From assembly GCA_020631855.1 (NCBI GenBank), contig JACKGU010000001.1, positions 103,601-167,600 on the forward strand: a stretch of 64,000 nt of DNA, in the 5' to 3' direction. The position numbers and the translations under genes are program-made. Of the stretch, positions 1-64,000 are shown piece by piece (positions within the stretch are counted from its first letter, which is position 1; each line of letters begins with the position of its first letter). Source of the DNA: Candidatus Nomurabacteria bacterium. Lineage in GTDB: Bacteria > Patescibacteriota > WWE3 > UBA101185 > UBA10185. The notes beneath the pieces are model-generated. The model was given only the letters and a program-made list of their open reading frames with translations, did no database searches and had not been told where the DNA came from.

Positions 1-582
1 ATCCCGTGCGAACTAACTGAGGTATCTCAAGAAGTTTTTATGAAAATCACGAGCGCCGCAAAGAATCCTTCAGGAATTATAGCTTTGGTAAAACAGAGAG
101 ACGCGTCGTTAGTAAAACATACCCCTAACTTTGGAGATTTGTATCTTGCTGCTGAAGGCATTGAGCAGCCATACAACTTAGGCGCTCTAATAAGACTTGC
201 TGATAATGTTGGTGCCAAAGGGGTTTTTCTTTGTGATGTTAGGGCAGATTTATATGACCCCGAAACAGTCCGCAGTAGTTTGGGAACTATATTCTGCTTA
301 AAAATATTTCGTACCACTTCGGTAGAAGTGGCAAATTGGTGTAGGATAAATGATCTTAAAACATGTATCACGTCTCCGGGTGCAAAACTAAGTTGCTTCG
401 ACACCGATTTAACCAAATGCTCTGTTGTTGTAGTTGGTGCTGAACACGGTGGGTTATCAAAATTTTGGTTAGATAAAGCCGACATAAAAATAAAAATTCC
501 AATGTACGGACAGGCCGAATCTTTAAGTGTTTCCAGTTCCGCGGCTATCTCCTTATACGAACTTGTTAGACAAAAAGGCTAG
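1..582 (+). CDS. SpoU/TrmH-family RNA 2'-O-methyltransferase, 5'-truncated by the window edge
   Basis: The reading frame is open from nt 1. The C-terminal SPOUT-fold motifs 'VVVVGAEHGGLS' and 'IPMYGQAESLSVSSSAAISLYEL' are typical of the TrmH/SpoU family. Confidence 0.7.
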   Translation: MPCELTEVSQEVFMKITSAAKNPSGIIALVKQRDASLVKHTPNFGDLYLAAEGIEQPYNLGALIRLADNVGAKGVFLCDVRADLYDPETVRSSLGTIFCLKIFRTTSVEVANWCRINDLKTCITSPGAKLSCFDTDLTKCSVVVVGAEHGGLSKFWLDKADIKIKIPMYGQAESLSVSSSAAISLYELVRQKG

Positions 583-655
583 AATTTAAGTAAATTGAAT
601 TTAAGGTATTGTGTCTACAAAAATTAGAATTGCAGAATACCCAAGTTTTATTGCA

Positions 656-714
656 GAAAATAAAAAACGCTCCATAAGGAGCGACGTTGAAGCGACAACC
701 ACAGAGCGTTTTTT
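656..714. terminator. Hairpin flanked by an A-run and a T-run (CGCTCC-ATAA-GGAGCG; AAAAAACGCTC...GAGCGTTTTTT); a bidirectional intrinsic-terminator candidate
   Basis: The inverted repeat is directly visible downstream of the methyltransferase stop. Confidence 0.45.
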
Positions 715-1165
715 ACGTTTAGCCTTGTTAGGCCAAGGTAATAATACCTACATGCTTCAGGACAGGAGAAGCAAGTTATTATTATGCTAGGACAGTTTCA
801 TAAGAATAACAAGCGACCCGTATTGTATAATTAAGAACTTAACATCGTTGCTAAGAGGGAAAATTTGTGTGTTAGCAATTAGCGTTGAGGTTTTAGTTTC
901 GCCATCATAACCCTATAGTATTGACAGATTAGGCGTTTTATTATAGAATACCTCTATAAATAAACACAACTAATAATCAATAAATACATATAATAAAGTT
1001 TAACTTCTGATTTTTGCCTGAATCAGCAGTTTAAATTAAACAGCTGAACAGCACCTTAAAATGCTATAAAATGGGTTTTCGGGCTAGGGTTGAGACGCGG
1101 CATTGTTCTGTATAAATTACTCTACTCCTTTCGGTTCTGCGCACTCTGCGTAAAAAGCAGTTTTC

Positions 1166-1222
1166 GTTGCCAGCATTTTTTTGGACTTGAGTTAAAATCA
1201 AGCACAAAAAAATGCTGGCAAC
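1166..1222. repeat. Perfect 17 bp inverted repeat GTTGCCAGCATTTTTTT / AAAAAAATGCTGGCAAC around a 23 nt loop, inside the GC-rich island
   Basis: Seen directly in the sequence. The loop contains a smaller CTTGA/TCAAG hairpin. Confidence 0.6.
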
Positions 1223-1292
1223 TTGCCTGCAGTAAACCAGCCCCCCCCGGGGGCAAAAAATGGGCACAACAGTGCCCAAGGAGAGTAGTAGA

Positions 1293-1703
1293 ATGATTTT
1301 CCAAGGAAAAGACCTCATCGAGGGCCTAGAGAAGGCCCAAAGAGAAGTCCGGTCGGCGTGAGCCGACCTATACTCGCGGGAGCTGGCATTAGAAGAAGCG
1401 CGTCGTAACGCGATACTTCATGCGGAGGCAGTAATTGCCTTTGCGACGCCCCCCGCCCCCGTCCCGGCCCCCACGGCCCCCCCGGTCTCGGCCCCCACGG
1501 CCCCCCCGGTCTCGGCCACCACGGCCCCCCCGGTCTCGGCCACCAAGACTGCAGCGTACGCCCTCGTACTGTTGCTTGTTTTGTTGTCGGCTGTTTTTTT
1601 AGTATTTTTTGTCCCTGAGCTCTCGCTCGAGGCAAGCCTTGTGTATGCTCTTGCGATCGTACTGTTTCTCTCGGGAGGTGCTTGGGTCGCAAAGCGACTC
1701 TAA
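1293..1703 (+). pseudogene. Small Pro/Ala/Thr-repeat membrane-anchored protein frame, interrupted by an in-frame TGA at 1359-1361
   Basis: An ATG at 1293 follows a GGAGAG Shine-Dalgarno-like site. The same frame runs on after TGA(1359) through a 3x APTAPPVS repeat and a hydrophobic helix (AAYALVLLLVLLSAVFLVFFV...LVYALAIVLFLSGGAW) to TAA at 1701, and an intrinsic terminator follows. There is no ATG, GTG or TTG after the TGA. Confidence 0.3.
1467..1538 (+). repeat. 24 bp GC-rich tandem repeat x3 (GCCCCCACGGCCCCCCCGGTCTCG), coding APTAPPVS x3 on the + strand
   Basis: The direct repeat is visible in the sequence. It is a strong GC outlier against the AT-rich background. Confidence 0.8.
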
Positions 1704-1705
1704 AA

Positions 1706-1747
1706 CCCCCCCCGCACCGGCGGGACCAGTTTTGTTTTTTTCTCTTG
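1706..1747 (+). terminator. Rho-independent terminator (CCCGC-ACCG-GCGGG stem-loop followed by a T-run)
   Basis: A GC stem plus TTTTGTTTTTTT sits immediately after the TAA at 1701-1703. Confidence 0.5.
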
Positions 1748-1975
1748 CATTTTTTACCTTATAGTGTATAATGCATCATTAACAATAGTTTAATAACTTA
1801 TTATATTTATTGTAATTTTTATTCCTGCCAAGTAACAAATAAAAAAGCTTTTGTCCTGCACCTTCTATTTATGGTTTTAGAGATAGAGTAGATTGGTTGG
1901 GTTTGGTTACGCCCTTACGCGACCAATCTATTTTATTCCTAAGGCCTTATAGCGAGGTTTACAGGAGTACTTCAT

Positions 1976-2770
1976 ATGGCAAAAAAATTTTCCAAAAAAC
2001 AGTTTCGAAGGTTAGTTCGTATCACAATATTGCTTTATTTTATTGTTGGTATGGAGGCCGCTGTAATATATAGTAAGTATAATAAGAATGATGCTAATAT
2101 CGTTTCAGCATCGAAGCCTTTTTATTCACAAGATTTACTCGCTGCTAACGTACTTGGTTTGAGTTCCAGGCATGGGAAAGACGTCGTTGTCGAAGATCTA
2201 GATGTTGATTCTGAGACTTCTTCTACAAACCCGGTCTCTGCTAACAGCACTGAACAAGAAATACCAACCAGTTCCGTTTTCGAAAGTATTTTAGGTTCAA
2301 TAACTTCGACCCCCTCAAGGCTTGAGATTTCAAGCCAGGGTATAAATATTCCTTTGGTACAAGTTGGTGTTTCTTCGAGCGGCTCTATGGAAACTCCGGT
2401 GGATTGGAATAGTGGTGGATGGTATTCCAGATCTGCAAAATTAGGCGCTTTTGGAAACACAATTATAAACGCTCACTACGATAATAATTTTGGTGCTCCC
2501 GCAGCTTTCTGGAGGTTGCAAAATGTGGCTGTAGGTGATACAGTAGGTGTGTTTGACGAGTTAGGCCGGCGTTTTGATTATGTCGTGTCAGAAACTTTCT
2601 ATGTTGATATCCAAGACCCAGAAAGGTTAAAAATATTTGACGAGCCTTCAGCAGGGAAGTCTGAGCTAACACTTGTTACTTGTGGCGGGGTATGGGTGCC
2701 CTCAGAAGGAACATATAACAAGCGCCTTGTTGTTAAAGCGGAGTATGTTGGCTTTTCTTTTGTAGACTAG
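1976..2770 (+). CDS. Sortase-family transpeptidase with an N-terminal membrane anchor
   Basis: An N-terminal transmembrane helix is present. The 'TLVTCGG' active-site Cys motif (TLxTC) lies near the C-terminus and 'AHYD' supplies the His. Confidence 0.75.
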   Translation: MAKKFSKKQFRRLVRITILLYFIVGMEAAVIYSKYNKNDANIVSASKPFYSQDLLAANVLGLSSRHGKDVVVEDLDVDSETSSTNPVSANSTEQEIPTSSVFESILGSITSTPSRLEISSQGINIPLVQVGVSSSGSMETPVDWNSGGWYSRSAKLGAFGNTIINAHYDNNFGAPAAFWRLQNVAVGDTVGVFDELGRRFDYVVSETFYVDIQDPERLKIFDEPSAGKSELTLVTCGGVWVPSEGTYNKRLVVKAEYVGFSFVD

Positions 2771-2908
2771 GCAATTTGTTTAGTGTTTTTTGTGTTTGTT
2801 TGACGATATGTTTTTTTAGGTTGGGAGGTGACTCGGGGCAGTGGTCATCTCCCGACCTAAGAGTGCATATAACTATTGTTTGTAAATTTCCGAAAGGTTA
2901 GATAAAAA

Positions 2909-4369
2909 ATGCCTACAGCAAAAAAAGTTCATTCTGACAGAGATCAGATTGCGCAAAAAAATAGCGATAGCTCTATTAACACGGACGGCTCAAATGGGTC
3001 CGCAGTCGTAGAAGCAAAAAGCTTATCCGATAGCTCGACGTCCAATAACCCCGAGTCGAAAAATAATACCTCAGTCTCAAAGACTGATCAGGACGACGTT
3101 TCTGCTGTTAGAACAACGGTAATTACAACCGAATCTAGGAATAATAAATCCCACCAGTCTCGTGGAAGGCACTCGTCAGGTTCTTCCGGAAACAACGGAG
3201 GAAACTCTGGGACTACAAATTCTTCTGGAAATAGCAAGTTTTTTACAGGCGAAACTATTAAGGTCGAGGGTGTTTTAGAGCTTTTTACAGATTACGGTGT
3301 TATTAGGCAGGATATTGCAGACACAGGAGATAACGACTTGCCGAAAGATGTTTATACTAGCCTTTCGCAGATAAAAAGATTTAGTTTAAGAATGGGTGAT
3401 TTGGTTGAAGGCTATGCTCGTGCACCAAAAGAAGGTGAGAGATATTTATCATTGTTGCAAATAGAAAAGGTAGATGGGTTAGATCCTTCCGAGGCAAAAA
3501 AACGACCAAGATTTTCTAAACTAACCCCCATTTTTCCTGATGAGTGGATGAAGCTGGAGACAGCTCCTGAAATCTTATCGACAAGAATCATAGACCTCGT
3601 TTCCCCTATAGGTAAGGGGCAAAGAGCCATGCTTGTTGCGCCTCCAAAAGCGGGTAAGACCTGGTTATTACAAGATATAGCGAATGGTATTACAAAAAAC
3701 CATCCGGAAGTAGTATTAATGGTAGCTCTTATTGGCGAACGCCCTGAGGAAGTTACCGATATGAGAAGAAACGTAAATGGGGAAGTATACGCCAGTAATT
3801 TTGATCAGGATCCTGCTGATCAAACTCGTGTAGCAGAGATTTGCCTAGAAAAGGCGAAAAGAACCGCGGAAAAAGGAAAAGATGTTGTAATACTTATGGA
3901 TTCTTTAACCAGGCTTGCTAGAGCTTACAATATGGTAGTTCAGCCTTCTGGCCGCACACTAACCGGTGGTTTTGATCCTTCTGCTCTGTATCCTGCAAAA
4001 AGATTTTTCGGCGCTGCCAGAAATTTAGAAGAGGGCGGTAGTTTAACAATTATTGCTACTGCGCTTGTTGATACCGGTTCTAGAATGGATGACGTAATTT
4101 TTGAAGAGTTTAAAGGGACCGGAAATATGGAGTTAAAGTTGGATAGAGCTTTGTCCGAGAGAAGAATTTTTCCGGCGATTGATATAAAATCAAGCAGTAC
4201 AAGGCGGGAAGATTTGTTATACGATAAAAATTCAATGGAGATGGTGCATAAGTTAAGAAGAATGATAGATTTGCTTGATGACAAAGAAACTACCGACCTT
4301 GTTCTACAGCAGCTCAAAAAGTCTAAATCCAACGAGGATTTCTTGAAGACGCTAGGCCAGCCGGCCTAA
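2909..4369 (+). CDS. rho: Transcription termination factor Rho with an N-terminal low-complexity Ser/Asn-rich insertion
   Basis: The Walker A motif 'APPKAGKT' and Rho motifs such as 'VALIGERPEEVTDM' and 'GGSLTIIATALVDTGSRMD' are present. Confidence 0.9.
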   Translation: MPTAKKVHSDRDQIAQKNSDSSINTDGSNGSAVVEAKSLSDSSTSNNPESKNNTSVSKTDQDDVSAVRTTVITTESRNNKSHQSRGRHSSGSSGNNGGNSGTTNSSGNSKFFTGETIKVEGVLELFTDYGVIRQDIADTGDNDLPKDVYTSLSQIKRFSLRMGDLVEGYARAPKEGERYLSLLQIEKVDGLDPSEAKKRPRFSKLTPIFPDEWMKLETAPEILSTRIIDLVSPIGKGQRAMLVAPPKAGKTWLLQDIANGITKNHPEVVLMVALIGERPEEVTDMRRNVNGEVYASNFDQDPADQTRVAEICLEKAKRTAEKGKDVVILMDSLTRLARAYNMVVQPSGRTLTGGFDPSALYPAKRFFGAARNLEEGGSLTIIATALVDTGSRMDDVIFEEFKGTGNMELKLDRALSERRIFPAIDIKSSSTRREDLLYDKNSMEMVHKLRRMIDLLDDKETTDLVLQQLKKSKSNEDFLKTLGQPA

Positions 4370-4379
4370 TTAATCTGCT

Positions 4380-4516
4380 TAACGTGCGGCTTTACAATCT
4401 CGCTACTTAAAATTCCTGCATAAGTTAGTAGATGTAGTTTACCCAACATGTTAGGCTTTGCAACGCAAAGAGATTGCAGCAAACCACCCAGCGCAAGCTG
4501 GTGGTGGTTGATAATG
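4380..4516 (+). repeat. Intergenic roughly 125 bp repeat element, copy A (the 5' portion is divergent)
   Basis: The shared core is ...TTACCCAACATGTT.GGCTTTGCAACGCAAAG...GCAAACCACC..GCGTAAGCTGGTGGTGGTTGATAA. Confidence 0.7.
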
Positions 4517-4526
4517 TCAAGCTAAG

Positions 4527-5834
4527 GTGCTTAACTGTGCTTTTTTTGATAAAATAGGCACACAAAAAGTCATGCCGTTTTTAAAACGAAAACAAAAAAA
4601 CCTTGGCTCTAAAATTAAGAGCACCAGATTATGGACAGTCGCTATTAATAGGCCGAAATCTCGGAGGTTTTCTCAATTGAGTTTTGAAGGTTTTGTACCT
4701 AAAGGTACAAATAAACTTAATACTGTTTTTCGTTTAACTTTTTCCTTTTTCTCTTATATTTTCAAGTACTTCAAACTCAAGACAACAAAAACATTAAAAA
4801 TACCCGGCAAAGTCGCCCTATTTTCAGTCACTACTTTTATGAGTCTTAAAGCTTTTATGGTACGTAAACTAATATGGTCTCAGGGTAAGCTTGGTAGGCC
4901 TATTGCAACAGGTGTAGTTATGTCTGTGGTGCTAGCCCTGTTTTTTCTTGGAAAAATATTAAATAGCTCTACTTTGGTTGTGAGCCAGGAACTGGATTCC
5001 GGATATCTATCAAGTACAACCGATATCATACCCCAAACAAATACAGCTCTTACAACAGTGCCGGAAAGTCGTAAAAGGAATGAGTCTTTTATTTATATCG
5101 TTGAGCCGGGGGATACTTTATCTTCAATCGGTAATAAATTTAAAATCTCAACCGATGCTTTAAAATATGTAAACAGCCTTACCGACTCTTCCATAATTCG
5201 TACAGGTCAGGAAATTATCATTCCTCCGGTTTCGGGATTAATTCACACCGTTAAATCGGGCGACACTCTAAACAGCATTGCCCGTAAGTACGATGTTGCT
5301 CCTCAGGCTATTGCAGATTTTAACTATATTCTAGATACGTCTAAATTAGCTTTAGGTACAGAGCTCGTGATTCCCGGCGCCAAGGTTCCCGAGCCGGTTA
5401 TTCCGGCAGCTCCTTCGGGCCCTGCGGCTCCTCCGGGAAATTTTGTGTCCGCGCCTTCTACAGGAAAATGGTGTGTGTGGCCGACCGGGCCAAGGATTAT
5501 TACCCAATACTATTCTTGGTATCATAATGGAATCGATATAGCTACTCCTTCAGGCTCGGCCATGCCTGCTCTTTTTGCTTGCGCGGGCGGTGTAGTAACA
5601 AGAGCCGGTTGGGATCCCTTCGGCCTAGGACTGCATGTAAGGATAGATCATGGTAATGGTTTTGAGACTGTGTACGGGCATATGAGCAGCATTTCCGTAA
5701 GTTATGGTCAAAGAGTAGAGCAGGGGCAAATGATTGGAGTGATGGGTAGCACAGGGCGTTCTACCGGACCTCACGTGCATTTTACTGTTAACTACAACGG
5801 CGCGTCGCAAGATCCTTTAAAATATACTTATTAG
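4527..5834 (+). CDS. LysM-domain peptidoglycan endopeptidase of peptidase family M23; the true start is probably internal (ATG at 4839)
   Basis: Two LysM repeats are present (YIVEPGDTLSSIGNKF..., HTVKSGDTLNSIARKY...). The C-terminal M23 motifs are 'HNGIDIA', 'HVRIDHGNGFETVYGHM' and 'GSTGRSTGPHVHF'. The first roughly 100 codons are basic and of low complexity. Confidence 0.8.
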   Translation: MLNCAFFDKIGTQKVMPFLKRKQKNLGSKIKSTRLWTVAINRPKSRRFSQLSFEGFVPKGTNKLNTVFRLTFSFFSYIFKYFKLKTTKTLKIPGKVALFSVTTFMSLKAFMVRKLIWSQGKLGRPIATGVVMSVVLALFFLGKILNSSTLVVSQELDSGYLSSTTDIIPQTNTALTTVPESRKRNESFIYIVEPGDTLSSIGNKFKISTDALKYVNSLTDSSIIRTGQEIIIPPVSGLIHTVKSGDTLNSIARKYDVAPQAIADFNYILDTSKLALGTELVIPGAKVPEPVIPAAPSGPAAPPGNFVSAPSTGKWCVWPTGPRIITQYYSWYHNGIDIATPSGSAMPALFACAGGVVTRAGWDPFGLGLHVRIDHGNGFETVYGHMSSISVSYGQRVEQGQMIGVMGSTGRSTGPHVHFTVNYNGASQDPLKYTY

Positions 5835-5959
5835 TTTATAATTTTGTTACTAAAACCACTTGCGTAAGCTGTAGATGTAGTTTACCCAACATGTTGACTT
5901 TGCAACGCAAAGAAACTATTGCAAACCACCTGCTGCGTAAGCTGGTGGTTGATTAATTG
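5835..5959 (+). repeat. Intergenic roughly 125 bp repeat element, copy B
   Basis: It starts TTTATAATTTTGTTACTAAAACCACTTGCGTAAGCTGTAGATGTAGTTTACCCAACATGTTG... immediately after the TAG stop. Confidence 0.75.
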
Positions 5960-6091
5960 TGCTGATGCAGAGAGCTTCATTTCTCAGACGAGGGCGTAAA
6001 AGCGTAGAGTAAAGAAGATAGTACAAAACTAGATTCGTAGTATTTCATTCCTCTAGGCTTAAAGCAATTTGAGTGCTAGAATTGCCTAACT

Positions 6092-7255
6092 ATGATTGAT
6101 ACAGCTGTAATAAAGGTTAAAGCCGGTAAAGGCGGAGATGGAAAAGTCTCTTTTAGAAGAGAGAAATATATCCCGAAGGGTGGCCCCGATGGTGGTGATG
6201 GCGGTGACGGGGGGAATGTTTATTTAATAACCGATCACAACATGGCTACATTGCTCGACTTTAAATCTAAACCAACTTACGAAGGTCAAAATGGTGAGGC
6301 CGGAGGAAGTGTTCAGATGTCGGGTGCAAAGGGTGAAGATTTATATATTAAAGTTCCCGAGGGTACGTTAGTGTACGAAATATTGCCAGATAGAAAAATT
6401 TTACTGGTTGATATGGTTGCCCAAGAGGATGAGTCCCAAAAGGTTTTTTTACTTGCACGCGGGGGCAAGGGCGGCAAAGGAAACACTCGCTTTAAAAGCT
6501 CTACTAATAGAACCCCTATTCAGTTTACTAAGGGGACTTTGGGCGACGAGAAAGATATTCAGTTAGAAGTTAAACTTGTTGCAGATATTGGTTTAGTTGG
6601 TAAACCAAATGCAGGAAAAAGCACACTTATTAATAAACTGACAAATGCAAATGCAAAAACCGCGAGCTATCCTTTTACTACCCTAACTCCAAATTTAGGC
6701 ACAGCCCTGCTAAAAAGTGGTCAAAATGTGATAATAGCTGATATACCGGGATTAATAGAAGGGGCCTCTTCGGGCAAGGGGCTGGGGGATGACTTTTTAA
6801 GACACATTGAACGTACTAGAGTCATTTGTCATGTAATTGATCCGCTGGATGGCGTTGTATTTGATCCCGATTCTTATGATGATGGGAAAGATTTTTCTAA
6901 GATTGTTGCTTCTAACGCAGTAGGTTGTTATAAGACTATACGACAGGAACTGTCGGAATATGAAAGCGATCTAACAAGTAAGCCTGAACTAGTTGTTGTG
7001 AATAAGTGTGACATTACAGAGGTTTTCGAGGCACAGCCGGCCATAGAGAAGGGTCTTTTGTCGATTAAGGACGTGGAGAGTGTGGTTTTTATATCAGCGG
7101 CGACGGGCGAAGGGATAGAATTGCTGAAGGACGCTTTAATGCGCGTTCTCGACTCGGCCCCCAAAAGAACCGTATTTGAAGCTGATAAGATTCAAGAGAC
7201 AAAGAGATATACCCTTAGAGATTTACCAAATAAGAGAATTGTGTATAATAGATAA
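6092..7255 (+). CDS. obg: GTPase Obg/CgtA
   Basis: The Gly-rich Obg fold (GGDGGDGGDGG) at the N-terminus and the G1 motif 'GKPNAGKST' are present. Confidence 0.9.
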   Translation: MIDTAVIKVKAGKGGDGKVSFRREKYIPKGGPDGGDGGDGGNVYLITDHNMATLLDFKSKPTYEGQNGEAGGSVQMSGAKGEDLYIKVPEGTLVYEILPDRKILLVDMVAQEDESQKVFLLARGGKGGKGNTRFKSSTNRTPIQFTKGTLGDEKDIQLEVKLVADIGLVGKPNAGKSTLINKLTNANAKTASYPFTTLTPNLGTALLKSGQNVIIADIPGLIEGASSGKGLGDDFLRHIERTRVICHVIDPLDGVVFDPDSYDDGKDFSKIVASNAVGCYKTIRQELSEYESDLTSKPELVVVNKCDITEVFEAQPAIEKGLLSIKDVESVVFISAATGEGIELLKDALMRVLDSAPKRTVFEADKIQETKRYTLRDLPNKRIVYNR

Positions 7256-7306
7256 GTATTTCCTTTGCGCTTCTTAGCTTGAAAAAGTACGTAGAAGAAA
7301 GTATGT

Positions 7307-7383
7307 GGGCCTGTGGCGCAACTGGTTAGCGCGCCTCAATGGCATTGAGGAGGCTAGGGGTTCGAGTCCCCTCAGGTCCACCA
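7307..7383 (+). tRNA. tRNA-Ala (anticodon GGC), CCA encoded
   Basis: I folded the cloverleaf by hand. The acceptor stem is GGGCCTG/CAGGTCC with the G3:U70 Ala identity pair, the anticodon loop is AT-GGC-AT, and the T-arm is AGGGGTTCGAGTCCCCT. Confidence 0.85.
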
Positions 7384-7394
7384 AACCTCTTGTA

Positions 7395-8099
7395 TTAATT
7401 AGACACCCACCAATTAAATTCCGAATCCGCTTTAACCGGAACGTCTGTTTCAATAGTAAAGCCTTCTCCTGCCGTTTTACTGCTTACCCAATACTTAGAA
7501 GCGGGGGAGTAATCGTCGTTAAATGTTATGTATATCTTAGAAAGTTCATTTATATTTGTGTTTTTAACTGTAATTGATTTTGAACCTCTTGGTATATAAG
7601 CCACGCCTGATGTTACATTTGCGTAGTCATAGTTTTGATTTGCAGAGGATAAGTCGTCATTTGCGTATAATATAACATTTTTAGGGTCCTTCTTTTTTAA
7701 CTGTGTTATTTGAAGAATGATAAGGACAATAATTAAGCCAAGCAATGCATATGACGTAACCGAATCTTTAACTGTTAGCATTCTGATGCTTTGTTTTATG
7801 TTTTGATTTGTTTGTGTGTTATGTAATTTACTGTTAATCTGTTCGTTTGTTGCTCCGGAATTTTTAAGATCTTGTATAATCTTCAAAGTTTCAACGACTT
7901 CTAGGGGATAGTGACCTGCTATTTCTCCCCTTTCTGTCTTTTTTCTTATCATGTGGGGTAGCCACCCTATCTTCGTGTAGTATCTTAGCCTGTTGTATGG
8001 GTCTGTTTTTCCAAAATCAATGCCCTCTTTTTTAGCTGCCTGTATTATCTTGTCTACTGATAGTAGATTATTATTTTTTGTTATTTTTTTCTTTTTCAT
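7395..8099 (-). CDS. Single-pass membrane protein with an N-terminal MerR-like helix-turn-helix, a transmembrane helix, and an extracytoplasmic domain ending in 'FNWW'
   Basis: 'DPYNRLRYYTKIGWLPHMIRKKTERGEIAGHYPLEVVETLKIIQDLK' fits the MerR-family HTH pattern. The transmembrane helix is 'SYALLGLIIVLIILQIT'. The C-terminal roughly 85 aa are homologous to the extreme C-termini of both giant fibre proteins (F[ND]WW[VI]). Confidence 0.5.
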   Translation of the reverse strand: MKKKKITKNNNLLSVDKIIQAAKKEGIDFGKTDPYNRLRYYTKIGWLPHMIRKKTERGEIAGHYPLEVVETLKIIQDLKNSGATNEQINSKLHNTQTNQNIKQSIRMLTVKDSVTSYALLGLIIVLIILQITQLKKKDPKNVILYANDDLSSANQNYDYANVTSGVAYIPRGSKSITVKNTNINELSKIYITFNDDYSPASKYWVSSKTAGEGFTIETDVPVKADSEFNWWVSN

Positions 8100-8234
8100 A
8101 TATTGTCTTTATTGTGCGTTAACATATTCAGGGGCTACTTGTTTATTGCATTGTCTACTTCTCGTTGATCTTTTCTTGCTTTCTAAAGTAGCTGTCGTTT
8201 TTAGCTCGAATGTTTTGGTATATTCTAACATAAA

Positions 8235-9149
8235 GTGTCGTCTATTTTGAATATACGCTTAAAGCTAAATCGTGGTTTTGCCTGGTATCATTTTTTTATG
8301 TGCAGCTTTATAACTTTAGGCAGTCCTTTTTACCCGCAGGGCATACGTTTGCAAAAAAACCCGCCTTTTAAGCTATATTACATCGGAGATTTGAATACGG
8401 CAATAGGCAATAAGATCATAAGCATAGTAGGCAGCAGAAAGATGACAAAGTATGCGAACATGGTATTGGAAAGATTTATTCCTGTTTTTGTTCGGTCGGG
8501 GCTTGTTGTGGTTTCTGGCTTTATGCATGGTGTAGATATTAAAGCTCACGAACTCGTTGTTTCAAGCGGTGGTCGGACCATAGCAATTTTGCCTTGTGGT
8601 TTAGATATTAATTATCCTTCTGATTTTGCGTATCTCAGAGACGCGATTGTTAAAGGTGGGGGCTTGCTGTTATCGCGCTTTTCTGAAGGGGAGAGGCCGC
8701 AGCGATGGATGTACATCAAGCGCAACGAGCTTGTAGCATCTATATCCGAGTGTGTTTTAGTCATTGAGGCTGATGCGGGCAGTGGAACTATGACTACTGC
8801 CAATATAGCTCTAAAAATTAAAAAGCCTGTTTTTGTAATTCCGTCGTCTATAAATTCTCCTAATTCATCTGGAGTTGTTGAGCTGTTGCAAAAAGGAGCC
8901 CACGCAGTTAACGACCCTTTAGACATCCTAAAATTTTTTAAAGTTGCTTATGAAAATACAAAAAATGTTCCAGTAGAAATAGAGGGGGATCAGCTTGATG
9001 TTTTCCTCTATTTACAAACAAAGCCTAGTAACGCCTATGCTTTATCGAAAGGATTGAGACTTGAGTTATCATCGGTTTACATAGTATTGCATGAACTACT
9101 CGCGCGAGGCCTCGTGTACTTAGATAAAGGGAAGTACCATGCCAAATAA
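8235..9149 (+). CDS. dprA: DNA-processing protein DprA (Smf)
   Basis: The Rossmann-like DprA core is recognisable: 'IVGSRKMTKYANMV', 'VVSGFMHGVDIKAHE' and 'GSGTMTTANIALKIKKPVFVIP'. Confidence 0.8.
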   Translation: MSSILNIRLKLNRGFAWYHFFMCSFITLGSPFYPQGIRLQKNPPFKLYYIGDLNTAIGNKIISIVGSRKMTKYANMVLERFIPVFVRSGLVVVSGFMHGVDIKAHELVVSSGGRTIAILPCGLDINYPSDFAYLRDAIVKGGGLLLSRFSEGERPQRWMYIKRNELVASISECVLVIEADAGSGTMTTANIALKIKKPVFVIPSSINSPNSSGVVELLQKGAHAVNDPLDILKFFKVAYENTKNVPVEIEGDQLDVFLYLQTKPSNAYALSKGLRLELSSVYIVLHELLARGLVYLDKGKYHAK

Positions 9150-10785
9150 AATTTTGTCTGTTGTAGCTTCTGGCTCTGAGCTGGTTCGGGTTGAGATTGA
9201 AGTAGTTGTTAAAAAACGAGGCTTTCCCTCCTTTGAACTTGTTGGCCTTGTAGGCAAAGATGCGGTTGAATGTAAGAAACGTATCCTGTGCGCCTTTGAA
9301 AGCGCCGGTATAAGAATCAGAAATATGAAGGTTTTAGTAAATCTACGTCCTTCTAATGTAGTAAAATCCGGCGCACATTTTGATTTAGCAATATCTGCGG
9401 GTATATTGCTAGCCATTAAAAAACTTACACTAAATCGAAGCTTGTTGCTGGTGGGGGAGGTATCCCTTAGTGGACACTTTATCCCTAGTAGCTATGATGT
9501 CCTGGTTAAAATGCAACACGTCCTTAATGAGGAGCATGTTCTAATTGTTGCCGGCGAGATTGGGTTAAAAAGGCATGACTCGGTTCAAAACTTTTATTTT
9601 GTAGAATCTATAGAAGATCTTGGAGTGTTTTTAGAATCACTTTCGCGTTACCAAGATTTTGCATCCCTTCCGCCTGCTGTAGAAAAAAAGGGGATGGATA
9701 TTTTTGGATCTCTGCTTTGCTATGATTCCGAAGAAGATTCTTTGTATCGTACCGCAGAAAAAAGTTTTGATTCTATATTGGGCAATGAGAAGATCAAACG
9801 GGCTCTTGAAATATCGGCTGTCGGCAGACATAGTTTATATGTTTATGGCCCTCCGGGTTCAGGTAAAACTACACTACTTAATTCACTTGTTTTTTTGTTA
9901 CCTAAAATGGAACCCAAGGAGGCCCTAAGGTCCTCCATTCTTTATGGTTTGGAAAATTTGTCGAGTGCTTCTTCTGACCGTGCTGGGGTTACTCTTATGC
10001 CGCCGTGCCGGATACTTTCACACACTACTTCAGTCTCAAGTTTAACCGGAAAGTCAAATAGCCGCAGTATTGGGGAGCTTTCTCTGGCCCATAATGGGGT
10101 TTTAATTATGAATGAGTTAAATTTATTTTCTTCGAAGGTTTCAGATCTCATCAAGGAAGTGTTAGATGATAAAGCTTTTTATGTGATTAAAGATAGGCGC
10201 TTGGTTAAAGTACCGTCTGAGTTTATATTGCTCGCCTCAAGTAATTTATGTCCGTGCGGTTATTATGGTAGCGAAATAAAAAAATGTACCTGCTTGCCTT
10301 TTCAGGTAAGACAATTTAATTCCAAAATTTCAGGAGCATTTTTAGATAGGTTTGATATGACTGTTTATGCTGAGCAAGTTACGGATACGTCCGAAAATTA
10401 TTCTAGCGAAAAAGTTATGGCTGAAGATAAAAAATTAGTCACGAACCTCCCAGAAAAAGATTCGTACAAATTTGAACAGTTAAAAAATAAAATATTTTCT
10501 GCGGTTGAATACAGAAAAAACAGACTATTGAGTTTTCCAGACTCTGCTCAAATAAACAATAAAAATATATATACCCCTGAAATCTTTTTCCAGAAAAGTA
10601 AAATAACTTTGGAAGCCAAGATTTTCGCATTGAGTATTTTAAAATCGAATTCACTTTCAATGAGAGGCTTCAGCAAGTTTTTAGCCTTATCTAGAACCTT
10701 AGCAGATATAGACAGTGATGAAAAGATTAGAGTTCAGCATGTGGCGGAAGCCATCTCTTTTAAAGAGGCAGTTGCATTGCAATAA
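9139..10785 (+). CDS. comM: ComM/YifB-family Mg-chelatase-like AAA+ ATPase
   Basis: The N-terminal Lon-like domain, the Walker A motif 'GPPGSGKTTL', 'HNGVLIMNELNLF' and the zinc-ribbon 'CPCGYYGSEIKKCTC' are present. Confidence 0.85.
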   Translation: MPNKILSVVASGSELVRVEIEVVVKKRGFPSFELVGLVGKDAVECKKRILCAFESAGIRIRNMKVLVNLRPSNVVKSGAHFDLAISAGILLAIKKLTLNRSLLLVGEVSLSGHFIPSSYDVLVKMQHVLNEEHVLIVAGEIGLKRHDSVQNFYFVESIEDLGVFLESLSRYQDFASLPPAVEKKGMDIFGSLLCYDSEEDSLYRTAEKSFDSILGNEKIKRALEISAVGRHSLYVYGPPGSGKTTLLNSLVFLLPKMEPKEALRSSILYGLENLSSASSDRAGVTLMPPCRILSHTTSVSSLTGKSNSRSIGELSLAHNGVLIMNELNLFSSKVSDLIKEVLDDKAFYVIKDRRLVKVPSEFILLASSNLCPCGYYGSEIKKCTCLPFQVRQFNSKISGAFLDRFDMTVYAEQVTDTSENYSSEKVMAEDKKLVTNLPEKDSYKFEQLKNKIFSAVEYRKNRLLSFPDSAQINNKNIYTPEIFFQKSKITLEAKIFALSILKSNSLSMRGFSKFLALSRTLADIDSDEKIRVQHVAEAISFKEAVALQ

Positions 10786-11106
10786 TTGTTATTGTATATT
10801 TTGTTTATGGCCAATCTCATAAGATTATCAAAAGCTTTTGCTGACAAAAATAGAGTAAAGATACTACAAATGCTCAGCGAAGGCCCTTTAAATGTAAGTA
10901 CAGTAGCAGACGACCTAAATGTAGAAGAAAACTTAGCCTCCCATCATTTAAGAGTTTTACATTCTCTCGGTCTATTAAAAAACACAAAAAGAGGAAGACA
11001 GGTTTTTTATTCTCTAAATAAAGCAAAAATGGTTTCTTTAATTAGAGATCTTCGTGAAGTACCTTTTTTCAAAGAAGTTTTGGAAGAGGCGTTAACAAAA
11101 GAGTAA
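10786..11106 (+). CDS. ArsR/SmtB-family HTH transcriptional regulator
   Basis: 'LSKAFADKNRVKILQMLSEGPLNVSTVADDLNVEENLASHHLRVLHSLGLL' is a winged-HTH ArsR signature. Confidence 0.7.
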   Translation: MLLYILFMANLIRLSKAFADKNRVKILQMLSEGPLNVSTVADDLNVEENLASHHLRVLHSLGLLKNTKRGRQVFYSLNKAKMVSLIRDLREVPFFKEVLEEALTKE

Positions 11107-11122
11107 TTTTTCAAACCTTTTT

Positions 11123-11246
11123 TTATAATTTCGTTACTTAAAACTACTTGCGTGAGCTAGAAAATGTAGTTTACCCAACAGGTTGGGCTTTGCAATGCAA
11201 AAAAATTACAACAAAACACCTGTGTAAGCCGGTGATGGTTGATAAG
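11123..11246 (+). repeat. Intergenic roughly 125 bp repeat element, copy C
   Basis: TTATAATTTCGTTACTTAAAACTACTTGCGTGAGCTAG...CCCAACAGGTTGGGCTTTGCAATGCAAAAA... Confidence 0.75.
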
Positions 11247-11484
11247 ATATATATTTTCTCAATCTCTTCGCGTCTAATTAATTAATTTTTGTTTACCGAA
11301 AAGCTCTGGTTGTTGTTGCGTTTATTCTGCGGTAATTATTATGCATAGAGCTTATCCACAAGTCAGAACTAAATAGTTGATAACTTTGCAATAATTATGC
11401 GGTAATTATGTTCTTTGCTCTGAGTAGTCTATTTAGTGTAGACAGATCCGAACAACAGCTTTTTTAAGGTGTTATATTTTCTTT

Positions 11485-12177
11485 GTGAGCAGCATCACAG
11501 AATATATAAGAAGAAATTCATATGTTGTCAGTGCGATGGTCGGGCTTTTGATAGCGCTATTATTTACATTGTTTTTATTGTTTAATGCGGCACCGGAGAG
11601 CAAAAATATCTATTCAGATGATGCTTCGGATGGAACTAATAATGACAATGAGGGACCAAAGATGATATACGTCGACATAGGCGGAGCTGTTGCAAACCCG
11701 GGCCTCTACGGCTTTGAAGAGGGGGCTAGGTTGAATGATGTTCTTGTTCAGGCCGGGCCTTTTCTTGATAACGTTTCTTTTGATTGGGTTTCTAAGCAAT
11801 TAAACTTGGCCGAGCCCGTGAAAGATCACCAAAAAATTTACATACCGTTCGATTTTGATATACAGGCCGAATGTTCAGGAACGGTGGTTATAGATGAGAT
11901 TGTTTTTACTCCTCAGATCGATAATTCTTCGCGAAACAGCAATAATGAAAGGATCTCGGTTACTCCTGTTGTGGATGCTTCTGATGACGGCGATCCGCGG
12001 TTTGTAAATGTAAATACAGCTTCCGTCGAGGAGCTGGATAAGCTTCCGGGTATAGGAGATGTATATGCAGGGAGAATAGTTTTAAACAGGCCTTACGCTA
12101 ATCTGGAAGACTTAAAGACCAAAGCAGATCTATCTGACAGCGTAGTAAGCAAGATCTCAAGTTTAGTGGTTTTCTAG
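11485..12177 (+). CDS. comEA: Competence protein ComEA (SLBB domain plus helix-hairpin-helix DNA-binding domain)
   Basis: The C-terminal 'VNVNTASVEELDKLPGIGDVYAGRIV' HhH motif and the N-terminal transmembrane anchor are present. Confidence 0.8.
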   Translation: MSSITEYIRRNSYVVSAMVGLLIALLFTLFLLFNAAPESKNIYSDDASDGTNNDNEGPKMIYVDIGGAVANPGLYGFEEGARLNDVLVQAGPFLDNVSFDWVSKQLNLAEPVKDHQKIYIPFDFDIQAECSGTVVIDEIVFTPQIDNSSRNSNNERISVTPVVDASDDGDPRFVNVNTASVEELDKLPGIGDVYAGRIVLNRPYANLEDLKTKADLSDSVVSKISSLVVF

Positions 12178-13346
12178 TGTTTTGGTTAAAGAAGCATTGG
12201 TTTCATTTAACTTTTCTCTTGTTGTGTCTCGTTCGAGTTGGGCATTATTTTTATGATGTTCAGGGCGGCCTTATATGTATAAGAGAGCGTGTTTTTACAT
12301 CTTCGAGGGAAAGCTCAGAGACTCCGATAGCGGTTCCGGGATCTTTTTTCAGCACAACTGCTTATAGAGTTAGGGGAGTGCTGTTCGTTTTTCGTGAAAA
12401 AGTTGACTTGTTTAAAAAACTAACAACGCTCTTAGTTCGAAGGTCTTTGCCTAGTCCACATAGTGAGCTGCTTTTGGGCAGCACCCTCGGTATAAATGAT
12501 TTATCTCTCGTGCCCAGGTTTAACGACGTCGTGGTCGTAACCGGCACTATACATGTGATTGTAGTGTCGGGGTACAATATATCTTTGGTTTCAGGCATGG
12601 TCACCCGAGCTCTTGGCTCGAAGTACAGAAGAAAAAACTTTATTATTGCGAGCTTAGGCACATTTGTGTATGCGGTAATATCAGGATTTGAGCCTCCGGT
12701 TATTCGTGCTTGGATAATGGGGACGATAGCCTCTTACGGAACTTTTTTGGGGAGAAAAAATGATATCGTAGGGGTTTTATTTGTATCTGCCGAATCTATG
12801 CTGTTGGTTCAGCCGGCTTTTATATGTAGCTTAAGTTTTCAATTAAGTTTTCTTGCAACCTTGAGCTTGTTGTTTTTTTCTTTTGCGGTATCAAGGGTAC
12901 TTAGTTTTATAAATAAAAGCCGCCTTGGTAGGTTATTTTATCAGGATCTGGTGGCAACTGTTTCTGCACAGATTTTGGTCTTGCCGTTAATAGCTTTTTC
13001 TTTCGGACGTATTAGTCTTGTTTCTTTTGTTGCGAATGCTTTATTACTTTGGACAGTGCCTTTAGCCACAGTTTACGGATTGGCGTTGCTTGCTGTGCTT
13101 TATTTAAGTTATTTCCTCAATTTTTGGCCATTTGTCTTTTTGGCTAAAATAATTTCAGCATTTGTTTTTGTTTTTTTAGATATTTTTATTAGGGGTGTGT
13201 ATTTTTTTGCCGCCGTCCCGTACGCTAACATAGATTTTAAAATGCCTCTAAGAGTTTTACTTATGTATTACTTTGCGTGTTTTCTAGTGGTTCTGGCGCC
13301 AAAGTTTTTTTCTCGTTTAAAAATTTTTTCTTCCGAGAAAGCCTAG
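12177..13346 (+). CDS. comEC: ComEC/Rec2 membrane competence-domain portion (N-terminal part of a split comEC)
   Basis: It is a polytopic membrane protein carrying the competence-domain motif 'GTIHVIVVSGYNISLVSGM' (compare GxxHxLxISGxH). The start overlaps the comEA stop. Confidence 0.7.
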   Translation: MFWLKKHWFHLTFLLLCLVRVGHYFYDVQGGLICIRERVFTSSRESSETPIAVPGSFFSTTAYRVRGVLFVFREKVDLFKKLTTLLVRRSLPSPHSELLLGSTLGINDLSLVPRFNDVVVVTGTIHVIVVSGYNISLVSGMVTRALGSKYRRKNFIIASLGTFVYAVISGFEPPVIRAWIMGTIASYGTFLGRKNDIVGVLFVSAESMLLVQPAFICSLSFQLSFLATLSLLFFSFAVSRVLSFINKSRLGRLFYQDLVATVSAQILVLPLIAFSFGRISLVSFVANALLLWTVPLATVYGLALLAVLYLSYFLNFWPFVFLAKIISAFVFVFLDIFIRGVYFFAAVPYANIDFKMPLRVLLMYYFACFLVVLAPKFFSRLKIFSSEKA

Positions 13347-13374
13347 TCATAACCTTGTGTTTATGTAGGATATC

Positions 13375-14253
13375 ATGCTTAAACATTTAGCCATTGCTAC
13401 TTTATATTATTTAATTCTAGGGTCTATTGAGCTTTTGGGCCTGTATTCTAATATTCAGCCAGCTATAAAAGCCTACGATGTAGGTCAGGGAGATGCGCTT
13501 GTTTTAATAACTGAAAAAGGAGAAAAGGTTCTTGTTGATGGAGGTCCGAGCTTTGATCTTGACTACAAATTGCTTTCAGACTTTCCTTCTATGGATTTTT
13601 GTCCTATAGATGTTGTTGTGCTTACACATCCTCATGCAGATCATTTGCAAGGATTATATAGATACGTGTTGAGATGCTCGCCTAATTATATTGTTTTTGA
13701 TAACGCTATTTATGATTCGAAGTTATATTTTGATTTTAAAAATGAAGTTGAACGGCATGTTATGGAAAATACTTCCGTTCATTTAACTTCGAATCAGTTT
13801 AAAAGTAATTTGTTGGGGATTGAGGTGTTGTGGCCGCCTGAAAATTTTGATTTTCGACGTGTTGATAATATTAATAATGTCTCGATAGTGTTGTTTTACA
13901 ATTCTAAGGCGGCCACCCCAGCTTTACTACTAGGTGACTTAGAAAAAGACTCTCAAAGCCTGATGCTACGTGAAATACTTTTTGAGAATGAGGGGAATGA
14001 GATTCCCTTTAATTATAATCGATTCAGCGGCACGTCTTCTAAGCAGAGTGCCGTACTAAAACTTGCACACCATGGGGCAGAAAACGGGCTGAACAGGCAG
14101 TTGTTTAATATTTTTTCTCCTTCTGAATGTTTAATAAGTGTTGGGGAGAAAAATTCATATGGACATCCCTCGAGCATTACTTTGAAATATGCAGAAAACT
14201 TTTGTGAAATACTACAGACCGAAATATTAGGAGATATTACTCTACCTCTGTGA
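13375..14253 (+). CDS. comEC: MBL-fold metallo-hydrolase corresponding to the ComEC C-terminal beta-lactamase domain (second part of the split comEC)
   Basis: 'DVGQGDALVLI' and the 'HPHADHLQG' HxHxDH motif are present. It sits 29 nt after the previous ORF in a different frame. Confidence 0.7.
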   Translation: MLKHLAIATLYYLILGSIELLGLYSNIQPAIKAYDVGQGDALVLITEKGEKVLVDGGPSFDLDYKLLSDFPSMDFCPIDVVVLTHPHADHLQGLYRYVLRCSPNYIVFDNAIYDSKLYFDFKNEVERHVMENTSVHLTSNQFKSNLLGIEVLWPPENFDFRRVDNINNVSIVLFYNSKAATPALLLGDLEKDSQSLMLREILFENEGNEIPFNYNRFSGTSSKQSAVLKLAHHGAENGLNRQLFNIFSPSECLISVGEKNSYGHPSSITLKYAENFCEILQTEILGDITLPL

Positions 14254-14343
14254 TAAAAGCAAAATTTTAAAATTTCGTTTTAGGGCGGTCTTTGTGTTAG
14301 TAAATAGGCTGTCCTTGTAGTTCTGTTCTGCTATACTTACACC

Positions 14344-16335
14344 ATGCAAAATCTACAACACAGCATTTCGATTAAGCTTATTGAGCTTGTGAAAAGAGAG
14401 TACTCGTTGGACATAGATTATGAAACAGCTGTTTTAGAGAAACCTAAAAAAGAGGAATGGGGGGATTTAGCCTCTACGGTAGCACTGAAAATTTCTTCAA
14501 AGGCCGGTCATAGTCCGGCGGATATTGCAAAGAAACTGTGTTTTCTATTAAACAATGAAGAATTCACATTTACGTTTAACGACGTTGTATATCCAATTTT
14601 TGAAAAGATCGATTTTGCTTTTCCTGGATTTATAAATTTTAAGTTTTCTGTTCCTTATTTATTAAACTATGCGCTAGAACTTTCTTCTAAAGGTTTAAAT
14701 GTCAAAGATCAAAAAAGACCAAACATCTCGCTTAAAATTGCTCTTGAGCACTCAAATGTTAATCCAAATAAAGCAGCGCATGTTGGACATTTACGGAACG
14801 CTTGCATAGGGCAGTTTATTGAACGTGTGTACGAAAAAATGGGCCATGATGTCAATGTCCAATATTATGAGGATGATCTGGGTGTCCAGGTTTCCACCTC
14901 TCTTATGGGCACAATGGAGCTTAAAGATATTAATCCTTCTGACTACGAGAAGTTCGACCACTATGCGTGGGATGTTTACGCGAAGATGGAAAGTTTGATT
15001 GTTCAAGATGAAAATCTTCAAAAAAAACGCGAGCACTTAATGCAAAGGCTAGAAGATAGTAAAGACGAGATATCAGTAGAGCAATCCAAGCTTGCTGATA
15101 GAATTCTCAAAGACCAGCTGGTTACGTTTGGAAAATTGGACTTCGATTACGACGTCATAATTAGAGAAAAAGATATTGTTTCTCTTGGGTTATGGAATCG
15201 TGCTTTTGAGAAGCTTAAAACAAACCCTAATGTGTATTTAGCAACAAGCGGCCCTTCTAAAGGTTGCTGGATGATTAACATGTCCGGTGACAAAAACGAA
15301 GATGCCGGATCTTTAATTTCTGATAGCGAGAATCAGGAAGAAATCTCAGTCCAAGAACCTCTAGGTGGGGGCCGTGTTATTGAAGAAGATAAAGTTATTG
15401 TAAGATCTAATGGAGTTCCGACATATACGGGCAAGGACATTGCATACCACATGTGGAAATATGGTTTGTTGGGGTTGGATTTTTATTACAGAGAGCTTGA
15501 TATTGGGACACAGAAAAAGATTTTATGGACCACTTCGTCTGAAGAATCAGATATTTCAAAAGATGTGTCTTTTTCCAAAAATGATTACGTTATTGATGTT
15601 ATTGATGTAAAGCAAACCTACGCCATCGATGTGGTCCGAGCCTCCTTAAGTTATTTGGGATATACTTCTGAGGCCGAAAATATGACCCATGTAAACTACG
15701 GTTTCGTTTACCTGTCTCCTAAAACTGCAGAAAAAATGGGAATTGATACTTCCGATGGAAAAACACAATATGCCATGAGCGGCCGTAAAGGTTGGGGCAT
15801 TAAAGTAGATGATTTAATAGAGATGGTAGATAGCAAGCTACGGGCGGAATACGGGGACTTTAAGAATGTTAATGATGTTAGGAACGGGGCTATAAAATTT
15901 GAAATGCTCAGATACAACACTTTTCAGGATATTGTTTTCGATCTTGATGCCGCTCTTAGCTTAAACGGATTCTCAGGGCCTTATATTCAATATACTCATG
16001 CCCGAACATTCTCGATTTTGGAGAAAGGGGCTTTTCAAGAAATTGATTTTTATTCTTTACCAACATCTTTACATGAACGCGAGGTTGCTGTTCTGGCTCA
16101 GTTAGCTAAATTCTCCTCGGTTGTTTTGGAGGCGGCATATGAATTTGCTCCCAATAACCTCTGTAACTATCTTTTCGAATTGGCACAGAAATACAATACG
16201 TTTTACAACGAGCTCCCTATACTGAGTAGTCCTCAGGAAGAAAAAAAAGTAAGAATGGCAATAACCGAGTCTGTAAAGGCAGTAATAACCGAAGGCCTTT
16301 TTTTGATAGGCATAACTGCCCCGAATCGTATGTAG
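14344..16335 (+). CDS. argS: Arginine--tRNA ligase
   Basis: The class I 'HVGHLRN' (HIGH) motif, a C-terminal DALR anticodon-binding region and the typical roughly 600 aa length (with an insertion) are present. Confidence 0.85.
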   Translation: MQNLQHSISIKLIELVKREYSLDIDYETAVLEKPKKEEWGDLASTVALKISSKAGHSPADIAKKLCFLLNNEEFTFTFNDVVYPIFEKIDFAFPGFINFKFSVPYLLNYALELSSKGLNVKDQKRPNISLKIALEHSNVNPNKAAHVGHLRNACIGQFIERVYEKMGHDVNVQYYEDDLGVQVSTSLMGTMELKDINPSDYEKFDHYAWDVYAKMESLIVQDENLQKKREHLMQRLEDSKDEISVEQSKLADRILKDQLVTFGKLDFDYDVIIREKDIVSLGLWNRAFEKLKTNPNVYLATSGPSKGCWMINMSGDKNEDAGSLISDSENQEEISVQEPLGGGRVIEEDKVIVRSNGVPTYTGKDIAYHMWKYGLLGLDFYYRELDIGTQKKILWTTSSEESDISKDVSFSKNDYVIDVIDVKQTYAIDVVRASLSYLGYTSEAENMTHVNYGFVYLSPKTAEKMGIDTSDGKTQYAMSGRKGWGIKVDDLIEMVDSKLRAEYGDFKNVNDVRNGAIKFEMLRYNTFQDIVFDLDAALSLNGFSGPYIQYTHARTFSILEKGAFQEIDFYSLPTSLHEREVAVLAQLAKFSSVVLEAAYEFAPNNLCNYLFELAQKYNTFYNELPILSSPQEEKKVRMAITESVKAVITEGLFLIGITAPNRM

Positions 16336-16353
16336 TGTTGTATAATATTAGCA

Positions 16354-17349
16354 ATGTTTGGGCGACGATCTTACTCACGAACCACTAAACCGGGAATTGT
16401 AAAAAGGATAATTAGAACTACTGTTTCTAGTGTGGTGCTAGGAGGATTCATTTTTGCTATATCGTATGCAGTGAAATTGGGCTCCGAGATTAATATTGAA
16501 CGTTTGGCGTCTCTCTCAACGCCATTAACAGAAAAGATCGGTTTATCTCAGGAAGAAGTTGGGCAGGTAGCAGGAGAATTTGTTTCCAGAATATCCGACA
16601 CCGGCGTGCATCAAACCCCTGACATTTCAGTGTCAGCGAAATCCAACAAGTTACGCTTTTTAGTTATATCTGATTCTCATGACGACAATATAAATTTAGA
16701 GAATGCCATAAATTACGCGGATAAAGAGGGCGTGTCTTTTATAGCGCATTTAGGGGATTTAACAGACTGGGGCGACCTGGAAAGTTTAAATGAGGCCCGA
16801 GGTGTTTTGTACGAAAGTTCTGTGCCTAGCTATGTATTGCCCGGAGACCATGATCAAGGGCAGACCGGAGATTTAAGCAACTTTATAAATGTTTTTGAAA
16901 GTCCAAACAGAGTTATTACAATTCAAGGCGAGAAGATTGTCTTTTTTGATAATAGTGCTAATTTCACTCCCTTAAGCCAAGAAGATTTAGCTTGGTTTGA
17001 AAATAACATTCGTGGGGCTAAAATAGTTTTATTAGCTCAGCCTTTGTATCACCCCATTGTAAACGCCACTTTTGGCGTTATGGGCGTTTTTCAAGGTGAA
17101 AAAACTCCAGAAGTTTATGATCAGGCCCAGCTTCTGCTTGGCTATATTAGAGATTCTCAGGTTGAGGTTGTTATAGCGGGGGATAGGCATAATTTTAGTA
17201 AAAACAGTGACCCGGTTAGAAAATCTTTAACTCATGTAGTTTCTGGTGCTTTGGGCGATGAAGCGAATAAACTTATGAGTCCGAGAGTACTGCTCGTAAG
17301 CATTGATACTCAAGGCTCGGTTACTGTAGAAGATGTTGTTATAGAATAA
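16354..17349 (+). CDS. Membrane-anchored calcineurin-like metallophosphoesterase
   Basis: 'LVISDSHDD', 'HLGDLTDWGD' and 'VLPGDHD' are phosphoesterase motifs. An N-terminal transmembrane helix is present. Confidence 0.65.
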   Translation: MFGRRSYSRTTKPGIVKRIIRTTVSSVVLGGFIFAISYAVKLGSEINIERLASLSTPLTEKIGLSQEEVGQVAGEFVSRISDTGVHQTPDISVSAKSNKLRFLVISDSHDDNINLENAINYADKEGVSFIAHLGDLTDWGDLESLNEARGVLYESSVPSYVLPGDHDQGQTGDLSNFINVFESPNRVITIQGEKIVFFDNSANFTPLSQEDLAWFENNIRGAKIVLLAQPLYHPIVNATFGVMGVFQGEKTPEVYDQAQLLLGYIRDSQVEVVIAGDRHNFSKNSDPVRKSLTHVVSGALGDEANKLMSPRVLLVSIDTQGSVTVEDVVIE

Positions 17350-17460
17350 TTTTCTAAGGAGCAACCTTTTGCCCATAGGCCTACTTTCTATTTATCACTT
17401 CCTCATTTTTGAAGTTCGTTAAGTCTATTGTGGCTTTGGGTTATTTGGCGCCGTTTTTAA

Positions 17461-18042
17461 TCAATATCCGTACAAGTCTTCATGCACTCTTCGATATGAG
17501 ATTATTTCTTCAGGCTTGAACCACAGAGAGATCTCAAATTTTGCTTCGGGCTCGTTTCCCGACGCGTGGATTATGTTGAAAACTGTTCTTTTCCTGACGA
17601 CTGATGTGTATGAAGATTCCGAACTATAGTCGCCTCTAATTGTTCCCGCCGGGGCTTCGTTTGCAAATGTGGGTCCTACTAAAACTCTAATCTTCTGAAC
17701 CGCGTTAACTCCCTCAAGCACAAAGGCTAGTACGGGACCGGAAACTAAATAGTCGTGGTTAGCTTTATTCACCAAAGCACCTATTTCTATTGGCTCAGTT
17801 GTGCCGTATAAATCCATAATATCTAAATTGTGTTTTTCCGCATCTTCAAGCCTTATTTTACCTATTTTAATCTTCCATTCATCATCTTTTTCGTAATGTC
17901 TTTCGGCCAGTTCTCTGGTTGGTACAATCAGCTTAGCGCCTACAATCTTTAGATTGGCTCTTTCGAATCTGTTTAATATTTCCCCGACTATTCCTCTTTT
18001 TACTGCCTCGGGCTTTATTAGTACTAAAGATTGTTGTATCAT
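17461..18042 (-). CDS. ndk: Nucleoside diphosphate kinase (with an internal insertion)
   Basis: 'LVLIKPEAVKRGIVGEIL' and the active-site 'NIIHASG' (NxxHgSD) are present. Confidence 0.8.
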   Translation of the reverse strand: MIQQSLVLIKPEAVKRGIVGEILNRFERANLKIVGAKLIVPTRELAERHYEKDDEWKIKIGKIRLEDAEKHNLDIMDLYGTTEPIEIGALVNKANHDYLVSGPVLAFVLEGVNAVQKIRVLVGPTFANEAPAGTIRGDYSSESSYTSVVRKRTVFNIIHASGNEPEAKFEISLWFKPEEIISYRRVHEDLYGY

Positions 18043-18176
18043 TTTATTCTCCCAAATTTAAATTTTTTCCCTTAATTTGCGGGACGCCGTGTGAGCTGGA
18101 TAAAATTTAAGTAAGTTACTTAATCAGCTACAAGTTCTCATGGAGTATAGCATAAATTATTTGGTTAAGAACAGCT

Positions 18177-18593
18177 TTATCCGGTCTTTATAAGTTGATT
18201 TTTTGTCGATAAACCCAGAATAAAAGGATAGGCAACAAAAAGAAAAACATAGTTGTCTAACGAAAGTACTTTTGTTGGATTTTGTAGAAAGTTATACCAA
18301 GTAGTTAGCCCAACATAAGACGCAAGTAAATTCAATATTATTGCAGTTGTTAGGATTTGAAGTCCTAAGATGAAATATTTTGCCCAGTCCAGCCTGGTCG
18401 CGTTATTTTTAAGCGGGCAGGTATTACGCCCTAGCAGTTGATACACCACGCACCATCCGGCTAAAGCTTCGTAAAGAGTGAAAAGGCCCCAAAGTGCTGC
18501 CGAGGTACTTCTGGTTGCGAGAGCGATTACAAGCAGAGCTGCCCCTAATGCAAATCTTAATAGTCTATCGTGGCGTCCAAGGTTTTGTTTCAT
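18177..18593 (-). CDS. Small membrane protein, DUF2892/YgaP-like
   Basis: It has two or three transmembrane helices and an N-terminal 'RLLRFALGAALLVIAL...GWCVVYQLLGRNTCP' pattern. Confidence 0.4.
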   Translation of the reverse strand: MKQNLGRHDRLLRFALGAALLVIALATRSTSAALWGLFTLYEALAGWCVVYQLLGRNTCPLKNNATRLDWAKYFILGLQILTTAIILNLLASYVGLTTWYNFLQNPTKVLSLDNYVFLFVAYPFILGLSTKNQLIKTG

Positions 18594-18694
18594 GCATCAA
18601 GCATATCACTTCAGAGGGAACTTTGTTTATATTTGTGTTTTACAAAATCGTGGATTTCCGGCGCTCGAAGTCTTGGGCATCACAGGGTATTCCG

Positions 18695-19402
18695 TTAAAT
18701 TCTTTCAAGAATGTATTTTAGCTCCAGGCTCTGTTCTCCCATAGCGTCAAAGGGACTTTCAATTATTATAGGCAGCCCCTTATCTTTAATCCAGCTAATT
18801 ATTTCATCTTGCTTTGTCCTGAAAAGCGGGTAGTGAATTTCTTTCTCGTCGTAGCCGCTTAAATGATACTCAACAACCCGACCTTCAAAAACTTCTTGAA
18901 AATCTTCTGCTAGTTTTCCGGTCGGGTCGTTTTCAAAACAGTGTTGTAGGCCCAGCGTGAGTTTAAAGTCGTATTTGTCTAAAATGGATCCCATATCTTT
19001 AATTGATTTGCCGAAATTTTTTCGTTTGTCCATATTCTCAACAGATAGTGGCATTTTGTTGAAGCTGTTAAACCAATCCCAATCATCAATTATGTCTGCA
19101 TGAAAAACAATGTTTTGAAGATTATGCTTGTGGTGAATTTTTTCTAATTTGTGTAAAATTCTGTTTGAATCCGTGTCGTTTTTGTAATTTCTTACCGGTG
19201 CGTGAAGCGAGACGTATTGGTATTCCGAGAAGTCTGAATCAGTGTCTATTACATAATCAATTAAGCTTTCATCAATAGCATTTATTTCGATAGCATTGAG
19301 GCTCCTGTCTTTATGAAAAAGACTCATGATTTCTTCCGAAAATCTTTCAAGGGAGGTTGTGTTTATTTTATAAAAAACTCCGTTTCCGAAACCAATAGTC
19401 AT
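18695..19402 (-). CDS. Hypothetical protein, possibly a sugar-phosphate isomerase/epimerase-like TIM barrel
   Basis: Only weak motifs are present ('YVSLHAP', 'EYHLSG'). Confidence 0.3.
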   Translation of the reverse strand: MTIGFGNGVFYKINTTSLERFSEEIMSLFHKDRSLNAIEINAIDESLIDYVIDTDSDFSEYQYVSLHAPVRNYKNDTDSNRILHKLEKIHHKHNLQNIVFHADIIDDWDWFNSFNKMPLSVENMDKRKNFGKSIKDMGSILDKYDFKLTLGLQHCFENDPTGKLAEDFQEVFEGRVVEYHLSGYDEKEIHYPLFRTKQDEIISWIKDKGLPIIIESPFDAMGEQSLELKYILERI

Positions 19403-19439
19403 TTTCGGTAACCTTTCTTTTCCCCCTAGTTATATTTTG

Positions 19440-19527
19440 TGGCGGAGGGGGAGGGATTCGAACCCTCGTGTGCTTTCACACGCACGGTTTTCAAGACCGG
19501 CCAGATAAACCACTCCTGCACCCCTCC
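19440..19527 (-). tRNA. tRNA-Ser (anticodon UGA), type II with a long variable arm, CCA encoded
   Basis: The reverse-complement folds with acceptor GGAGGGG/CCCCTCC, anticodon loop CT-TGA-AA, variable stem GTGTG/CACAC and T-arm GAGGGTTCGAATCCCTC. Confidence 0.8.
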
Positions 19528-19658
19528 AAGGGTTTTTGTTAGTTTCGAGTATATCATAAAGCCCCCATTTTTAGTGTTTTTCTGTTAAAATATACCTGCT
19601 TGGTATTAAGTTGTGGCGGCTATTGTCGGTATATGAGATTAAGCCGTTTACAAAATCT

Positions 19659-19733
19659 GCCCTCGTAGTTCAATGGACAGAACACACCTCTCCTAAGGGT
19701 GAAATATAGGTTCGATTCCTATCGGGGGCACCA
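19659..19733 (+). tRNA. tRNA-Arg (anticodon CCU), CCA encoded
   Basis: The acceptor is GCCCTCG/CGGGGGC, the D-stem GTTC/GAAC, the anticodon loop CT-CCT-AA, and the T-arm contains TAGGTTCGATTCCTA. Confidence 0.8.
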
Positions 19734-19803
19734 CGCTAAATTTTCTCAATAGGGCGTGCGTGTTATATGTTTCAAATTATGTTAATCTAATTTTTGATTA
19801 CCG

Positions 19804-20526
19804 ATGTTCAAACTTTACCCAAAAGTCAGTAAAAAAACTTACGTATACAAGAAGGCTTTATCTGGTCGAGAGGCTTTTGTGGTAAGAGTCGCGTCTTGGT
19901 CTTTGCTGCTTTGCGGACTTATTTTTTTTACCTTAGGCGCCGGGCCGATTATTAAAGATGAAGTATGGTATTACGTAAAAGAAAGACTTAACGTAAAGAC
20001 CCGTTTGGCTAATGGCGAAAATCCAGGAGAAGGAAGCGTTTTTTCAAAATATTTAACCAGCCAGCCCATCCTTATTGAGCCTGTGAATAGAGATTTTTCA
20101 ATTGTTATAGAAAAAATAGGTGTTAACGCTCCTATAGTGGCCGATGTGCCGGTTTCTGATGAAGAGGCGTATAACGAGTCTTTGAAGAGCGGAATTGCTC
20201 ACGCGGCAGTTTCAGACTATCCCTCGGTCGAACCCGGAAATGTATATTTATTTGCCCACTCCTCTCTTGATTTTTGGAAGCTTGGGAAGTTTGCTACTGT
20301 TTTCAATTTGTTGCGTAAACTCGAGGTTGGGGACTTAGTGCACGTTTTTTATGAAGACGAAGAGTACATATACAAGGTTGTGAATAAAGAAATATTATCA
20401 GGATGGAATACGTACCCCATTACACGTCCTGTTATTGAACCCACTTTAACTTTGCAAACCTGCAATCCTCCCGGAACTACTATCAACAGGCTTGTAGTAA
20501 CCGCAAACCTTATTGAGAAGAGATAG
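19804..20526 (+). CDS. Sortase-family transpeptidase (second copy)
   Basis: An N-terminal transmembrane helix is present. The catalytic 'TLTLQTCNPPG' (TLxTC) lies near the C-terminus and the His is in 'LFAHSS'. Confidence 0.7.
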   Translation: MFKLYPKVSKKTYVYKKALSGREAFVVRVASWSLLLCGLIFFTLGAGPIIKDEVWYYVKERLNVKTRLANGENPGEGSVFSKYLTSQPILIEPVNRDFSIVIEKIGVNAPIVADVPVSDEEAYNESLKSGIAHAAVSDYPSVEPGNVYLFAHSSLDFWKLGKFATVFNLLRKLEVGDLVHVFYEDEEYIYKVVNKEILSGWNTYPITRPVIEPTLTLQTCNPPGTTINRLVVTANLIEKR

Positions 20527-20573
20527 GGTCTGTAGACTTTGCGTGTTTTATAATTTCGTTTTAACTCGTTTTT

Positions 20574-21725
20574 TTATCTTATACCGATTGTGTAGAGATT
20601 AACTTCCTCGTCCGATTTAAAAGAAGTTAAAATTATTATTTTGTCTCCTGATGGAGCGCTATACACGTTGCTTGAATATAGCTTTCCGCTATAAAGTAGG
20701 GTTTTGTTGCTTCCGTCAATTCTAACCAAATAAATTGAGCCGCTCTTTGATTCCTGATCGTAATTCTCTACAAGAATGAGATGGTAGCTGTCGGCGTACC
20801 AAGATATTATTGGTTGAGGCGAATTTTTATCTATGGTAAATACAAGAGTGTCTTTTTTCTCGCCTATAGGTAAGGGTTTTTCCATATTATATGTTTTATA
20901 CTCAAGCTGATCGCCGTTTTCTTGTATGTACATAAATTTTTTTCCATCCGGTGACCAGAGGCTGTCTATTGATTTTGCCATCTGTGCAAAGTCGTCCGAA
21001 ATATCGATTTTTTGTATAAAGTCTTCGCGCTTCTTTAATAGTTCCGAAAGCCAGCGTTCTCTTATTGTGTCTGGAGATTCTGTTGTTTGCGAGGTTCTAG
21101 TTTCTATGTCGATAAGATGATAGATATCTTTGTCATCTTGAACCAGTAATTCTGTTTCATCGGGCGACCACTCAATGGATTTTCCTAGAGAAAAAAGTGT
21201 TCTGGCAGTATTTTCTATGGCTATTGAAGGCGTGGATTTAAAAAGGTTAATTCCGGATTGAGTCAGAGGTATTATCCAGATTCCCGGAGCGTTAAGATCG
21301 TTTGTGAAGTATGCAAGTTTCGAGAGTGAAGGTGAGACAACGGGATATCTGGCTCCGGTATTTGTTAGAGGTTCAAAACTCGGACTTCCGGATACAAGTA
21401 CTGCGGTGATATCCGTAACTAGTTCTTGAAAAACTTCTATGTCTTTTTCCCACGGTATAAATCCACTTTTAACGATTTTTAGTTTATATGTTCCCGGATT
21501 CAAGCTGGGAATACTGTTGTTTGTTGCGGCTTTTAAGACATCATTGACGTATACGCTTGCGCCGTCTGGAATTGATTTCACATTAATCATGCCGGTTTGT
21601 TTAAAATCTATCGGTCTGGATGTTTCTTTTGAAATTCTGTATCCCGATGTGTAGAGATATATTAAAGCAGTGATGCCTATTAAAACTGCCCCAGTTATAG
21701 TTGATTGAAAAAGCTTACCCTTCAT
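20574..21725 (-). CDS. Membrane-anchored PEGA-domain protein with a C-terminal beta-propeller-like region
   Basis: 'VKSIPDGASVYVNDVLKAATNNSIPSLNPGTYKLKIVKSGFIPWEKDIEV' is a PEGA-domain pattern. Confidence 0.5.
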   Translation of the reverse strand: MKGKLFQSTITGAVLIGITALIYLYTSGYRISKETSRPIDFKQTGMINVKSIPDGASVYVNDVLKAATNNSIPSLNPGTYKLKIVKSGFIPWEKDIEVFQELVTDITAVLVSGSPSFEPLTNTGARYPVVSPSLSKLAYFTNDLNAPGIWIIPLTQSGINLFKSTPSIAIENTARTLFSLGKSIEWSPDETELLVQDDKDIYHLIDIETRTSQTTESPDTIRERWLSELLKKREDFIQKIDISDDFAQMAKSIDSLWSPDGKKFMYIQENGDQLEYKTYNMEKPLPIGEKKDTLVFTIDKNSPQPIISWYADSYHLILVENYDQESKSGSIYLVRIDGSNKTLLYSGKLYSSNVYSAPSGDKIIILTSFKSDEEVNLYTIGIR

Positions 21726-21752
21726 ATCTAGTGATTCTACCGCTAAAAGATT

Positions 21753-22910
21753 TTGTCAGCAACTTGTTGTATACTTATCTGCATGAAGATAGCTATAGAT
21801 GCTTATCAGATGGCCACAGAAGGTAGAGTAGGAACTACTACCTACATATACAATACTGTCAAAAACATTCTTGAAAACAATCAAAAAAATCAAACCTTGT
21901 TGTATGCGCCCGGTGATATTTTAGATGAGTACACATTGCCTAGTGCTAAATCAAAGATTTTACCCACTTTTATTTCTTGGACTCAGGTTAGTTTGTTGTT
22001 GGAACTTTTACGAAACAACCCGGATGTTATTTTGCTTCCAAGGCAGACCCTGCCTGTGCTATACAGGCCAGTGAGGAAGCTACTTCGTGTTGCAACTCTT
22101 GGAAGGTATAGGGGTACAAAGCTCGTTTCAGTAATACACGATATTTCGGGTGGTTGGATGCGTTATGGTCCGACTTTTGCAACCTGTGTTTTATCTGATC
22201 AAATTGTTGCTGTATCTCAAAGTACAAAAAAAGACATGGTCAGCGCTTTTAAAATACCTGAAGATAAAGTGCAGGTTATATACGAAGGTCTGGATGAAAG
22301 CATTTTTAAGGCCGGGCCAAAAGATGTGTCGATGATAAAGGAAAAGTATAGCGAAAACTGCGATTACGTTTTATATGTTGGAAGCTTGATTAAGAGAAAG
22401 AATCTTGATCGTCTTATTGAAGCCTTTGCTCAAGTAAAAGAGTCAGAATTAGTTGCTGAGAAGTATCCGAAGCTCAAGCTAGTTCTGGCCGGAGGCTATG
22501 ATCCTAAAAATAAATACGCAGAACAGTTGCTTGAGAAAGTATCAGTAGCAAAAGATGTTATATATGTTGGAAAAGTTCCTCAAGAGGAACTGGGAGCTTT
22601 ATACAGCGGTGCTTTAGTTACGGCGCTTGTATCGTTAAAAGAGGGTTTTGGGTTGACAATTTTAGAGTCACAGGCTTGTGGCACGCCTGTCCTGACTTCA
22701 AATATTAGCTCAATGTACGAAATCAGCGATAATTCCTGCATGCACTGCAATCCTTATGATACACACTCGATAAATAACACCATGCAAGAGATAATATTAA
22801 ACGACCCTTTAAAAACTGAATTAATAACAAGAGGTCTTAAAAACATAAAAAAATACAACTGGGGCAGTTCAGCGTCTTCTTTAGTTAGATTAATGTCTAA
22901 AATACCTTAA
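21753..22910 (+). CDS. GT4-family glycosyltransferase (GT-B fold)
   Basis: 'YVGSLIKRKNLDRLIEAF' and 'EGFGLTILESQACGTPVLTSN' (E-x7-E region) are present. Confidence 0.75.
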   Translation: MSATCCILICMKIAIDAYQMATEGRVGTTTYIYNTVKNILENNQKNQTLLYAPGDILDEYTLPSAKSKILPTFISWTQVSLLLELLRNNPDVILLPRQTLPVLYRPVRKLLRVATLGRYRGTKLVSVIHDISGGWMRYGPTFATCVLSDQIVAVSQSTKKDMVSAFKIPEDKVQVIYEGLDESIFKAGPKDVSMIKEKYSENCDYVLYVGSLIKRKNLDRLIEAFAQVKESELVAEKYPKLKLVLAGGYDPKNKYAEQLLEKVSVAKDVIYVGKVPQEELGALYSGALVTALVSLKEGFGLTILESQACGTPVLTSNISSMYEISDNSCMHCNPYDTHSINNTMQEIILNDPLKTELITRGLKNIKKYNWGSSASSLVRLMSKIP

Positions 22911-23742
22911 AAAACAATAAGTCTAAATCTTAAGAATAAAATACCTTCTTAATATATAAAATAAACCTCTAAATAACAAAAAAATATATTTACGTATCAG
23001 AACTCATTTAAATGTCTTATTAAGTGTAGTACTACATTTAAAAATGTACTAATCACCCTATGTAAGAAGTAATCTTCCTTAATGCTTTTTATACTCTTGA
23101 ATAACTTAGATAATGTCACTATATACTATTATATGTTCAGTTGCCTTATAATATCATAAGTAAACCCTGACGTTTAGTGTAACAACTTAAAACATTTAAA
23201 TGATTTATTAAAGTGTATGTATGTTTTAAATAACACGTAAGAACATTTAAACGTTTATATTGTTTTATACACAATTATGCAATAAACATAAACTGCTAAA
23301 CATTATATGAGTATCAATAGGAAAATATATAACACTATAGAAACCAATAGCGATCTCTTAGTAGTAAATAAGCAGCCCTAGATGTTGTGGCAATCAAAAA
23401 CATCTTAGAGCATCGAAGGGCATACAATAATATATAAAAGAGAGAATGAAAAGGCTCGCTGATTATTCTTAAAATAAATTTTTAATAAGAACTTATAAGA
23501 AATAAGTGCTTATTACAAATCAAAGAATACTTTATATTTTCTCTATTTTTTGCTCTTCAGCCTGTGCGACATGTCTCAAAGTGTAATAAACGTGTATAAT
23601 AAACAAGAGTGCGAAAATGTATTACAATTGCTAGCACCGCAAATTATTTTAGCAGTCATACAAAAGCATGAAAACGTTTCTCTCTGGCTTCAAATTTTTT
23701 TGAAATTAACTTTCTTTAGAATTTGTATGAATAGTATAAGTT

Positions 23743-24858
23743 GTGCTGTCTTTGGCAAACCCGGACTATAGGGCGTTGACATGTCATAAAAATTTATGCA
23801 ACCATAAAGACATGAAATTAGATGATAGATTTTATACCTCGACCGAAGTAGCTGAAATTTTAGGCGTTAGCCTAAGGTCTGTTTATCGATACCTTGAAGA
23901 AGGTAAGATTGATGCTGAGATAAAAACAGCAACAGGTAGACATAGATTTACAAAACAGAACATTATGGACTTTTTATATCCAAGTCAACATGATGGGTCT
24001 TCAGAAAGCAACCAACAACAATCTACTAATAAGTATACTGTTTCTCGTGATCTTGATTCTGCAAATAATGTGTCTTCTCAAGACAATAAGCTTGCGGGCG
24101 ATGAAGATGATGATTTAGATTTATTTAGTGATGTCCAAGATGAAGAAGACGATGTTATTTCAGAACAAGCCCAGGGAGAAGAGATTGATTGGCTGGCTAA
24201 ATTCAGAGCAGCGGCACAAAAATATTCGCAAAATCCTGCAAGTGATACTCAGGATAAGTCTGCTCAAGACAAAACTCTAGAAGATGGAAGTGATGAAGTG
24301 CTTTCAGATGTAACTGATTCATATTATGATACAGCTCGTCAACAAGAGTCGCTGGACTCTTTGCTAGATACCTCTGATGACGGTTTGGCAGGTGTGGAGG
24401 AAGAATACGAGGATGATGGTGATCTTCCAGTTGATTATGTGCCTGTGCAGCAAAAGAAGGTCGCTGATAAGATTGAGAAGTATTATACAAGTGACGTAGG
24501 TGGCTTAAGAGAGCTAGCACAATATATAAATAAAGCCAGTAGAAAATCAAACGTTCCTTACGCTTTTACAATGAATTCCGGCATGTCTTTACATAAATTA
24601 ATAAGACCATTCTCAGTTCTTCATGCTTATGTGAAAGATACTGACCTGGAATTTTTTGAAAAGTCTTTAGAGCTTACTGAGTCTGACGCCGGCAATGCCC
24701 AGCTATGCTTATACGTAGTTTCTAGTAATAAAGTTTTTGATGAGGGTAAAGAGATGCACGGCTTGAACGTAGTTTCCGATCAACAGCTCAGAAAAGACCT
24801 TATAGATAGTGGAGAAATAGACTTAGCTAATGAGCTAGACGAGGTGGTAGGCTTCTAA
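23743..24858 (+). CDS. Protein with an N-terminal excisionase/MerR-type HTH (HTH_17-like) and a long acidic low-complexity C-terminal region; the likely start is the ATG at 23812
   Basis: 'FYTSTEVAEILGVSLRSVYRYLEEGKIDAEIKTATGRHRFTKQNIMDFL' matches the HTH_17 pattern. Runs of Asp/Glu/Ser follow. Confidence 0.5.
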   Translation: MLSLANPDYRALTCHKNLCNHKDMKLDDRFYTSTEVAEILGVSLRSVYRYLEEGKIDAEIKTATGRHRFTKQNIMDFLYPSQHDGSSESNQQQSTNKYTVSRDLDSANNVSSQDNKLAGDEDDDLDLFSDVQDEEDDVISEQAQGEEIDWLAKFRAAAQKYSQNPASDTQDKSAQDKTLEDGSDEVLSDVTDSYYDTARQQESLDSLLDTSDDGLAGVEEEYEDDGDLPVDYVPVQQKKVADKIEKYYTSDVGGLRELAQYINKASRKSNVPYAFTMNSGMSLHKLIRPFSVLHAYVKDTDLEFFEKSLELTESDAGNAQLCLYVVSSNKVFDEGKEMHGLNVVSDQQLRKDLIDSGEIDLANELDEVVGF

Positions 24859-24881
24859 GTAATTTCATTTGGTTATAATGC

Positions 24882-24918
24882 GGGGCCCCCGAGTTTTCTC
24901 GGGGGCCTTTTCGTTTTT
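24882..24918 (+). terminator. Rho-independent terminator (GGCCCCCGAG-TTTT-CTCGGGGGCC followed by TTTTCGTTTTT)
   Basis: A perfect 10 bp GC-rich stem and T-tract are visible. Confidence 0.6.
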
Positions 24919-24948
24919 AGTCCGATTTGTGCAGTCATTATGGGATAG

Positions 24949-26559
24949 GTGCTTTTTTTGTGTTACAATCTACTTGTTGCAATTATGAAAAATTCCAAGA
25001 AGTCGATAATAAAAGCCTTAGAGACTATAATAGAAACTCAAGCCGGAACAGCCGACAAGGTGCAAAAAGTTCTCATGGTTGGGGCCGAGGTCGCGCCCTA
25101 TGCTACGGTCGGAGGCTTTTCATATGTACTCTCTTATTTATCCAAGGAGTTGGTAAGGCTAGGGCACGATGTTCGTTTGTTTATGCCCAGATTTGGCTTC
25201 ATCGACCAAGAAAAATACAATATCGAGATGGTTTATGAGGGCCTTAAGGTTCCTACTGATAACATAGAAATTCCTTATTTGATATGTAATGTCAAAAGCG
25301 CCGTGAGTCCTTCCGGTGTTACAGTTTATTTTCTGGAAAACAACGAATACTATGAAAAAAGAGCTAATGTCTACTCATATAGTGATGATTCTATACGCTG
25401 GGCTTTGCTTTCTAGGGGGGCATTGGAGTTTATAAAGACCGGTATTTTTGTTCCTGATGTTATACATTCGAACGATTGGCATACGGGCATTGTGTCCAAC
25501 TATTTAAAAACCTCATATGCTAAAGAACCACTATTGAGTGATATTGCTACTGTTTTTACTATTCATAATCTTTCAATTCAGGGTTACATGCTTGATCATA
25601 ATAATGTTTCTGAGTTGGATTTTGATGATGGTCGTTCCGCTATTGCTGATTTTTTTAGCGACAGGATAAAAAAACAAAACTTTATGAGGCGAGGTATATT
25701 GTACTCAGATGTTGTAAACACGGTGTCCAAAGGGTATGCAAAAGAGGTTCTAACACCAGAATATGGCGAGAGTCTGGATAGACTCTTGTTAGAGGTAAAG
25801 GAAAAATTCTTCGGAATTGTCAATGGCATTGACTATGAAGAGTTTAATCCAAAAACAGATAAGCTTTTGTTTCAAAACTATGACAAGAGTACTTTAGAGA
25901 AGAGGTCTATGAATAAATTGGCGCTTCAAGAAGAATTCGATCTTCCTGTCAACCAGGACATTCCGGTTTTTGGTTTCGTTGGGCGCCTTGATTTTCAGAA
26001 AGGTGTGGATTTAATAGTCCGTACTTTTGGACATGTGCTAAAAGATTATAATGTTCAATTTGTTCAAGTAGGTGGTGGAGATTCAGGTCTGGCTTCGATG
26101 CTTAAGGAGCTGAAAGACACCTTTCCTTTGAATGTAGGCATTCATCCTTACCCAAACTTTACTCTACCTAGAAAATTATTTGCCGGATGTGATTGTATTA
26201 TGTACCCTTCGAGATTTGAACCTTGCGGAGTTGTTCAGCTTGAAGCGATGCGATATGGGGCTGCTCCTCTTGTTAGGAATGTGGGTGGGTTGAAAGAAAC
26301 TGTGGAAAATTTTGATTCTTTAACAGGCGAGGGAACGGGCTTTGTGTTCAATGACTTTGACGAATTTTCTTTATATGGTCAGTTAGTTAGGGTAGTCGAG
26401 TTGTTAAAAAACAAAGGTCTTTGGAGACGTTTACAGCTTAATGCAATGTCACAAGATTTTAGCTGGACATTTAGTGCCAAAGAGTACGTTAAATTGTATG
26501 AACTTTCAGAGAAGTTTAGGACAAAAACTCTAGTAACCAGAAATCCCTTGTATAATTGA
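24949..26559 (+). CDS. glgA: Glycogen/starch synthase (GT5)
   Basis: The N-terminal 'KVLMVGAEVAPYATVGGFSYVLSYLSKEL' (the KxGGL region) and the GT-B C-terminal domain are present. Confidence 0.75.
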   Translation: MLFLCYNLLVAIMKNSKKSIIKALETIIETQAGTADKVQKVLMVGAEVAPYATVGGFSYVLSYLSKELVRLGHDVRLFMPRFGFIDQEKYNIEMVYEGLKVPTDNIEIPYLICNVKSAVSPSGVTVYFLENNEYYEKRANVYSYSDDSIRWALLSRGALEFIKTGIFVPDVIHSNDWHTGIVSNYLKTSYAKEPLLSDIATVFTIHNLSIQGYMLDHNNVSELDFDDGRSAIADFFSDRIKKQNFMRRGILYSDVVNTVSKGYAKEVLTPEYGESLDRLLLEVKEKFFGIVNGIDYEEFNPKTDKLLFQNYDKSTLEKRSMNKLALQEEFDLPVNQDIPVFGFVGRLDFQKGVDLIVRTFGHVLKDYNVQFVQVGGGDSGLASMLKELKDTFPLNVGIHPYPNFTLPRKLFAGCDCIMYPSRFEPCGVVQLEAMRYGAAPLVRNVGGLKETVENFDSLTGEGTGFVFNDFDEFSLYGQLVRVVELLKNKGLWRRLQLNAMSQDFSWTFSAKEYVKLYELSEKFRTKTLVTRNPLYN

Positions 26560-26591
26560 CAAACCTATAACACTGTGGTAATATTTGAACA

Positions 26592-27947
26592 TTGAGATCA
26601 GGTGTGGATTGCAGTCTGGGAAGGAGCTTAACTTCCTATTCTGTGGGCAGGAGAATAGGAATTATTCTTCCCAGACTGGAGTTCATACTATACAATAGTT
26701 ACGTGAGGTATTCTTTTTTACTACATTTTTATCAGCCATTTTTTCAGTCCGAGCACGTATTTAGGAAGATTGTTGCAGAGTCTTACGCCCCTTTAATCAA
26801 GCTCGTAAAAAACAAAAAAAACTTAAAACTAACCATAAATATGCCCCTCAGTACTTTGGAATTACTTGATCGTTACGGACATTCCTCAATAATCTCTGAC
26901 ATTAAGGTACTTTCGGAGAGTGGTAAGGTGGAGCTGGTTGGATCTGCTGCTTACCACAATTTACTAACTAAAACCCCAAAGTCAATTAATGAACAAGCTG
27001 TCATTCTAAACGAATACGCCCTTGGATATTATTTGGGTAAGAGGACAGGTTTTGAGGGCGAATCAGCAACAATGTTTAAAGGTATTAGGGGATTTTTCGC
27101 GCCTGAGCTTGCTGTAAACAAGGAAGTAGTTCAATTTGTAGAAGAGTTAGGCTATGAGTGGCTATTAGTAGACCCAACAGCTATTAAAGATTTTTGGGAT
27201 GGGGGTAGTGTGCCTTCTAAGCTGTGCAAATTGGCGGATTCTGAACTAGTGCTTGTATCTAGAGATAAAGTTTTGAGTGATCTCGTGGCTTTCAAAAGAA
27301 ACTCTGATGTTAGGGATCTTGGGCCTTTTATTGCTGGAGATGCTGTAGTATCAGTAGATGCTGAGACTTTCGGGCATCACAACGTTAATGGTTTACTTTT
27401 GCTCGAGAACCTAATCGAGTTGATCTCGGACCAAGGAGGTGAAATAGTCACAATATCAGAATATATTTCATACTTTGCAACTGAGCCGATAGGCGAGGTT
27501 TGCGAAAGTACTTGGGCCGCATCTTTGCAGAATTCCGACCCTTATGTTTATTGGAGCTCTGAGGAAAATGAGCTGCAGGTCGCGCTGTGGAAAACGCTTA
27601 GGACATTGTGGAACCATTTTGAAGGAATGACATACAATGAAATAACACAATTTGAGGTCTACCCTGTATGGGATTCTTCTGTGGTAAATTTTAATTCCGG
27701 TTCTACAGACACTAACCTTGTACTTTTCAATCTTCTTCTAGTGAATGTTCTTAAAGTTTCAAGCAGCGATCAGTTTTGGTGGTCTTCTCGTAAGAAAATA
27801 TTTGATTCTCCTATTTTATTCAATAAATCCATCATTTCAAGTTATATTGACATGTACAGAAGTATCATGAATTTAGATACTATAAAAGATACTAGAGATC
27901 TAAAATCTTTGTTGGAGATAGTTGAAGATAGGCTGCAAAAAGAATGA
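26592..27947 (+). CDS. GH57-family glycoside hydrolase-like protein (alpha-glucan branching or debranching type)
   Basis: The 'LHFYQP' N-terminal motif and the catalytic-region 'DAETFGHH' are present. It is paralogous to the next gene. Confidence 0.5.
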   Translation: MRSGVDCSLGRSLTSYSVGRRIGIILPRLEFILYNSYVRYSFLLHFYQPFFQSEHVFRKIVAESYAPLIKLVKNKKNLKLTINMPLSTLELLDRYGHSSIISDIKVLSESGKVELVGSAAYHNLLTKTPKSINEQAVILNEYALGYYLGKRTGFEGESATMFKGIRGFFAPELAVNKEVVQFVEELGYEWLLVDPTAIKDFWDGGSVPSKLCKLADSELVLVSRDKVLSDLVAFKRNSDVRDLGPFIAGDAVVSVDAETFGHHNVNGLLLLENLIELISDQGGEIVTISEYISYFATEPIGEVCESTWAASLQNSDPYVYWSSEENELQVALWKTLRTLWNHFEGMTYNEITQFEVYPVWDSSVVNFNSGSTDTNLVLFNLLLVNVLKVSSSDQFWWSSRKKIFDSPILFNKSIISSYIDMYRSIMNLDTIKDTRDLKSLLEIVEDRLQKE

Positions 27948-29572
27948 GTTTGGCGCAGGGTAGGAAAAGAGAGGACATGATTGAGGCTTTTTTATTATTA
28001 CATTTTTATCAGCCCTACGATCAAGAAAAGCATATAATCGACAGAGTGCTCAGGGAGTCTTATCTTCCTCTTATAAACCTATTTAGAGAAAACCCTTCCC
28101 TTAAGGCTATTTTTAATATTTCCGGTTCACTGACCAAGTTGTTATTGGAAAATGGTTATTCTGAGTTTGTCGATGGGTTGAAAGAGCTATTGATATCTAA
28201 TCAGATTGAGCTTACGGCGACCTCCATGTATCATGCTTTTCTACCTTTGTTGCCTGAAAAAGAAATATTAAGACAAATAAATCTAAATAATGATTTTTAT
28301 AAACAGCTTCTAGGGGATTTATATTTACCTTCTGGCTTTTATTCTCCTGAATTGGCAATAAGCGAGGAGTTGCTTTCTGTTGTGTCTTCTGAGTTTGGTT
28401 ACACATGGTTTGCCTGTCCGAAACTTTGTGTTGACGAGAAAGTTTATAATCCGAATTTACTTTATAGGCATAAATCTACCGGCAGCTTTTTATTTATTAG
28501 AAATAAGGAGATGAGCAATACTTTGCTTTCAGGTTATCTGCGAGATGAGAGGGCAGTAGATTCAGTAATTGCTTCTTCTGCTGACCGAAAGATCTTTAAA
28601 TGGTATTTGGCAATGGATGCAGAAACTTTTGGACACCATAGGGTGGGATATGTGAAAGACTTACAAAGACTGTTACTATCTGAAGAAATACACACTTCAA
28701 CCCTAAAGGATTGTGTTTCACAAGGGCCTCTTTCTGAGAAAACTGTGGATATTTCTGTCCGTTCTTGCACGTGGTCCAATACTGAGCAAGATTTTTGGTT
28801 GAAAAATGAAAGTGGTGAAGTATATGTAAATTCTTTTAGTTTATGGAAAGACAATGACAACCCTATTCATAGGTCTCAGTGGGAGTTGCTTGATTATGTT
28901 TTAGATATACTGAATAAGAGCTCTAAAGAAGAAAACTACTCTTATGCCAGGGAGGTAATGGATTATGCTGTTTCTTCAGATCAGTTTTGGTGGGCGAGCG
29001 CCAAGCCTTGGTGGAGTATTGAGATGGTAGAGAAGGGGGCTTATCTTTTAACCTCTGTTGTGGAAATGCTACACACAAAGGATAGTGAGGAGTACCATAA
29101 GGCACAGGCTCTGTATCAAGAAATAATGAGAAATGTCTTTTGGTGGCATAGAACAGGAAGATCTAAAAATCTTGGAATTACCCCCGAAGAAAGAGGGCAT
29201 GGTGAAAAAAAGGACCCAATGTTGCTCAGAACTTCTCCGGAATGGTTTAATCAGATTATGTTGGAATTGGAGTATGAGATGCTTCGGGCAGAACAAACAA
29301 AAAACTACGAGTTAGCAATAAAATGGCGTGACGCAATATATAAACTTTCTCTCATGAACGATGACTTAGATGTTTTACATGTGGTGGATGAGCTGTGGTC
29401 TTTCAGACCTGATCCGTGGAACACCACCCTGGTCAAACCTTTTTTGGAGCATGATTGGTCAGAGTTTTCTGATTTTATAAAAAAATTCCTTATTTATGTT
29501 TCTTCCGAGGAAGATTTATTGTACTGGAAAGAGCATAAAAAGCCTAAAAAGCACCAAAGCATTAGTTTATAA
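27944..29572 (+). CDS. GH57-family glycoside hydrolase-like protein (paralog)
   Basis: 'LLHFYQPY' and 'DAETFGHH' are present. It overlaps the upstream gene by 4 nt. Confidence 0.5.
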   Translation: MSLAQGRKREDMIEAFLLLHFYQPYDQEKHIIDRVLRESYLPLINLFRENPSLKAIFNISGSLTKLLLENGYSEFVDGLKELLISNQIELTATSMYHAFLPLLPEKEILRQINLNNDFYKQLLGDLYLPSGFYSPELAISEELLSVVSSEFGYTWFACPKLCVDEKVYNPNLLYRHKSTGSFLFIRNKEMSNTLLSGYLRDERAVDSVIASSADRKIFKWYLAMDAETFGHHRVGYVKDLQRLLLSEEIHTSTLKDCVSQGPLSEKTVDISVRSCTWSNTEQDFWLKNESGEVYVNSFSLWKDNDNPIHRSQWELLDYVLDILNKSSKEENYSYAREVMDYAVSSDQFWWASAKPWWSIEMVEKGAYLLTSVVEMLHTKDSEEYHKAQALYQEIMRNVFWWHRTGRSKNLGITPEERGHGEKKDPMLLRTSPEWFNQIMLELEYEMLRAEQTKNYELAIKWRDAIYKLSLMNDDLDVLHVVDELWSFRPDPWNTTLVKPFLEHDWSEFSDFIKKFLIYVSSEEDLLYWKEHKKPKKHQSISL

Positions 29573-29688
29573 TTTCGTTACTTGAAACTACTTGTGCAAG
29601 CTAGTAGATGTGGTTTATCCAACATGTTGGGCTTTGCAATGCAAAGAAATTACAGCAAACCGCCTGCATAAGGTGTTGGTGATTTATA
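29567..29688 (+). repeat. Intergenic roughly 125 bp repeat element, copy D (its 5' end overlaps the TAA stop)
   Basis: TTTATAATTTCGTTACTTGAAACTACTTGTGCAAGCTAGTAGATGTGGTTTATCCAACATGTTGGGCTTTGCAATGCAAAG... Confidence 0.75.
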
Positions 29689-29743
29689 GATTCGGCAATG
29701 TTCGTTTGTATTAAACAGCTCTCTTTTTTGCTATCATTGTTTT

Positions 29744-31126
29744 ATGAAGGTTTTATTTGTTACTTCTGAGGTTGCTCCAATAAGAAAATTCGGTGGTTTA
29801 GGAGATTTTTCCGCGTCATTGCCCAAAGCCCTGTCGGGTTTGGGGGTCGCTGTCGATATAATCTTTCCTTACTATGCTGAAAATAAGTTAGAGAATTATG
29901 TTGTGACTAAACTGATTGAACTGCAGGTACCTTATAACAATAAAAGTCATACTATCCCATTCTATTGCATAAAACTTAATAGCGACTTGAGGGTTCTAAT
30001 GCCCAAAATAACCCACTCAAACTTGCCGGTAGATAATTATTCCGATGTAGAATTTTTCTCTTTTTTTAATAGGTGCGTGGTTGAATACATTAAAAGTCAG
30101 TACAATACGTACAATGTCGTTCATTGCAATGATTGGCATGCGGGTTTTGTTACGCATATTTTGGAGCAAGAATTGGGGCATGACAGGCCCAAGACTCTTT
30201 TAACGATTCATAATTTTGGCTATCAGGGTGTTTTTGATCCTGTAATTGTCATGGAGATGGGACTGACGCCCGGTGAGCATCCCTTAGTCGATTGGGACAT
30301 ATCTGACGGGGATGTTAACATGCTTTTACAGGGTATTGGTTCTAGTGATTTTGTTAACACGGTGTCGCCGTCTTATGCGTCAGAGCTCATGGAGCAGCAG
30401 GAGGTTGCAGATAGTCCTCAAATTATTCAAGTACTTTTAGGAAGAAAAGATAGATTTAAAGGTATATTAAACGGAATTGATTATACTCAGCTGCCGAGAA
30501 GTTTTTCTGCGCAAGATTTCAAAAAGCATAAGAGCGAGACGAAGAGGATGTTGCAGGAGAAGTTTAAACTTGATTTAAAAGAACAGGCACCTCTTTTTTC
30601 TTTTATCTCTAGATTAGATCCGGGGCAAAAAGGTTTAGACATTCTTTTCGAAAGTGTTAAGACAATAGATGCTATAGAGGGACAGTTTATTTTATTAGGA
30701 ACAGGGGACAAGGCGTGGGAAAAGAAGTTTTCCGACATACTGTCACATAATATGTCTGTTAATATCACTTTTGACGTTGAGTTAGCAAACGCTATTTATT
30801 CTGCCAGCGATTTCTTTTTTGTGCCTTCTAAGTATGAGCCTTGTGGTTTGACTCAGATGATGGCCATGTGGTACGGTGCGCTGCCGATAGTGCACAATGT
30901 TGGGGGCCTAAAAGATACTGTGGTTGATGGAAAGAACGGTTTTGTTTTTGATGACTATTCTTCGAAAGCTCTCTCCGAAGCAATTATAAGAGCCTCCGAA
31001 GTTTATAAGAATAGACCCGTACTGGACGAGATGATCAAGTCCGCCATGTTAGCAGATTTTAGCTGGAAGATAAGCGCTTTGGAGTATAAACGGTTGTATG
31101 AAGATTTGGTAAGAGGTACTATTTAA
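29744..31126 (+). CDS. glgA: Glycogen/starch synthase (GT5), second paralog
   Basis: 'MKVLFVTSEVAPIRKFGGLGDF' and the C-terminal 'GGLKDTV' are present. Confidence 0.75.
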   Translation: MKVLFVTSEVAPIRKFGGLGDFSASLPKALSGLGVAVDIIFPYYAENKLENYVVTKLIELQVPYNNKSHTIPFYCIKLNSDLRVLMPKITHSNLPVDNYSDVEFFSFFNRCVVEYIKSQYNTYNVVHCNDWHAGFVTHILEQELGHDRPKTLLTIHNFGYQGVFDPVIVMEMGLTPGEHPLVDWDISDGDVNMLLQGIGSSDFVNTVSPSYASELMEQQEVADSPQIIQVLLGRKDRFKGILNGIDYTQLPRSFSAQDFKKHKSETKRMLQEKFKLDLKEQAPLFSFISRLDPGQKGLDILFESVKTIDAIEGQFILLGTGDKAWEKKFSDILSHNMSVNITFDVELANAIYSASDFFFVPSKYEPCGLTQMMAMWYGALPIVHNVGGLKDTVVDGKNGFVFDDYSSKALSEAIIRASEVYKNRPVLDEMIKSAMLADFSWKISALEYKRLYEDLVRGTI

Positions 31127-31128
31127 GC

Positions 31129-32118
31129 ATGAAAGATTCTGCCCAAACAGCAAAGCCCCAAAATCATTTTATTTTCGATCCTTTAACCGGCGATGCTACG
31201 ATTATCGCTGTCAATAGAGCCAAAAGACCGGATCAAACCGGTTCGGTTGGAAGAAAAGATTCTGTTTCTAGGACTCCCGTTTCCTCCATAGTGAAAGATT
31301 CTGCAGAGGCCCCAAAGCCGAAACCTTGCCCTTTTTGTAAGGGCAACGAGTCTATGACGCCTGCAACTTTGTATCAGGATGAGGATGATTGGAACGTTCG
31401 TGTGTTTGAAAATAAGTTTCCGCTTTTGGAGAATCACGAAGTAGTAGTACATTCTCCTGATCATGATAAAGATATTGAAGATTTAAGTACAGACGAAGTT
31501 GTAAAGATTTTAAGGGCTTATTTAAATAGGCTTGGCATTTACAACGCTGAAGAAAAAGAAGTAATTATATTTAATAATCGCGGAGGAAAGGCAGGAGCCT
31601 CCCTAATGCATCCTCATTCTCAGGTAGTAGCTTCCAAAGGATTTCCTGGAACTATTGAGCAGGAGAAGAGCAGTGCCCTTCACTACTACAATTCGCATGT
31701 GATGTGTTATTGGTGCCATGAAATGGAAAAAGAAATAGTAAACAAACAGCGCGTAGTTTTAGAGTCCAAGCATTTTGTAGTTTATGTGCCCGAGGCGTGC
31801 CGATGGAGTTACGAAATGCGCTTGTTGCCGAAAAAGCATACACCGACTTTTGCTTATACTACTGAACCCGAACTATATGATCTTGCCGATGTGTTGCAAA
31901 AGGTTCTTAAAGCTTATAATCATCTTTTTGATAGGCCTGATAGAAATTTTTGGATACACACTGAAAGGTATGAACCTTACCATTGGCACATTGGGTTTAT
32001 CCCTCATATTAAAGTTTTTGGTGCGCTTGAGTTAGGCGCCGGAATATGGGTGAGTGATAAGGCCACCTCAGAGGACGCTGCCGCGCAACTTAGAGATGTT
32101 ATAGCTACTTTTAAGTAG
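31129..32118 (+). CDS. GalT-family (HIT superfamily) hexose-1-phosphate nucleotidyltransferase
   Basis: The zinc-knuckle 'CPFCKGNE' and the active-site 'HPHSQVVA' (HxHxQ) are present. Confidence 0.7.
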   Translation: MKDSAQTAKPQNHFIFDPLTGDATIIAVNRAKRPDQTGSVGRKDSVSRTPVSSIVKDSAEAPKPKPCPFCKGNESMTPATLYQDEDDWNVRVFENKFPLLENHEVVVHSPDHDKDIEDLSTDEVVKILRAYLNRLGIYNAEEKEVIIFNNRGGKAGASLMHPHSQVVASKGFPGTIEQEKSSALHYYNSHVMCYWCHEMEKEIVNKQRVVLESKHFVVYVPEACRWSYEMRLLPKKHTPTFAYTTEPELYDLADVLQKVLKAYNHLFDRPDRNFWIHTERYEPYHWHIGFIPHIKVFGALELGAGIWVSDKATSEDAAAQLRDVIATFK

Positions 32119-32181
32119 GGGACTACGGGCGTTTGGATTTTTCCTCAGCCACTTTTTTCTCACGGTTTGGTATTTGTGTTT

Positions 32182-32305
32182 TTATAATTTAGTTACTTAA
32201 AACTACTCGCGTAAGCTGGTAGGTGTAGTTTACCCAACATGTTGGGCTTTGCAGCGTAAAGAAGTTACAGCAAACCTCCTGCGTCAGCTAGTGGTGGTTT
32301 ATTGG
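32182..32305 (+). repeat. Intergenic roughly 125 bp repeat element, copy E
   Basis: TTTATAATTTAGTTACTTAAAACTACTCGCGTAAGCTGGTAGGTGTAGTTTACCCAACATGTTGGGCTTTGCAGCGTAAAG... Confidence 0.75.
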
Positions 32306-32386
32306 ATAGTTTTAAAAGGTTTGGATAATGAAGGCACCCCGCTTTGCGGGGTGCCTCGGAAACATTCCTAAAGTTCTAGTTCTAGT

Positions 32387-32788
32387 TTATTTAAGTTCAA
32401 CCTTTGCTCCTGCTTCTTCCAGCTTCTTCTTAGCGGCTTCAGCGTCTTCTTTCTTTGCCCCTTCCAACAATGCTTTAGGAGCTGACTCTACTAATTCCTT
32501 TGCTTCTACTAATCCCAATGATTGGTTGACTTCTCGAACTGCTTTAATTACAGCAATTTTATTTGAACCTGCGTCTGCAATTATGACATCAAATTCTGTT
32601 TGTTCATCTCCTGGTGCTTCAGCTACAGCTCCCGCCGCAGGCATTGAGCCCATGACCATAGGTGCCGCTGCAGTAATTCCAAACTTTTCTTCCATAGCTT
32701 TTACGAGTTCGTTAAGCTCTACAATGGTCATTTGTTCTACCATTTCTAGTACTTTTTCTGCGTTTTTACTTAGTGTTACTTCTGACAT
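32387..32788 (-). CDS. rplL: 50S ribosomal protein L7/L12
   Basis: The Ala/Glu-rich hinge and the C-terminal '[21 protein letters not shown]...[14 protein letters not shown]' are present. Confidence 0.9.
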
Positions 32789-32880
32789 AGATCTACACCT
32801 CCTTAATAAATTACAATTTCTATATTCTTAATTACGTGCCTTAGCACATAGGGTTTTTGGATAATTCCAAGAACCTGCAA

Positions 32881-33426
32881 TCAAGCCTCTTTCTTAGAAG
32901 CAAGTTGTGAAACTGCATAAATAAATTTTCTTTGTACTCCAGAAGTTGCTCCGGCAAAGCCTTGAAGAGGGGATTTTAATCCCCAAATCAGCTTGCTTAA
33001 AAGCTCTTCTCTGCTAGGTAATGAGTTTAGTTCTGTTAGTTCGTTGGCGGTTAAAAACTTGCCTTCAACAAACCCCGATTTTACTACCGGAAGAGAATTT
33101 TCTTGAGTTTTTATAAAGCCGAATAAGGTTTTAATGCTTGAAATGGCATCTGCGAAGCCGAATATTGTCATGGTACCGTCTTTAAGTTCTGTGTCTAGAT
33201 TAGAGTCAGTTAGATTGTTTTCTTTGAGTGCGATCTTCAACAACGTGTTTTTTGCAACAGAAGAAGATGCGTCTACAGCCCTAAGCTTTGATCGTAAGTC
33301 GCTCATTTCAGTAGCTTTTATTCCATGATAGTTTACGAAGACTATCGATTTTGCTTTAGCTACTTTTTCACTCAGGTCTTTTACTGCTTGTTTGTTTTTG
33401 TTATTTGGCATAATTCTTTCTTTCAA
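32881..33426 (-). CDS. rplJ: 50S ribosomal protein L10 (the probable start is at the internal MPNNK)
   Basis: 'VKDLSEKVAKAKSIVFVNYHGIKATEMSDLRSKLR' is present and the gene is adjacent to rplL. Confidence 0.85.
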   Translation of the reverse strand: MKERIMPNNKNKQAVKDLSEKVAKAKSIVFVNYHGIKATEMSDLRSKLRAVDASSSVAKNTLLKIALKENNLTDSNLDTELKDGTMTIFGFADAISSIKTLFGFIKTQENSLPVVKSGFVEGKFLTANELTELNSLPSREELLSKLIWGLKSPLQGFAGATSGVQRKFIYAVSQLASKKEA

Positions 33427-33685
33427 ACTTTATTAGTCAATTAATCTGCAACTGCAAGAGACTTTTAAATCTCAATTAATTTCTGGTTGATCCTTAGCCT
33501 ATAAATAATGCTACACGAGGGTGATAAAAATATTGTTATAAAATTTTATTTGCCTCGGCAAGATTATTAAGCTTTAAGGCCCTTGCTGTCTTAGGTACTA
33601 CATTAGTTTACAATTTTTTTTCTTAGTGTCAAGTATCGCGCACAGTGAGACCAACATTCAGGCAATTTATAGTTGTTGCTTGTGT

Positions 33686-35908
33686 TTAGTTAGTCTCGGT
33701 CGTAGGAACTTTATCAAGCTCTATGGAGGGATCTAATACAGGATCCTTCAAAGGCTCTTGAAGAGTAACTTGTGTTTCGTTGTTTGGCCCCGGCTCTTGG
33801 GTTGTTAGCTCTTCAACCGTTGGCTTCTCATCTGATGTTCCTGCAACTTGTGGTTCTGGGAGCGCTTCTATAGCGGCAACAACCATATTGTAGTCTTCGG
33901 AATCGGGCTGCACCAGTCTCTTGGTAATTTCGTACTCTGTTTTTGCTAGGTCGTATTTTTCAATTTTTTCTAGGGCTTGCGCTAAGTTATAGTGCGCATT
34001 AGCGTAATCTCCTTTTAAGTTAGCCGCTTGTCTAAAAAGATTTGCTGCTTCAAGATATTTTTCTTGAGAAAAGTAGACATTGCCTAAATCCAGCCTTAGT
34101 CTCGGGCTGTTTGGATCCAGCCTGATGGCATTTTCATAAGCCTGAATTGTCAAAGTATCGGCATCTTTAGCCACACTAAGCAGTTGTTTAAAGATTGTTG
34201 CTCTTAGTTCCCAAGAATTTGCGTTAAGAGGGTCTAAGACTTCGGTGCTGGTTTTTACCTGGTTTACGGCTTCGGTAATCGCATTCTGAATGATGGAGCT
34301 TTCTTCCTCGGTCGGCTCTTCCTGCGCGGACATGTTTTGAGCTATCAACATGTTGGTTTGTGCATAAGCATTTCGATATTCTGCTCTTGTAGGAGCATAG
34401 GAAATGGCCTTCTGCTGATATAGGTACATTTTTACACCATCTCCTTGCGCAAAGGCCTTTATAGAACCTGCGAAGTAATATTCTGCAGCATAGGCCCTGT
34501 AAAATAGAATTGATCCCAGCAAGGCTACGGCTAGCACCGGTATAGCAGCAAACACGTGGAAGCTCTTTAGTAGCCCTGTGTTGGTGCCCACATTCTTAGG
34601 GGCTTTTTGGATTGCCGCTATCTTGAGTTCAATAATTTGGGTAATCACTCCGCTATTTTTTACTGCCATTATAGTCGTAAGGGCGGTAAAAAGCATTAGC
34701 ATGAAGCTATTTAAAATATTAGCGTAAGTAAAAACATACGTAATGGCCATGGCAATCATTAAAGTTGCAACAAGCTTCTCCGTATTCTCATTTGCGGCTA
34801 AAATCGACTCTGTCCCTGCCTTAATAGTTCTTTGGGCTATAAATATAAAGGCTATCACCCCGGCTATACCTAGTGTCGCCATAAGGTTATACACTTCATT
34901 GTAAGGCTTATCCATCCTGATATTCCAAAGGTTGGTGTTGTTTATGTAAACGGGCCTGTATCTTGTGTAATTTAAGTTGTACGTTGCCGGACCTGTACCT
35001 AAAACAGGGAAGTCTGTGATGGTTTTAGATGCTACAACCCACGAAGACATTCCATCAGACTTAAGATCTTTTGGAAAATCGGGTTTAGCAAGAAGCTCTT
35101 TTGTATTTGGGCTCATCATGCCAATTGTCAATACTATTGCCACTAATGTTCCCGGAAGAACGGCTTTAAAGACCATTTTTGTTTTTGCTCTGCTAGTTAT
35201 TAAGAGAATTAACAAAGATCCTACAGCAAGAAATGCCCATGCCGAGAGTATATTAAATAAAACCAGGAGAGCGAGGTTAACAGCTATTGTTAGCATTGTC
35301 AGTAGTTTAATCGGCAGTAACTTAATTGAGGGATATATGCCGGCTGAAAATACTACTGCAAAAGCAGCGAGAATGGCGCTGTTTGAAGTTGAACCTGCAA
35401 ACTGAGTACCATAAGGAACTCTTAGTGAGGTCAGAACGTTCAGATCAAAATAAGCTAAGAGCGCAGTTAAGGTGCTAATCGTGGTGCCGATAAGTAAGAA
35501 AATAAGAGTTTGGACGACCTCCTGTTTTGTCATATCAGTAAGTACAAGAGCATAGTAGCAGAGAGCGGTTACAAGTATGCCTAGCAAGCTCGGAAACCAA
35601 CGTCCGTAGTTTCCGTAGATGCTGGCAGTCTTGCTGATGGAAAAAAAAGACGCCAAAGCGAACACAACTATGAAGAAAAGTATGGCCGGATTAAGTGACG
35701 ATTTTATAAAGTTTACGTTTTTTGTGTATAGGATTTTAAAAGCTGTCACAAAAAGAAGAAACAATGTAAAGGATATCAATAGTGCCTGCTTGTTATACTC
35801 GAAATAATCCGAAGTTATCGGCAGGAAAAATAGTGGCATCATTAATGCCACAAAAGAAGTTACTGAGGTTATTAGTTTATCAAAAAGCTTAGCAGGTCTT
35901 TCATTCAT
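33686..35908 (-). CDS. Polytopic membrane protein (O-antigen ligase/Wzy-like region) with C-terminal TPR repeats
   Basis: It has at least 10 predicted transmembrane helices, followed by TPR-like 'AYENAIRLDPNSPRLRLDLGNVYFSQEKYLEAANLFRQAANL..YANAHYNLAQALEKIEKYDLA'. Confidence 0.45.
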   Translation of the reverse strand: MNERPAKLFDKLITSVTSFVALMMPLFFLPITSDYFEYNKQALLISFTLFLLFVTAFKILYTKNVNFIKSSLNPAILFFIVVFALASFFSISKTASIYGNYGRWFPSLLGILVTALCYYALVLTDMTKQEVVQTLIFLLIGTTISTLTALLAYFDLNVLTSLRVPYGTQFAGSTSNSAILAAFAVVFSAGIYPSIKLLPIKLLTMLTIAVNLALLVLFNILSAWAFLAVGSLLILLITSRAKTKMVFKAVLPGTLVAIVLTIGMMSPNTKELLAKPDFPKDLKSDGMSSWVVASKTITDFPVLGTGPATYNLNYTRYRPVYINNTNLWNIRMDKPYNEVYNLMATLGIAGVIAFIFIAQRTIKAGTESILAANENTEKLVATLMIAMAITYVFTYANILNSFMLMLFTALTTIMAVKNSGVITQIIELKIAAIQKAPKNVGTNTGLLKSFHVFAAIPVLAVALLGSILFYRAYAAEYYFAGSIKAFAQGDGVKMYLYQQKAISYAPTRAEYRNAYAQTNMLIAQNMSAQEEPTEEESSIIQNAITEAVNQVKTSTEVLDPLNANSWELRATIFKQLLSVAKDADTLTIQAYENAIRLDPNSPRLRLDLGNVYFSQEKYLEAANLFRQAANLKGDYANAHYNLAQALEKIEKYDLAKTEYEITKRLVQPDSEDYNMVVAAIEALPEPQVAGTSDEKPTVEELTTQEPGPNNETQVTLQEPLKDPVLDPSIELDKVPTTETN

Positions 35909-35983
35909 GTATTAATGGTATTACTATTTAAGTCTGATTGTCAAACGAATGTTTCCCTTTATGGTAAATATTGCTGTGTAGCT

Positions 35984-38900
35984 TTATTTTATGGTTATAA
36001 TCCACCAATCAAATTCTATATCTTCTGTTACCGGACTGTTGGTTTTAACAATAAAGTATTCTTTTTCAGCCTTTTCATATACGTATAGCACCTCGTTATA
36101 GGTATTGCTAGTTGGTGTTATTATGACCTTGGAGTTGGCATCTATTGATTTTGTTTCTATTTTTACCTCGGTACTTTCGGCTTTCAAGACCCCACTGCCG
36201 ACATAGTCGCTGTCTTTATCAAATACAAGCTCTGAAGTTTTGATTTGTGCCGCTTCAACCTCTCCCTCAATACGAACTGTTCCATCTGCTTCAAATAGAA
36301 TAGCGCCGTCCATAAAATCTATGTTTCCGGACAGATTCTTTTGGAAGTATATGGTTTGTAGTTCACATAGTTCTTCATTTAGGCTACCTGTTGCTTTGGT
36401 GTAACATGAAGGTCCAATAACACTAAGCTCGTTTGTTAGAGACTCAAGTCTAATGCTTCCAACTTGAAGATCTTTGGTAATTGTTAAACCACCAAGTGTT
36501 GTATCTCCTGTAACTAGGAAGTTTGCATCAAGGGTCATTGTTGTAGTACTGTCTTGAGTTTGAGTAGTAAGTCCAAGAGCTTCTGCGAATCCTTTAAAGG
36601 ATTCATATGTATCTTTAAGCTCTTGAATCTTGGAATCAATGTATGTGGTATCTTCAGGTGTGACTTCGATTGTATTAGTTTGAGTTAGATTGGTTTGAGT
36701 TTCCGTATCAACTTCAAGCTGTGCTAATTGTTCTTGCAGATCCTCGATCTTCTGCTCTTGTTCTTGGATACCTTTAATAAGGTAGGGGACTAGATGGTGG
36801 TATTCAATTGACCATGTGTTTGCGGGATCATCAGGTTTATCAACTACCTGCGGTAGATACTCATATACATCTTGAGCAATAAGCCCTGTTGCTCTTCCTC
36901 TATCTGCCCATTTTGTTCCTTCTTTCCAATCAAAATCAACAACTTCAAAACGATTAATTAATTCAAGTGCATTAAGATTTGATGTTTCAATATTATCTTT
37001 AAGTCTTCTATCTGATGCTGTAACGTTAATAGAAGCATTACCGATATACATAGTAGTTGAACCTGAACCATTTGACGAGTCATCAAGTAGATTAGCATCG
37101 ACCGCGTTACCTATATGAAAGCCTCCTCCTGCATATACAATATCTCCGACATCTAAGAAATCTCTAAAGTAGCTATAGCCGTTTGAAACTCCAACATGAA
37201 ACACTTCATCATAGATATCTCTAACCACAAAACTCTTACCTGATGTTCCTCCTGCATCAAGACGTAAATATCCATCTCCGCTACCGAAGCTTTCTGTATA
37301 GAGAGAGGTGCTCTTGCCGTAGCTGTCTTCCAGCTCAAGGTTTCCGACAACATGAAGCTCAGAGCCGGGGGTTGTTGTACCGATTCCAACGCGGTCTGTG
37401 CCTGCGTTGACATAAAAAAGAGCCGAGTTTGAGGACCCTCGAATGTTGAAATCGATATCCGTAGCCGCGGGATTAACATACATTATATCTGAGGTCCCTT
37501 CTGAAAGCCTTAGAAAAGCTGCTCCTCCTGCTACCACATCAAGCTGATCATCAGTAAAAGATAGGTAGGTATTAGCGTCCCCATTATGATATATGTACTG
37601 ATCTAAGCCTATATCTCCGGCAACATCAAGTGCGTAGTCTGGGGCGGAGGTTCCTGCACCTATTCTTCCGTTCGCGGCTACCGCGCTTAAAACTGTCCCG
37701 CCGGTGTCTTTCCACTCTTGAAGGTTCGAAGACTGGCTCGTAATACCTTTTACTGTCAAAGGCACGCCGGCTGAGTTTTGAGAGTGAATTGTCAATCCTG
37801 CTCCCGCACCTGAAAATAGTCCGTAGATTAAAGGAGTAGTTGTGCTTGAGTTTGCAATATATAGGGTATTTGAACCTCCCTCGTTATATCCTGCTTCATA
37901 TCCTAAGAATACGTTTGAACTTCCGTTTAACGAATAGCCGGCTCTTGATCCAACAATTGTGTTATAGTCAAGGCCGGTTCGAACTGTAAAATTCGCATAT
38001 CCGGCCATATAGCCCAAAAACGCATTCCTAGTTCCGCCAATTCGAGATCCAGACATTGCTCCTATTGATGTGTTTCCTGACTCTGTAGTATTGCCCAAAA
38101 ATACATAGCTTCCCACCCCGACATTACTGCCTCCGGAGGTATTTGCGGTAAAATTACTTGTTCCTATAACATTATTGCTACTTCCAGAAATGTTATTTTG
38201 AAGTGCGCCATTTCCTATTGCTACATTTGCAATTGCAGTTGTAGAGTAGAGCATTGCGTTCATTCCAATTGCGGTATTGTTATATCCTACGGTGAGGTTA
38301 GATAGTGTGGCTGCTCCAATAGCCGTGTTGCCACCAGCATTACCGTCAGGGTTTCTACCGTCGAGGTTATATAGGGCAGAGTGACCAATTGCAACATTAT
38401 TGATGCTGTATTTTGCTTTCTGCAATGTTCCGTACCCTATGGCAACGTTTTGAACACCGGTTTCGTTTGCATAGAGAGAAGCTCCTCCGATAGCAACATT
38501 GTACCCGGTGCCCGCATAGCTCATGCTTGCTAGAGAGCCGGAACCGATAGCTACATTTCTACTAGTCGAGACGGCGCTTCTAAGGGCGCTGTCACCCAAG
38601 GCAACATTTCCCGAGCTTGCTAGGCCTAGGTATTGCAGTGCGTTTGTTCCAAAAGCAAAGGCACCGTTCAGAGATCTTTGTTCGTTGACAATTGTTCCTG
38701 TGTCATCAAGCAGCACCACCGCTGCAGAGTTTTTAGTCACTAGTTTTACAGATACGTTATCTATTGATCCGTCGAAATCAGATGAGGGGGTAAATACAAG
38801 CCCGCCGCTTGCTCCTGCAGTAATAACCGGTGCAAAATTATTATTTGAATCATATGTAGTTAAATTTGGTGATTGTGCGCCATTTACTTTCACTCTTACT

Positions 38901-41900
38901 GTACCCGCAGTCATGTTTTTTATTTGAAACTGAACAACATACACAGATCCGTTTGAAAAAGAAATGGCCTGGCTGAGGTCGGCCGTTGCTCCGGCTGTAT
39001 GGGTAGCATATCCTGAAGCATTCCATGCCCAGTTTGTACCATATGTCCAATCGGAAGATGTTGCAAAGTCGCCGTTGGTTACCATTTCTGATCCAGGGGC
39101 AGTAATTGCCGACTTGCCCCTGAACGTAGATATGCCGGTATCAGAATCAACTGAAAAATAGTTTACGGCGGAACTATTTTGTACAGCTAAAGTTTTTGTA
39201 AATAGGCCTGCCCCATCTTTGCTAATACTGGCGAGTACTGTACCCCCGTTATTCTGCCACTCTTGCAAGTTAACGCTTTGCCCCGAAGCCCCTTTTACAA
39301 GAAGCCCTTTGCGAGCTGAGGTGGGGGATTCAATTTTTACTTGCGTTCCCGCATCTATGCTTGCGGTTCCGAAGGTAGAAACAGCTCCGCTGACAGTAAA
39401 ATAAGTCGAGTTGATATTTGTATAGGTAGCTTCTAGCGTGAGTTGCCCAGTGCCGTTCCTATATAAAAATGTATCAGACCCTAGAGCAATGCCTCCGGTT
39501 GCGGTAGTGTGGTTTGCAATTTCAAGTGCATGTGTTGCCGAGGTTGTTCCAATTCCAATATTACCGCTAGCATCGATAATGAAAGGAGTAGTGTCTGATC
39601 CTACATCGTTAACTCTAAAACTGTTTCCTGTACCTGTGTTGGTTATTGAAAATTCCTCACTACCATCTACTGCGATATCTGTACTTGCGTCAAGAGCCAT
39701 AGCATCTTTAAATTCAGTGAAGTCAAGAGAATCTGCAGTTATTGCTGTTGCTCCTATTGTACCTCCACTTAGTACGCCGGAAGAGGATGTCACTACCCCA
39801 TCAGATAATCCACTAAACGTTATTGTTCCGCTACTCGTGATACCTGCTGCCGCTATTATCTGCCCACTGCTATTTACCTGAAACAGATCTCCATTGCCTA
39901 CTGTTAATGCTGATGCGGGAGAGGTGTCCCCGATGCCGACTTTACCTGTTATTGTCATATTTGCAAGATATCCCCCTGAGTTTAGAACTCTTATATAACT
40001 GTCAGCATCATTTCTCCAAGCGTCAAGACCCAGCTCTGTCCTTGTTGCTCTAAATGTGCTTGTGCTTGAATCTCGAACAATAGAAGTAGCCTTACCGTTT
40101 ACGGTGTCAAAAAAGAATCTAACAGTACCTCCGTTGTCTCCTGCAATCTCGAGAGGATAGCTAGGGCTTGTTGTCCCAATCCCCACATTGCCGTTGTCTA
40201 AAATTACTACCTCACTTGTAGTATCGCCGTCAGGATCAAAGCCAAGATAATTACTGGTAGTGTTATATCCCAGGATAGCTTCATTGCCAGTATCACCAAT
40301 ATGAATACTCGATCCTTTTACAAATAATTCAGTCCAGCGAGAACTTGATGAACCAAGACTACTCACACCATCAGCCGCAGGCAAGAAATCATCAGAAGCA
40401 ATTAAGTCAGAACCGTTCCATCTAAGATATTCAGTCGCACCGTTTCCAAAATAGAGATAATTAGCCAACTCAATATCACCGGCCACGTCCAGTAGCTGGC
40501 CGGGACTGGCTGTTCCTATACCTACATTGCCCGAAGAATTTATGACCATTCTTTGTGTTCCAGAGGTTGTTGTGTTATTGGCAGCTGTAGTAAAGATAAT
40601 ATCTGTTGCAGCATTTAACAAAGAAGTGCCTCCGCCAAAATTTATAACATTTGTAGAAGTCCCGGACCCAGCATTAAAAATAGCAAATGGTTCTTCAGCG
40701 TTATTGTAGTGAGCAATTCCAAGTCGGGCATTTTTTGAAGTCGCGTCTGTTCTTGTTGTATATAAATTATCTGCCCCCAGTAAGAGTGAAACTGAACCGT
40801 TTGATATATCGAGTCCTGCACTAGGGGTATTCGTACTAATACCTACAAGGCCGGCAGTATCTATAAATAGTCTTTGAGTTCCATCTGTAAGTAAGGCAAG
40901 GCTTCGGGCCGACCCACCGCCGGAGCCTTTTGAAGTTCCAACACTCAACACATTCGAGCTCCAATAAAAATCACCACGTTCGTATGAGGTTCCCGAGGAG
41001 TAGGTATTATAGATTCGGAAGGACTGCGCATTTGTAGAGTTTCGAAGTGAAATGTTGTTTGCACCGTCGGAAAGTAAAAATGCACTAGGCCCTGTTGTGG
41101 AATTAAACCCAAGAGCATAGCCGGCTTGTATTGCTAACGCCGCAGTGGCATTGTTGATGCCTAGTAAATCGGCACCGGATTTTGAAAAGAATATTGCCGA
41201 CCCGCTTTGTCTCATACCTATTCCGGTTGCATTTCCAAAAGATAATGACGGGGCCGCTGCGGTTCCATCAGGCAGCAAAAGTTGCCCTGATGCTAGCTCC
41301 AAAGTACCCCCCGGCGTTGCGGTTCCAATGCCAACTCGGTGTGTGCTTGAATCAACATATAAATCATTTGTGTTTACTGTAAAGTCTCCGGTTCCGGAAA
41401 GTCCGATGTTGAAGTTACTCCCGCCCGCAGGATTAAAAGTTATCGCGCCGGTTGTTTGAGTAAAGGTTGTTGAGGCACCGTCAAGCGTGACACTAGTGCT
41501 TGCAATATTTAAGGCGCCGTCTACATTAAGATCTCCCGCTATAGTTAAAGTATTTCCGGACTCATAGGTGTCGTTTGCGTTTGATCTCAAAAAATCACTC
41601 CCGGCAAAAGATCCCAGCTGGTCAGCCGTTTTAGCATTAAATGCGTAAGGGACAGCTGCTAAAGTTTTTCTTGGAGAAAAGGTTTCTCCTTCTGAAAAGT
41701 CTCCGTTACCGCTAGGATCAAATTCAACCTCAATAAATAAAGATCCGCTGGTAAAATCAGGTCCCCCGTTCTGGTTACAGCTTGAGAAAGTTCCTCCGCA
41801 ATCTAGTTCTAATGTGAATACGTCGCCGAAGTCATCAAGCTCGACATCCGATTTTGTTTCTTGCCACACAAGTGTTCCTCCAGAAGAGGAAGTATATATG

Positions 41901-42163
41901 CTGACTCTAAAGTCGCATGTATCTGCGCCGCTTGTATTAATACAAGCGGCGTCCGAACTTGTTAAATTTGTGCCATCAGGGTTAACGATTTTTCCCTGGT
42001 AAACTAGGGCCTCGTTAATTGCAGCAAAAACTTTATGCCCAAAATTATTTAGATGATTGATAAGTAATAAAATAAAGAGTAAAGCCACAAATCTTGCAAC
42101 AGGCTTAGCCAAGCCCTTAGTTGCAAGTACTATGCGTTTGTAGGCAGTAGTTGTTAAGTTCAA
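35984..42163 (-). CDS. Giant (2059 aa) secreted/anchored fibre protein resembling a phage tail fibre, with GIGTxxP collar motifs, Gly/Asn-rich beta-helix repeats and a C-terminal peptidase-S74 intramolecular-chaperone domain
   Basis: An N-terminal signal-anchor is present. The collar motifs recur (RVGIGTATPGGTLELA, NVGIGTASPGQLLDVAGD, NVGIGTTSPSYPLEIAGD, RVGIGTTTPGSELHVVGN). The repeats are 'NVAIG..SL / NTAIG' type. The C-terminus carries 'SDRRLKDNIE...IEYHHLVPYLIKGIQEQEQKIEDLQ', which is the CIMCD cleavage/chaperone signature. Confidence 0.75.
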   Translation of the reverse strand: MNLTTTAYKRIVLATKGLAKPVARFVALLFILLLINHLNNFGHKVFAAINEALVYQGKIVNPDGTNLTSSDAACINTSGADTCDFRVSIYTSSSGGTLVWQETKSDVELDDFGDVFTLELDCGGTFSSCNQNGGPDFTSGSLFIEVEFDPSGNGDFSEGETFSPRKTLAAVPYAFNAKTADQLGSFAGSDFLRSNANDTYESGNTLTIAGDLNVDGALNIASTSVTLDGASTTFTQTTGAITFNPAGGSNFNIGLSGTGDFTVNTNDLYVDSSTHRVGIGTATPGGTLELASGQLLLPDGTAAAPSLSFGNATGIGMRQSGSAIFFSKSGADLLGINNATAALAIQAGYALGFNSTTGPSAFLLSDGANNISLRNSTNAQSFRIYNTYSSGTSYERGDFYWSSNVLSVGTSKGSGGGSARSLALLTDGTQRLFIDTAGLVGISTNTPSAGLDISNGSVSLLLGADNLYTTRTDATSKNARLGIAHYNNAEEPFAIFNAGSGTSTNVINFGGGTSLLNAATDIIFTTAANNTTTSGTQRMVINSSGNVGIGTASPGQLLDVAGDIELANYLYFGNGATEYLRWNGSDLIASDDFLPAADGVSSLGSSSSRWTELFVKGSSIHIGDTGNEAILGYNTTSNYLGFDPDGDTTSEVVILDNGNVGIGTTSPSYPLEIAGDNGGTVRFFFDTVNGKATSIVRDSSTSTFRATRTELGLDAWRNDADSYIRVLNSGGYLANMTITGKVGIGDTSPASALTVGNGDLFQVNSSGQIIAAAGITSSGTITFSGLSDGVVTSSSGVLSGGTIGATAITADSLDFTEFKDAMALDASTDIAVDGSEEFSITNTGTGNSFRVNDVGSDTTPFIIDASGNIGIGTTSATHALEIANHTTATGGIALGSDTFLYRNGTGQLTLEATYTNINSTYFTVSGAVSTFGTASIDAGTQVKIESPTSARKGLLVKGASGQSVNLQEWQNNGGTVLASISKDGAGLFTKTLAVQNSSAVNYFSVDSDTGISTFRGKSAITAPGSEMVTNGDFATSSDWTYGTNWAWNASGYATHTAGATADLSQAISFSNGSVYVVQFQIKNMTAGTVRVKVNGAQSPNLTTYDSNNNFAPVITAGASGGLVFTPSSDFDGSIDNVSVKLVTKNSAAVVLLDDTGTIVNEQRSLNGAFAFGTNALQYLGLASSGNVALGDSALRSAVSTSRNVAIGSGSLASMSYAGTGYNVAIGGASLYANETGVQNVAIGYGTLQKAKYSINNVAIGHSALYNLDGRNPDGNAGGNTAIGAATLSNLTVGYNNTAIGMNAMLYSTTAIANVAIGNGALQNNISGSSNNVIGTSNFTANTSGGSNVGVGSYVFLGNTTESGNTSIGAMSGSRIGGTRNAFLGYMAGYANFTVRTGLDYNTIVGSRAGYSLNGSSNVFLGYEAGYNEGGSNTLYIANSSTTTPLIYGLFSGAGAGLTIHSQNSAGVPLTVKGITSQSSNLQEWKDTGGTVLSAVAANGRIGAGTSAPDYALDVAGDIGLDQYIYHNGDANTYLSFTDDQLDVVAGGAAFLRLSEGTSDIMYVNPAATDIDFNIRGSSNSALFYVNAGTDRVGIGTTTPGSELHVVGNLELEDSYGKSTSLYTESFGSGDGYLRLDAGGTSGKSFVVRDIYDEVFHVGVSNGYSYFRDFLDVGDIVYAGGGFHIGNAVDANLLDDSSNGSGSTTMYIGNASINVTASDRRLKDNIETSNLNALELINRFEVVDFDWKEGTKWADRGRATGLIAQDVYEYLPQVVDKPDDPANTWSIEYHHLVPYLIKGIQEQEQKIEDLQEQLAQLEVDTETQTNLTQTNTIEVTPEDTTYIDSKIQELKDTYESFKGFAEALGLTTQTQDSTTTMTLDANFLVTGDTTLGGLTITKDLQVGSIRLESLTNELSVIGPSCYTKATGSLNEELCELQTIYFQKNLSGNIDFMDGAILFEADGTVRIEGEVEAAQIKTSELVFDKDSDYVGSGVLKAESTEVKIETKSIDANSKVIITPTSNTYNEVLYVYEKAEKEYFIVKTNSPVTEDIEFDWWIITIK
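36252..37333 (-). repeat. 1082 bp segment 100% identical to 47632..48713 (the shared 3' cassette of the two giant fibre genes, present as direct copies)
   Basis: Base-by-base comparison gives a constant offset of 11380. Identity breaks at 36251/47631 and at 37334/48714. Confidence 0.9.
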
Positions 42164-42225
42164 ATTTTTTCAGTTAGTTTCTTAAATTAACTATTTATAA
42201 GTTTATATTAATCGAATATGGAGTG

Positions 42226-43698
42226 TCAAAGATTTCGCTTGGATTTTGTAAGTTTTTTATATAGCAGGTAGTTGTTAAGATAAATGAAGACAAAGATTAC
42301 TGCCCAGACTATAGGGTCGTAATTTATATGTAAAGTAATGTCTTTGGTATAGAAAATATGTTTTTGGGTTGCATAGAACAGCTCCCGATGAACCAAAGGG
42401 GAAACCCCCACATCTATTTTATAAAGCCCCTGTTCAAATAGTAGGCTGTAGTCACCGTTCTTTGAAGTAAGTATGGGCGTTCCTTCAAAAAAATTAGTTG
42501 GCGTATAAGAATTCCAGACGTCTTTTTCATAATCGTATTGGTATAAACTTAGTCTGGCGTTTTTTACCGGACCGTCCTTAACCACCTTAGCTGTTATTAA
42601 AGCATTCGCGAACCGCCCCACGTGTTTAACTTTTATTAGCCCTAGTTTATCTAGAACAATAGGGATTTTCACTGTTTGAGGCTTGTTTGTGTTTTTAAGT
42701 TTAATCAAAATCAAGAGCTCGGAATATTTTTCTGTTGGCTTGATTTTGAAATATATGTTTTTATTTTTTGAATAGTAGTCGGAGGTGCCGTAAAGCAACG
42801 TGTATTCCTGTACTTCTTTTGGAAACATGAGGTTAAATCCTATTTCTGTCTCAGGTACTGTGTAGACTGGATATCCGTTTTCTCTAAAGAATAGCTCGTA
42901 GGGTATCCCTTCGACATCCACGTCGATTCTTATGTTTATGTCGTCTTTCGGATCTAGCGGATTGGTGCTATTTTCGATCTCGTCTCCATCTCTTATGCCG
43001 CCGCCGTCAGTGTCCGGGAGCAGGGGACTGGTGCTATACACTTTGACTTCCCGGAAATCGTTTAGCCTGTCATTGTCGGTATCTTTATAAAATGCGTTTG
43101 TTTTATATATTATTATTTCTTCATAATCATCTAGCCCGTCGTTATCGGTATCGCGATTTTTTGGATTTGTGTAGTATATAAATAATTCGTCGTAGTCATT
43201 TAATCCGTCCCCGTCTGTGTCTATATTGTAAGGATTAGTGCCAAAATATTTTTCGCTTATGTTGGGAACTCCATCTCCGTCGCTGTCAGCTCTGGGATCG
43301 GTGCCGGCCTTGTTGTCTTGCTTCTTATTATCATTGTCTGTTCCTTTGTTTACGCCTTCATAGTCGTCTGATGGGTCTAATGGGTTTTTGCCCTGACTTA
43401 TTTCCAAGCCATCCATTAGGCCCCCGCCATCTGTATCGGGATTAATCGGACTTGTTGTATAGCCATATTCCTGCAGGTTTAGCAATCCGTCATTGTCATT
43501 GTCAAGTGTAGCATCGCCCCCATCCCCGGGGTCTAGCCCATACAAGATTTCCCATGTATTGGGCATTCCGTCTTGGTCGTTATCATTTGAAACCTCAAGC
43601 GTTACTGTAGTTTGCTGTACTGTATCGGCAAAAGCCGGACTTAAGTGCGCCCAGTAAAGTCTAAGCATAGCGATAAGAAATATTAGGCAGTATGTCAT
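42226..43698 (-). CDS. Secreted protein with thrombospondin type-3-like Ca-binding repeats (DxDxDG), a beta-sandwich region and a C-terminal transmembrane anchor
   Basis: Repeated 'DTDGDGLNDYDE', 'DTDNDGLDDYEE', 'DSDGDGVPN' and 'DTDGGGIRDGDE' motifs are present. The C-terminal hydrophobic 'IVWAVIFVFIYL' is followed by a basic tail. Confidence 0.55.
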   Translation of the reverse strand: MTYCLIFLIAMLRLYWAHLSPAFADTVQQTTVTLEVSNDNDQDGMPNTWEILYGLDPGDGGDATLDNDNDGLLNLQEYGYTTSPINPDTDGGGLMDGLEISQGKNPLDPSDDYEGVNKGTDNDNKKQDNKAGTDPRADSDGDGVPNISEKYFGTNPYNIDTDGDGLNDYDELFIYYTNPKNRDTDNDGLDDYEEIIIYKTNAFYKDTDNDRLNDFREVKVYSTSPLLPDTDGGGIRDGDEIENSTNPLDPKDDINIRIDVDVEGIPYELFFRENGYPVYTVPETEIGFNLMFPKEVQEYTLLYGTSDYYSKNKNIYFKIKPTEKYSELLILIKLKNTNKPQTVKIPIVLDKLGLIKVKHVGRFANALITAKVVKDGPVKNARLSLYQYDYEKDVWNSYTPTNFFEGTPILTSKNGDYSLLFEQGLYKIDVGVSPLVHRELFYATQKHIFYTKDITLHINYDPIVWAVIFVFIYLNNYLLYKKLTKSKRNL

Positions 43699-43816
43699 TG
43701 CTATAATAATAATTCACCGAGCTCCTTTAGTCACTATATTCTTATATTTCTGGGGTATCCGCCTTATTTAGAAGAAAAAAATTCATGTAGTAACGAGGAA
43801 GTGCGCTGTATTTAAT

Positions 43817-43938
43817 TTATAATTTCATTACTTAAAACTGCTTGCGTAAGCTAGTAGACGTAGTTTACCTTACATGTTGGGTTTTGCAACGCAAATAAAT
43901 TACAGCAACCCTCCTGTGTGGGCTGGTTGGCTTTAAAA
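43817..43938 (+). repeat. Intergenic roughly 125 bp repeat element, copy F (between two minus-strand genes)
   Basis: TTATAATTTCATTACTTAAAACTGCTTGCGTAAGCTAGTAGACGTAGTTTACCTTACATGTTGGGTTTTGCAACGCAAAT... Confidence 0.7.
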
Positions 43939-43951
43939 AAATAACTTCGTA

Positions 43952-44944
43952 TTAGCTAAGTTTATTCTCTTTTTTAAAGGATAGCGCCGCGCGCCAAAGT
44001 ATAAATAGTGACAGTAGAACGCCAAGCAGTACTGTGAGTAGGAACTTCAAAGGAATTAGCCAAAAAGTAGTATCTGCTTCCATGGTGTTAAGCCTTTCGG
44101 TCGTGCCGTATTTTAGCAATATATTTGCTTGAATTTTTCCCATTGGCGGAACTAAGCCCCTTTTCGTTATTGTTGTTTTTTCTGAAAAGCTTCTATCCGG
44201 TGATTCCGGTAGCATTGTACTTTGGCTTTGATTAAAGATGGTATTAATTGGAGGAAAGAACCTGTTACCCTCAATAAATATTGCTCCGGTGGGTATGATA
44301 TGAACATTTCCTGAGTTTTTAATAGTTGTGGAAAATTCTATTTCAGGATTTTCAACGAAGTAAAATTTTTTATTTGTTTTAAAATCTACAATAGACGCAT
44401 TTTCTTCAATTTCTCCCGGAACAGTAGTTAGTATTAAGCTTGCCACTCTACCTATTGTTCCTACTCTTGAGCCTTCGTTTGCGTCAGGTTTTTCCGATTG
44501 AACAAATATGGCAGCGTAGTGCCCTCCTGTAGTTGCATTTTGCGGAACAGTAATGGTATAAGGTATTTCTATTGTTTCATTATCTTCAAGTTCTACTACG
44601 TCTTGCGCAAATGTGATCCAGGTTCGAAGAGAGTATGTGTTAGAGCCCTCCTCTTCCTGATTTTCTATAAAAGTAGGTGTTCCGTCGTTAGATAGAACTA
44701 AAAAATCTCTTGCGTAAATATATAAAGTTTTTTTAGATCCTGAGTAGTTTCCCAGCCTGAGTTTTTTTTCGTAGGTTTTTCCTTGTTCTATATTAAAGTT
44801 ATTCTTAGCAGGGGACAGTTCTATGTTTAAAGCCTGTGCGTTAGCTGTTTTATATGCGATTGAGGCAAAAGATGCCGAAATAATCACACCGATTAAACAT
44901 GTGAGCAGAAAATCTTTAGACTTAGCTATATCTTTAATATTCAT
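43952..44944 (-). CDS. Cell-surface protein with an N-terminal signal peptide and a C-terminal transmembrane anchor plus short basic tail (architecture reminiscent of DUF916/DUF3324 Gram-positive surface-complex proteins)
   Basis: The N-terminus is 'LLTCLIGVIISASFASIAYKTANA'. The C-terminus is 'FWLIPLKFLLTVLLGVLLSLFILWRAALSFKKENKLS'. Confidence 0.4.
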   Translation of the reverse strand: MNIKDIAKSKDFLLTCLIGVIISASFASIAYKTANAQALNIELSPAKNNFNIEQGKTYEKKLRLGNYSGSKKTLYIYARDFLVLSNDGTPTFIENQEEEGSNTYSLRTWITFAQDVVELEDNETIEIPYTITVPQNATTGGHYAAIFVQSEKPDANEGSRVGTIGRVASLILTTVPGEIEENASIVDFKTNKKFYFVENPEIEFSTTIKNSGNVHIIPTGAIFIEGNRFFPPINTIFNQSQSTMLPESPDRSFSEKTTITKRGLVPPMGKIQANILLKYGTTERLNTMEADTTFWLIPLKFLLTVLLGVLLSLFILWRAALSFKKENKLS

Positions 44945-44965
44945 ATCAAAATCATTTTACGGCAG

Positions 44966-45928
44966 TTAGTTGTTAGTTGCTACAGTAACCGTGACTATTT
45001 GATCGTATTCTCCGGCAACTGTAGTACCGGCAATGCTGGCTTTGTAGGTTAGTGTAAGCGTGGCCGCGTTTACAGCCGCAGTACTGTTAGCAATATTGGT
45101 GGCAGATGTAGGAACAGCATCGTCTCCGGAGTCAAATGGAGATTGCGCTGTCAGCCCCGATACGGCTGTTGATATTCCGTACTCTTCTGATCCTGCGGTC
45201 ACAGTTCCGTCAGCAACGTCGTTTATATCATTGCCGCTGCCATCGTTTAGCGCTGCATCCGCAGATATTTTAAGTTGTACGCCGGTAACGTTATTTGAAT
45301 TTACTGTGTAGGTTTGGGAGGCTGAGCTCACGGCTGTGGTTGTCAAAACCCCTAAATCCATGGTGACGTCATTTACCGCTAGGTTTACAAAAAGAGGCAC
45401 GGAAGCAGTTACAGTAGTAGTGTTAGTATTTGTTTTTATTCCTACACCATAGTCAAGAGAATTATTTGTTGAATCGGTTGTTGTTATAGCAACAGATTGT
45501 TGAGCATAAGTTGTTGAAGTGTAAGATGTAAGTCCGTCAGTCATTGCAACTGTTATGGCTGTAGAACCTGATATAGAAGCATCGAGCGTTATTGTAATTG
45601 TGTTTGCCGTGCTGTTGTTTGATCTGGTTGGTGTAGTTTGGCCTGTAACTGTTATGTTTGTTCCGGAAGCATTTATTGTTGCTTGAGTAGGAAAGGTTAG
45701 AATAATTTTGTCTCCGCTCGATAAAGCTGTTGTGTTGGTGAATACAACAGTAGTAGTTCCGGGGGAAGCAGACTGTGCCCATGTTCCATCGGATATTTTT
45801 GTTGCCGCCTGTACTTTGCCACCAAAAACAATCAGCATTAGTATATTTATATTTATTAAATAAGCAATTAAATAGATGGGAATGGTTTTAGCTAAAGACC
45901 TTTTTGTTAGTATTTTTCGGCAGTTCAT
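44966..45928 (-). CDS. Thr/Ser-rich secreted surface protein with a conserved C-terminal 'KASIAGTTVAGEYDQIVTVTV' strand motif
   Basis: A signal-anchor is present. The composition is roughly 35% Thr/Ser/Ala/Asn. It is paralogous at the C-terminus to the divergently transcribed 46036..47154 gene. Confidence 0.45.
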   Translation of the reverse strand: MNCRKILTKRSLAKTIPIYLIAYLININILMLIVFGGKVQAATKISDGTWAQSASPGTTTVVFTNTTALSSGDKIILTFPTQATINASGTNITVTGQTTPTRSNNSTANTITITLDASISGSTAITVAMTDGLTSYTSTTYAQQSVAITTTDSTNNSLDYGVGIKTNTNTTTVTASVPLFVNLAVNDVTMDLGVLTTTAVSSASQTYTVNSNNVTGVQLKISADAALNDGSGNDINDVADGTVTAGSEEYGISTAVSGLTAQSPFDSGDDAVPTSATNIANSTAAVNAATLTLTYKASIAGTTVAGEYDQIVTVTVATNN

Positions 45929-46035
45929 GGGCCCTTTCTTATTACGTAGAAAATTAGAACTTTTAGCCTGTAATAATTACATACAATGCTAGAGATTGTT
46001 TTTTGTTTTGTCAAGTTTAATCTATAATAGAGCAT

Positions 46036-47154
46036 ATGCTCGGAAATTATGAAAAATCAAGGACAACTGCTATTACTAATAGAAATGTAATTCAGGACGT
46101 TAACTTTAGCAGGCGGGCTATTGTTTTATCTGTTTTCATTTTTTTATACTTTTTCTTATTAAGTAGTTTCTTATCGATTAGTGCTCAGGTACCCGCAAGC
46201 TCGAGTTTTGTAATTAAGGGTGAAAATGTCTCTCCTTCCGGAGGTGTGGGCTCTACCCCCAATTTCATGTTAAATGCAGATTTAAGCCCTTTCTCTCAAA
46301 GCCCTGCTGATGCCAGCTCATTTAAAGCTTATATAGGTTATAATCCTCGTATACAGGCTAATACACCTTACGAACCAACTCTAGACAATGCTACCGGTCA
46401 ATACTACGATAGGTTACTACTTACCATTGACCCTTCGGGAAACCCCACAGATACTCTTTTTGCTGTTGCGATATCGGCAAACTCCTGGAGTACCACATAC
46501 TATGTACAAAACGATAACACTCTAGCATTGTCTTTAGGCCCTGAGGATTACAGAACTTATGCGGGTTGGGGAGGATCGGGAGGCACCCTGATCTTAGGGC
46601 TGAGCCCTTCCTCTTCTTATGTTGCCAAAGTTAAGGCCTTGAACGGTGATTTCACTGAGACTTTATATGGCCCGGAATCTTCTGCTGTAGAAACAGTGGT
46701 GCCTTTTATTAGTTTGTCTGTTTCTTCTTCTGTTTCGGAATTTGGGGTTTTAAGTGCAAATGAAATTAAATCGGCCTCTTCTGTCGATCTTTCTGTTACT
46801 ACAAACGCGGAGTCAGGTTATTCTCTCTCGGTAAATGGTACGGGCAGCGGTGTTCAGCCCGGACTGTACAATGGGGTGGGTAATGTCATAGTTTCTCAAG
46901 ATACTGTTCTTTCAGTTGGTACAGAAGGTTACGGAGCTCAGGGCTCCTCAGGTACTGCAACGATTTCTTCCAAATACGATTTAGCTGGTGACTTTGTAGG
47001 CAGCTTGGATCTATCTCCTCAGGAGCTTGCCTCCAACTCTGTGCCGGTTTCTGGTGATAGTTCTACCATAACTTTCAAAGCTTCAATTTCCGGAAATACC
47101 GTTGCCGGAGAGTATGAAGACATTGTTTATTTCACTATCTCCCCATCTTTATAA
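46036..47154 (+). CDS. Thr/Ser-rich secreted surface protein, a paralog of 44966..45928 (C-terminal 'KASISGNTVAGEYEDIVYFTI')
   Basis: An N-terminal transmembrane or signal sequence and the shared C-terminal motif are present. Confidence 0.45.
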   Translation: MLGNYEKSRTTAITNRNVIQDVNFSRRAIVLSVFIFLYFFLLSSFLSISAQVPASSSFVIKGENVSPSGGVGSTPNFMLNADLSPFSQSPADASSFKAYIGYNPRIQANTPYEPTLDNATGQYYDRLLLTIDPSGNPTDTLFAVAISANSWSTTYYVQNDNTLALSLGPEDYRTYAGWGGSGGTLILGLSPSSSYVAKVKALNGDFTETLYGPESSAVETVVPFISLSVSSSVSEFGVLSANEIKSASSVDLSVTTNAESGYSLSVNGTGSGVQPGLYNGVGNVIVSQDTVLSVGTEGYGAQGSSGTATISSKYDLAGDFVGSLDLSPQELASNSVPVSGDSSTITFKASISGNTVAGEYEDIVYFTISPSL

Positions 47155-47271
47155 TTTCGTTACTTAAAACTACTTGTGTAAGCTAGTAGATGTATTTTAT
47201 CCAACATGTTGGGCTTTGCAACGCAAAGAAATTACAGCAAACCATCTGTGTAAGCTGGTGTTGGTTGGTAG
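47149..47271 (+). repeat. Intergenic roughly 125 bp repeat element, copy G (overlaps the TAA stop of the upstream gene)
   Basis: TTATAATTTCGTTACTTAAAACTACTTGTGTAAGCTAGTAGATGTATTTTATCCAACATGTTGGGCTTTGCAACGCAAAG... Confidence 0.75.
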
Positions 47272-47363
47272 TTATTGCTAAGTATACACGCAGGAACAAA
47301 CCATTTCTCATAGTTTGACATGGAGATTGCCTATTTTACCAGTGCTCCCCAAGTCGCATTTTT

Positions 47364-50300
47364 CTATTCAGATTTCAATACCCACCAGTTGAATGAAGAA
47401 TCTTCGTCTATTGTCTTTGATATGCTTACTTTGAAACTCTCGCTCTCTGTAATCTTACTAACATACAGTTGTTGTCCTTTGGTGTCTGTGGTTGGGGTTA
47501 TAAATACTATCGCATCTTTACTAATGCCCCTCACCTCTACTGTTACAGAACTTTCCCCACTCTTTATCGCGCTTTGTCCTATTGTTTCGCTATTTGAGAG
47601 ATACTTATAATCTTGCGCTGTTATGGTTTTAGCTTCAACCTCTCCCTCAATACGAACTGTTCCATCTGCTTCAAATAGAATAGCGCCGTCCATAAAATCT
47701 ATGTTTCCGGACAGATTCTTTTGGAAGTATATGGTTTGTAGTTCACATAGTTCTTCATTTAGGCTACCTGTTGCTTTGGTGTAACATGAAGGTCCAATAA
47801 CACTAAGCTCGTTTGTTAGAGACTCAAGTCTAATGCTTCCAACTTGAAGATCTTTGGTAATTGTTAAACCACCAAGTGTTGTATCTCCTGTAACTAGGAA
47901 GTTTGCATCAAGGGTCATTGTTGTAGTACTGTCTTGAGTTTGAGTAGTAAGTCCAAGAGCTTCTGCGAATCCTTTAAAGGATTCATATGTATCTTTAAGC
48001 TCTTGAATCTTGGAATCAATGTATGTGGTATCTTCAGGTGTGACTTCGATTGTATTAGTTTGAGTTAGATTGGTTTGAGTTTCCGTATCAACTTCAAGCT
48101 GTGCTAATTGTTCTTGCAGATCCTCGATCTTCTGCTCTTGTTCTTGGATACCTTTAATAAGGTAGGGGACTAGATGGTGGTATTCAATTGACCATGTGTT
48201 TGCGGGATCATCAGGTTTATCAACTACCTGCGGTAGATACTCATATACATCTTGAGCAATAAGCCCTGTTGCTCTTCCTCTATCTGCCCATTTTGTTCCT
48301 TCTTTCCAATCAAAATCAACAACTTCAAAACGATTAATTAATTCAAGTGCATTAAGATTTGATGTTTCAATATTATCTTTAAGTCTTCTATCTGATGCTG
48401 TAACGTTAATAGAAGCATTACCGATATACATAGTAGTTGAACCTGAACCATTTGACGAGTCATCAAGTAGATTAGCATCGACCGCGTTACCTATATGAAA
48501 GCCTCCTCCTGCATATACAATATCTCCGACATCTAAGAAATCTCTAAAGTAGCTATAGCCGTTTGAAACTCCAACATGAAACACTTCATCATAGATATCT
48601 CTAACCACAAAACTCTTACCTGATGTTCCTCCTGCATCAAGACGTAAATATCCATCTCCGCTACCGAAGCTTTCTGTATAGAGAGAGGTGCTCTTGCCGT
48701 AGCTGTCTTCCAGTTTAAAACTTCCAAGAACATGCAATTCGGCGCTAGGGCTAGTGGTTCCGATTCCAACGACCCCCTTTAGTAGTGTAGTAAGAATGCT
48801 GTCGTTTCCTAGTACAACGCTGTTGCTTCCGGCTCCGATAGCCCCAAATCCTATTACTACCTCATTTTCTCCGCCATCTGCTAATGCCTTAGTTTGCGAC
48901 CCGAGATACAAGGATGTAATGCTAGTTGAATTAGGACTTGCGCCGTCTGCCAAATATGTTCCTGCAAAGACCCCAATAGCGGTGTTCCAGTACCCTGTTG
49001 TGTTGTGATACAAAGAAGCTACGCCTGATGTTGTGTTGTAACTACCTGTAGTATTTTCGTATAGAGCTTGTTCCCCAAATGCGCTATTGCTTGATCCCGT
49101 AGAGTTTGTATATAAAGTTTCAAAGCCGACCCCGGCATTACTTTGTCCGGTTAAGTTAGAGTAAAGAGTTCGGTAGCCTGTAGCTATGTTTTGACCCCCC
49201 GTGCTGTTTGCTCGGAGAGCCTGGTGGCCGAGGGCAACGTTATAATATCCGTAAGTGTTTAAATATAAAGCTTCAGATCCGAATGCAATATTATAGTTTC
49301 CGGTAGTGTTTGAGGACAGCGCGTAAGCTCCAAAGGACGAGTTTTGACTGCCCGAAGTGTTTGCTTGCAAAGAGAAGTAACCAACTGCTGTGTTGTCAAT
49401 CCCTGTCGTATTTGTTGTTAACGAAAAGTATCCAACCGCTGAGTTTTGGCTTCCTGTAGTGTTTGAGTATAGAGCGTAAGATCCAAAGGAGGAGTTGTAG
49501 TTACCTCCTGTGTTTGTATATAAAGCCCCGGAACCTACAGCTGAATTTCCGTTCCCACTAACGTTTGAAAATAAAGCTTGATAACCTAAGGCTGCGTTGT
49601 CGCTGCCGGTAGTATTGTACCTTAAAGCCGTATAACCAACCCCAACATTATAGTTCCCTGTAGTGTTTGTACGAAGCGCATTGGTACCAAATGCAGAGTT
49701 ATAGCTTCCTGTTGTATTTTGTCTTAGCGTATAGGGCCCGACTGCGGTGTTGTAGCTCCCACTAGTGTTTTCATATAAAGCGAAATATCCCGCTGCTAGG
49801 TTATAGTCTCCTGTGGAGTTTGAGTACAAGGTAGAAGTGCCTAAAGCTGAGTTATAGCTTCCGGTAGTGTTTGAGTATAAGGCACTTCTTCCTATTGCAA
49901 CATTTGAGTTTCCTGTAGTGTTTGAATACAAAGCAGAATATCCAAATGCAGAGTTATAGCTCGCTGTAGTGTTTGAGTACAGTGCGCTACTCCCTACAGC
50001 AACATTAAAGCTTCCCGAAGTATTAAAGATTAGCGCGTCTCTACCGGTGGCAATATTGTCGGTTCCGACAGTATTTCTAAACAAAGCATTTGTTCCTGTC
50101 GCAATGTTATTGCTCCCGGTGGTGTTAAAATATAGGGCGGATATGCCTGAGGCAATGTTATAGTTGCCTGTAGTATTGGTGTATAAAGTAGTTCCGCCTA
50201 TGGCAATGTTGCCGGTTCCAATAGTGTTGTAATACATAGAATTGTTTCCTACAGCAACGTTGCTTCCCCCCGTAGTGTTTCTTCGGAGCGCGCTGGGACC

Positions 50301-52937
50301 AAATGCATAGTTATAACTTCCCGTTGTATTGGAAGATAAAGAGTCATTTCCTAGAGAAATATTACCTGTCCCTGTAGTGTTTGAGAATAAAGCTAGATAA
50401 CCGGCTGCAATGTTATTGCTGCCGCTTGTGTTTGAATATAGCGCGAAAGCTCCGGCGGCAATATTATAATTTCCTGTAGAGTTGGAGTATAGAGCACTAT
50501 TTCCGAATGCAGTGTTGAAACTTCCTGTAGAGTTAAAGTACAAAGCATTGTAACCCGTTGCAACGTTAGAGTTTCCTGTGGTGTTCGAGTAGAGCGCATA
50601 AGATCCGGTAGCAATATTAGCAGGACCTGAAGTATTGCTAGCCAAGGCATAGTCTCCGGTAGCAATATTATAATTTCCTGTAGAGTTAAAGTATAGAGCA
50701 TAAAATCCCGCAGCAAAGTTATAGCTTCCTGTGGTGTTTGAGTATAGAGCGTGATCTCCTGTGGCAATATTATTGGCCCCTGAAGTATTTGAATATAGAG
50801 CACTTCCTCCTACAGCAATGTTCCGATTTCCTGTAGAGTTAAAGTATAGTGCGTTGTAGCCTGCAGCAATATTGTTTCCTCCCGTAGTGTTAAAATACAA
50901 TGCGTAGTTACCTAGAACCAGGTTGTAACTCCCTGTGGTGTTGGAAGCTAGTGCATGTTTACCTAAAGCCACGTTGCTGACTCCTGTGGTGTTGTTGAAC
51001 ATAGCAAAGGGGCCAAAGGCTAAATTGTCATTACCGGTAGTGTTTGAATATAGGGCCGAGCTTCCAAAGGCTGAGTTATAGTTTCCGTTAGTGTTTGAAT
51101 ATAGGGCGGCGGCTCCTAGGGCGGAGTTATAGTTTCCGCTGTCAATATTGCTCAGGGCCCCTGCACCTACTGCTGTATTTGAGCGACCATACGTTAAAGT
51201 ACTCAGTGCGTTATAGCCCAGCCCGGTGTTATAGCTCGCAATACTAGCATCCGGAGAACCCTGTCCTAGAGTAAAATTTCCGCTATTCTCCCCTACAAAT
51301 GTGTTTTGTCCTGTATTACCTTCCCAGTGATAATTGTGGATAAAACTTGCGGACTCTTTATATATGACTCCTGTAGTAGGGGAGCTTGTATTTTCCAATA
51401 CCATTGCTCCTACTAAATCTAGCGCTTGCGCAGGGGCAATTTTTCCTATCCCCACATTACCGCTTGAGTCTATGACAAAAGGTGAAGTATCTCCCGCGGA
51501 GTCGTTCACTAAAAACGATACCCCTGTTCCTGTATTTGTAAGTGAGAACTGATTCGCTCCTGTAATAGCTATATCTGTCGAATCGTCGAGGGTCATCGCA
51601 TCTTTAAATTCAGTGAAGTCTAAGCTGTCGGGACCGACAGAGGCAGCCCCTACAGTTGTCCAGGCCAGAGTACCATTACCGTCATTTGCAAGTACATAGC
51701 TGGCGGCCCCGGCTTGTGTGGTTGGCCATGCGTAAGTAACATTATTTATTTTAATAATGTCCCCTGAGGCATTAACTTGAAATTGAGATGCTGTGCCAAC
51801 CGAAAGAGGGGACTGTGGGTTATTTGTATTTATTCCCAAGGCATGTGTTGCGCTGTTATAAAATAGATACGCTGTGTCTTGCATGAAACCGCTTCCCGAA
51901 CCAAAAATTATGCCGCCTTCATCTGCAGTAGATCCTTCTAAAAAATTTAGTTCTTCGGCGGTAGCATTTACATTTGTTCCTCCTATACTCCAGGTGCCTC
52001 CTATGGCCAAAGTTCCGTTTAAATTAAAATTATCTTCGTACGTGAAGTCTGGCACCAGATTATTACCGTCTATAATGTTGTCTGCAAGAGCATTCGCATT
52101 TAGAGTTCCAATAATGTCGCCTGTAAGTTCCAACGAGTTTTCAAGAGAGTTTTTAGAGACCGCATCTATTGCCAGCAAGCCGTTTATTGTCGATGCTCCG
52201 GTAAAGTTTATGGTTGTAGTTGAGACGCCCCCTTCAACTGTTGCCGGGCCGGTGATATTTAATGAGCTCAATATGTTTGTTGGTACATTTAGAGTAAATC
52301 TGAGTTCAGGAGATCTGGCTCTTGCGGCTAAAACCTCTGCCTCTTGTCGTTGTATTCTTTGAGTGCCTTTTTCATCTCCCCGCTTATAGTTTGCTATATA
52401 TTTTTTTATTGATAGTGCACTTTGTATATTTTTATCGGGAGTTTCGCGGCTTAGATTATTGAAATCTTTTGCAATTGTTATTGCCAACAAAGCAGCACCT
52501 ATTACAACTGAGGCCAAAATAGCTTTTTTAAATACATTGTTTTTTTGTGTTTTTGCCACTGCTCGTTTTAAGGGGCCCTGTTTAAATTTAACCTTTTTCA
52601 CAATATTTTTAGCTTCTGTTTTAGCAGTTGATTCTGTTGGTTTGCTAGCACTGCTTTCGCTAAGATTTTCTTTGGGCCTTGTATTTATGGGAACATATGC
52701 AAGGTTTTCGATCGGGTTTTTTGTCGTATTAAGTCTGTGATTTTTATAATTTATTATGTCATTGACATTAAAACGCCTGTATCCGTTAGCATCTCTGTTC
52801 TCTATGATTATTGCTTGTTCTGCTAACCTTCTTACGGTAGAGGAGGAGACCCCCAGTATTTTAGCAGCCTCCGAAACAGATAAGAGATTGTTTGATTCAG
52901 AATTGTTTGATGTGTTTTTAATATTTTGGGCAGACAT
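47364..52937 (-). CDS. Giant (1857 aa) protein with an N-terminal excisionase-type HTH, a transmembrane helix, GIGT collar motifs, about 40 copies of a 17-aa 'ALYSNTTG..N.A.G' beta-helix repeat, and a C-terminal peptidase-S74 chaperone domain
   Basis: 'LLSVSEAAKILGVSSSTVRRLAEQAIIIENRDANGYRRFNVNDII' matches HTH_17. The transmembrane helix is 'AILASVVIGAALLAITIA'. A long periodic Gly/Asn/Thr repeat array follows. The C-terminal 360 aa are identical to giant protein 1 through the 'SDRRLKDNIE' CIMCD motif. Confidence 0.75.
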   Translation of the reverse strand: MSAQNIKNTSNNSESNNLLSVSEAAKILGVSSSTVRRLAEQAIIIENRDANGYRRFNVNDIINYKNHRLNTTKNPIENLAYVPINTRPKENLSESSASKPTESTAKTEAKNIVKKVKFKQGPLKRAVAKTQKNNVFKKAILASVVIGAALLAITIAKDFNNLSRETPDKNIQSALSIKKYIANYKRGDEKGTQRIQRQEAEVLAARARSPELRFTLNVPTNILSSLNITGPATVEGGVSTTTINFTGASTINGLLAIDAVSKNSLENSLELTGDIIGTLNANALADNIIDGNNLVPDFTYEDNFNLNGTLAIGGTWSIGGTNVNATAEELNFLEGSTADEGGIIFGSGSGFMQDTAYLFYNSATHALGINTNNPQSPLSVGTASQFQVNASGDIIKINNVTYAWPTTQAGAASYVLANDGNGTLAWTTVGAASVGPDSLDFTEFKDAMTLDDSTDIAITGANQFSLTNTGTGVSFLVNDSAGDTSPFVIDSSGNVGIGKIAPAQALDLVGAMVLENTSSPTTGVIYKESASFIHNYHWEGNTGQNTFVGENSGNFTLGQGSPDASIASYNTGLGYNALSTLTYGRSNTAVGAGALSNIDSGNYNSALGAAALYSNTNGNYNSAFGSSALYSNTTGNDNLAFGPFAMFNNTTGVSNVALGKHALASNTTGSYNLVLGNYALYFNTTGGNNIAAGYNALYFNSTGNRNIAVGGSALYSNTSGANNIATGDHALYSNTTGSYNFAAGFYALYFNSTGNYNIATGDYALASNTSGPANIATGSYALYSNTTGNSNVATGYNALYFNSTGSFNTAFGNSALYSNSTGNYNIAAGAFALYSNTSGSNNIAAGYLALFSNTTGTGNISLGNDSLSSNTTGSYNYAFGPSALRRNTTGGSNVAVGNNSMYYNTIGTGNIAIGGTTLYTNTTGNYNIASGISALYFNTTGSNNIATGTNALFRNTVGTDNIATGRDALIFNTSGSFNVAVGSSALYSNTTASYNSAFGYSALYSNTTGNSNVAIGRSALYSNTTGSYNSALGTSTLYSNSTGDYNLAAGYFALYENTSGSYNTAVGPYTLRQNTTGSYNSAFGTNALRTNTTGNYNVGVGYTALRYNTTGSDNAALGYQALFSNVSGNGNSAVGSGALYTNTGGNYNSSFGSYALYSNTTGSQNSAVGYFSLTTNTTGIDNTAVGYFSLQANTSGSQNSSFGAYALSSNTTGNYNIAFGSEALYLNTYGYYNVALGHQALRANSTGGQNIATGYRTLYSNLTGQSNAGVGFETLYTNSTGSSNSAFGEQALYENTTGSYNTTSGVASLYHNTTGYWNTAIGVFAGTYLADGASPNSTSITSLYLGSQTKALADGGENEVVIGFGAIGAGSNSVVLGNDSILTTLLKGVVGIGTTSPSAELHVLGSFKLEDSYGKSTSLYTESFGSGDGYLRLDAGGTSGKSFVVRDIYDEVFHVGVSNGYSYFRDFLDVGDIVYAGGGFHIGNAVDANLLDDSSNGSGSTTMYIGNASINVTASDRRLKDNIETSNLNALELINRFEVVDFDWKEGTKWADRGRATGLIAQDVYEYLPQVVDKPDDPANTWSIEYHHLVPYLIKGIQEQEQKIEDLQEQLAQLEVDTETQTNLTQTNTIEVTPEDTTYIDSKIQELKDTYESFKGFAEALGLTTQTQDSTTTMTLDANFLVTGDTTLGGLTITKDLQVGSIRLESLTNELSVIGPSCYTKATGSLNEELCELQTIYFQKNLSGNIDFMDGAILFEADGTVRIEGEVEAKTITAQDYKYLSNSETIGQSAIKSGESSVTVEVRGISKDAIVFITPTTDTKGQQLYVSKITESESFKVSISKTIDEDSSFNWWVLKSE

Positions 52938-53077
52938 AAAACTTTATCAAATACCGCTATGTAGCAATTTGATAACCAATCTAATAATAAGTAAATAATA
53001 GTTCGATGTCAAATGATTATATCTGTCAAAAAGGTCAAGTTATTGACTTGTGATGCCTGTTTGCGTATGCTTTTTAT

Positions 53078-53932
53078 ATGCAGGTTCTGCCCGGAAACTT
53101 TGATTTTTTTTCAAGTTTAATATCCAATTCGAAAAGTAGCTTATTTCGTATTATATTACAGTATTTCATAGTATCTCTTATCTATTTTATTTCTACATAC
53201 AGTGTCATATACTCGCAAACAGTTTTGGATAATGGGGTAGGTATTTCAGTGGAAGTTCCTTACAGCAGTATTCAGGGATCTTTTCCCGATCCGGGATCGA
53301 TCGTTAGCTTTCGAGACGGTTTGTATTCGTTGTCAAGCGCTGAATATGATAGTAATGTCATAGGTGTAATACCTTCCGATTCTGTTATTACGATTAACGA
53401 TGATTCTTTATCAAGCAGCATTTTTGTCATGACAAGCGGTGAAACTTTCATAAAAGTATCTGGTGCGGGTGGAAATATTTTAGAGGGAGATTATATAACA
53501 TCTTCGGATGTTTCGGGTGTGGGCAAGAAGGCAGAGACAAGCGGGCAGGTGGTTGGTATCGCCTTAGAAAGTCATGATTTCGCATCTACGGAAGAGGTGT
53601 ACGATTTATATTCTTATGTAACTATCCGCTCTGTGTATTTCGATGATGCCCTAAAAGTAAATTTAATGGAGCTTTTACAAAATGGTTTTAGAGTTCCGTA
53701 TTTAACTCCCTTAACAACCTTAAGATATATTCTTGCCTCTTTAATAGCCGTTTTTTCTTTTATAGGTGGTTTGAGGCTGTTTGGTAAAACATCAACTAAC
53801 AGCATTGAGGCTTTAGGGAGAAATCCTTTGGCAAGTAGCGTTATTAGGTCTACCGTAGTTTTTAACTTTATACTGACCGCAGCAATCATATTAGCAGGTT
53901 TATCGATTTCTTATTTAATTTTAGTATTATAA
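53078..53932 (+). CDS. Membrane protein at the atpB/atpE position. Its C-terminal two-helix hairpin resembles an F0 c-subunit (loop 'ALGRNPL', compare ARQPE) and also carries 'GLRLFGK' (compare the a-subunit stator motif LRLFGN), but no carboxylate is present
   Basis: The genomic position is immediately upstream of atpF-H-A-G-D-C. Hand alignment to the E. coli and PS3 c-subunits places Ala/Thr where the essential Asp/Glu sits. A possible internal start at ATG 53666 would give an 89-aa hairpin protein. Confidence 0.35.
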   Translation: MQVLPGNFDFFSSLISNSKSSLFRIILQYFIVSLIYFISTYSVIYSQTVLDNGVGISVEVPYSSIQGSFPDPGSIVSFRDGLYSLSSAEYDSNVIGVIPSDSVITINDDSLSSSIFVMTSGETFIKVSGAGGNILEGDYITSSDVSGVGKKAETSGQVVGIALESHDFASTEEVYDLYSYVTIRSVYFDDALKVNLMELLQNGFRVPYLTPLTTLRYILASLIAVFSFIGGLRLFGKTSTNSIEALGRNPLASSVIRSTVVFNFILTAAIILAGLSISYLILVL

Positions 53933-53936
53933 GAGT

Positions 53937-54671
53937 ATGCCCATTTATACTTTGATACAAAATAATAATATCTGGATCCTATTTGTTTTTGAAATTATTA
54001 TTCTTTGTTTATTCTTTTCAATAATATACAAGGCTATAAAATTTTTATTAGTCAGGGCCGAGCTGTTTGGTTCGTCTGATTTAGAGAAAAGTTTAAGTTA
54101 CGATAAAGCCTCTAAAATTATTGAATACGCTCAGCGACGGGCTATAAAAATTTTAGCCAGGGCTAGTATTGACGCCGAAAAGAAATTGCGCGGAGCTACG
54201 AAAGTTAATAAAGATCTCCAGGAAGAGCTTTTCCAGAATTTAAATAGGGTTTATGTAAGTCATATAAAAGAGTTTGAAGGGCTGTCTGAATCTTTGCTGT
54301 TGAATTACAAAGCCGTACTGCAGAGGGAATCTGCGGTTGGAGCCCAGGTATTAGAGGAGATGGGTGCTAGTGTTGAGGAGATGGTTAAAGCCGAAGGTAA
54401 AGAATTTAGAAAAAATCTGGAAAGCCGAACTTTGTTGGCCGAGGAGAAGTTATCCAATGAAATTGACGAAGAATATAAAAAAGTTAAAAAAGAAATCGAA
54501 TTATATAAGGAAAGTCGTCTAAAGGAGGTGGAAGAGAAAGTTAATGCTCTCCTATATTCCATAATTAGTCAGTATATTAGTAAAGATATATCTGTAACCA
54601 TTCATGAGGAGTTAGTAAAAGCTCATTTTGATCGTTTAGTTCAAGAGTTACAACTAAAGAAAAAAGTATGA
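53937..54671 (+). CDS. atpF: F0 subunit b-like (N-terminal transmembrane helix plus long charged coiled coil)
   Basis: The call rests on architecture and on position between the c-like gene and delta. Confidence 0.5.
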   Translation: MPIYTLIQNNNIWILFVFEIIILCLFFSIIYKAIKFLLVRAELFGSSDLEKSLSYDKASKIIEYAQRRAIKILARASIDAEKKLRGATKVNKDLQEELFQNLNRVYVSHIKEFEGLSESLLLNYKAVLQRESAVGAQVLEEMGASVEEMVKAEGKEFRKNLESRTLLAEEKLSNEIDEEYKKVKKEIELYKESRLKEVEEKVNALLYSIISQYISKDISVTIHEELVKAHFDRLVQELQLKKKV

Positions 54672-55126
54672 AAATCCCGTCTATTTATACAAAAGAAACA
54701 TTAGATCAAATAGTTTTTGATCTCTCTTCTTTAAGACTTTCTTACAACCCAAATGATGAAAAAGGGTTTAAGCAGAAGTTGTTAACTAAGTTTTCAAGCC
54801 AATCAGCTGCGTTTTTTTTGGAAGTTTTGGAAAATGTTCCCTTCGAGGATATTCCGAAAATATTGGATGAATTTGAAAAGTTCCTTGGTTCTCTTCGTGT
54901 AGTAACTTTGGTTTTAGCATTTGCCCCGCGTCCCGAGTTTATACAGGAGATTCATAACCGTGTTTCTAAAATTGTGCCGGAGGCTTGTGTATTGGATATA
55001 GTTGTTGATGGTGCCGTGGTAGGAGGTTTTTCCATAGATTTTTCGGGCAAGTTTTTCGATTTTACCCTTGCTCAAGATCTTATCAAGAGAGATCTATCGG
55101 AAGAGCTCAAGTCTTGTAGCCCATGA
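54668..55126 (+). CDS. atpH: F1 delta (OSCP) subunit-like
   Basis: The C-terminal 'LDIVVDGAVVGGFSIDFSGKFFDFTLAQDL' is a delta-like motif. The gene sits immediately before atpA. Confidence 0.55.
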   Translation: MKIPSIYTKETLDQIVFDLSSLRLSYNPNDEKGFKQKLLTKFSSQSAAFFLEVLENVPFEDIPKILDEFEKFLGSLRVVTLVLAFAPRPEFIQEIHNRVSKIVPEACVLDIVVDGAVVGGFSIDFSGKFFDFTLAQDLIKRDLSEELKSCSP

Positions 55127-56588
55127 AAAATTATAATTTTTATCTAAAAGAATATGGCGAAATAGGTCATGTGGAAAAGATTGTTACACCTATTGTTGAA
55201 GTTGCAGGTTTGCCTTCTTGTACTATAAGTGAGATGGTTGTTTTTGAAGACGGCTCTTTAGGAGAGGTTATTGCGGTAGATCAAGAAAAGGCAACCGTAC
55301 TTTTATATGAGCATCGTAATTTGGACGTAGGTCAGAGAGTCGCTAGGACCGGCTCCGGGCCGACCGTAAAATATTCAGAAAGCCTTTTTGGTAGCATGGT
55401 TGACTCGTTTGGAGATGAAATTGCATTAAGCACAAAAAGCAAAAGTTTAGAAAGCGATTATGTTGATTTGCAAATTTACACTTCAGCTTCTGATATATCC
55501 ACCCGAAGTGTTGTTTCTGAGCCATTTATTACTGGGGTTACGCTTATAGATTTGATGACGCCTCTGGGACGAGGTCAAAGGGAGTTACTAATTGGAGATA
55601 GAAAAACAGGTAAAACCTCTTTTGCATTGCAACTACTTCTTGCGCAAAAAGACAAAGAGTCGGTTAATATATATGCTTGTATAGGAAAAAATAAGTCAGA
55701 GGTTCAGTACGTAAAAGATTTTTTGATTAAAAACGATCTGCTCAAAAAAACAATAATTGTCGCCTCTTTTTCTACTTCAGCAGTAGGTAAAATATATTCT
55801 ACTCCTTACGCTGCAATGAGTATTGCAGAAAAACTCTCCAAAGAAGGAAAAAACGTCGTTCTGGTGCTGGATGACATGTTAAGCCATGCTAAATACTACA
55901 GAGAGATAAGCTTGCTGGCTAATATTTTTCCGGGTAGAGATTCTTATCCGGGAGATATGTTTTACGTTCACGCCAGGCTTTTAGAAAGGGCAGGTAATTT
56001 TAACAACGGCACATCGATTACGTGCTTTCCAATAGTTTCTACTGCAAACGATGAACTTTCCGGTTATATTGAGACAAACCTTATGTCAATGACTGACGGA
56101 CATCTCTTTTTTGATAGGGGCAGGTTTTACGAAGGTTTGCGTCCGGCTGTGGATCCTCTATTGTCAGTAACACGAGTTGGGAGACAGACTCAAAATTCTT
56201 TGAGGTGGGCTATAAATAGAGAATTAAACAGTTTTTTTGTGTTACACAAAAAAACAGGGGCCTTTATTCATTTTGGAGCCGAAGTTAGCGAAGGTGTAAA
56301 AGCTACTATTGGAATGGGGGACCGTTTGAATATTTTGTTTGCACAGCCCGCCCAGGAATCATACACGCTAGAACTACAAATGCTAATGCTTGTTCTTGTT
56401 TGGAGTAATTATTTAAGCAATATTTCCGGAAACGATGCTCTTAAAAAGAGACTTATTGAAATAAAAGAGTTTTATGAGAGCGATAAAAATTTTCAAAATA
56501 TAGTTTTGGCAGCAGTTGCTGAATCGAAAAACTTTAATGAATTAATAAGGAATATAATTGGTGCAGTTGCCAAGTTTGGAATAAAATA

Positions 56589-56589
<1 letters not shown>
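55123..56589 (+). CDS. atpA: F1 ATP synthase alpha subunit
   Basis: 'GRGQRELLIGDRKTGKTS' (Walker A) and 'PGRDSYPGDMFYVHARLLERAG' are present. Confidence 0.9.
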
Positions 56590-59232
<2,643 letters not shown>

Positions 59233-59249
59233 GGTAAGTAAGTATCTCC

Positions 59250-59300
59250 TTACGGGCCCTGCTTTAGCTATATTATAGCTGAATCTGTACCGAGGGCCCC
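59250..59300. terminator. Nested palindrome (GGGCCC...TAGCTATATTATAGCTG...GGGCCC) between convergent atpC and rplA; a bidirectional terminator candidate
   Basis: The inverted repeats are seen directly. The outer stem overlaps the last codons of rplA. Confidence 0.4.
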
Positions 59301-59926
59301 ATTGTGGAACTTATGAAGACAGATACTATGTAGGCTTCCGGTTTTACTTTTTGTGGCCTGTGGTTTCTTATTGTACTCATGACCTCTTCAAAGTTCTCTA
59401 CTAACTTTGATGTATCAAAAGACCTTTTTCCAATTATTGTGTGTATTATAGGAGCGTTTATTTCGTTTCTTATTTCAATTTTTCCTCCCTTAACTTGGGA
59501 AACCGCTTTTTCGACATCGTCGGTGACTGTTCCTGCTTTTGGGCTAGGCATCACGCCTGCCGGGCCAAGAATCTTGGCCGCTTTGGCTAGCTTGGCCATA
59601 AATTTTGGCTCTGATATTAGTACATCAAAATCTATTTTGGGTTTTATTTCTCCTTTTTCCAGCCTTTCAATGTCGTGTTCCGTTAAATTTAACTCAGCTT
59701 CTTTTACGGTTTTATCAGAAAAAACAGCTACTTTTACTGTTTTTCCTGTCCCGTGAGGTAGCACGGTTGTTGTTCTAACAGTTTGTTCTTGTTTCTTGTG
59801 GTTAATACCAAGGTTTGCATGAACTTCTATAGTTGCGTCGAAGTTACCCTTTGAATTAGCTTTTATAAAATCTATGGCCTCTTTTATATTCAATATTTTT
59901 CTATCTTTTTTTTGTATTTTAGGCAT
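59273..59926 (-). CDS. rplA: 50S ribosomal protein L1
   Basis: '[41 protein letters not shown]' is present. Confidence 0.9.
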
Positions 59927-60365
59927 TTTCTACTTTAACTCCCATAGATCTGGCAGTACCCTCAATAATTTTTACAGCTTCTTCCAAAGAGTCTGTGTTA
60001 AGATCGGGCATTTTAGTTTTGGCAATATCTTCAATCTGAGATTTTGATAAAGTTCCCACTTTCTCTTTAATGTTGTTTGCTGCTCCCTTTTGAACTTTTA
60101 ATGCTTTTTTAATTAAGTCTGATGTAACCGGGGTCTTGGTAATAAAGGTAAAAGATTTATCTTCAAACACAGTAATAACAACAGGAATTATATTTCCTGC
60201 CATTGATGCTGTTCTGGCGTTAAACTCTTTGCAGAAGTCCATTAAAGGAACTCCATGCTGGCCTAAAGCAGGGCCAATTGGAGGTGCCGGTGTTGCTTGG
60301 GCTGCCGGAATATTTAACTTTATGTACCCTTTAATTTTTTTTCCTTTTTTCTTTTTTTCTGCCAT
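59919..60365 (-). CDS. rplK: 50S ribosomal protein L11
   Basis: '[35 protein letters not shown]' is present. Confidence 0.9.
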
Positions 60366-60374
60366 AGCTACCCT

Positions 60375-60944
60375 TTATATACTTTTAACCTGAGTAAAGT
60401 CAAGTTCAAGAGGTGTTTCTCTTCCAAAAACTGATACTAACACTTTTAATTTGCCCTGATCTTCGCTCACCTCTTCTACTTTTCCAAGAAATTCCGAGAA
60501 AGGGCCGTCAACTATTTTTATGGTGTCTCCCTCGGAGAATTTAGCTTCAAATTTGGGCTGCTCTGTTTTTATATACTTTAGTAATGCCTGAACCTCTTTT
60601 TCTGGTAGGGGAGTAGGATTAGTGCCCATTCCAACGAAACCTGTCACTCCGGGGGTTCCCCTAACTACTGTCCAAGTGCTATCGTTCATGTCCATGTGTA
60701 CTAGGATATATCCGGGGTAGAGCCGTTCTTCTATCGTGCGTTTTTTTCCTTCTGATACCACTATTTTTTGTTGTTGAGGTATTAGGACTTTTAGTATTTT
60801 ATCTAAAGCTCCAAGAGATTCTGCTCTTTGCTTTAGATTTATAGCTACTTTCTTTTCGTGTCCCGAGTAGGTATGTACTACATACCATTTAGCCATCGGG
60901 TTCTCGTGGTCCGAGATTACATATATATTTCCATTATCTGTCAT
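60375..60944 (-). CDS. nusG: Transcription antitermination factor NusG
   Basis: The NGN domain 'KWYVVHTYSGHEKKV' and the KOW domain 'GDTIKIVDGPFSEFLGKVEEV' are present. Confidence 0.85.
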   Translation of the reverse strand: MTDNGNIYVISDHENPMAKWYVVHTYSGHEKKVAINLKQRAESLGALDKILKVLIPQQQKIVVSEGKKRTIEERLYPGYILVHMDMNDSTWTVVRGTPGVTGFVGMGTNPTPLPEKEVQALLKYIKTEQPKFEAKFSEGDTIKIVDGPFSEFLGKVEEVSEDQGKLKVLVSVFGRETPLELDFTQVKSI

Positions 60945-61117
60945 AGTAAAACCTTAATAAATTCTTTAAAAACTAAATCTGCACTAGCGACGAAAAACGC
61001 CACCACCAAGCTAACACCTATTACGTATGCAGTCAATAGCAAGGTCTGTTTCCGACTTGGCCATTCCACTTTTTTAAACTCTGTATACGAGCCTTTTAAA
61101 AATCTTATTGGATTCAT
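60941..61117 (-). CDS. secE: Preprotein translocase subunit SecE (58 aa; not in the ORF track, which has a 60-aa cutoff)
   Basis: My own translation of the minus strand gives MNPIRFLKGSYTEFKKVEWPSRKQTLLLTAYVIGVSLVVAFFVASADLVFKEFIKVLL, with the SecE signature 'EFKKVEWPSRKQT' plus a transmembrane helix. Its TGA stop overlaps the nusG ATG (ATGA). Confidence 0.7.
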   Translation of the reverse strand: MNPIRFLKGSYTEFKKVEWPSRKQTLLLTAYVIGVSLVVAFFVASADLVFKEFIKVLL

Positions 61118-61421
61118 ATTTCTTAGGCAGTTACACGCTCTTTTCGCAAGCAGTAATTTATTGCACTATTTTAACATTTCCACGCCAAAAAAAAAGGACT
61201 GATTTTTTAACTACTACAGCCGGTCATAGCCAATGCTCACAAATGCTTGTTGCCACGTGCAAAGCAAAGGCACAAAAGTAGCTTAAAGTATTTTGGGTTT
61301 GCGCATGGCACGCGGTTGCCGATCTCATTCTAAGACTAGCTAAGTCAGGCCTGTGTCTTATTTAGGTTAACTTTCATTCTCGGGTAGCGATGTATATTAA
61401 ATCTGTTAAAATAGTATTTAT

Positions 61422-62039
61422 ATGATTAGTTTATTATTTTCAGAACCACTTGTGTTTGCGCTATTATTCGGAGTTCTTGTTTTCTCTCTCACAGTGCATG
61501 AGTATATGCATGCCGCAGTTGCGGACAGGTTAGGGGATTCGACCGCCAGACTTCTTGGTAGAGTTACCCTTAATCCCTCTGCCCATCTTGACCCGATTGG
61601 AACTCTGTTGCTTTTGGTTGCTGGTTTCGGTTGGGGAAAGCCTGTACCTTTTAACCCCATTAATTTCAAAAACCCGAAACGTGATATAGCCATTGTTGCA
61701 GTTGCGGGTCCGTTATCAAATTTTGCAATGGCCTTAGTCTTTGGACTTATTTTGCAGCTGCTTCCTGTGGCCCTGCCACAATTAATTCTAAGCGTTTTTA
61801 CATTGCTTGTTTACTATAATGTAGCGCTTGGAGTTTTTAACCTTTTACCTATTAATCCTTTAGACGGATTCAAAGTTGTAAACGGTTTTTTATCTCACGA
61901 GATGTCTATTCAGTGGCTTCAGCTTGCGCCTTATGGTATTTATATCTTGTTGTTTGGGTTCTTTACTAACACAATAGAAAAGCTAATTTCACCAATAATT
62001 TCCGCTATCACAGGGTTTATTTTGCGTGCTCCTTTTTAG
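61422..62039 (+). CDS. Peptidase M50 (site-2-protease family) small integral membrane zinc metalloprotease
   Basis: The 'HEYMHA' HExxH motif sits in the first transmembrane helix, 'LDG' is present, and several transmembrane helices are predicted. Confidence 0.6.
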   Translation: MISLLFSEPLVFALLFGVLVFSLTVHEYMHAAVADRLGDSTARLLGRVTLNPSAHLDPIGTLLLLVAGFGWGKPVPFNPINFKNPKRDIAIVAVAGPLSNFAMALVFGLILQLLPVALPQLILSVFTLLVYYNVALGVFNLLPINPLDGFKVVNGFLSHEMSIQWLQLAPYGIYILLFGFFTNTIEKLISPIISAITGFILRAPF

Positions 62040-62067
62040 GTTGTTTTAAAGCATTTTTTTGTATCTT

Positions 62068-62316
62068 GACAACCGTTTTCCGAGTAGTAAAATTATAACT
62101 AATGAGTAATCTCATTCACCTGACGTGAACGCTTACGCTGAAGAAGTAAGTTTTCTCAGCAAGTATCTCTTCTGGGATTCGAGATAACTGGCATAATAAC
62201 CAGTTTTAGAAACCCACCTTAAGAAATCGAGATGCAACTTTCAGCGCCCTGTCACGTTGGGTACGAAATTATTAGACTAGAAGCCAAAAAAATCCGCGAT
62301 TGCGGATTTTTTTTGC
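62068..62316 (+). ncRNA. Candidate small non-coding RNA or 5' leader: promoter-like TTGACA-16nt-TAAAAT, roughly 210 nt without an ORF, then a strong intrinsic terminator, 46 nt upstream of folD
   Basis: The promoter-like hexamers are at 62068-62073 and about 62090-62095. The terminator AAAAAAATCCGCGATTGCGGATTTTTTT is at 62285-62313. No ORF longer than 30 codons lies in between. Confidence 0.3.
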
Positions 62317-62361
62317 GCCGGTCTTGCTTTTGATCTCCCATAGTTATAACTTAGATACCAA

Positions 62362-63153
62362 ATGGAATTATTTTTAGCAAAAGATTATACGCCTAAATTG
62401 GACAGCCTTATAAAGGTTAGGGTCGGGACGGGTAATTGGGGTCGCTTAGCGATTATAAAAATAGGCTCTAATCAAGCATCGGCAAAGTATGTAAGTTTAA
62501 AGACCGCATATTGCGATTCTATGGGCATTCAGGTAAAAGTTTATGAGTTCGACGAGACGCCCCCAAAAGAAGAATATTTGAAAATAGTGAACGATCCTAA
62601 AAATTCGAGCGTGATTGTCCAGCTGCCTCTTCCTGCAAGCTGCCCAAACTCATATCTAGATTTTATTGCCCCCTCCAAGGATGTGGATTTTCTTTCTGAT
62701 CTTAGGAGAGAGATCTTTTTCGCCGGGGATCACTCTGTGCTGCCCCCTGTAGTTAGGGCTTTTGAGTTATTTCTAAAGCAAATTTCACCAAAAAAAATGA
62801 CCTCCGCAGTAGTAGGGGAGGGCTATCTTGTAGGTAAGCCCATAAGAAGCTATTTACAAAATCAAGGTTTTGAAGTCACTGCTTTCAATGAGACGCAAGA
62901 CCTCTCTAACTATCTATTTGTACAGGATGTGGTTGTTTTGGCCACAGGTTCCGCAAGGTTTTTTTCTGGCAAAAACTTTGCTGATGAGGTTAACGTTGTT
63001 GATTTTGGTACTTCCAGAGCGCCTGACGGGTCATTGGCGGGGGATTTGAACCTGAATTCGGATATTAGGCATTTGGGCCTTGTGGCACCTTCTCCTGGAA
63101 GCATGGGGCCTCTTGTTATTAGGTATCTTGTTATGAACCATTTAAAAATGTAG
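62362..63153 (+). CDS. folD: Bifunctional methylenetetrahydrofolate dehydrogenase/cyclohydrolase
   Basis: 'IIKIGSNQASAKYVSLKTAYCDSMGI', 'VIVQLPLPAS' and 'AVVGEGYLVGKPI' are present. Confidence 0.85.
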   Translation: MELFLAKDYTPKLDSLIKVRVGTGNWGRLAIIKIGSNQASAKYVSLKTAYCDSMGIQVKVYEFDETPPKEEYLKIVNDPKNSSVIVQLPLPASCPNSYLDFIAPSKDVDFLSDLRREIFFAGDHSVLPPVVRAFELFLKQISPKKMTSAVVGEGYLVGKPIRSYLQNQGFEVTAFNETQDLSNYLFVQDVVVLATGSARFFSGKNFADEVNVVDFGTSRAPDGSLAGDLNLNSDIRHLGLVAPSPGSMGPLVIRYLVMNHLKM

Positions 63154-63233
63154 GCCTGTCATAGCTAGGCTTACTGGTTTCTTGCTTTTTTGCCCCTTTG
63201 CATATCGCCCCTGTTAGTCGTAAAATTAAAACA

Positions 63234-64000
63234 ATGAGTTTAAACCCCTACAGTCTATATTGTTCTGTCTACCGTAATATTGCCAGGCCGTTGCTTTTTT
63301 TGACTCCGTCGGAAAAAATACACGAACGCGCTTTGGAAACCGGTGAGAAAATAAGCAACAATAAAAAGGCTGCAGGCTTTATACGCAATTTGTGCAATTA
63401 TGATAACTCAGCACTAGAGCAAGAAATTTTAGGCGTAAAATACCGAAATCCTGTTGGATTAGCGGCCGGATTTGATTATGATGGAAATTTGGCGAGTTTT
63501 ATGTCTTCTTTAGGGTTTGGCTTTAATACTGTTGGAACAGTAACCGCCTTACCCTATGAAGGTAATACAGGCCCAAGATTGGGACGGTTGGTAAAGTCAA
63601 AGTCGCTTTTAGTTAACAAAGGATTCAAGTCTGAAGGTGCGGAAAAAATATTTTCCAGACTAGCTAAAAAAGATCTCAGCAATATTACTTTAGGTATAAG
63701 TATAGGTAGCTCTAATTTGCCTGAAATAGATACAACCGAAAAAGCCATTAATGATTATAGCAGCACCTTCAATATGTTTAACGACGTTGAATACGTTGAT
63801 TATTTCGAGCTAAATGTTAGTTGTCCAAACACAAAAATTAAAGAACCTTTTACTAATTGTCCTAACCTGTCAGCCTTGTTAAGCTCCCTAAGCACTTTAA
63901 AGATAAAAGTGCCTATGTATCTGAAATTGCCTAATGAAATTTCCGCAGCGGACCTATTTCCGCTAATAGATTTGGCCTTGGGAAAAGGTGTATCAGGAGT
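63234..64000 (+). CDS. pyrD: Dihydroorotate dehydrogenase (quinone, class 2), 3'-truncated by the window edge; absent from the ORF track because no stop codon is reached
   Basis: My own translation gives 'LGVKYRNPVGLAAGFDYDGN' and 'GFGFNTVGTVTALPYEGNTGPRLGRL...LLVNKGFKSEGAE', which is the class-2 DHODH N-terminal signature. Confidence 0.8.
   Translation, partial: MSLNPYSLYCSVYRNIARPLLFLTPSEKIHERALETGEKISNNKKAAGFIRNLCNYDNSALEQEILGVKYRNPVGLAAGFDYDGNLASFMSSLGFGFNTVGTVTALPYEGNTGPRLGRLVKSKSLLVNKGFKSEGAEKIFSRLAKKDLSNITLGISIGSSNLPEIDTTEKAINDYSSTFNMFNDVEYVDYFELNVSCPNTKIKEPFTNCPNLSALLSSLSTLKIKVPMYLKLPNEISAADLFPLIDLALGKGVSG

Follow-up and report, generated by a model that had tools for sequence, protein, structure and literature searches.

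The rho gene of Escherichia coli is autoregulated through its leader. Leader-peptide-controlled Rho attenuators (tnaC, speFL, and CruR) and Rho-dependent polarity are established mechanisms (PMC12360218). Here, we analyzed a GC-rich island in a 64-kb stretch of DNA (the window) from a Candidatus Nomurabacteria bacterium. As in the attenuators of tnaC-tnaA, speFL, CruR, and the E. coli rho leader, a short open reading frame (ORF) led by a Shine-Dalgarno sequence ends a short distance before a strongly C-rich tract, and the island is placed like these attenuators upstream of an operon, which in this case includes rho itself. Unlike them, the island is not conserved, its "leader" runs on as a coding-like frame, and no stalling motif is recognizable.

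Lineage-specific orphan (ORFan) genes and small islets of atypical composition, some of them pseudogenized, provide another comparison. The island shares with them a sharp contrast in composition, the lack of homologues, a synteny break beside a conserved operon, its own promoter-like and terminator-like signals, and a single in-frame stop. It differs from them in its very small size, a single ORF of about 0.5 kb, with no mobility marks found and no donor lineage that can be named. The in-frame UGA is tied to a stable hairpin, as in selenoprotein genes. In a SECIS element, the stem-loop starts immediately 3' of the UGA and has its apical loop about 16 to 37 nt downstream, whereas the UGA of the island sits in the 4-nt apical loop of the hairpin at 1351-1368 rather than 5' of a SECIS stem. 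The original prediction had likewise seen no obvious SECIS-like element. The island also differs from selenoprotein genes in having no Cys-containing homologue and no redox motif, and tRNA-Sec is absent within the window. The sole Rfam match to tRNA-Sec in the window (19444-19527; 47.7 bits versus a threshold of 47) was rejected as a tRNA-Ser with the anticodon UGA and a 7-bp acceptor stem.

The LPXTG cell-wall sorting signal proteins (TIGR01167) encoded beside class F sortase were also compared. As in their genes, the island ORF lies just upstream of a sortase gene and encodes a C-terminal hydrophobic helix and a basic tail after a P-E-x-x sequence (VPELS in the island). Unlike them, it has no LPXTG motif, profile match, signal peptide, or passenger domain.

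Composition of the island and its place beside sortase and rho

The highest 150-nt GC content of the whole 64 kb, 0.76, was found at position 1426, against a window mean of 0.396. In 200-nt windows, the GC content rose to 0.655-0.68 at 1301-1600, and in 50-nt windows it peaked at 0.90 (1450-1499). The plot confirmed the predicted GC island in an AT-rich genome, but not its predicted size of about 680 bp (1064-1747): the GC-rich core covers about 1225-1730, roughly 500 bp, and the left part (1064-1224) has an ordinary GC content of 0.30-0.52. The codon-position GC of the island frame was 0.68/0.50/0.65, compared with about 0.47/0.41/0.35 in adjacent genes, and TCG accounted for eight of the nine Ser codons, compared with 10% genome-wide. 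The C-rich tract at 1441-1550 has a C content of 0.59 and a G content of 0.24 (C, 0.59-0.67, and G, 0.23-0.25, across the repeat described below), and its peak 60-nt C content of 0.67 makes it the most C-rich of the 64 kb. No further copy of the island or its palindrome was found elsewhere in the window. Around the island, the search for terminal repeats or target duplications returned only weak matches (74-81%), which were rejected, and no integrase, tRNA, or direct repeats were found as marks of mobility. ARAGORN detected neither a tmRNA nor a tRNA inside the island.

The locus was then compared with those of eight relatives, which share the gene order LPETG gene, RNA hairpin, sortase, rho, LysM/M23, and obg. 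None of them has the island. The LPETG surface-protein gene (205 residues in the relatives) is missing from the window, and the island occupies its slot, which is the case in only this species among those compared. The original prediction had considered conservation of the island with the same TGA across related low-GC genomes, which would imply a functional structured RNA; such conservation was absent beyond the species level, with the island lacking in 8 of 8 relatives. Their maximal 150-nt GC content is 0.45-0.64, located elsewhere, and their maximal C content is 0.43. A Rho search of genome contigs returned mostly distant bacteria, with L011 and L012 as the only useful relatives.

The conserved operon downstream of the island comprises the class F sortase gene (1976-2770, plus strand) and rho (2909-4369, plus strand), which encodes a Rho of 486 residues. 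The stop of the island ORF, at 1703, lies 272 nt upstream of the sortase ATG at 1976 on the same strand. Just upstream of the sortase gene is a conserved 79-nt RNA hairpin (1870-1949, plus strand); going rightward from the island, it is where counterparts in the relatives first appear. This hairpin is kept with compensatory changes in WWE3-like genomes, matches no Rfam family, and largely takes up the gap of 107 to 266 nt between the upstream gene and the sortase gene in the relatives. When 583-1975 was searched against the relatives' loci by tblastn, tblastx, and nhmmer, nothing except this hairpin was shared.

The relatives L093, L094, and L102 carry a different GC-rich (0.55-0.56) secreted orphan of 308 to 495 residues upstream of the LPETG gene. 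These orphans share 40-42% amino-acid identity and have almost no homologues elsewhere. They resemble the island in having few homologues and in occupying a variable region upstream of the same cluster in AT-rich WWE3-like genomes. In contrast to the island, these genes are unbroken, encode signal peptides, and occur together with the LPETG gene, and no sequence similarity was detectable: hhalign of the island ORF against the 308-residue GC-rich family gave a probability of 0.1%.

The reading frame, its in-frame TGA, and the surrounding signals

On the plus strand, the Shine-Dalgarno sequence AGGAGAG and ATG 1293 lead a frame of 22 codons (MIFQGKDLIEGLEKAQREVRSA) that ends with TGA at 1359-1361 (1279-1361 in all), and the same frame continues stop-free for another 113 codons (1362-1700). 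The original description of this frame was confirmed: from ATG 1293 to TAA 1701-1703 it has 136 codons and one interruption, the TGA. A second in-frame ATG upstream, at 1260, would give a 33-codon ORF to the UGA. After the TGA, the first in-frame ATG, GTG, or TTG is TTG 1572, which lies within the first hydrophobic helix, so that the claim that no start codon exists between the TGA and the helix also holds. The N terminus, MIFQGKDLIEGLEKAQ, is hydrophilic; the first hydrophobic segment begins at residue 87, and there is no signal peptide. After the TGA, the product would run from a helical-looking segment through a Pro/Thr/Ala linker and two hydrophobic helices to a KRL tail. The full frame encodes neither Cys nor a redox motif.

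The 24-bp (8-codon) tandem repeat of the original prediction was recovered by TRF at 1456-1545 on the plus strand (period 24; 3.8 copies; 95% matches). The unit GCCCCCACGGCCCCCCCGGTCTCG occurs in exact copies at 1467 and 1491 and in a third copy at 1515 with a single mismatch. With the repeat excluded, the codon-position composition after the TGA was non-uniform (p = 8.6e-5), with an excess of G at first and of T at second codon positions, whereas the same test in four flanking non-coding windows gave p = 0.10-0.71. The 66 nt before the TGA show a similar pattern (codon-position GC, 0.64/0.32/0.64), although their own test was not significant (p = 0.13). In dinucleotide shuffles, the frame after the TGA stayed open in 4%, which is only marginally unlikely by itself. 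A minus-strand ORF of 125 codons (1692-1315) was not accepted as a gene, since its codon positions (C-rich at the first, lowest in GC at the third) mirror those of the plus frame.

We then analyzed the use of TGA in the window. Of the 47 long ORFs, 13 end in TGA, including those for an F-type ATP synthase alpha/beta-family subunit (57539-58996), glycogen synthase (glgA), a GH57 enzyme, and the metallo-beta-lactamase part of comEC, the last as the original prediction had cited. ORFs of 742 to 2,062 codons are unbroken under table 11. With conserved genes ending in TGA and the long frames unbroken, an alternative genetic code (table 4 or 25) was rejected.

The whole island, together with its flanks on both sides, reads the same in four or five independent assemblies that stem from different runs. 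The TGA is identical in the window, GCA_020631805.1, SRR12358676, SRR14234113, and GCA_035593565.1, and it is therefore genuine rather than a read error. The sampled strains are all essentially clonal at the island. The length of the poly-C at 1706-1713 differs among assemblies (C8 to C11), while the C8 run in the GCCCCC(CCC)GGGGGC hairpin at the left edge of the GC-rich core (1240-1254, plus strand) is constant across all of them. Many assemblies break inside the 24-bp repeat or at the poly-C.

The island is rich in hairpins. An AT-rich imperfect palindrome at 1166-1222 has 28-nt arms that are 89% complementary (dG, -35.1; z, -8.4), the outer 18 bp being perfect, and occurs once in the window. 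The perfect hairpins are short, with 6 to 7 bp (1261-1278, 1322-1339, and 1351-1368), so that the hairpins of the original prediction are present but are not "long perfect" ones. The hairpin that bears the in-frame TGA in its 4-base loop, GGTCGGC-GTGA-GCCGACC (1351-1368, plus strand), is a perfect 7-bp stem with a dG of -15.1 and a z of -3.4. The 7-bp hairpin TGGGCAC-TGTT-GTGCCCA is followed by T6 on the minus strand (1251-1278), where it resembles an intrinsic terminator of antisense transcription; read on the plus strand, this same hairpin (1261-1278) stands directly before the Shine-Dalgarno sequence. No minus-strand promoter was found near this terminator-like site (1278-1251). Folding z scores for 1064-1747 were -6.0 on the plus strand and -6.9 on the minus strand; those for the ORF and the leader were -3.0 and -6.8, respectively, a hairpin density that is unusual for coding DNA. 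Rfam 15, whose families include tmRNA, RNase P, SRP, 6S, riboswitches, large ornate RNAs, and introns, gave nothing above the gathering thresholds in 580-2000, and at E values up to 10, it gave only miRNA-type matches to the long hairpin.

By consensus match only, the best promoter-like site upstream of the island is TTGACA-17-TAGAAT (11 of 12 positions; 921-949, plus strand), from which transcripts would carry about 335 nt of leader ahead of ATG 1293. The TAA is followed by a hairpin and U7 (1701-1746, plus strand; dG, -12.1; z, -1.4). This is a plausible intrinsic terminator, as predicted, but it was not flagged by a consensus scan. Further promoter-like sites lie at 1779-1807, between the C-rich tract and the sortase gene, and at 1838-1809 on the minus strand.

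Homologue searches and the origin of the island

Read through the TGA, the frame would encode a protein for which no homologue was found among 5.8 billion protein clusters (word-indexed search, E values up to 10). An exhaustive HMMER search of 1.84 billion representatives returned only low-complexity Pro/Thr matches, and nothing meaningful was obtained from Pfam, PHROGs, NCBIfam, PADLOC, or PDB sequences. Phage and plasmid blastn of the island gave no DNA match, and the only phage tblastn match of the protein, to a mycobacteriophage, had an E value of 0.5. A peptide-pattern scan gave no match in viral contigs and matches from the same species only in metagenome contigs.

The original prediction had proposed that the island might have been acquired from a high-GC organism such as an actinobacterial host. 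As signs of a recent high-GC transfer, we found the atypical composition and codon usage but no homologue in the proposed donor group or any other lineage. Since none of the protein, phage, plasmid, and viral-contig searches returned a homologue and the metagenome matches come from the same species, the proposed transfer is unsupported, and the organism is named as candidate division WWE3, not Saccharibacteria. The neighboring DNA-uptake genes had been taken as a further hint, but L094 and L091, both of which lack the island, likewise have dprA and a comEA-like gene a few kilobases downstream of the sortase cluster. Because relatives keep another GC-rich orphan at 40-42% identity, high GC at this locus is no sign of recent import. 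From these searches, no donor lineage of the DNA can be named.

A proposed interrupted orphan gene and the alternatives

We tentatively read the island as an orphan gene cassette particular to this species, with a single ORF that is now interrupted. Although odd in composition, it most likely represents an orphan gene that is dead or dying, and the part after the TGA is most likely the remnant of a recently inactivated gene. The cassette would comprise the promoter-like site, the structured leader of about 335 nt, the Shine-Dalgarno sequence and ATG, the 136-codon frame, and the terminator-like hairpin, and it would fill the slot upstream of sortase-rho in which all sampled relatives have the 205-residue LPETG gene. 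Its intact product would be a small membrane protein with a helical N terminus, a repetitive Pro/Thr/Ala linker, and two transmembrane helices. The frame would once have been translated and would be inactivated by the UGA, which is fixed at codon 23, so that only a 22-residue peptide would be made as it stands. Released at the UGA, ribosomes would no longer cover the C-rich repeat RNA. Because bare C-rich RNA suits the loading of Rho, transcription would be prone to stop at the terminator or ahead of it, as in classical nonsense polarity. The original prediction had offered an inactivated gene, stop-codon readthrough or recoding, and non-coding DNA that happens to stay open. The inactivated gene is favored because of the Shine-Dalgarno sequence and ATG, the enrichment of G and T at codon positions 1 and 2 in one frame on both sides of the TGA, the 8-codon repeat, and the TAA with its hairpin and U-run, while recoding or readthrough found no support. 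Against the gene reading, past translation of the frame is not confirmable by conservation, since no homologue was found; an additional C in the repeat of one assembly, L005, would put the frame out of register; and the intact survival of a remnant of this size in a streamlined genome is somewhat unexpected.

The C-rich tract, whose poly-C-like repeat lies about 85 nt downstream of the UGA and which holds the most C-rich sequence of the window, would also be expected if the island were a leader-peptide attenuator of sortase-rho, with the 22- or 33-codon ORF as the upstream ORF, the bare repeat as the rut site, termination by Rho ahead of sortase-rho, and negative feedback on rho. The upstream ORF has a strong Shine-Dalgarno sequence, the island lies directly upstream of the rho-containing operon on the same strand, and the gaps of 107 to 266 nt in the relatives, filled mostly by the 79-nt hairpin, suggest co-transcription. 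On balance, we consider such an attenuator unlikely: its absence from all eight relatives indicates no conserved regulatory design, the coding-like periodicity continues past the UGA, the terminator-like hairpin (1701-1746) and the promoter-like site at 1779-1807 stand between the tract and the sortase gene, and neither the G content of 0.24 nor the stable flanking hairpins are ideal for a rut site. That the UGA itself is functional, exposing the repeat to Rho by ending the leader ORF and thereby attenuating sortase-rho so that Rho senses its own level, is distinctly unlikely; attenuation would then be relieved by ribosomes that now and then read through the UGA in the hairpin or stall at it. 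Folding beyond that of shuffled sequences on both strands and in the leader would instead be consistent with a structured non-coding RNA peculiar to the lineage (from either strand) or with a cluster of DNA hairpins, of which the open frame, expected by chance in 4-13%, would be a by-product. Several perfect GC hairpins with loops of 4 to 5 nt (among them the GNRA-type GUGA loop that contains the TGA), the clean minus-strand terminator at 1278-1251, and the minus-strand promoter-like site at 1838-1809 are all in keeping with this. We nevertheless regard it as quite unlikely, since the three-base periodicity and the 8-codon repeat are unexpected in an RNA gene, a GC content of 0.75-0.90 far exceeds what a structured RNA needs in a mesophile, and neither an Rfam family (even at E values up to 10, apart from meaningless miRNA-type hairpins) nor a tmRNA (ARAGORN) was found.

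Other explanations keep the frame as a gene or question the sequence itself. Readthrough or recoding of the UGA (through a near-cognate tRNA, selenocysteine, or assistance by the hairpin) to yield a functional membrane protein of 136 residues would account for the exact frame and the like codon-position pattern on either side of a TGA that is fixed in all assemblies and set in a very stable hairpin. It is very unlikely, however, because the UGA is in an apical loop with no SECIS-like geometry, the window has no tRNA-Sec, the product has neither Cys nor a redox motif, TGA terminates conserved genes, and the searches gave no intact homologue with a sense codon at the TGA position. Descent from the LPETG gene by heavy vertical divergence, with the C terminus (VPELS, LEAS, helix, and KRL) as a decayed sorting signal, would fit the slot, strand, and distance to the hairpin and sortase gene seen in the eight relatives. 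MAFFT sets VPELS under LPETG and aligns the helix, GG, and basic tail gap-free to L091, and the L091 substrate matches 1611-1694 in the ORF frame by tblastn, but with an E value of only 4.5. Moreover, hhalign of the eight-member family profile against the island ORF gave a probability of 1.4%, the NCBIfam LPXTG-anchor model matches the relatives' protein (20.3 bits versus a cut-off of 15.9) and not the island ORF at E values up to 10, the ORF has neither an N-terminal signal peptide nor a DUF11-type domain, and the GC content of its last 93 nt is 0.56, compared with 0.35-0.41 in the sorting-signal DNA of the relatives; this descent is thus as improbable as a recoded protein. An assembly artifact or chimera, for example contaminant GC-rich reads joined in, could be suspected from the many assemblies that break in the repeat or at the poly-C. 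Such breaks coincide with a 24-bp repeat and a homopolymer, which are ordinary break points of de Bruijn graphs, and the four or five independent assemblies agree in sequence and flanks, so that an artifact is extremely improbable. A type I toxin-antitoxin system and a holin were rejected, as there is no hydrophobic peptide with a ribosome-binding site: the 22-residue peptide behind the Shine-Dalgarno sequence is hydrophilic, and the hydrophobic 43-codon ORF from TTG 1572 has no Shine-Dalgarno sequence.

If the island were an attenuator, it would allow Rho autoregulation to be tested in an uncultured lineage, and were the UGA functional, a candidate-phylum bacterium would have newly evolved an autoregulatory leader for Rho out of an orphan gene. 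The 79-nt hairpin upstream of sortase-rho is the more useful by-product of the analysis and merits separate study. High GC content in WWE3-like genomes is unreliable evidence of recent transfer from a high-GC host, because relatives keep the other GC-rich orphan at the same locus over deep divergence. If the interrupted orphan gene is the correct reading, the island would show, on a small scale and cleanly, how genes turn over at a variable locus of a reduced candidate-phylum genome: an orphan of alien composition, itself already interrupted, would have taken the place of a conserved sortase substrate gene.

Composition and reading frame of the GC-rich island

The mean GC content of the window is 0.396. 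We found that GC content rose sharply at about 1225 to 1730, reaching 0.655 to 0.68 in 200-nt windows and 0.90 in the 50-nt window 1450 to 1499; the richest 150-nt window across all 64 kb (0.76 GC) also fell in this island. The original prediction had described a GC-rich island of about 680 bp at 1064 to 1747. The island is real, but it extends over about 500 bp, the GC content of 1064 to 1224 (the first 160 bases of that interval) being unremarkable. Long perfect hairpins had also been described; hairpins do exist, but the long one is an imperfect, AT-rich palindrome of 57 nt at 1166 to 1222 (28-nt arms, 89% complementary; dG -35, z -8.4), and the perfect ones, in the GC-rich core at 1240 to 1254, 1261 to 1278, 1322 to 1339, and 1351 to 1368, are short. 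The 24-bp tandem repeat was present as predicted, in 3.8 copies at 1456 to 1545 with 95% matches.

On the plus strand, AGGAGAG is followed by ATG at 1293, and the frame meets a TGA at 1359 to 1361 after 22 codons, then stays open for another 113 codons to the TAA at 1701 to 1703, which bears out the predicted frame. A second in-frame start, ATG, lies upstream at 1260, and the earliest canonical start past the TGA is TTG at 1572, within the first hydrophobic segment. The TGA is located in the 4-base loop of a perfect hairpin, GGTCGGC-GTGA-GCCGACC. Downstream of the TAA, a hairpin followed by U7 (dG -12.1) is terminator-like; an intrinsic terminator had been predicted here, and although the hairpin and U7 exist, the consensus terminator scan did not flag them. 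In the minimum-energy fold of the leader, CUCUACUCCUU (1119 to 1131) pairs with the Shine-Dalgarno region AAGGAGAGUAG (1278 to 1291) and encloses the long hairpins, a modeled pairing that may sequester the ribosome-binding site of the island ORF.

The use of TGA as a stop in conserved genes, also part of the original prediction, was evident throughout the window. TGA ends 13 of the 47 long ORFs, including those for an F-type ATP synthase alpha/beta-family subunit, glycogen synthase, a GH57 enzyme, and the metallo-beta-lactamase part of comEC, while ORFs of 742, 1860, and 2062 codons are unbroken under table 11. An alternative genetic code is thus unsupported. The 1860-codon ORF (minus strand, 47364 to 52943) contains 51-bp and 102-bp tandem repeat arrays at 49800 to 51138. 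Selenocysteine is likewise unsupported as far as the window shows: the Rfam tRNA-Sec match at 19440 to 19527 on the minus strand (47.7 bits versus a threshold of 47) is a tRNA-Ser, in agreement with ARAGORN, since it has the anticodon UGA and a 7-bp acceptor stem.

We then considered whether the frame is coding. Its GC content by codon position was 0.68/0.50/0.65, compared with about 0.47/0.41/0.35 in the neighboring genes, and the high-low-high pattern was seen separately before the TGA, after the TGA, and in the hydrophobic part. The codons after the TGA and outside the repeat had a position-specific base bias (chi-square 28.2, p = 8.6e-5), with an excess of G at position 1 and of T at position 2, whereas four flanking noncoding windows gave p values of 0.10 to 0.71 in this test. 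The repeat unit is exactly eight codons. Codon choice in the island is foreign to the genome: TCG accounts for eight of the nine Ser codons in the frame versus 10% elsewhere in the genome, and CCC, GCC, GTC, and CTC are overused. A 125-codon ORF on the minus strand has the same periodicity in mirror image, with C at position 1 and GC lowest at position 3, and is therefore the less plausible frame. Against coding, 4% of dinucleotide shuffles also had an open frame by chance, and the region folded better than shuffles (ORF, z = -3.0; leader at 950 to 1292, z = -6.8; entire interval, z of about -6 to -7 on each strand). Judged from this one sequence, the island most probably took shape as a protein-coding frame that continued across the present TGA.

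Reproducibility and species restriction of the island

Using the exact sortase protein and the 59-residue ORF at 611 to 790, we found contigs from many independent data sets. The island, including the TGA hairpin, was identical in GCA_020631805.1, SRR12358676, SRR14234113, and, up to position 1500, GCA_035593565.1, and homopolymer lengths were the only differences between assemblies. The poly-C after the TAA (1706 to 1713) was C8, C9, C10, or C11 depending on the assembly, reflecting either genuine slipped-strand variation or a homopolymer sequencing problem, while the C8 run at 1240 to 1247 was invariant in all five assemblies covering it. In the SRR14234113 assembly (L005, about 940 to 950, corresponding to window 1477 to 1483), the first repeat unit had C8 for C7, which would frameshift the plus-strand ORF. 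Many other contigs stopped within the repeat or at the poly-C, which is normal assembler behavior at such sequences.

The island ORF had no match in Pfam, PHROGs, NCBIfam, PADLOC, or PDB sequence searches, nor at E values up to 10 in a word-indexed search of 5.8 billion protein clusters. Exhaustive HMMER comparison with 1.84 billion representatives gave four matches, all to low-complexity Pro/Thr stretches in long proteins. Phage and plasmid DNA searches with the island gave no match, and tblastn against phages gave a single match (E = 0.5). Peptide-pattern scans of viral contigs had no hits, and those of metagenome contigs recovered this species alone. Had any sampled genome contained the ORF intact, it would have been gene-called and found; the element is thus apparently restricted to this species. 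Membership in a known RNA family was also unsupported: Rfam at E values up to 10 returned no family, only miRNA-type matches to the long palindrome, and ARAGORN found no tmRNA. The feature is real, reproducible, compositionally striking, and species-specific.

Neighborhood, origin, and interpretation

The island is followed by a class F sortase gene (1976 to 2770) and rho (2909 to 4369). The exact Rho and sortase proteins are labeled "candidate division WWE3 bacterium" in NCBI and UniRef and once "Candidatus Nomurabacteria," and the nearest sortases are just 42 to 60% identical. There is no basis here for a Saccharibacteria-like epibiont of Actinobacteria, which the original prediction had tacitly assumed. 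Eight relatives (L011, L091, L093, L094, L099, L100, L101, and L102) share the gene order surface protein (about 205 residues), sortase, rho, LysM/M23 peptidase, and obg, and their surface protein combines a signal peptide with a DUF11-type repeat and an LPETG anchor. The island ORF occupies the exact place expected for this LPETG gene. Conservation of the island and its TGA at the syntenic position in related genomes had been raised as a possibility; the slot contains no GC island in any of the eight. No LPETG gene was found within the 64 kb, and the class F sortase here has no neighboring substrate gene in the slot or the window. The left neighbors are different in each lineage (glycosyltransferases, epimerase, or giant proteins; RadA-TRAM-SpoU in the window), which places the island at a synteny break point. 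The ORF at 611 to 790 (plus strand), called as a gene in GCA_020631805.1 and without a family match, overlaps a minus-strand terminator-like hairpin at 668 to 683 (CGCTCC-TTAT-GGAGCG, then T6) with no obvious minus-strand gene to terminate. Rho has 486 residues here versus 392 to 455 in the relatives; its N-terminal 110 or so residues (2909 to 3250) form a long low-complexity extension ahead of the RNA-binding domain, in which Ser, Asn, Gly, and Thr are abundant, and the rho matches in L011 and L012 align only from about residue 67 to 72 on.

The composition of the island, together with nearby DNA-uptake genes, had been judged compatible with acquisition from a high-GC organism such as an actinobacterial host. 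dprA, comM, comEA, and comEC are indeed in the window, comEC as two adjoining ORFs (12138 to 13346 and 13369 to 14253) that divide the Competence and metallo-beta-lactamase domains between them. However, relatives without the island (L094 and L091) also have dprA and a comEA-like gene a few kilobases downstream of the sortase cluster, so that their proximity is uninformative about the island. No donor could be named, and GC-rich orphan genes recur in this region. Just upstream of the LPETG gene, L093 (2662 to 3588), L094 (2930 to 3868), and L102 (5001 to 6488) carry genes for secreted proteins of 308 to 495 residues, with GC of 0.55 to 0.56 and GC3 of 0.56 to 0.59 against 0.38 to 0.40 and about 0.30 in adjoining genes. 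This family, with only three members among the 5.8 billion clusters and 40 to 42% mutual identity, is not related to the island ORF. GC-rich orphan genes are thus recurrent in the variable region, and the composition of one has persisted across deep divergence; high GC therefore cannot count as evidence that DNA arrived recently from a high-GC host, and the idea of transfer from an actinobacterial host is unsupported. The island could derive either from a mobile element not yet sampled or from a local gene that evolves fast.

Our leading, still tentative explanation is that the LPETG gene gave way to an orphan gene cassette that encoded a small membrane protein and whose frame is now broken at codon 23. 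Ribosomes that initiate at 1293, or at ATG 1260 in the same frame, would be released at the UGA, leaving the next 340 nt ribosome-free; no tract in the window is richer in C than the one within these 340 nt (C 0.59 to 0.67, G 0.23 to 0.25). Since Rho loads preferentially on untranslated C-rich RNA and premature stops lead to Rho-dependent polarity (PMC12360218), transcripts would be expected to end in the island or shortly past it. The same anatomy permits the short ORF, C-rich repeat, and terminator to be read as a Rho-sensing attenuator of the downstream sortase-rho operon. We consider this unlikely, as nothing similar occurs in any of the eight relatives, the coding-like frame runs past the stop, and terminator-like and promoter-like sites lie in between.

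The remaining explanations rank lower than both the attenuator and the interrupted cassette. A structured RNA on either strand is slightly less probable than the attenuator. It is improbable that the ORF is a decayed sortase substrate, even though its C terminus (VPELS, LEAS, hydrophobic helix, GG, KRL) aligns gap-free under the relatives' LPETG...GG...KK and tblastn matched in the correct frame: the E value of that match was 4.5, hhalign of the family profile gave a probability of 1.4%, the LPXTG-anchor model did not match, the ORF has no signal peptide, and its DNA has a GC content of 0.56 versus 0.35 to 0.41 in the relatives. Functional readthrough of the TGA is equally improbable, and recoding is unsupported on present evidence. 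An artefact is the least probable; the original prediction had allowed for a read error at the TGA, but independent assemblies have the same TGA. On present evidence, there is nothing unusual about the island as a type: it is an orphan gene islet that carries a nonsense codon and lies in a variable locus.

A conserved hairpin upstream of the sortase gene

Within 583 to 1975, only one element is shared with the WWE3-like relatives: a hairpin about 79 nt long (1870 to 1949, plus strand), just 5' of the sortase start codon. Copies were located in L011 (4859 to 4936), L012 (4925 to 5004), L091 (2313 to 2390), L093 (4894 to 4971), L094 (4910 to 4988), L099 (2838 to 2917), L100 (2878 to 2956), and L101 (2910 to 2986), always on the sortase strand. 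Compensatory double changes were seen at 14 of the 29 pairs that RNAalifold predicted from six sequences, and the internal segment GGUUGGGUUUGG / CCUUACGCGACC, which contains U-U mismatches, was invariant. A covariance model built from those six sequences scored 67 to 74 bits in three further relatives left out of model building; among 17 Rho loci of other phyla it gave one weak match only (L015, 24.5 bits, E = 0.004). The hairpin had no match in Rfam. We propose it as a candidate for a new element, cis-regulatory or involved in processing, in the LPETG-sortase-rho transcription unit; arguably, it is of greater interest than the GC-rich island.

Follow-up and report, generated by a model that had tools for sequence, protein, structure and literature searches.

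Repeat copies and their genetic context

The 64-kb window (the whole stretch of DNA analysed, 64,000 nt) belongs to a tiny, uncultured member of the Patescibacteria (CPR) known from a MAG, and carries seven full-length copies of a repeat, all on the plus strand. An earlier note had reported seven full copies on one strand, and this was borne out by an nhmmer search with a profile of those copies (E = 1.7e-32 to 6.5e-39; match spans 4392-4513, 5836-5956, 11123-11244, 29567-29688, 32182-32303, 43817-43936 and 47149-47270), by an independent repeat search of the window, which recovered the same family, and by a covariance model run with the filters off, which scored the same seven copies at 108-145 bits. 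Apart from these, nhmmer gave no match below E = 2.8 in the window, and the next best match to the covariance model scored 16 bits with nothing between 108 and 16 bits. The contig holds three further plus-strand copies in the 10 kb to the right of the window, and a second contig of the organism has one more. In total 11 copies were aligned, 10 of them mapped in one contiguous 82 kb, where the density is ~1 copy per 8 kb and the intervals between copies range from 1.4 to 18 kb.

In the alignment, similarity among the 11 copies runs from TTTAT to ...GGTTGAT, between unrelated flanks, which defines a unit of 122 nt that includes the 5' TTTAT; the inserted element is the 117 nt directly 3' of TTTAT. 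The conserved block begins one base before the starts first listed, and copy A starts at 4391 rather than at 4380, the first 11 nt assigned to it being flank; the placement of all seven copies on the plus strand stood.

Copy A (coordinates 4391-4512; nhmmer E = 1.8e-35, covariance model 121 bits) consists of TTTAC, a degenerate form of the target motif, and the 117-nt element, and lies between rho, which ends at 4369, and a LysM/M23 peptidase gene (Pfam assignments). In copy B (5835-5953), where the alignment reveals small indels, TTTAT directly follows the TAG stop codon of the LysM/M23 gene, as had been noted, and the copy lies upstream of obg. Copy C (11122-11243) is 15 nt past the stop codon of an ArsR-family gene and upstream of comEA, copy D (29566-29687) is at the 3' end of a GH57 gene, and copy E (32181-32302) occupies the convergent spacer between a galT-like gene on the plus strand and rplL on the minus strand. 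Copy F (43816-43937) is flanked by minus-strand genes (42226-43698 and 43952-44944) and is antisense to local transcription, i.e. to both neighbours. Copy G (47148-47269), which at 94% identity is nearest to the consensus, is found in a convergent spacer beside a giant minus-strand gene, and its junction forms the TAA stop codon of a 372-aa gene.

The gene map agrees with the previous count of six of the seven window copies behind a plus-strand gene, and the same is true of 9 of the 10 mapped copies, which are often 0-65 nt from the stop codon. Four copies are in convergent spacers, and none of the eight divergent spacers contains one.

Two solo 5' motifs were also present on the plus strand. 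One, TTTATAATTTCGTTTTA (20547-20563), 21 nt past the stop codon of a sortase gene, had been described as a 5' fragment of the repeat, and it holds the exact 14-mer TTTATAATTTCGTT, beyond chance expectation: eight matches to this 14-mer with at most one mismatch were found, against ~0.11 expected per window. The other, TTTAAAATTTCGTTTTA (14266-14282), 13 nt past the stop codon of a plus-strand gene, had been missed; its match to the repeat unit is confined to the first 14 nt. The two motifs share the 12-mer AATTTCGTTTTA.

Junctions and insertion target

The sequence adjoining the left end is TTTAT in 10 of the 11 copies (TTTAC in copy A), and is proposed to be a pre-existing target motif (TAM; 47148-47152, plus strand, in copy G). 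The terminal pentanucleotide (47265-47269, plus strand, in copy G), with the consensus TTGAT and the variant TTGGT in copy G, is the proposed right cleavage motif.

Support from stop codons for insertion 3' of TTTAT comes from two informative copies, D and G, in both of which the TAA stop codon was confirmed to span the element junction. In copy D, the T of TTTAT and the first AA of the element together make the TAA of the GH57 gene. Once 29571-29687 (copy D) or 47153-47269 (copy G) is cut out, the same codon reads TAG in frame again, and the chance that the exact removal of 117 nt would do so in both copies is ~(3/16)^2.

The 11 copies, aligned with 40-nt flanks, lack terminal inverted repeats and show neither a target-site duplication nor a repeated flank. 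This speaks against a classical MITE with inverted termini, one of the readings offered in the earlier note. Classical MITEs such as Correia/NEMIS, RUP, ERIC and Nezha share with the repeat a length of 100-150 bp, an intergenic position, a high copy number and possible co-transcription, but have inverted termini, TA or longer duplications and insertions in both orientations, none of which applies here.

Hairpins and internal architecture

The consensus folds into four hairpins, given here with plus-strand coordinates in copy G. The left imperfect palindrome (47170-47189; consensus CTACT-T-GC-GTAA-GC-T-AGTAG) is followed by two internal hairpins (47200-47228; consensus CCCAACATGTTGGG and CTTTGC-AAC-GCAAAG) and by the right imperfect palindrome (47242-47261; consensus CCACC-T-GC-GTAA-GC-T-GGTGG). 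Every feature described previously was recovered, from the consensus and its pair of direct sub-repeats to the 14-bp palindrome CCCAACATGTTGGG and the hairpin CTTTGC-AAC-GCAAAG. The right palindrome is a direct repeat of the left, each with a T.T mismatch, conserved in the left one, and the two halves of the element are themselves direct repeats (27 of 38 positions identical, with a score of 33 where shuffles give 14.8 +/- 3.3). The left hairpin starts at a distance of 17 nt from the left junction, and 8 nt separate the foot of the right hairpin from the right junction. Both subterminal hairpins were predicted in DNA folds as well as in RNA folds, and both have a GNRA-type loop (GTAA), in which variants are mostly still GNRA (9 of 11 in the left hairpin).

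Candidates for guide pairing were read off the consensus by comparing the bases 5' of each hairpin with the end pentanucleotides. Pairings can be drawn at equivalent positions with four of five bases each (TTTAT with TTAAA and TTGAT with AGCAA), though these are AT-rich, uncertain in register and not diagnostic. The T/G difference between the two motifs is matched by A/C in the candidate guides, and many copies have mutated ends.

Sequence divergence

All copies are full length. Identity to the consensus ranges from 82-94% and identity between copies from 70-90%. Divergence between them is star-like, and they have diverged independently from one master sequence; they are old and probably immobile. 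Although 90% of stem positions are paired, covariation in the 11 copies, a sample of limited power, did not exceed that in shuffles (score 0.147, against 0.157 in shuffles, with 448 of 500 shuffles as high), and only one double compensatory change was seen in 359 cells. The uncompensated CCTTAC reported in copy F is present in the alignment. Conservation is not clearly higher in stems than in loops, and regional differences in divergence are mostly accounted for by base composition; once this is allowed for, decay is close to neutral. The absence of covariation above shuffles, the near-neutral decay and the similar folding of both strands support the earlier leaning towards a DNA-level repeat.

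Strand polarity

All 10 copies in the contiguous 82 kb are in plus orientation (p = 0.002), and the plus strand is here the G-rich, presumably leading, strand, with positive GC skew. An explanation by which polarity follows from the plus-strand genes upstream is not the best account. As copy F lies between minus-strand genes and the four copies in convergent spacers are all in plus orientation, polarity fits the replication strand better than transcription, where the direction of replication is taken only from GC skew and gene-strand bias in 82 kb with neither origin nor terminus, and where a single copy, F, truly separates gene polarity from replication polarity. Members of the IS200/IS605 family insert with the active strand on the lagging-strand template (PMC5027513).

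Proposed relationship to IS200/IS605-type elements

The repeat resembles palindrome-associated transposable elements (PATEs), gene-less derivatives of IS200/IS605, as in the PATEs of Haloquadratum walsbyi (PMC3119063) and the PATE-like ISGst elements of Geobacillus stearothermophilus (PMC10055086), which are likewise short and ORF-less, lack inverted termini and target duplications, have stem-loops in the same orientation near both ends, are inserted 3' of a conserved pentanucleotide and occur in many copies open to mobilisation in trans. ISGst2 has the same transposon-adjacent motif, TTTAT (PMC10055086). Differences are that the repeat has no cognate tnpA or full-length IS found so far, that its host belongs to the Patescibacteria (CPR) and that its copies are old (10-18% diverged); its ends share no sequence similarity with described IS ends. 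With IS608 and ISDra2 the repeat shares imperfect subterminal palindromes and an active strand on the lagging-strand template, but those elements are 1.3-1.8 kb long and carry tnpA and tnpB, whereas the repeat is 117 nt long and has two extra internal hairpins. The spacing between cleavage site and hairpin, 17 and 8 nt in the repeat, compares with 19 nt (left) and 10 nt (right) in IS608 (PMC3201880).

We propose with moderate confidence that the repeats are decaying, gene-less, non-autonomous derivatives (PATE) of an IS200/IS605-type transposon of the single-strand "peel-and-paste" kind, and infer that they were mobile. The right-end pentanucleotide TTGAT is identical to the target motif of ISDra2. 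The top strand would have been bound at both hairpins by a Y1 (HUH) transposase whose gene lies elsewhere in the genome or has since been lost, and this mode of transposition would fix the orientation of the element relative to replication. Selection would then have spared only insertions in short spacers at gene ends; two insertions may have fallen inside a TAG stop codon, for which the element would have provided a substitute TAA, and the present copies would be drifting nearly neutrally.

The solo motifs at 14266 and 20547 differ from what precise excision would leave, which counts against this transposon origin. No genes for a Y1 transposase, RAYT or TnpB were seen in the Pfam listings for 82 kb of the 520-kb contig. 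Among 25 loci of the organism in NCBI, ENA, JGI and Logan, which share the same copies and at least 99.9% identity, there was no empty site or presence-absence polymorphism. No close relative of the host was found, the best homologue of the GH57 protein being 47% identical. Neither Rfam nor plasmids, phages and viral contigs contained relatives of the repeat family, and pattern scans of genomes and metagenomes found none beyond the same organism; among the collections searched the family is restricted to its lineage.

Alternative explanations

It appears unlikely that a non-autonomous element was moved by other machinery, such as a rolling-circle HUH enzyme of the IS91/ISCR type, a site-specific recombinase or another system, in which case the uniform orientation in this stretch would be partly coincidence or selection. 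Defined junctions, a conserved 5' target, the lack of duplication and a star-like family are not enough to identify the enzyme, and IS91-type elements also insert beside a short target without duplication. However, twin direct subterminal hairpins at IS608-like distances, together with polarity on the lagging-strand template, are specific to the IS200/IS605 mechanism, and the inverted repeats expected for DDE transposases are absent. An integron attC site is not supported: the Vibrio cholerae repeats (VCR, ~124 bp) are similar in length, in their single orientation and in their position directly behind ORFs, but attC sites form one long imperfect palindrome with RYYYAAC...GTTRRRY cores and occur in cassette arrays with an integrase, whereas the repeat has four separate hairpins without such cores, wide spacing and housekeeping neighbours, with no integrase in the 82 kb and no cassette array.

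A structured plus-strand RNA, either a 3'-UTR module acting in stabilisation, processing or termination or a multicopy sRNA with its own TATAAT promoter, is distinctly improbable. The position of most copies behind plus-strand genes, the four hairpins with their two GNRA-type loops and the perfect TATAAT at the start of the element would suit such an RNA, as would the excess on the plus strand of derived G.U over A.C pairs (32 against 16). This excess can, however, come from a C>T bias on the plus strand, and the covariation and compensatory changes described above give no sign of a selected fold. Single copies fold differently from one another, the stability of the plus strand does not significantly exceed that of the minus strand (p = 0.12), copy F is antisense to both neighbours and Rfam holds no match. 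The TATAAT never carries the TG of the likely promoters of this genome, which consist of an extended -10 box (TGnTAnnnT) shortly before an ATG codon, and no -35 sequence is conserved, which weakens the earlier suggestion of a small-RNA family. The repeat density far exceeds, to our knowledge, that of known sRNA families. The intrinsic terminator also raised previously, a GC-rich hairpin followed by a T-run, fits poorly: downstream of the last hairpin comes GGTTGAT(W) and not a T-run, none of the copies was detected in a terminator scan, and canonical hairpin-plus-T-run terminators exist elsewhere in the genome (e.g. near 24880 and 62300).

A REP/BIME-like host repeat mobilised by a RAYT, perhaps with a second role as a protein-binding or nucleoid element, has a similarly small probability. 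REP, BIME and REPIN sequences are, like the repeat, intergenic hairpins near gene 3' ends, consistent with the absence of copies from divergent spacers, and are thought to be moved on ssDNA by a Y1 HUH enzyme, the RAYT, whose relationship to the IS200/IS605 transposase would account for the ssDNA hairpins. The central perfect palindrome between two hairpins recalls BIMEs that contain IHF sites, as some do. However, REPs are single hairpins of 20-40 nt, which BIMEs and REPINs pair in inverted orientation without fixed outer junctions, whereas the hairpins studied here are direct repeats, and the 117-nt unit that holds them is fixed, has defined junctions and follows a 5' target motif; no RAYT gene was seen in the 82 kb. 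Strict one-strand polarity is, as far as we know, not described as a property of REPs.

While descent from an IS200/IS605-type transposon remains the preferred explanation, the copies might be more than relics and have been co-opted by the host or a resident nuclease, though we regard this as very unlikely. In one version, the plus-strand transcript would be a scaffold with the 3' flank as guide, and the repeats, if so, would be PATEs that supply omega-RNA-like guides to a TnpB or IscB whose gene lies elsewhere. In the other, the polar unit with its twin GNRA hairpins would serve at the gene ends of a streamlined CPR genome as a DNA or RNA signal oriented with replication. If such co-option has occurred, the two solo 5' motifs would be functional sites and not debris.

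Copies of the repeat family

The family of same-strand intergenic repeats described from the sequence alone in the earlier note is real. A profile built from its seven copies returned seven full-length matches in the window (E 1.7e-32 to 6.5e-39), all on the plus strand, with no further match better than E=2.8, and the family was also recovered by independent repeat detection (family D5). With its filters switched off, a covariance model found the same seven copies at 108–145 bits, and, as the next match scored only 16 bits, the window holds no degenerate, partial or minus-strand copies. The copies, A to G, start at positions 4391, 5835, 11122, 29566, 32181, 43816 and 47148, the start of copy A having been corrected from 4380. 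The two direct sub-repeats, the 14-bp palindrome and the CTTTGC-AAC-GCAAAG hairpin of the original consensus were all present, and its limits were redrawn to a conserved block of 122 nt from TTTAT to ...GGTTGAT.

By exact protein look-ups, the window lies on the 520-kb contig JACKGT010000005.1 of MAG GCA_020631805.1. Beyond its right edge, the next 10 kb holds three further plus-strand copies (positions 13262, 17366 and 20068 in L005, a public stretch that includes this DNA); the 8 kb on its left side holds none. One more was carried by a separate short contig (L002) from one of the same metagenomes, presumably of the same organism. The density is ~1 copy per 8 kb, or ~1.5% of the stretch. All 11 distinct copies were aligned with their flanks.

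Junctions and internal structure

In the 11-copy alignment, the left boundary was sharp at TTTAT (TTTAC in copy A) and the right boundary lay at ...GGTGGTTGAT, followed by A or T in every copy, so that the ends read TTTAT|AATTTCGTTAC...GGTGGTTGAT. Neither inverted termini nor duplicated flanks were seen in these copies, which speaks against the classical MITE suggested earlier, as MITEs have inverted repeats and target duplications.

The reported overlap with stop codons was confirmed in copies D and G, where the TAA of the upstream gene spans the left junction. Taking out exactly the 117 nt that follow TTTAT turns this codon back into a TAG stop, in frame, in each of the two copies, and the upstream proteins stay at 542 and 372 aa, respectively. 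Among internal evidence, the restored TAG speaks most strongly for the junctions, and for a pre-existing TTTAT|AG as the insertion site. A cluster of genes for glycogen metabolism (24949–31126; also 26443–26486 versus 31043–31086) has two GT5 starch-synthase-like and two GH57 paralogues in tandem, and its second GH57 gene and glgA flank copy D.

From left to right, TTTAT and the left junction are followed by 17 nt (AATTTCGTTACTTAAAA), the hairpin CTACT-T-GC-GTAA-GC-T-AGTAG, two short internal hairpins (CCCAACATGTTGGG and CTTTGC-AAC-GCAAAG), the hairpin CCACC-T-GC-GTAA-GC-T-GGTGG, and then TGG, TTGAT and the right junction. The T.T mismatch is kept in both outer hairpins, and the left and right halves of the element are direct repeats (27/38 identical; score 33 against 14.8 ± 3.3 for shuffles). 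In matching places on the 5' side of both hairpins, the consensus allows AT-rich pairing of TTTAT with TTAAA and of TTGAT with AGCAA, which is only suggestive of guide bases.

Position and strand polarity

A gene map was assembled from gene and Pfam listings, and spacer occupancy was counted by hand for 10 mapped copies. Five lie in the ~29 tandem plus-strand spacers, four in the 8 convergent spacers and one (copy F) in the 13 tandem minus-strand spacers, with none in the 8 divergent spacers. The copies therefore sit at the 3' ends of genes, as originally observed, and avoid promoter-only spacers. A separate stretch of 830 nt (22911–23742) contains no ORF >73 aa and no Rfam match in an otherwise packed genome.

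All 10 mapped copies are on the plus strand across 82 kb (two-sided p = 0.002). GC skew is positive on this strand in 14 of 16 4-kb bins, and ~64% of genes lie on it, indicating that it is the leading strand, with the same sequence as the lagging-strand template. As copy F is antisense to both neighbours and the four copies in convergent spacers were free to take either orientation, the polarity is better explained by replication than by transcription, with only copy F strictly decisive.

Possible relationship to mobile elements

By mechanism, the family is closest to the palindrome-associated transposable elements (PATEs), gene-less derivatives of IS200/IS605-type transposons. Like the repeat, IS200/IS605 elements and PATEs lack inverted repeats, insert 3' of a pentanucleotide without duplication, and have a related terminal pentanucleotide as well as imperfect subterminal palindromes that are direct repeats and lie some way in from the ends. 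In IS608, guide bases 5' of each hairpin foot read both end motifs (PMC3201880), and the hairpin-to-junction distances of 17 and 8 nt in the repeat stand against 19 and 10 nt in this element. ISGst2 has TTTAT as its transposon-adjacent motif, and such elements are accompanied by PATE-like copies (PMC10055086). Members of IS200/IS605 insert into the lagging-strand template (PMC5027513).

The junctions, anatomy, polarity over 82 kb and burst-and-decay pattern (below) were observed, and we give about an even chance to the copies being PATE-like relics of an IS200/IS605-type element. We infer for such relics a Y1-type enzyme that would have moved the element via an ssDNA circle, by peel-and-paste, into the lagging-strand template, linking it to replication. 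Insertion 3' of TTTAT, with no target duplication, would have come in a single burst from a master copy, after which the copies would have decayed nearly neutrally. The gene and Pfam listings of the 82 kb include no Y1 transposase, RAYT or TnpB.

Movement of the element by other mobilisation machinery is an unlikely alternative to a Y1-type enzyme. Slightly less likely again is a REP/RAYT-type repeat, as REP/BIME sequences form inverted pairs without fixed ends whereas the hairpins here are direct and the junctions fixed; a literature search on REP-type repeats in Patescibacteria found nothing relevant. Integron attC sites, with one palindrome and in cassette arrays, do not match a multi-hairpin repeat; a riboswitch or leader was rejected as the downstream genes are unrelated, an uptake sequence or KOPS-type polar motif as the element is too long, and CRISPR as there is no array.

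DNA-level repeat or selected RNA

A function of the repeats at the RNA level was judged improbable, to much the same degree as a REP/RAYT origin. Hairpin positions are 90% paired across copies, and derived G.U pairs outnumber A.C pairs by 32 to 16, but C>T is the most frequent substitution on the plus strand and the excess is therefore no evidence for RNA. The covariance analysis proposed earlier as a test for compensatory substitutions gave no excess over shuffles (score 0.147 versus 0.157; 448/500 shuffles as high; 11 copies), with one double compensatory change in 359 cells and independent changes on opposite sides of a pair. Minimum-energy folds differ between individual copies, and the plus strand is not significantly stabler than the minus strand (-27.6 versus -25.2 kcal/mol, p = 0.12).

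Divergence is star-like, the copies being 82–94% identical to the consensus and 70–90% identical pairwise. After correction for base composition, regional differences mostly vanish (p = 0.04 when the poorly aligned copy B is included, 0.15 when it is left out), and 59 changes fall in stem columns where 67 are expected. Such a pattern fits a single burst from one master and then near-neutral decay and, together with the absent covariation, supports the initial lean towards a DNA-level repeat.

A small-RNA family, one of the options first raised, is not favoured, as the TATAAT in the element has the TG extension in no copy, the -35 is not conserved, and the repeat had no Rfam match at the gathering threshold, nor copy G one at E up to 10. 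Extended -10 boxes, TGnTAnnnT, are the likely promoters of this genome, and many lie 7–15 nt upstream of ATG (for example at 14332, 21771, 46023 and 6077 in the window), with no Shine-Dalgarno spacing evident at these genes; this short distance suggests that leaderless mRNAs may be widespread in this CPR bacterium. The further option of a 3'-UTR or terminator is not supported, as the element has no T-run, unlike the canonical hairpin-plus-T-run terminators near 24880 and 62300. Scanning for promoter and terminator consensus sequences picked out none of the copies and gave no enrichment relative to shuffles. Elsewhere, 19440–19527 on the minus strand matched Rfam tRNA-Sec at 47.7 bits (threshold 47) and was called tRNA-Ser (TGA) by ARAGORN; its likeliest identity is that of an ordinary tRNA-Ser with a long arm.

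Solo 5' motifs

The single 5' fragment noted previously at 20547 contains the exact 14-mer TTTATAATTTCGTT, and a second plus-strand solo motif was found at 14266. With up to one mismatch, TTTATAATTTCGTT has 8 matches in the window against ~0.11 expected. The solo motifs, TTTAWAATTTCGTTTTA at 14266–14282 and at 20547–20563, lie 13 and 21 nt, respectively, after the stop of a plus-strand gene and have the exact 12-mer AATTTCGTTTTA in common. Their match to the repeat unit is limited to its first 14 nt. Precise excision does not account for them; a target-like site, a relic of an end or a separate signal may be what they represent.

Distribution beyond the window

Genome, metagenome and viral contig collections were scanned with a degenerate core pattern of 26 nt. 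The genome contigs gave one chance match (L001), the metagenome contigs gave three contigs of the same organism (L002–L004) and the viral contigs gave nothing; true copies in the genome and metagenome scans thus appear restricted to this organism. A twin-hairpin pattern in viral contigs hit 13 loci, all unrelated tandem repeats and most clearly coding, and the consensus had no BLASTN match among plasmids or phages. The best homologues of the GH57 protein, from Patescibacteria / candidate division WWE3, share ≤47% identity, marking the organism as an isolated CPR lineage.

Identity to the window is ≥99.9% for all 25 loci of the organism retrieved from NCBI, ENA, JGI and Logan, which have the same copies and no empty sites among them. 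Relative to the window, other loci have one or two small gaps within 1–4455, for which a very GC-rich repeat of 24-nt period (CCCCCGGTCTCGGCCCCCACGG...; 1453–1545) is a candidate site. It lies in a 40% GC region within a minus-strand ORF (1315–1692) and probably encodes a Gly/Pro-rich low-complexity segment.

A filled/empty pair for copy G was sought in the 3' flanks of two giant genes and rejected, as the flanks are not homologous. Towards their 3' ends, these minus-strand genes (35984–42163, 2059 aa; 47364–52937, 1857 aa) have ~1.1 kb in common at 98% identity, including 300 identical nt (36252–36551 and 47632–47931). One has long arrays of degenerate 51-nt (17-aa) repeats (~49227–51137), and one has Peptidase_S74 and HTH_17 Pfam matches; the two genes probably encode surface or adhesin proteins under gene conversion.

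Several public contigs (L015, L016, L025–L027 and L029) end inside copies A, F and G, as expected of a multicopy repeat, and the family fragments short-read MAG assemblies of this lineage.

Implications

Genomes of Patescibacteria (CPR) are small, tightly packed and usually viewed as repeat-poor. If the PATE reading holds, for which the odds are roughly balanced, one such genome was in the past swept by a single-strand transposon. The copies rewrite stop codons, and their fixed polarity would mark replication direction in MAGs independently. As a putative PATE-type family in an unusual host, this is an incremental addition and not a new principle. Should a matching TnpA or TnpB turn up, the family would offer a compact set of natural substrates on which to study peel-and-paste in an episymbiont lineage.

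Follow-up and report, generated by a model that had tools for sequence, protein, structure and literature searches.

We have found that two giant cell-surface fibre genes of an ultrasmall WWE3 (Patescibacteria) bacterium, here called p1 and p2, share a tract of 1,082 nt without a single mismatch, and the explanation that we favour, at a probability of roughly 0.75, is that this tract was recently copied between two old, highly diverged paralogues by homologous recombination (gene conversion), the figure covering both the copying and the age of the paralogues; the non-reciprocal mechanism and the direction of copying are what we infer for this event. The copied tract would extend from just past a capping loop to the linker that precedes the terminal domain, and the copying would have wiped out every difference inside the tract, leaving untouched the ancient divergence of the N-terminal stalks and of the terminal domains. 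The sharing of the tract, which we refer to as "the cassette", is genuine, though events of this sort are fairly commonplace.

Both genes are located in the window, i.e. the whole stretch of 64,000 nt that has been analysed, and the features of the locus are as follows:

35984-42163, minus strand: p1, giant fibre gene, 2,059 aa (open reading frame and translation; Pfam S74; NCBI name 'tail fiber domain-containing protein')
39544-39724 (p1) and 51440-51620 (p2), minus strand: module homologous between p1 and p2, 68% nucleotide identity over 184 nt
42226-47154, mixed strands: four genes between p1 and p2
42226-43698, minus strand: intervening gene with TSP3 repeats
43952-44944, minus strand: intervening gene, WxLIP_PGBD-like
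44966-45928, minus strand: intervening gene
46036-47154, plus strand: intervening gene
47364-52937, minus strand: p2, giant fibre gene, 1,857 aa (MerR/HTH_17, transmembrane helix, 17-residue repeat array, S74)
49227-51239, minus strand: stalk of p2, about 40 tandem 51-nt (17-residue) repeats of the type ...NTTGxxNxAxGxxALxS (repeat search, with spacing in multiples of 51, and translation)
52464-52526, minus strand: transmembrane helix of p2, aa ~138-158, after the HTH (hydropathy)
52743-52886, minus strand: MerR/HTH_17 DNA-binding domain of p2, aa 18-65 (Pfam)

The products of both genes are probably giant, membrane-anchored, trimeric surface fibres: p1 starts with a signal/anchor helix (about aa 22-36, by hydropathy), followed by seven capping-loop motifs and by S74 near the C-terminus, while the N-terminus of p2 scores 30.4 bits with MerR (cut-off 28.2) and 27.0 bits with HTH_17 (cut-off 27). 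Promoter-like sites are located upstream of both genes, at 52984-53012 and at 42200-42229. A 120-nt intergenic repeat was considered as a structured RNA and rejected, as it is without Rfam match, fold signal or covariation. As a separate observation, p2 is a member of a recurrent family of giant proteins with a cytoplasmic MerR-type HTH at the N-terminus: among 82 family members no shorter than 500 aa, 20 (up to 7,185 aa) have this N-terminus, and the same architecture is seen in P0004, P0075 and P0084; a word-based search with the N-terminus of p2 returned no homologues, and the HTH family was recovered through the C-terminal module instead.

The two copies of the cassette, the only ones seen, are located as follows:

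36252-37333, minus strand: cassette copy 1, in p1, codons 1611-1971 (exact maximal match to 47632-48713)
47632-48713, minus strand: cassette copy 2, in p2, codons 1409-1769 (exact match)

Base-by-base comparison within the window gives 0 mismatches over the 1,082 nt, and the match cannot be extended by even one base at either end. The copies are offset by 11,380 bp and both lie within minus-strand open reading frames, so they are direct repeats, as the original prediction had stated in giving their spacing as about 11.4 kb; since identity at the same offset falls to about 25% within 100-200 nt beyond the cassette on both sides, a chance match is of no concern. The original observation is confirmed, and the assemblies described below show that the repeat is no spurious duplication. 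The cassette starts at position 1 of codon 1611 (p1) or 1409 (p2) and ends within codon 1971 or 1769; it spans 360 codons, followed in each gene by 88 diverged codons, which agrees with the earlier count of about 360 C-terminal residues with a diverged tail. The earlier description of the genome as low in GC holds in direction, the value of 39.6% being only moderately low.

The end of both genes contains, in order, the last capping loop, a tip of about 106 residues, S74, a coiled coil, a Cys-containing beta module and a terminal beta-sandwich, with the following coordinates:

37334-37391 (p2, 48714-48771), minus strand: upstream edge in p1, last capping-loop motif VGIGTTTPGSELHV, 58 nt, of which 40 are identical
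37016-37333 (p2, 48396-48713), minus strand: pre-cleavage fibre tip, p1 aa 1611-1716, identical in p2 (by position relative to Ser1717 of SDRRLK)
36842-37015 (p2, 48222-48395), minus strand: Peptidase_S74 chaperone core, p1 aa 1717-1774 (Pfam, homologues, fold)
36578-36802 (p2, 47958-48182), minus strand: long helical or coiled-coil segment, p1 aa 1788-1862 (AF2 helices)
36254-36577, minus strand: beta module after the coiled coil, with two conserved Cys (C1920 and C1933 of p1), inside the cassette
35984-36251, minus strand: variable terminal beta-sandwich of p1, K1-lyase_C-like, last 88 aa and stop, ending FDWWIITIK
47364-47631, minus strand: variable terminal domain of p2, last 88 aa and stop, ending FNWWVLKSE

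The S74 part has been recognised by family, motif and fold, and both p1 and p2 belong to the peptidase S74 (CIMCD) family, in line with the earlier assignment of an SDRRLKDNIE motif within the cassette. Peptidase_S74 (PF13884) matches both proteins with 50.7 bits against a cut-off of 22; SDRRLK is located at residues 1717-1722 of p1 (Ser1717, codon 37013-37015, and Lys1722) and 1515-1520 of p2 (Ser1515), with S, D and K each conserved in at least 90% of 69 homologues, corresponding to the S-D-x-x-x-K motif of the Ser-Lys dyad as defined in PMC10769870. The AF2 model of this segment has a pLDDT above 90, its Foldseek matches are the MyRF ICA (7dc3; probability 1.0, TMt 0.67, rmsd 2.5 Å) and 3gw6, and phmmer matches it to the tail fibre 8jov. 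Further downstream, the coiled-coil segment corresponds to AF2 helices at 228-269 and 276-302 of a 499-aa model, and the beta module, whose two Cys are the sole Cys in p2, shares 42-50% identity, the GPxCY...LC motif included, with P0001 and P0002; its family comprises 988 clusters at 50% identity and is found C-terminally in proteins of up to 7,185 aa.

The predicted autocleavage of S74 after Ser1717 or Ser1515 would free a C-terminal fragment of 343 residues. The tip segment, which is modelled by AF2 with low confidence, would stay on the mature fibre, judging by Bd3182 and the phage S74 fibres as described in PMC10769870, and both mature fibres would then bear one identical distal tip. The view of these genes as a variable receptor part joined to a constant C-terminus is not established on these grounds, the shared part including the segment before the cleavage site, which in the S74 fibres of phages and of Bdellovibrio forms the exposed distal tip.

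At the edges of the cassette, a blastn comparison of p1 with p2 aligns 1,140 nt, and the 18 mismatches are confined to the 58-nt upstream edge; the last collar motif (VGIGTTxPxxEL), earlier placed inside the cassette, is encoded in these 58 nt just upstream of it. The N-side edge directly follows the capping-loop motif, and the C-side edge lies in a linker of low AF2 confidence (residues 408-413). The terminal domain of p1 that follows is modelled with pLDDT above 90, matches in Foldseek the C-terminal domain of the tailspikes 7eea and 7w1c, and has a weak Pfam match to PF24146. Between p1 and p2, the 88-codon tails are 28-29% identical in amino acids, 43% in nucleotides and 24.7% at third positions, i.e. 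saturated, and they are as distant from each other (about 28%) as from the tails of other Patescibacteria (24-38%). Outside the cassette and its 58-nt edge, blastn detects no nucleotide similarity between p1 and p2 save for the 184-nt module; the second short identical stretch of the original prediction does occur there, as the exact 23-mer GCATCTTTAAATTCAGTGAAGTC at 39702 and 51598, and was rejected as a second conversion tract because it sits in this homologous module and reflects ordinary domain homology.

Recent recombination or conversion best explains the cassette because 0 of 360 codons differ beside homologous tails with saturated third positions: the tract is identical at synonymous sites too and is bounded by homologous, far more diverged sequence, and tract and flanks are phylogenetically incongruent, the tract being 100% identical and the tails no closer than homologues of other lineages. 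Purifying selection was rejected as the cause, as synonymous sites are identical too while the flanks are saturated, and so was a recent duplication of the whole gene, as the remainder of p1 and p2 is unalignable at the DNA level. Several points weigh on the other side: the present flanks are without extended nucleotide homology to initiate or resolve conversion, so that, in place of classical conversion, modules may at first have been swapped at domain borders; the bases of a hybrid assembly rest on short-read consensus, which could have collapsed a small number of real differences between the two copies; and the cassette has an unusually low GC3, taken up below under import. The databases hold no diverged sister strain that would offer a direct view of concerted evolution, the best outside relative in the protein search being 41% identical. 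Conversion had been proposed as recent or ongoing: the codon comparison bears out "recent", and "ongoing" shuffling is not demonstrated by the contigs from at least nine datasets, which are 99.98-100% identical, have the same boundaries and represent essentially one clone; population SNPs are present outside the cassette, and no contig has a SNP within it.

Through the two direct repeats, the 11.4-kb unit could now be lost or doubled: after a crossover between the cassettes, the four intervening genes would be deleted or duplicated together with the N-part of p1 and the tail of p2, in place of the inversion that had also been suggested, which direct repeats do not yield. Active switching, in which the cassettes recombine appreciably in natural populations and give rise to chimeric fibres (both reciprocals), deletion, tandem amplification or an excised circle of 11.38 kb, seems to us unlikely. 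In its favour, direct repeats of 1 kb serve well as RecA substrates, as is established, and one JGI contig (Ga0116244_10007866, L006; 11,403 bp) reproduces the 11,380-bp unit in circularly permuted form, at 100% identity and with an end overlap of 23 nt, and encodes the predicted chimera P0070, i.e. the N-part of p1, the cassette and the tail of p2. This contig is ambiguous: it may be the predicted circular, chimeric product, yet the same product arises as a trivial de Bruijn cycle of an A-R-B-R-C arrangement (R being the cassette and B the unit between the copies, 37334-47631) once the junction edges drop out. A cycle of this type is seen in another dataset as contig L026, which has an overlap of 141 nt (equal to k) and whose A-side contig L018 reaches only 119 nt into R. 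Furthermore, coverage in the SPAdes assembly ERZ795048 (4.77 for unit B, 4.35 for the flank) indicates no amplification and leaves a high-copy circle unsupported, no reciprocal chimera is seen, p2 being the sole member of its 90% cluster, and an excised circle would be without an evident replication gene.

Still less probable, in our estimate, is a joint reading in which the locus is a working variation system of an episymbiont, with L006 real and cassette crossovers swapping terminal domains or amplifying and deleting the 11.4-kb unit, and in which p2 represents an undescribed class of giant fibres with a cytoplasmic MerR-type HTH; if true, p2 would be a membrane-tethered DNA-binding protein with an S74-matured ectodomain of kilobase scale, and contact with the host could through it be linked to gene expression.

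It is highly improbable that an S74 cassette of foreign origin, from a phage or another bacterium, was recently acquired by horizontal transfer and replaced the 3' part of both genes. The GC3 of the cassette (0.247; 0.127 in the S74 core) is the lowest of all 1,080-nt coding windows (gene mean 0.347, sd 0.034), which could reflect such an import, and the S74 core and the module after it differ in their nearest relatives (L008, which is 67% identical over the S74 core and continues differently downstream; P0001, P0074 and P0075, 41-42%), so modules do move. Against this stand the absence of a viral relative in IMG/VR and of a near-identical donor among 5.8 billion proteins, and an intragenomic copying step would still be required for entry into both genes; the conserved position of the fibre gene in other Patescibacteria (fibre, then a TPR or giant LamG gene, then rplJ-rplL) favours vertical inheritance of the whole gene. 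Apart from L008, our protein search and scans of genomes, metagenomes and viruses found no relative above 41% that carries the cassette on another stalk.

There is, lastly, a very slim chance that the duplication, or its perfect identity, was made by assembly or polishing, which had been named as the refutation of the original prediction. The window comes from a metagenome-assembled genome, and hybrid workflows correct repeats with multi-mapping short reads and can erase small differences between copies. Nevertheless, the source MAG (HK-STAS-PATE-45, class WWE3) is a Nanopore and Illumina hybrid assembly using long reads of at least 1 kb, and p1 and p2 recur unchanged in a sister MAG; the short-read assemblies of at least six other datasets (from JGI 3300010350, ERZ27248703, ERZ27257475, ERZ795048 and several SRR14234xxx runs) break exactly at the cassette boundaries into two left and two right flanks. 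Independent assemblies by MEGAHIT, SPAdes and Logan attach the same four flanks to this one block, with contigs stopping k nt inside the cassette from all four flanks (30-141 nt inside copy 2), unit B comes out as a 10.3-kb unitig of its own (10,298 + 2k bp; L028, L029), L033 crosses the cassette in the parental p2 phase, and the cassette sequences of L026 (p1 side) and L033 (p2 side) are identical. The duplication as an artefact is thus largely refuted.

Several known systems come close to this locus. The closest in architecture is the MAT S74 subgroup of Bdellovibrio bacteriovorus (e.g. Bd3182; Caulton et al. 2024, PMC10769870): MATs are, as here, long cell-encoded (non-phage) surface fibres with mosaic paralogues, repeated capping loops (V-G-G/N-pi-x-x-P-x-x-x-L) and a C-terminal S74 with SDxxxK, from producers that live attached to other bacteria. 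The motifs (seven in p1, three in p2) agree with the MAT capping loop and phmmer aligns them to the MAT structure 8ojn, the trimeric beta-helix itself being without a confident AF2 model. S74 ends the MAT protein, whereas about 200 more residues follow here (coiled coil, Cys-containing beta module, terminal beta-sandwich); all 21 MATs share a conserved beta-rich N-terminal domain of about 130 aa directly after the signal peptide, a domain that p2, with its cytoplasmic MerR HTH and transmembrane helix, probably lacks, p1 for its part starting with a simple anchor helix; and MATs conserve the N-terminal end and diversify the C-terminal one, while the block shared by p1 and p2 sits close to the C-terminus. 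A term search of that text met no identical cassette between MAT paralogues.

The phage CIMCDs (K1F endosialidase 3GW6, T5 L-shaped fibre 4UW8) share with p1 and p2 the Pfam domain, the catalytic motif, the fold and the fusion of the chaperone module to unrelated stalks, and the terminal beta-sandwich of p1 resembles the tailspikes 7eea and 7w1c; p1 and p2 differ in being chromosomal, beside rplJ-rplL with no phage genes around and no IMG/VR relative, 3-4 times longer and membrane-anchored. The distal tail-fibre genes gp37/gp38 of T-even phages reportedly recombine at conserved motifs; there, too, short conserved motifs bound exchangeable segments, as the N-side edge abuts a capping-loop motif here, but the exchange is an adhesin swap from phage to phage, as opposed to a chaperone and tip segment within one genome. 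A silent, promoterless donor cassette that supplies a single expression site, of the pilE/pilS, vlsE or MgPar type, is not what is seen, both copies being part of full-length open reading frames with their own start and promoter-like sites.

In the vomp locus of Bartonella quintana, recombination between highly conserved blocks deletes genes and alters the surface repertoire, with deletions found in vivo (review PMC10936683). Both loci have tandem, directly oriented paralogous genes of trimeric adhesins (the trimeric state being predicted here) with highly conserved shared blocks, but deletion variants are documented for vomp and not for p1/p2, and the Vomps, as type Vc autotransporters, are anchored by a beta-barrel. 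Pfam scans of p1 and p2 gave no YadA-type anchor, the C-terminus being formed by S74 and the module after it and the shared block by the S74 cassette; anchoring is assigned to an N-terminal transmembrane helix, unlike in type Vc autotransporters. Eukaryotic MyRF, the best structural match of the S74 part, combines like p2 a DNA-binding domain, a transmembrane helix and S74 in one chain; the DNA-binding folds are unrelated (Ndt80-type in MyRF), and the order in p2 is HTH, transmembrane helix, ectodomain and S74, so cleavage by S74 is unable to release the HTH.

The 1-kb repeat breaks every short-read assembly that we have examined, so genes of this kind are systematically truncated in MAG catalogues, and assembly-graph cycles around such repeats can mimic circular elements or chimeric genes. 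Host recognition and attachment in Patescibacteria are largely unknown beyond type IV pili, and the literature searched contained no paper describing S74-type fibres in this group. Here, a WWE3 genome of about 0.9 Mb devotes nearly 12 kb to two phage-fibre-like proteins, whose tip and chaperone module, on our reading, has been kept identical by recombination.

The direct comparison of positions 36252-37333 and 47632-48713 bears out the original prediction of a perfectly identical 1,082-bp cassette in two giant fibre genes, p1 and p2: the copies match over 1,082 nt with 0 mismatches, the match cannot be extended by one base, and at the same 11,380-bp offset the background identity (~25%) is reached within 100-200 nt on either side of the block. 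The window has a GC content of 39.6%. Since both copies are located in minus-strand open reading frames, they are direct repeats, as had been claimed; the block starts at codon position 1 of codon 1611 of p1 and codon 1409 of p2, and ends within codons 1971 and 1769, respectively.

35984-42163, minus strand: p1, open reading frame of 2,059 aa, TTG start
47364-52937, minus strand: p2, open reading frame of 1,857 aa
Cassette, part 1: ~106 fibre residues ahead of the predicted cleavage site
Cassette, part 2: S74 chaperone (p1 1717-1774; Pfam, Foldseek)
Cassette, part 3: long helices (p1 aa 1788-1862)
Cassette, part 4: beta module with the only two cysteines of p2

Peptidase_S74 is found in both proteins (Pfam, 50.7 bits; aa 1717-1774 in p1), with the SDRRLK motif supplying Ser1717 and Lys1722 in p1 and Ser1515 in p2; the S, D and K of this motif are nearly invariant in 69 homologues, and the catalytic serine is located 343 residues from the C-terminus in both p1 and p2. 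The AlphaFold2 model of p1 1561-2059 is confident in two parts: the S74 domain, which matches the MyRF ICA domain (7dc3) and the K1F chaperone (3gw6) in Foldseek, and the last ~75 residues, which match the tailspike C-terminal domains 7eea and 7w1c; this terminal domain also gives a weak K1-lyase_C match (Pfam), with near-threshold matches in relatives. A phmmer search against the PDB matched the tail fibre 8jov and, through the motif RVGIGTTTPGSELHV, the Bdellovibrio MAT structure 8ojn; this is the S74-fibre capping-loop motif as defined by Caulton et al. (2024, PMC10769870), and it occurs seven times in p1 and three times in p2. The S74 domain and the helices are located inside the cassette, as predicted, but the last capping-loop (collar) motif is not: it is encoded in the 58 nt directly upstream, where 40/58 positions are identical between the genes, while the terminal beta-sandwich (88 residues) follows directly downstream. 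The second short identical stretch that had been reported, a 23-mer, is present at 39702 and 51598, within a 184-nt module of 68% identity between p1 and p2; this is ordinary domain homology.

Identical p1 and p2, named 'tail fiber domain-containing protein [Candidatus Nomurabacteria bacterium]', are found in two NCBI records, one being JACKGT010000005.1 (520,029 bp, GCA_020631805.1), which contains the window; the second is probably the sister MAG PATE-46. The source MAG, HK-STAS-PATE-45 (6 contigs, 913,459 bp; GTDB Patescibacteria, class WWE3, order UBA10185; Liu et al. 2021, PMC8518188 supplement), belongs to a set for which metaFlye was run on Nanopore reads no shorter than 1 kb, after which each bin went through a hybrid assembly that included Illumina reads (PMC8518188); base identity thus depends on the short-read consensus, and one or two real differences between the copies may be hidden.

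Short-read contigs from other datasets, retrieved through exact-protein look-ups of the genes that flank the cassette, end inside it, with the same edges as in the window. Contigs entering from the p1-tail side reach 30 nt (Logan, k = 31) and 119 nt (JGI 3300010350) into the cassette, those entering from the p2 N-side reach 141, 119 and 55 nt (MEGAHIT k141 and SPAdes k55 assemblies), and the unique unit between the copies is recovered as 10,580 bp (10,298 + 2x141) and 10,408 bp (10,298 + 2x55). One block thus has two left and two right flanks in many independent datasets, and the duplication is therefore not an artefact; a contig-join error, the alternative that had been put forward for checking, is unlikely, given that the four flanks meet the same block at the same edges across independent assemblies. 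No SNP occurs inside the cassette in any contig from other datasets, though population SNPs exist outside it, at only three positions (45337 T/C in three assemblies, 39796 and 35508); apart from these, the datasets from NCBI, Logan SRA runs, JGI and ENA show a clonal organism.

The cassette has 0 differences in 360 codons, while the 88-codon tails that follow it have diverged, as had been stated: a gapless alignment gives 29% amino-acid, 43% nucleotide and 24.7% third-position identity, the last at saturation. At 28% identity, the two tails are as distant from each other as from those of homologues in other Patescibacteria (24-38%). Over the N-terminal 1,400-1,600 residues, blastn finds no nucleotide similarity save the 184-nt module. 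Identity at every codon amid saturated flanks rules out selection as its cause and requires a recent transfer of sequence between p1 and p2, as the original prediction had read it; among the explanations, recent gene conversion or recombination ranks first, and we assign it a probability of roughly 75%. A recent duplication of the whole gene is ruled out by the deep divergence of the flanking gene parts.

The N-side edge of the cassette is located immediately past the capping loop and the C-side edge in a low-confidence linker of the AlphaFold2 model (residues 408-413), so that both edges are at module borders. Such edges are to be expected if conversion stops where homology does, or if recombinants survive only when joined at domain borders. 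A foreign origin of the cassette is possible: its GC3 of 0.247 is below that of every other one of the 188 coding windows (1,080 nt each; gene mean 0.347, sd 0.034), with 0.127 in the S74 core (36842-37015), but the search for a donor among 5.8 billion proteins and in IMG/VR found none.

The prediction had spoken of recent or ongoing conversion; the first is likely, while ongoing shuffling is unproven, and the single chimeric contig is ambiguous. The 90% cluster of p1 includes P0070, a chimera in which p1 sequence runs through the whole cassette and the p2 tail comes next. Its contig, L006 (JGI 3300010350, 11,403 bp), matches the window at 100% identity and represents the 11,380-bp repeat unit in circularly permuted form, its ends overlapping by 23 nt. 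This is exactly the expected crossover product, whether an excised circle or an internal tandem-duplication junction. However, L006 is also the trivial de Bruijn cycle of A-R-B-R-C (R, cassette; B, unit; A and C, outer flanks) once the graph loses its A-R and R-C junction edges; another dataset yielded a graph cycle of this kind, L026, which overlaps itself by 141 nt (= k), and the A-side contig of its assembly extends only 119 nt into R. Moreover, L006 and a second JGI contig, L034 (3300009772), start at the same base, 43213, inside the gene of a TSP3-repeat protein, which points to a reproducible graph break instead of an arbitrary start on a circle; the 23-mer of the overlap (43213-43235) occurs once in the window. 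Contig L033 crosses the whole cassette in the parental p2 phase, the SPAdes coverage of the unit (4.77) is taken as equal to that of the flank (4.35), and no reciprocal chimera has been recorded; real, detectable switching between the cassettes is therefore improbable. Of the predicted consequences of recombination, deletion is possible, as is duplication, but inversion is not, since the repeats are direct. The phenomenon is ordinary concerted evolution.

By their mode of working, and partly by family, p1 and p2 belong among the S74-type fibres, alongside the MAT proteins of Bdellovibrio and the tail fibres of phages; they differ from these in their long post-S74 extension, in their N-terminal anchoring, in p2 with an HTH, and in sharing a tip and chaperone block. 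Their recombination resembles that of adhesin families arranged in tandem, for example Bartonella vomp, and also the motif-bounded exchange of T-even tail fibres; a pilS- or vls-type system is ruled out, because both copies are in complete genes.

One flank of the locus holds the ATP synthase operon with secE-nusG-rplKA, the opposite flank a TPR gene, an L10 leader and rplJ-rplL; there are no phage genes around it. Four genes separate p1 and p2, including that of the TSP3-repeat protein; one intervening product has a sub-threshold match to a WxL-interacting peptidoglycan-binding domain (23.5 bits, cut-off 27.3). Other features of the window are:

11122-11241, 32181-32299, 43816-43934 and 47148-47266, all plus strand: ~120-nt intergenic element, 81-88% identical, beginning with TTTATAATTT; two copies within the 11.4-kb repeat unit; observed only in loci of the same species; no Rfam match, folding signal or covariation
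32328-32831, plus strand: 167-aa open reading frame, no Pfam match, overlapping minus-strand rplL (seen in L011); probably spurious
19440-19527, minus strand: tRNA gene, Rfam tRNA-Sec at threshold (47.7 vs 47 bits), ARAGORN tRNA-Ser(tga); most likely a long-arm tRNA-Ser
24949-31126: glycogen-synthase-like (Glyco_transf_5) and GH57 genes, each as a pair of paralogues in tandem, near a sortase (19804-20526) and a PEGA-domain protein (20574-21725)
52743-52886: MerR/HTH_17 domain of p2 (aa 18-65, Pfam)
52464-52526: TM helix of p2 (aa ~138-158), 3' of the HTH

A homologous fibre gene precedes a TPR gene in BMS3Abin15, and in a Saccharimonadales MAG a giant LamG gene and then rplJ-rplL come after such a fibre gene; the position of the fibre gene is therefore conserved. 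Compared with positions 32881-42163, L035 (GCA_035480775.1) and L036 (GCA_002923195.1), from other Patescibacteria, keep this synteny; the L035 contig, too, ends inside the fibre gene.

The post-S74 module (p1 1815-2059) matches 988 clusters at E <= 1e-3 and 42 at <= 1e-30, always at the extreme C-terminus of proteins that can be as long as 7,185 aa. For the S74 core, the nearest outside relative is on L008 (Ga0209211_10122689, 25-1044; 67% identity), where a quite different, Pro/Thr/Ser/Glu-rich region follows, so that core and module are exchangeable separately. Of the 82 proteins with this C-terminal module that reach 500 aa or more (up to 7,185 aa), 20 have a MerR-type HTH N-terminus like that of p2, with Pfam confirming the HTH in p2, P0004, P0075, P0084, P0098, P0148 and P0123; S74 is present in some HTH-bearing members and undetected in others. 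The order of HTH and TM helix in p2 points to a cytoplasmic HTH fused to a giant surface protein, and this family of HTH-anchored giant fibres is the most interesting lead.
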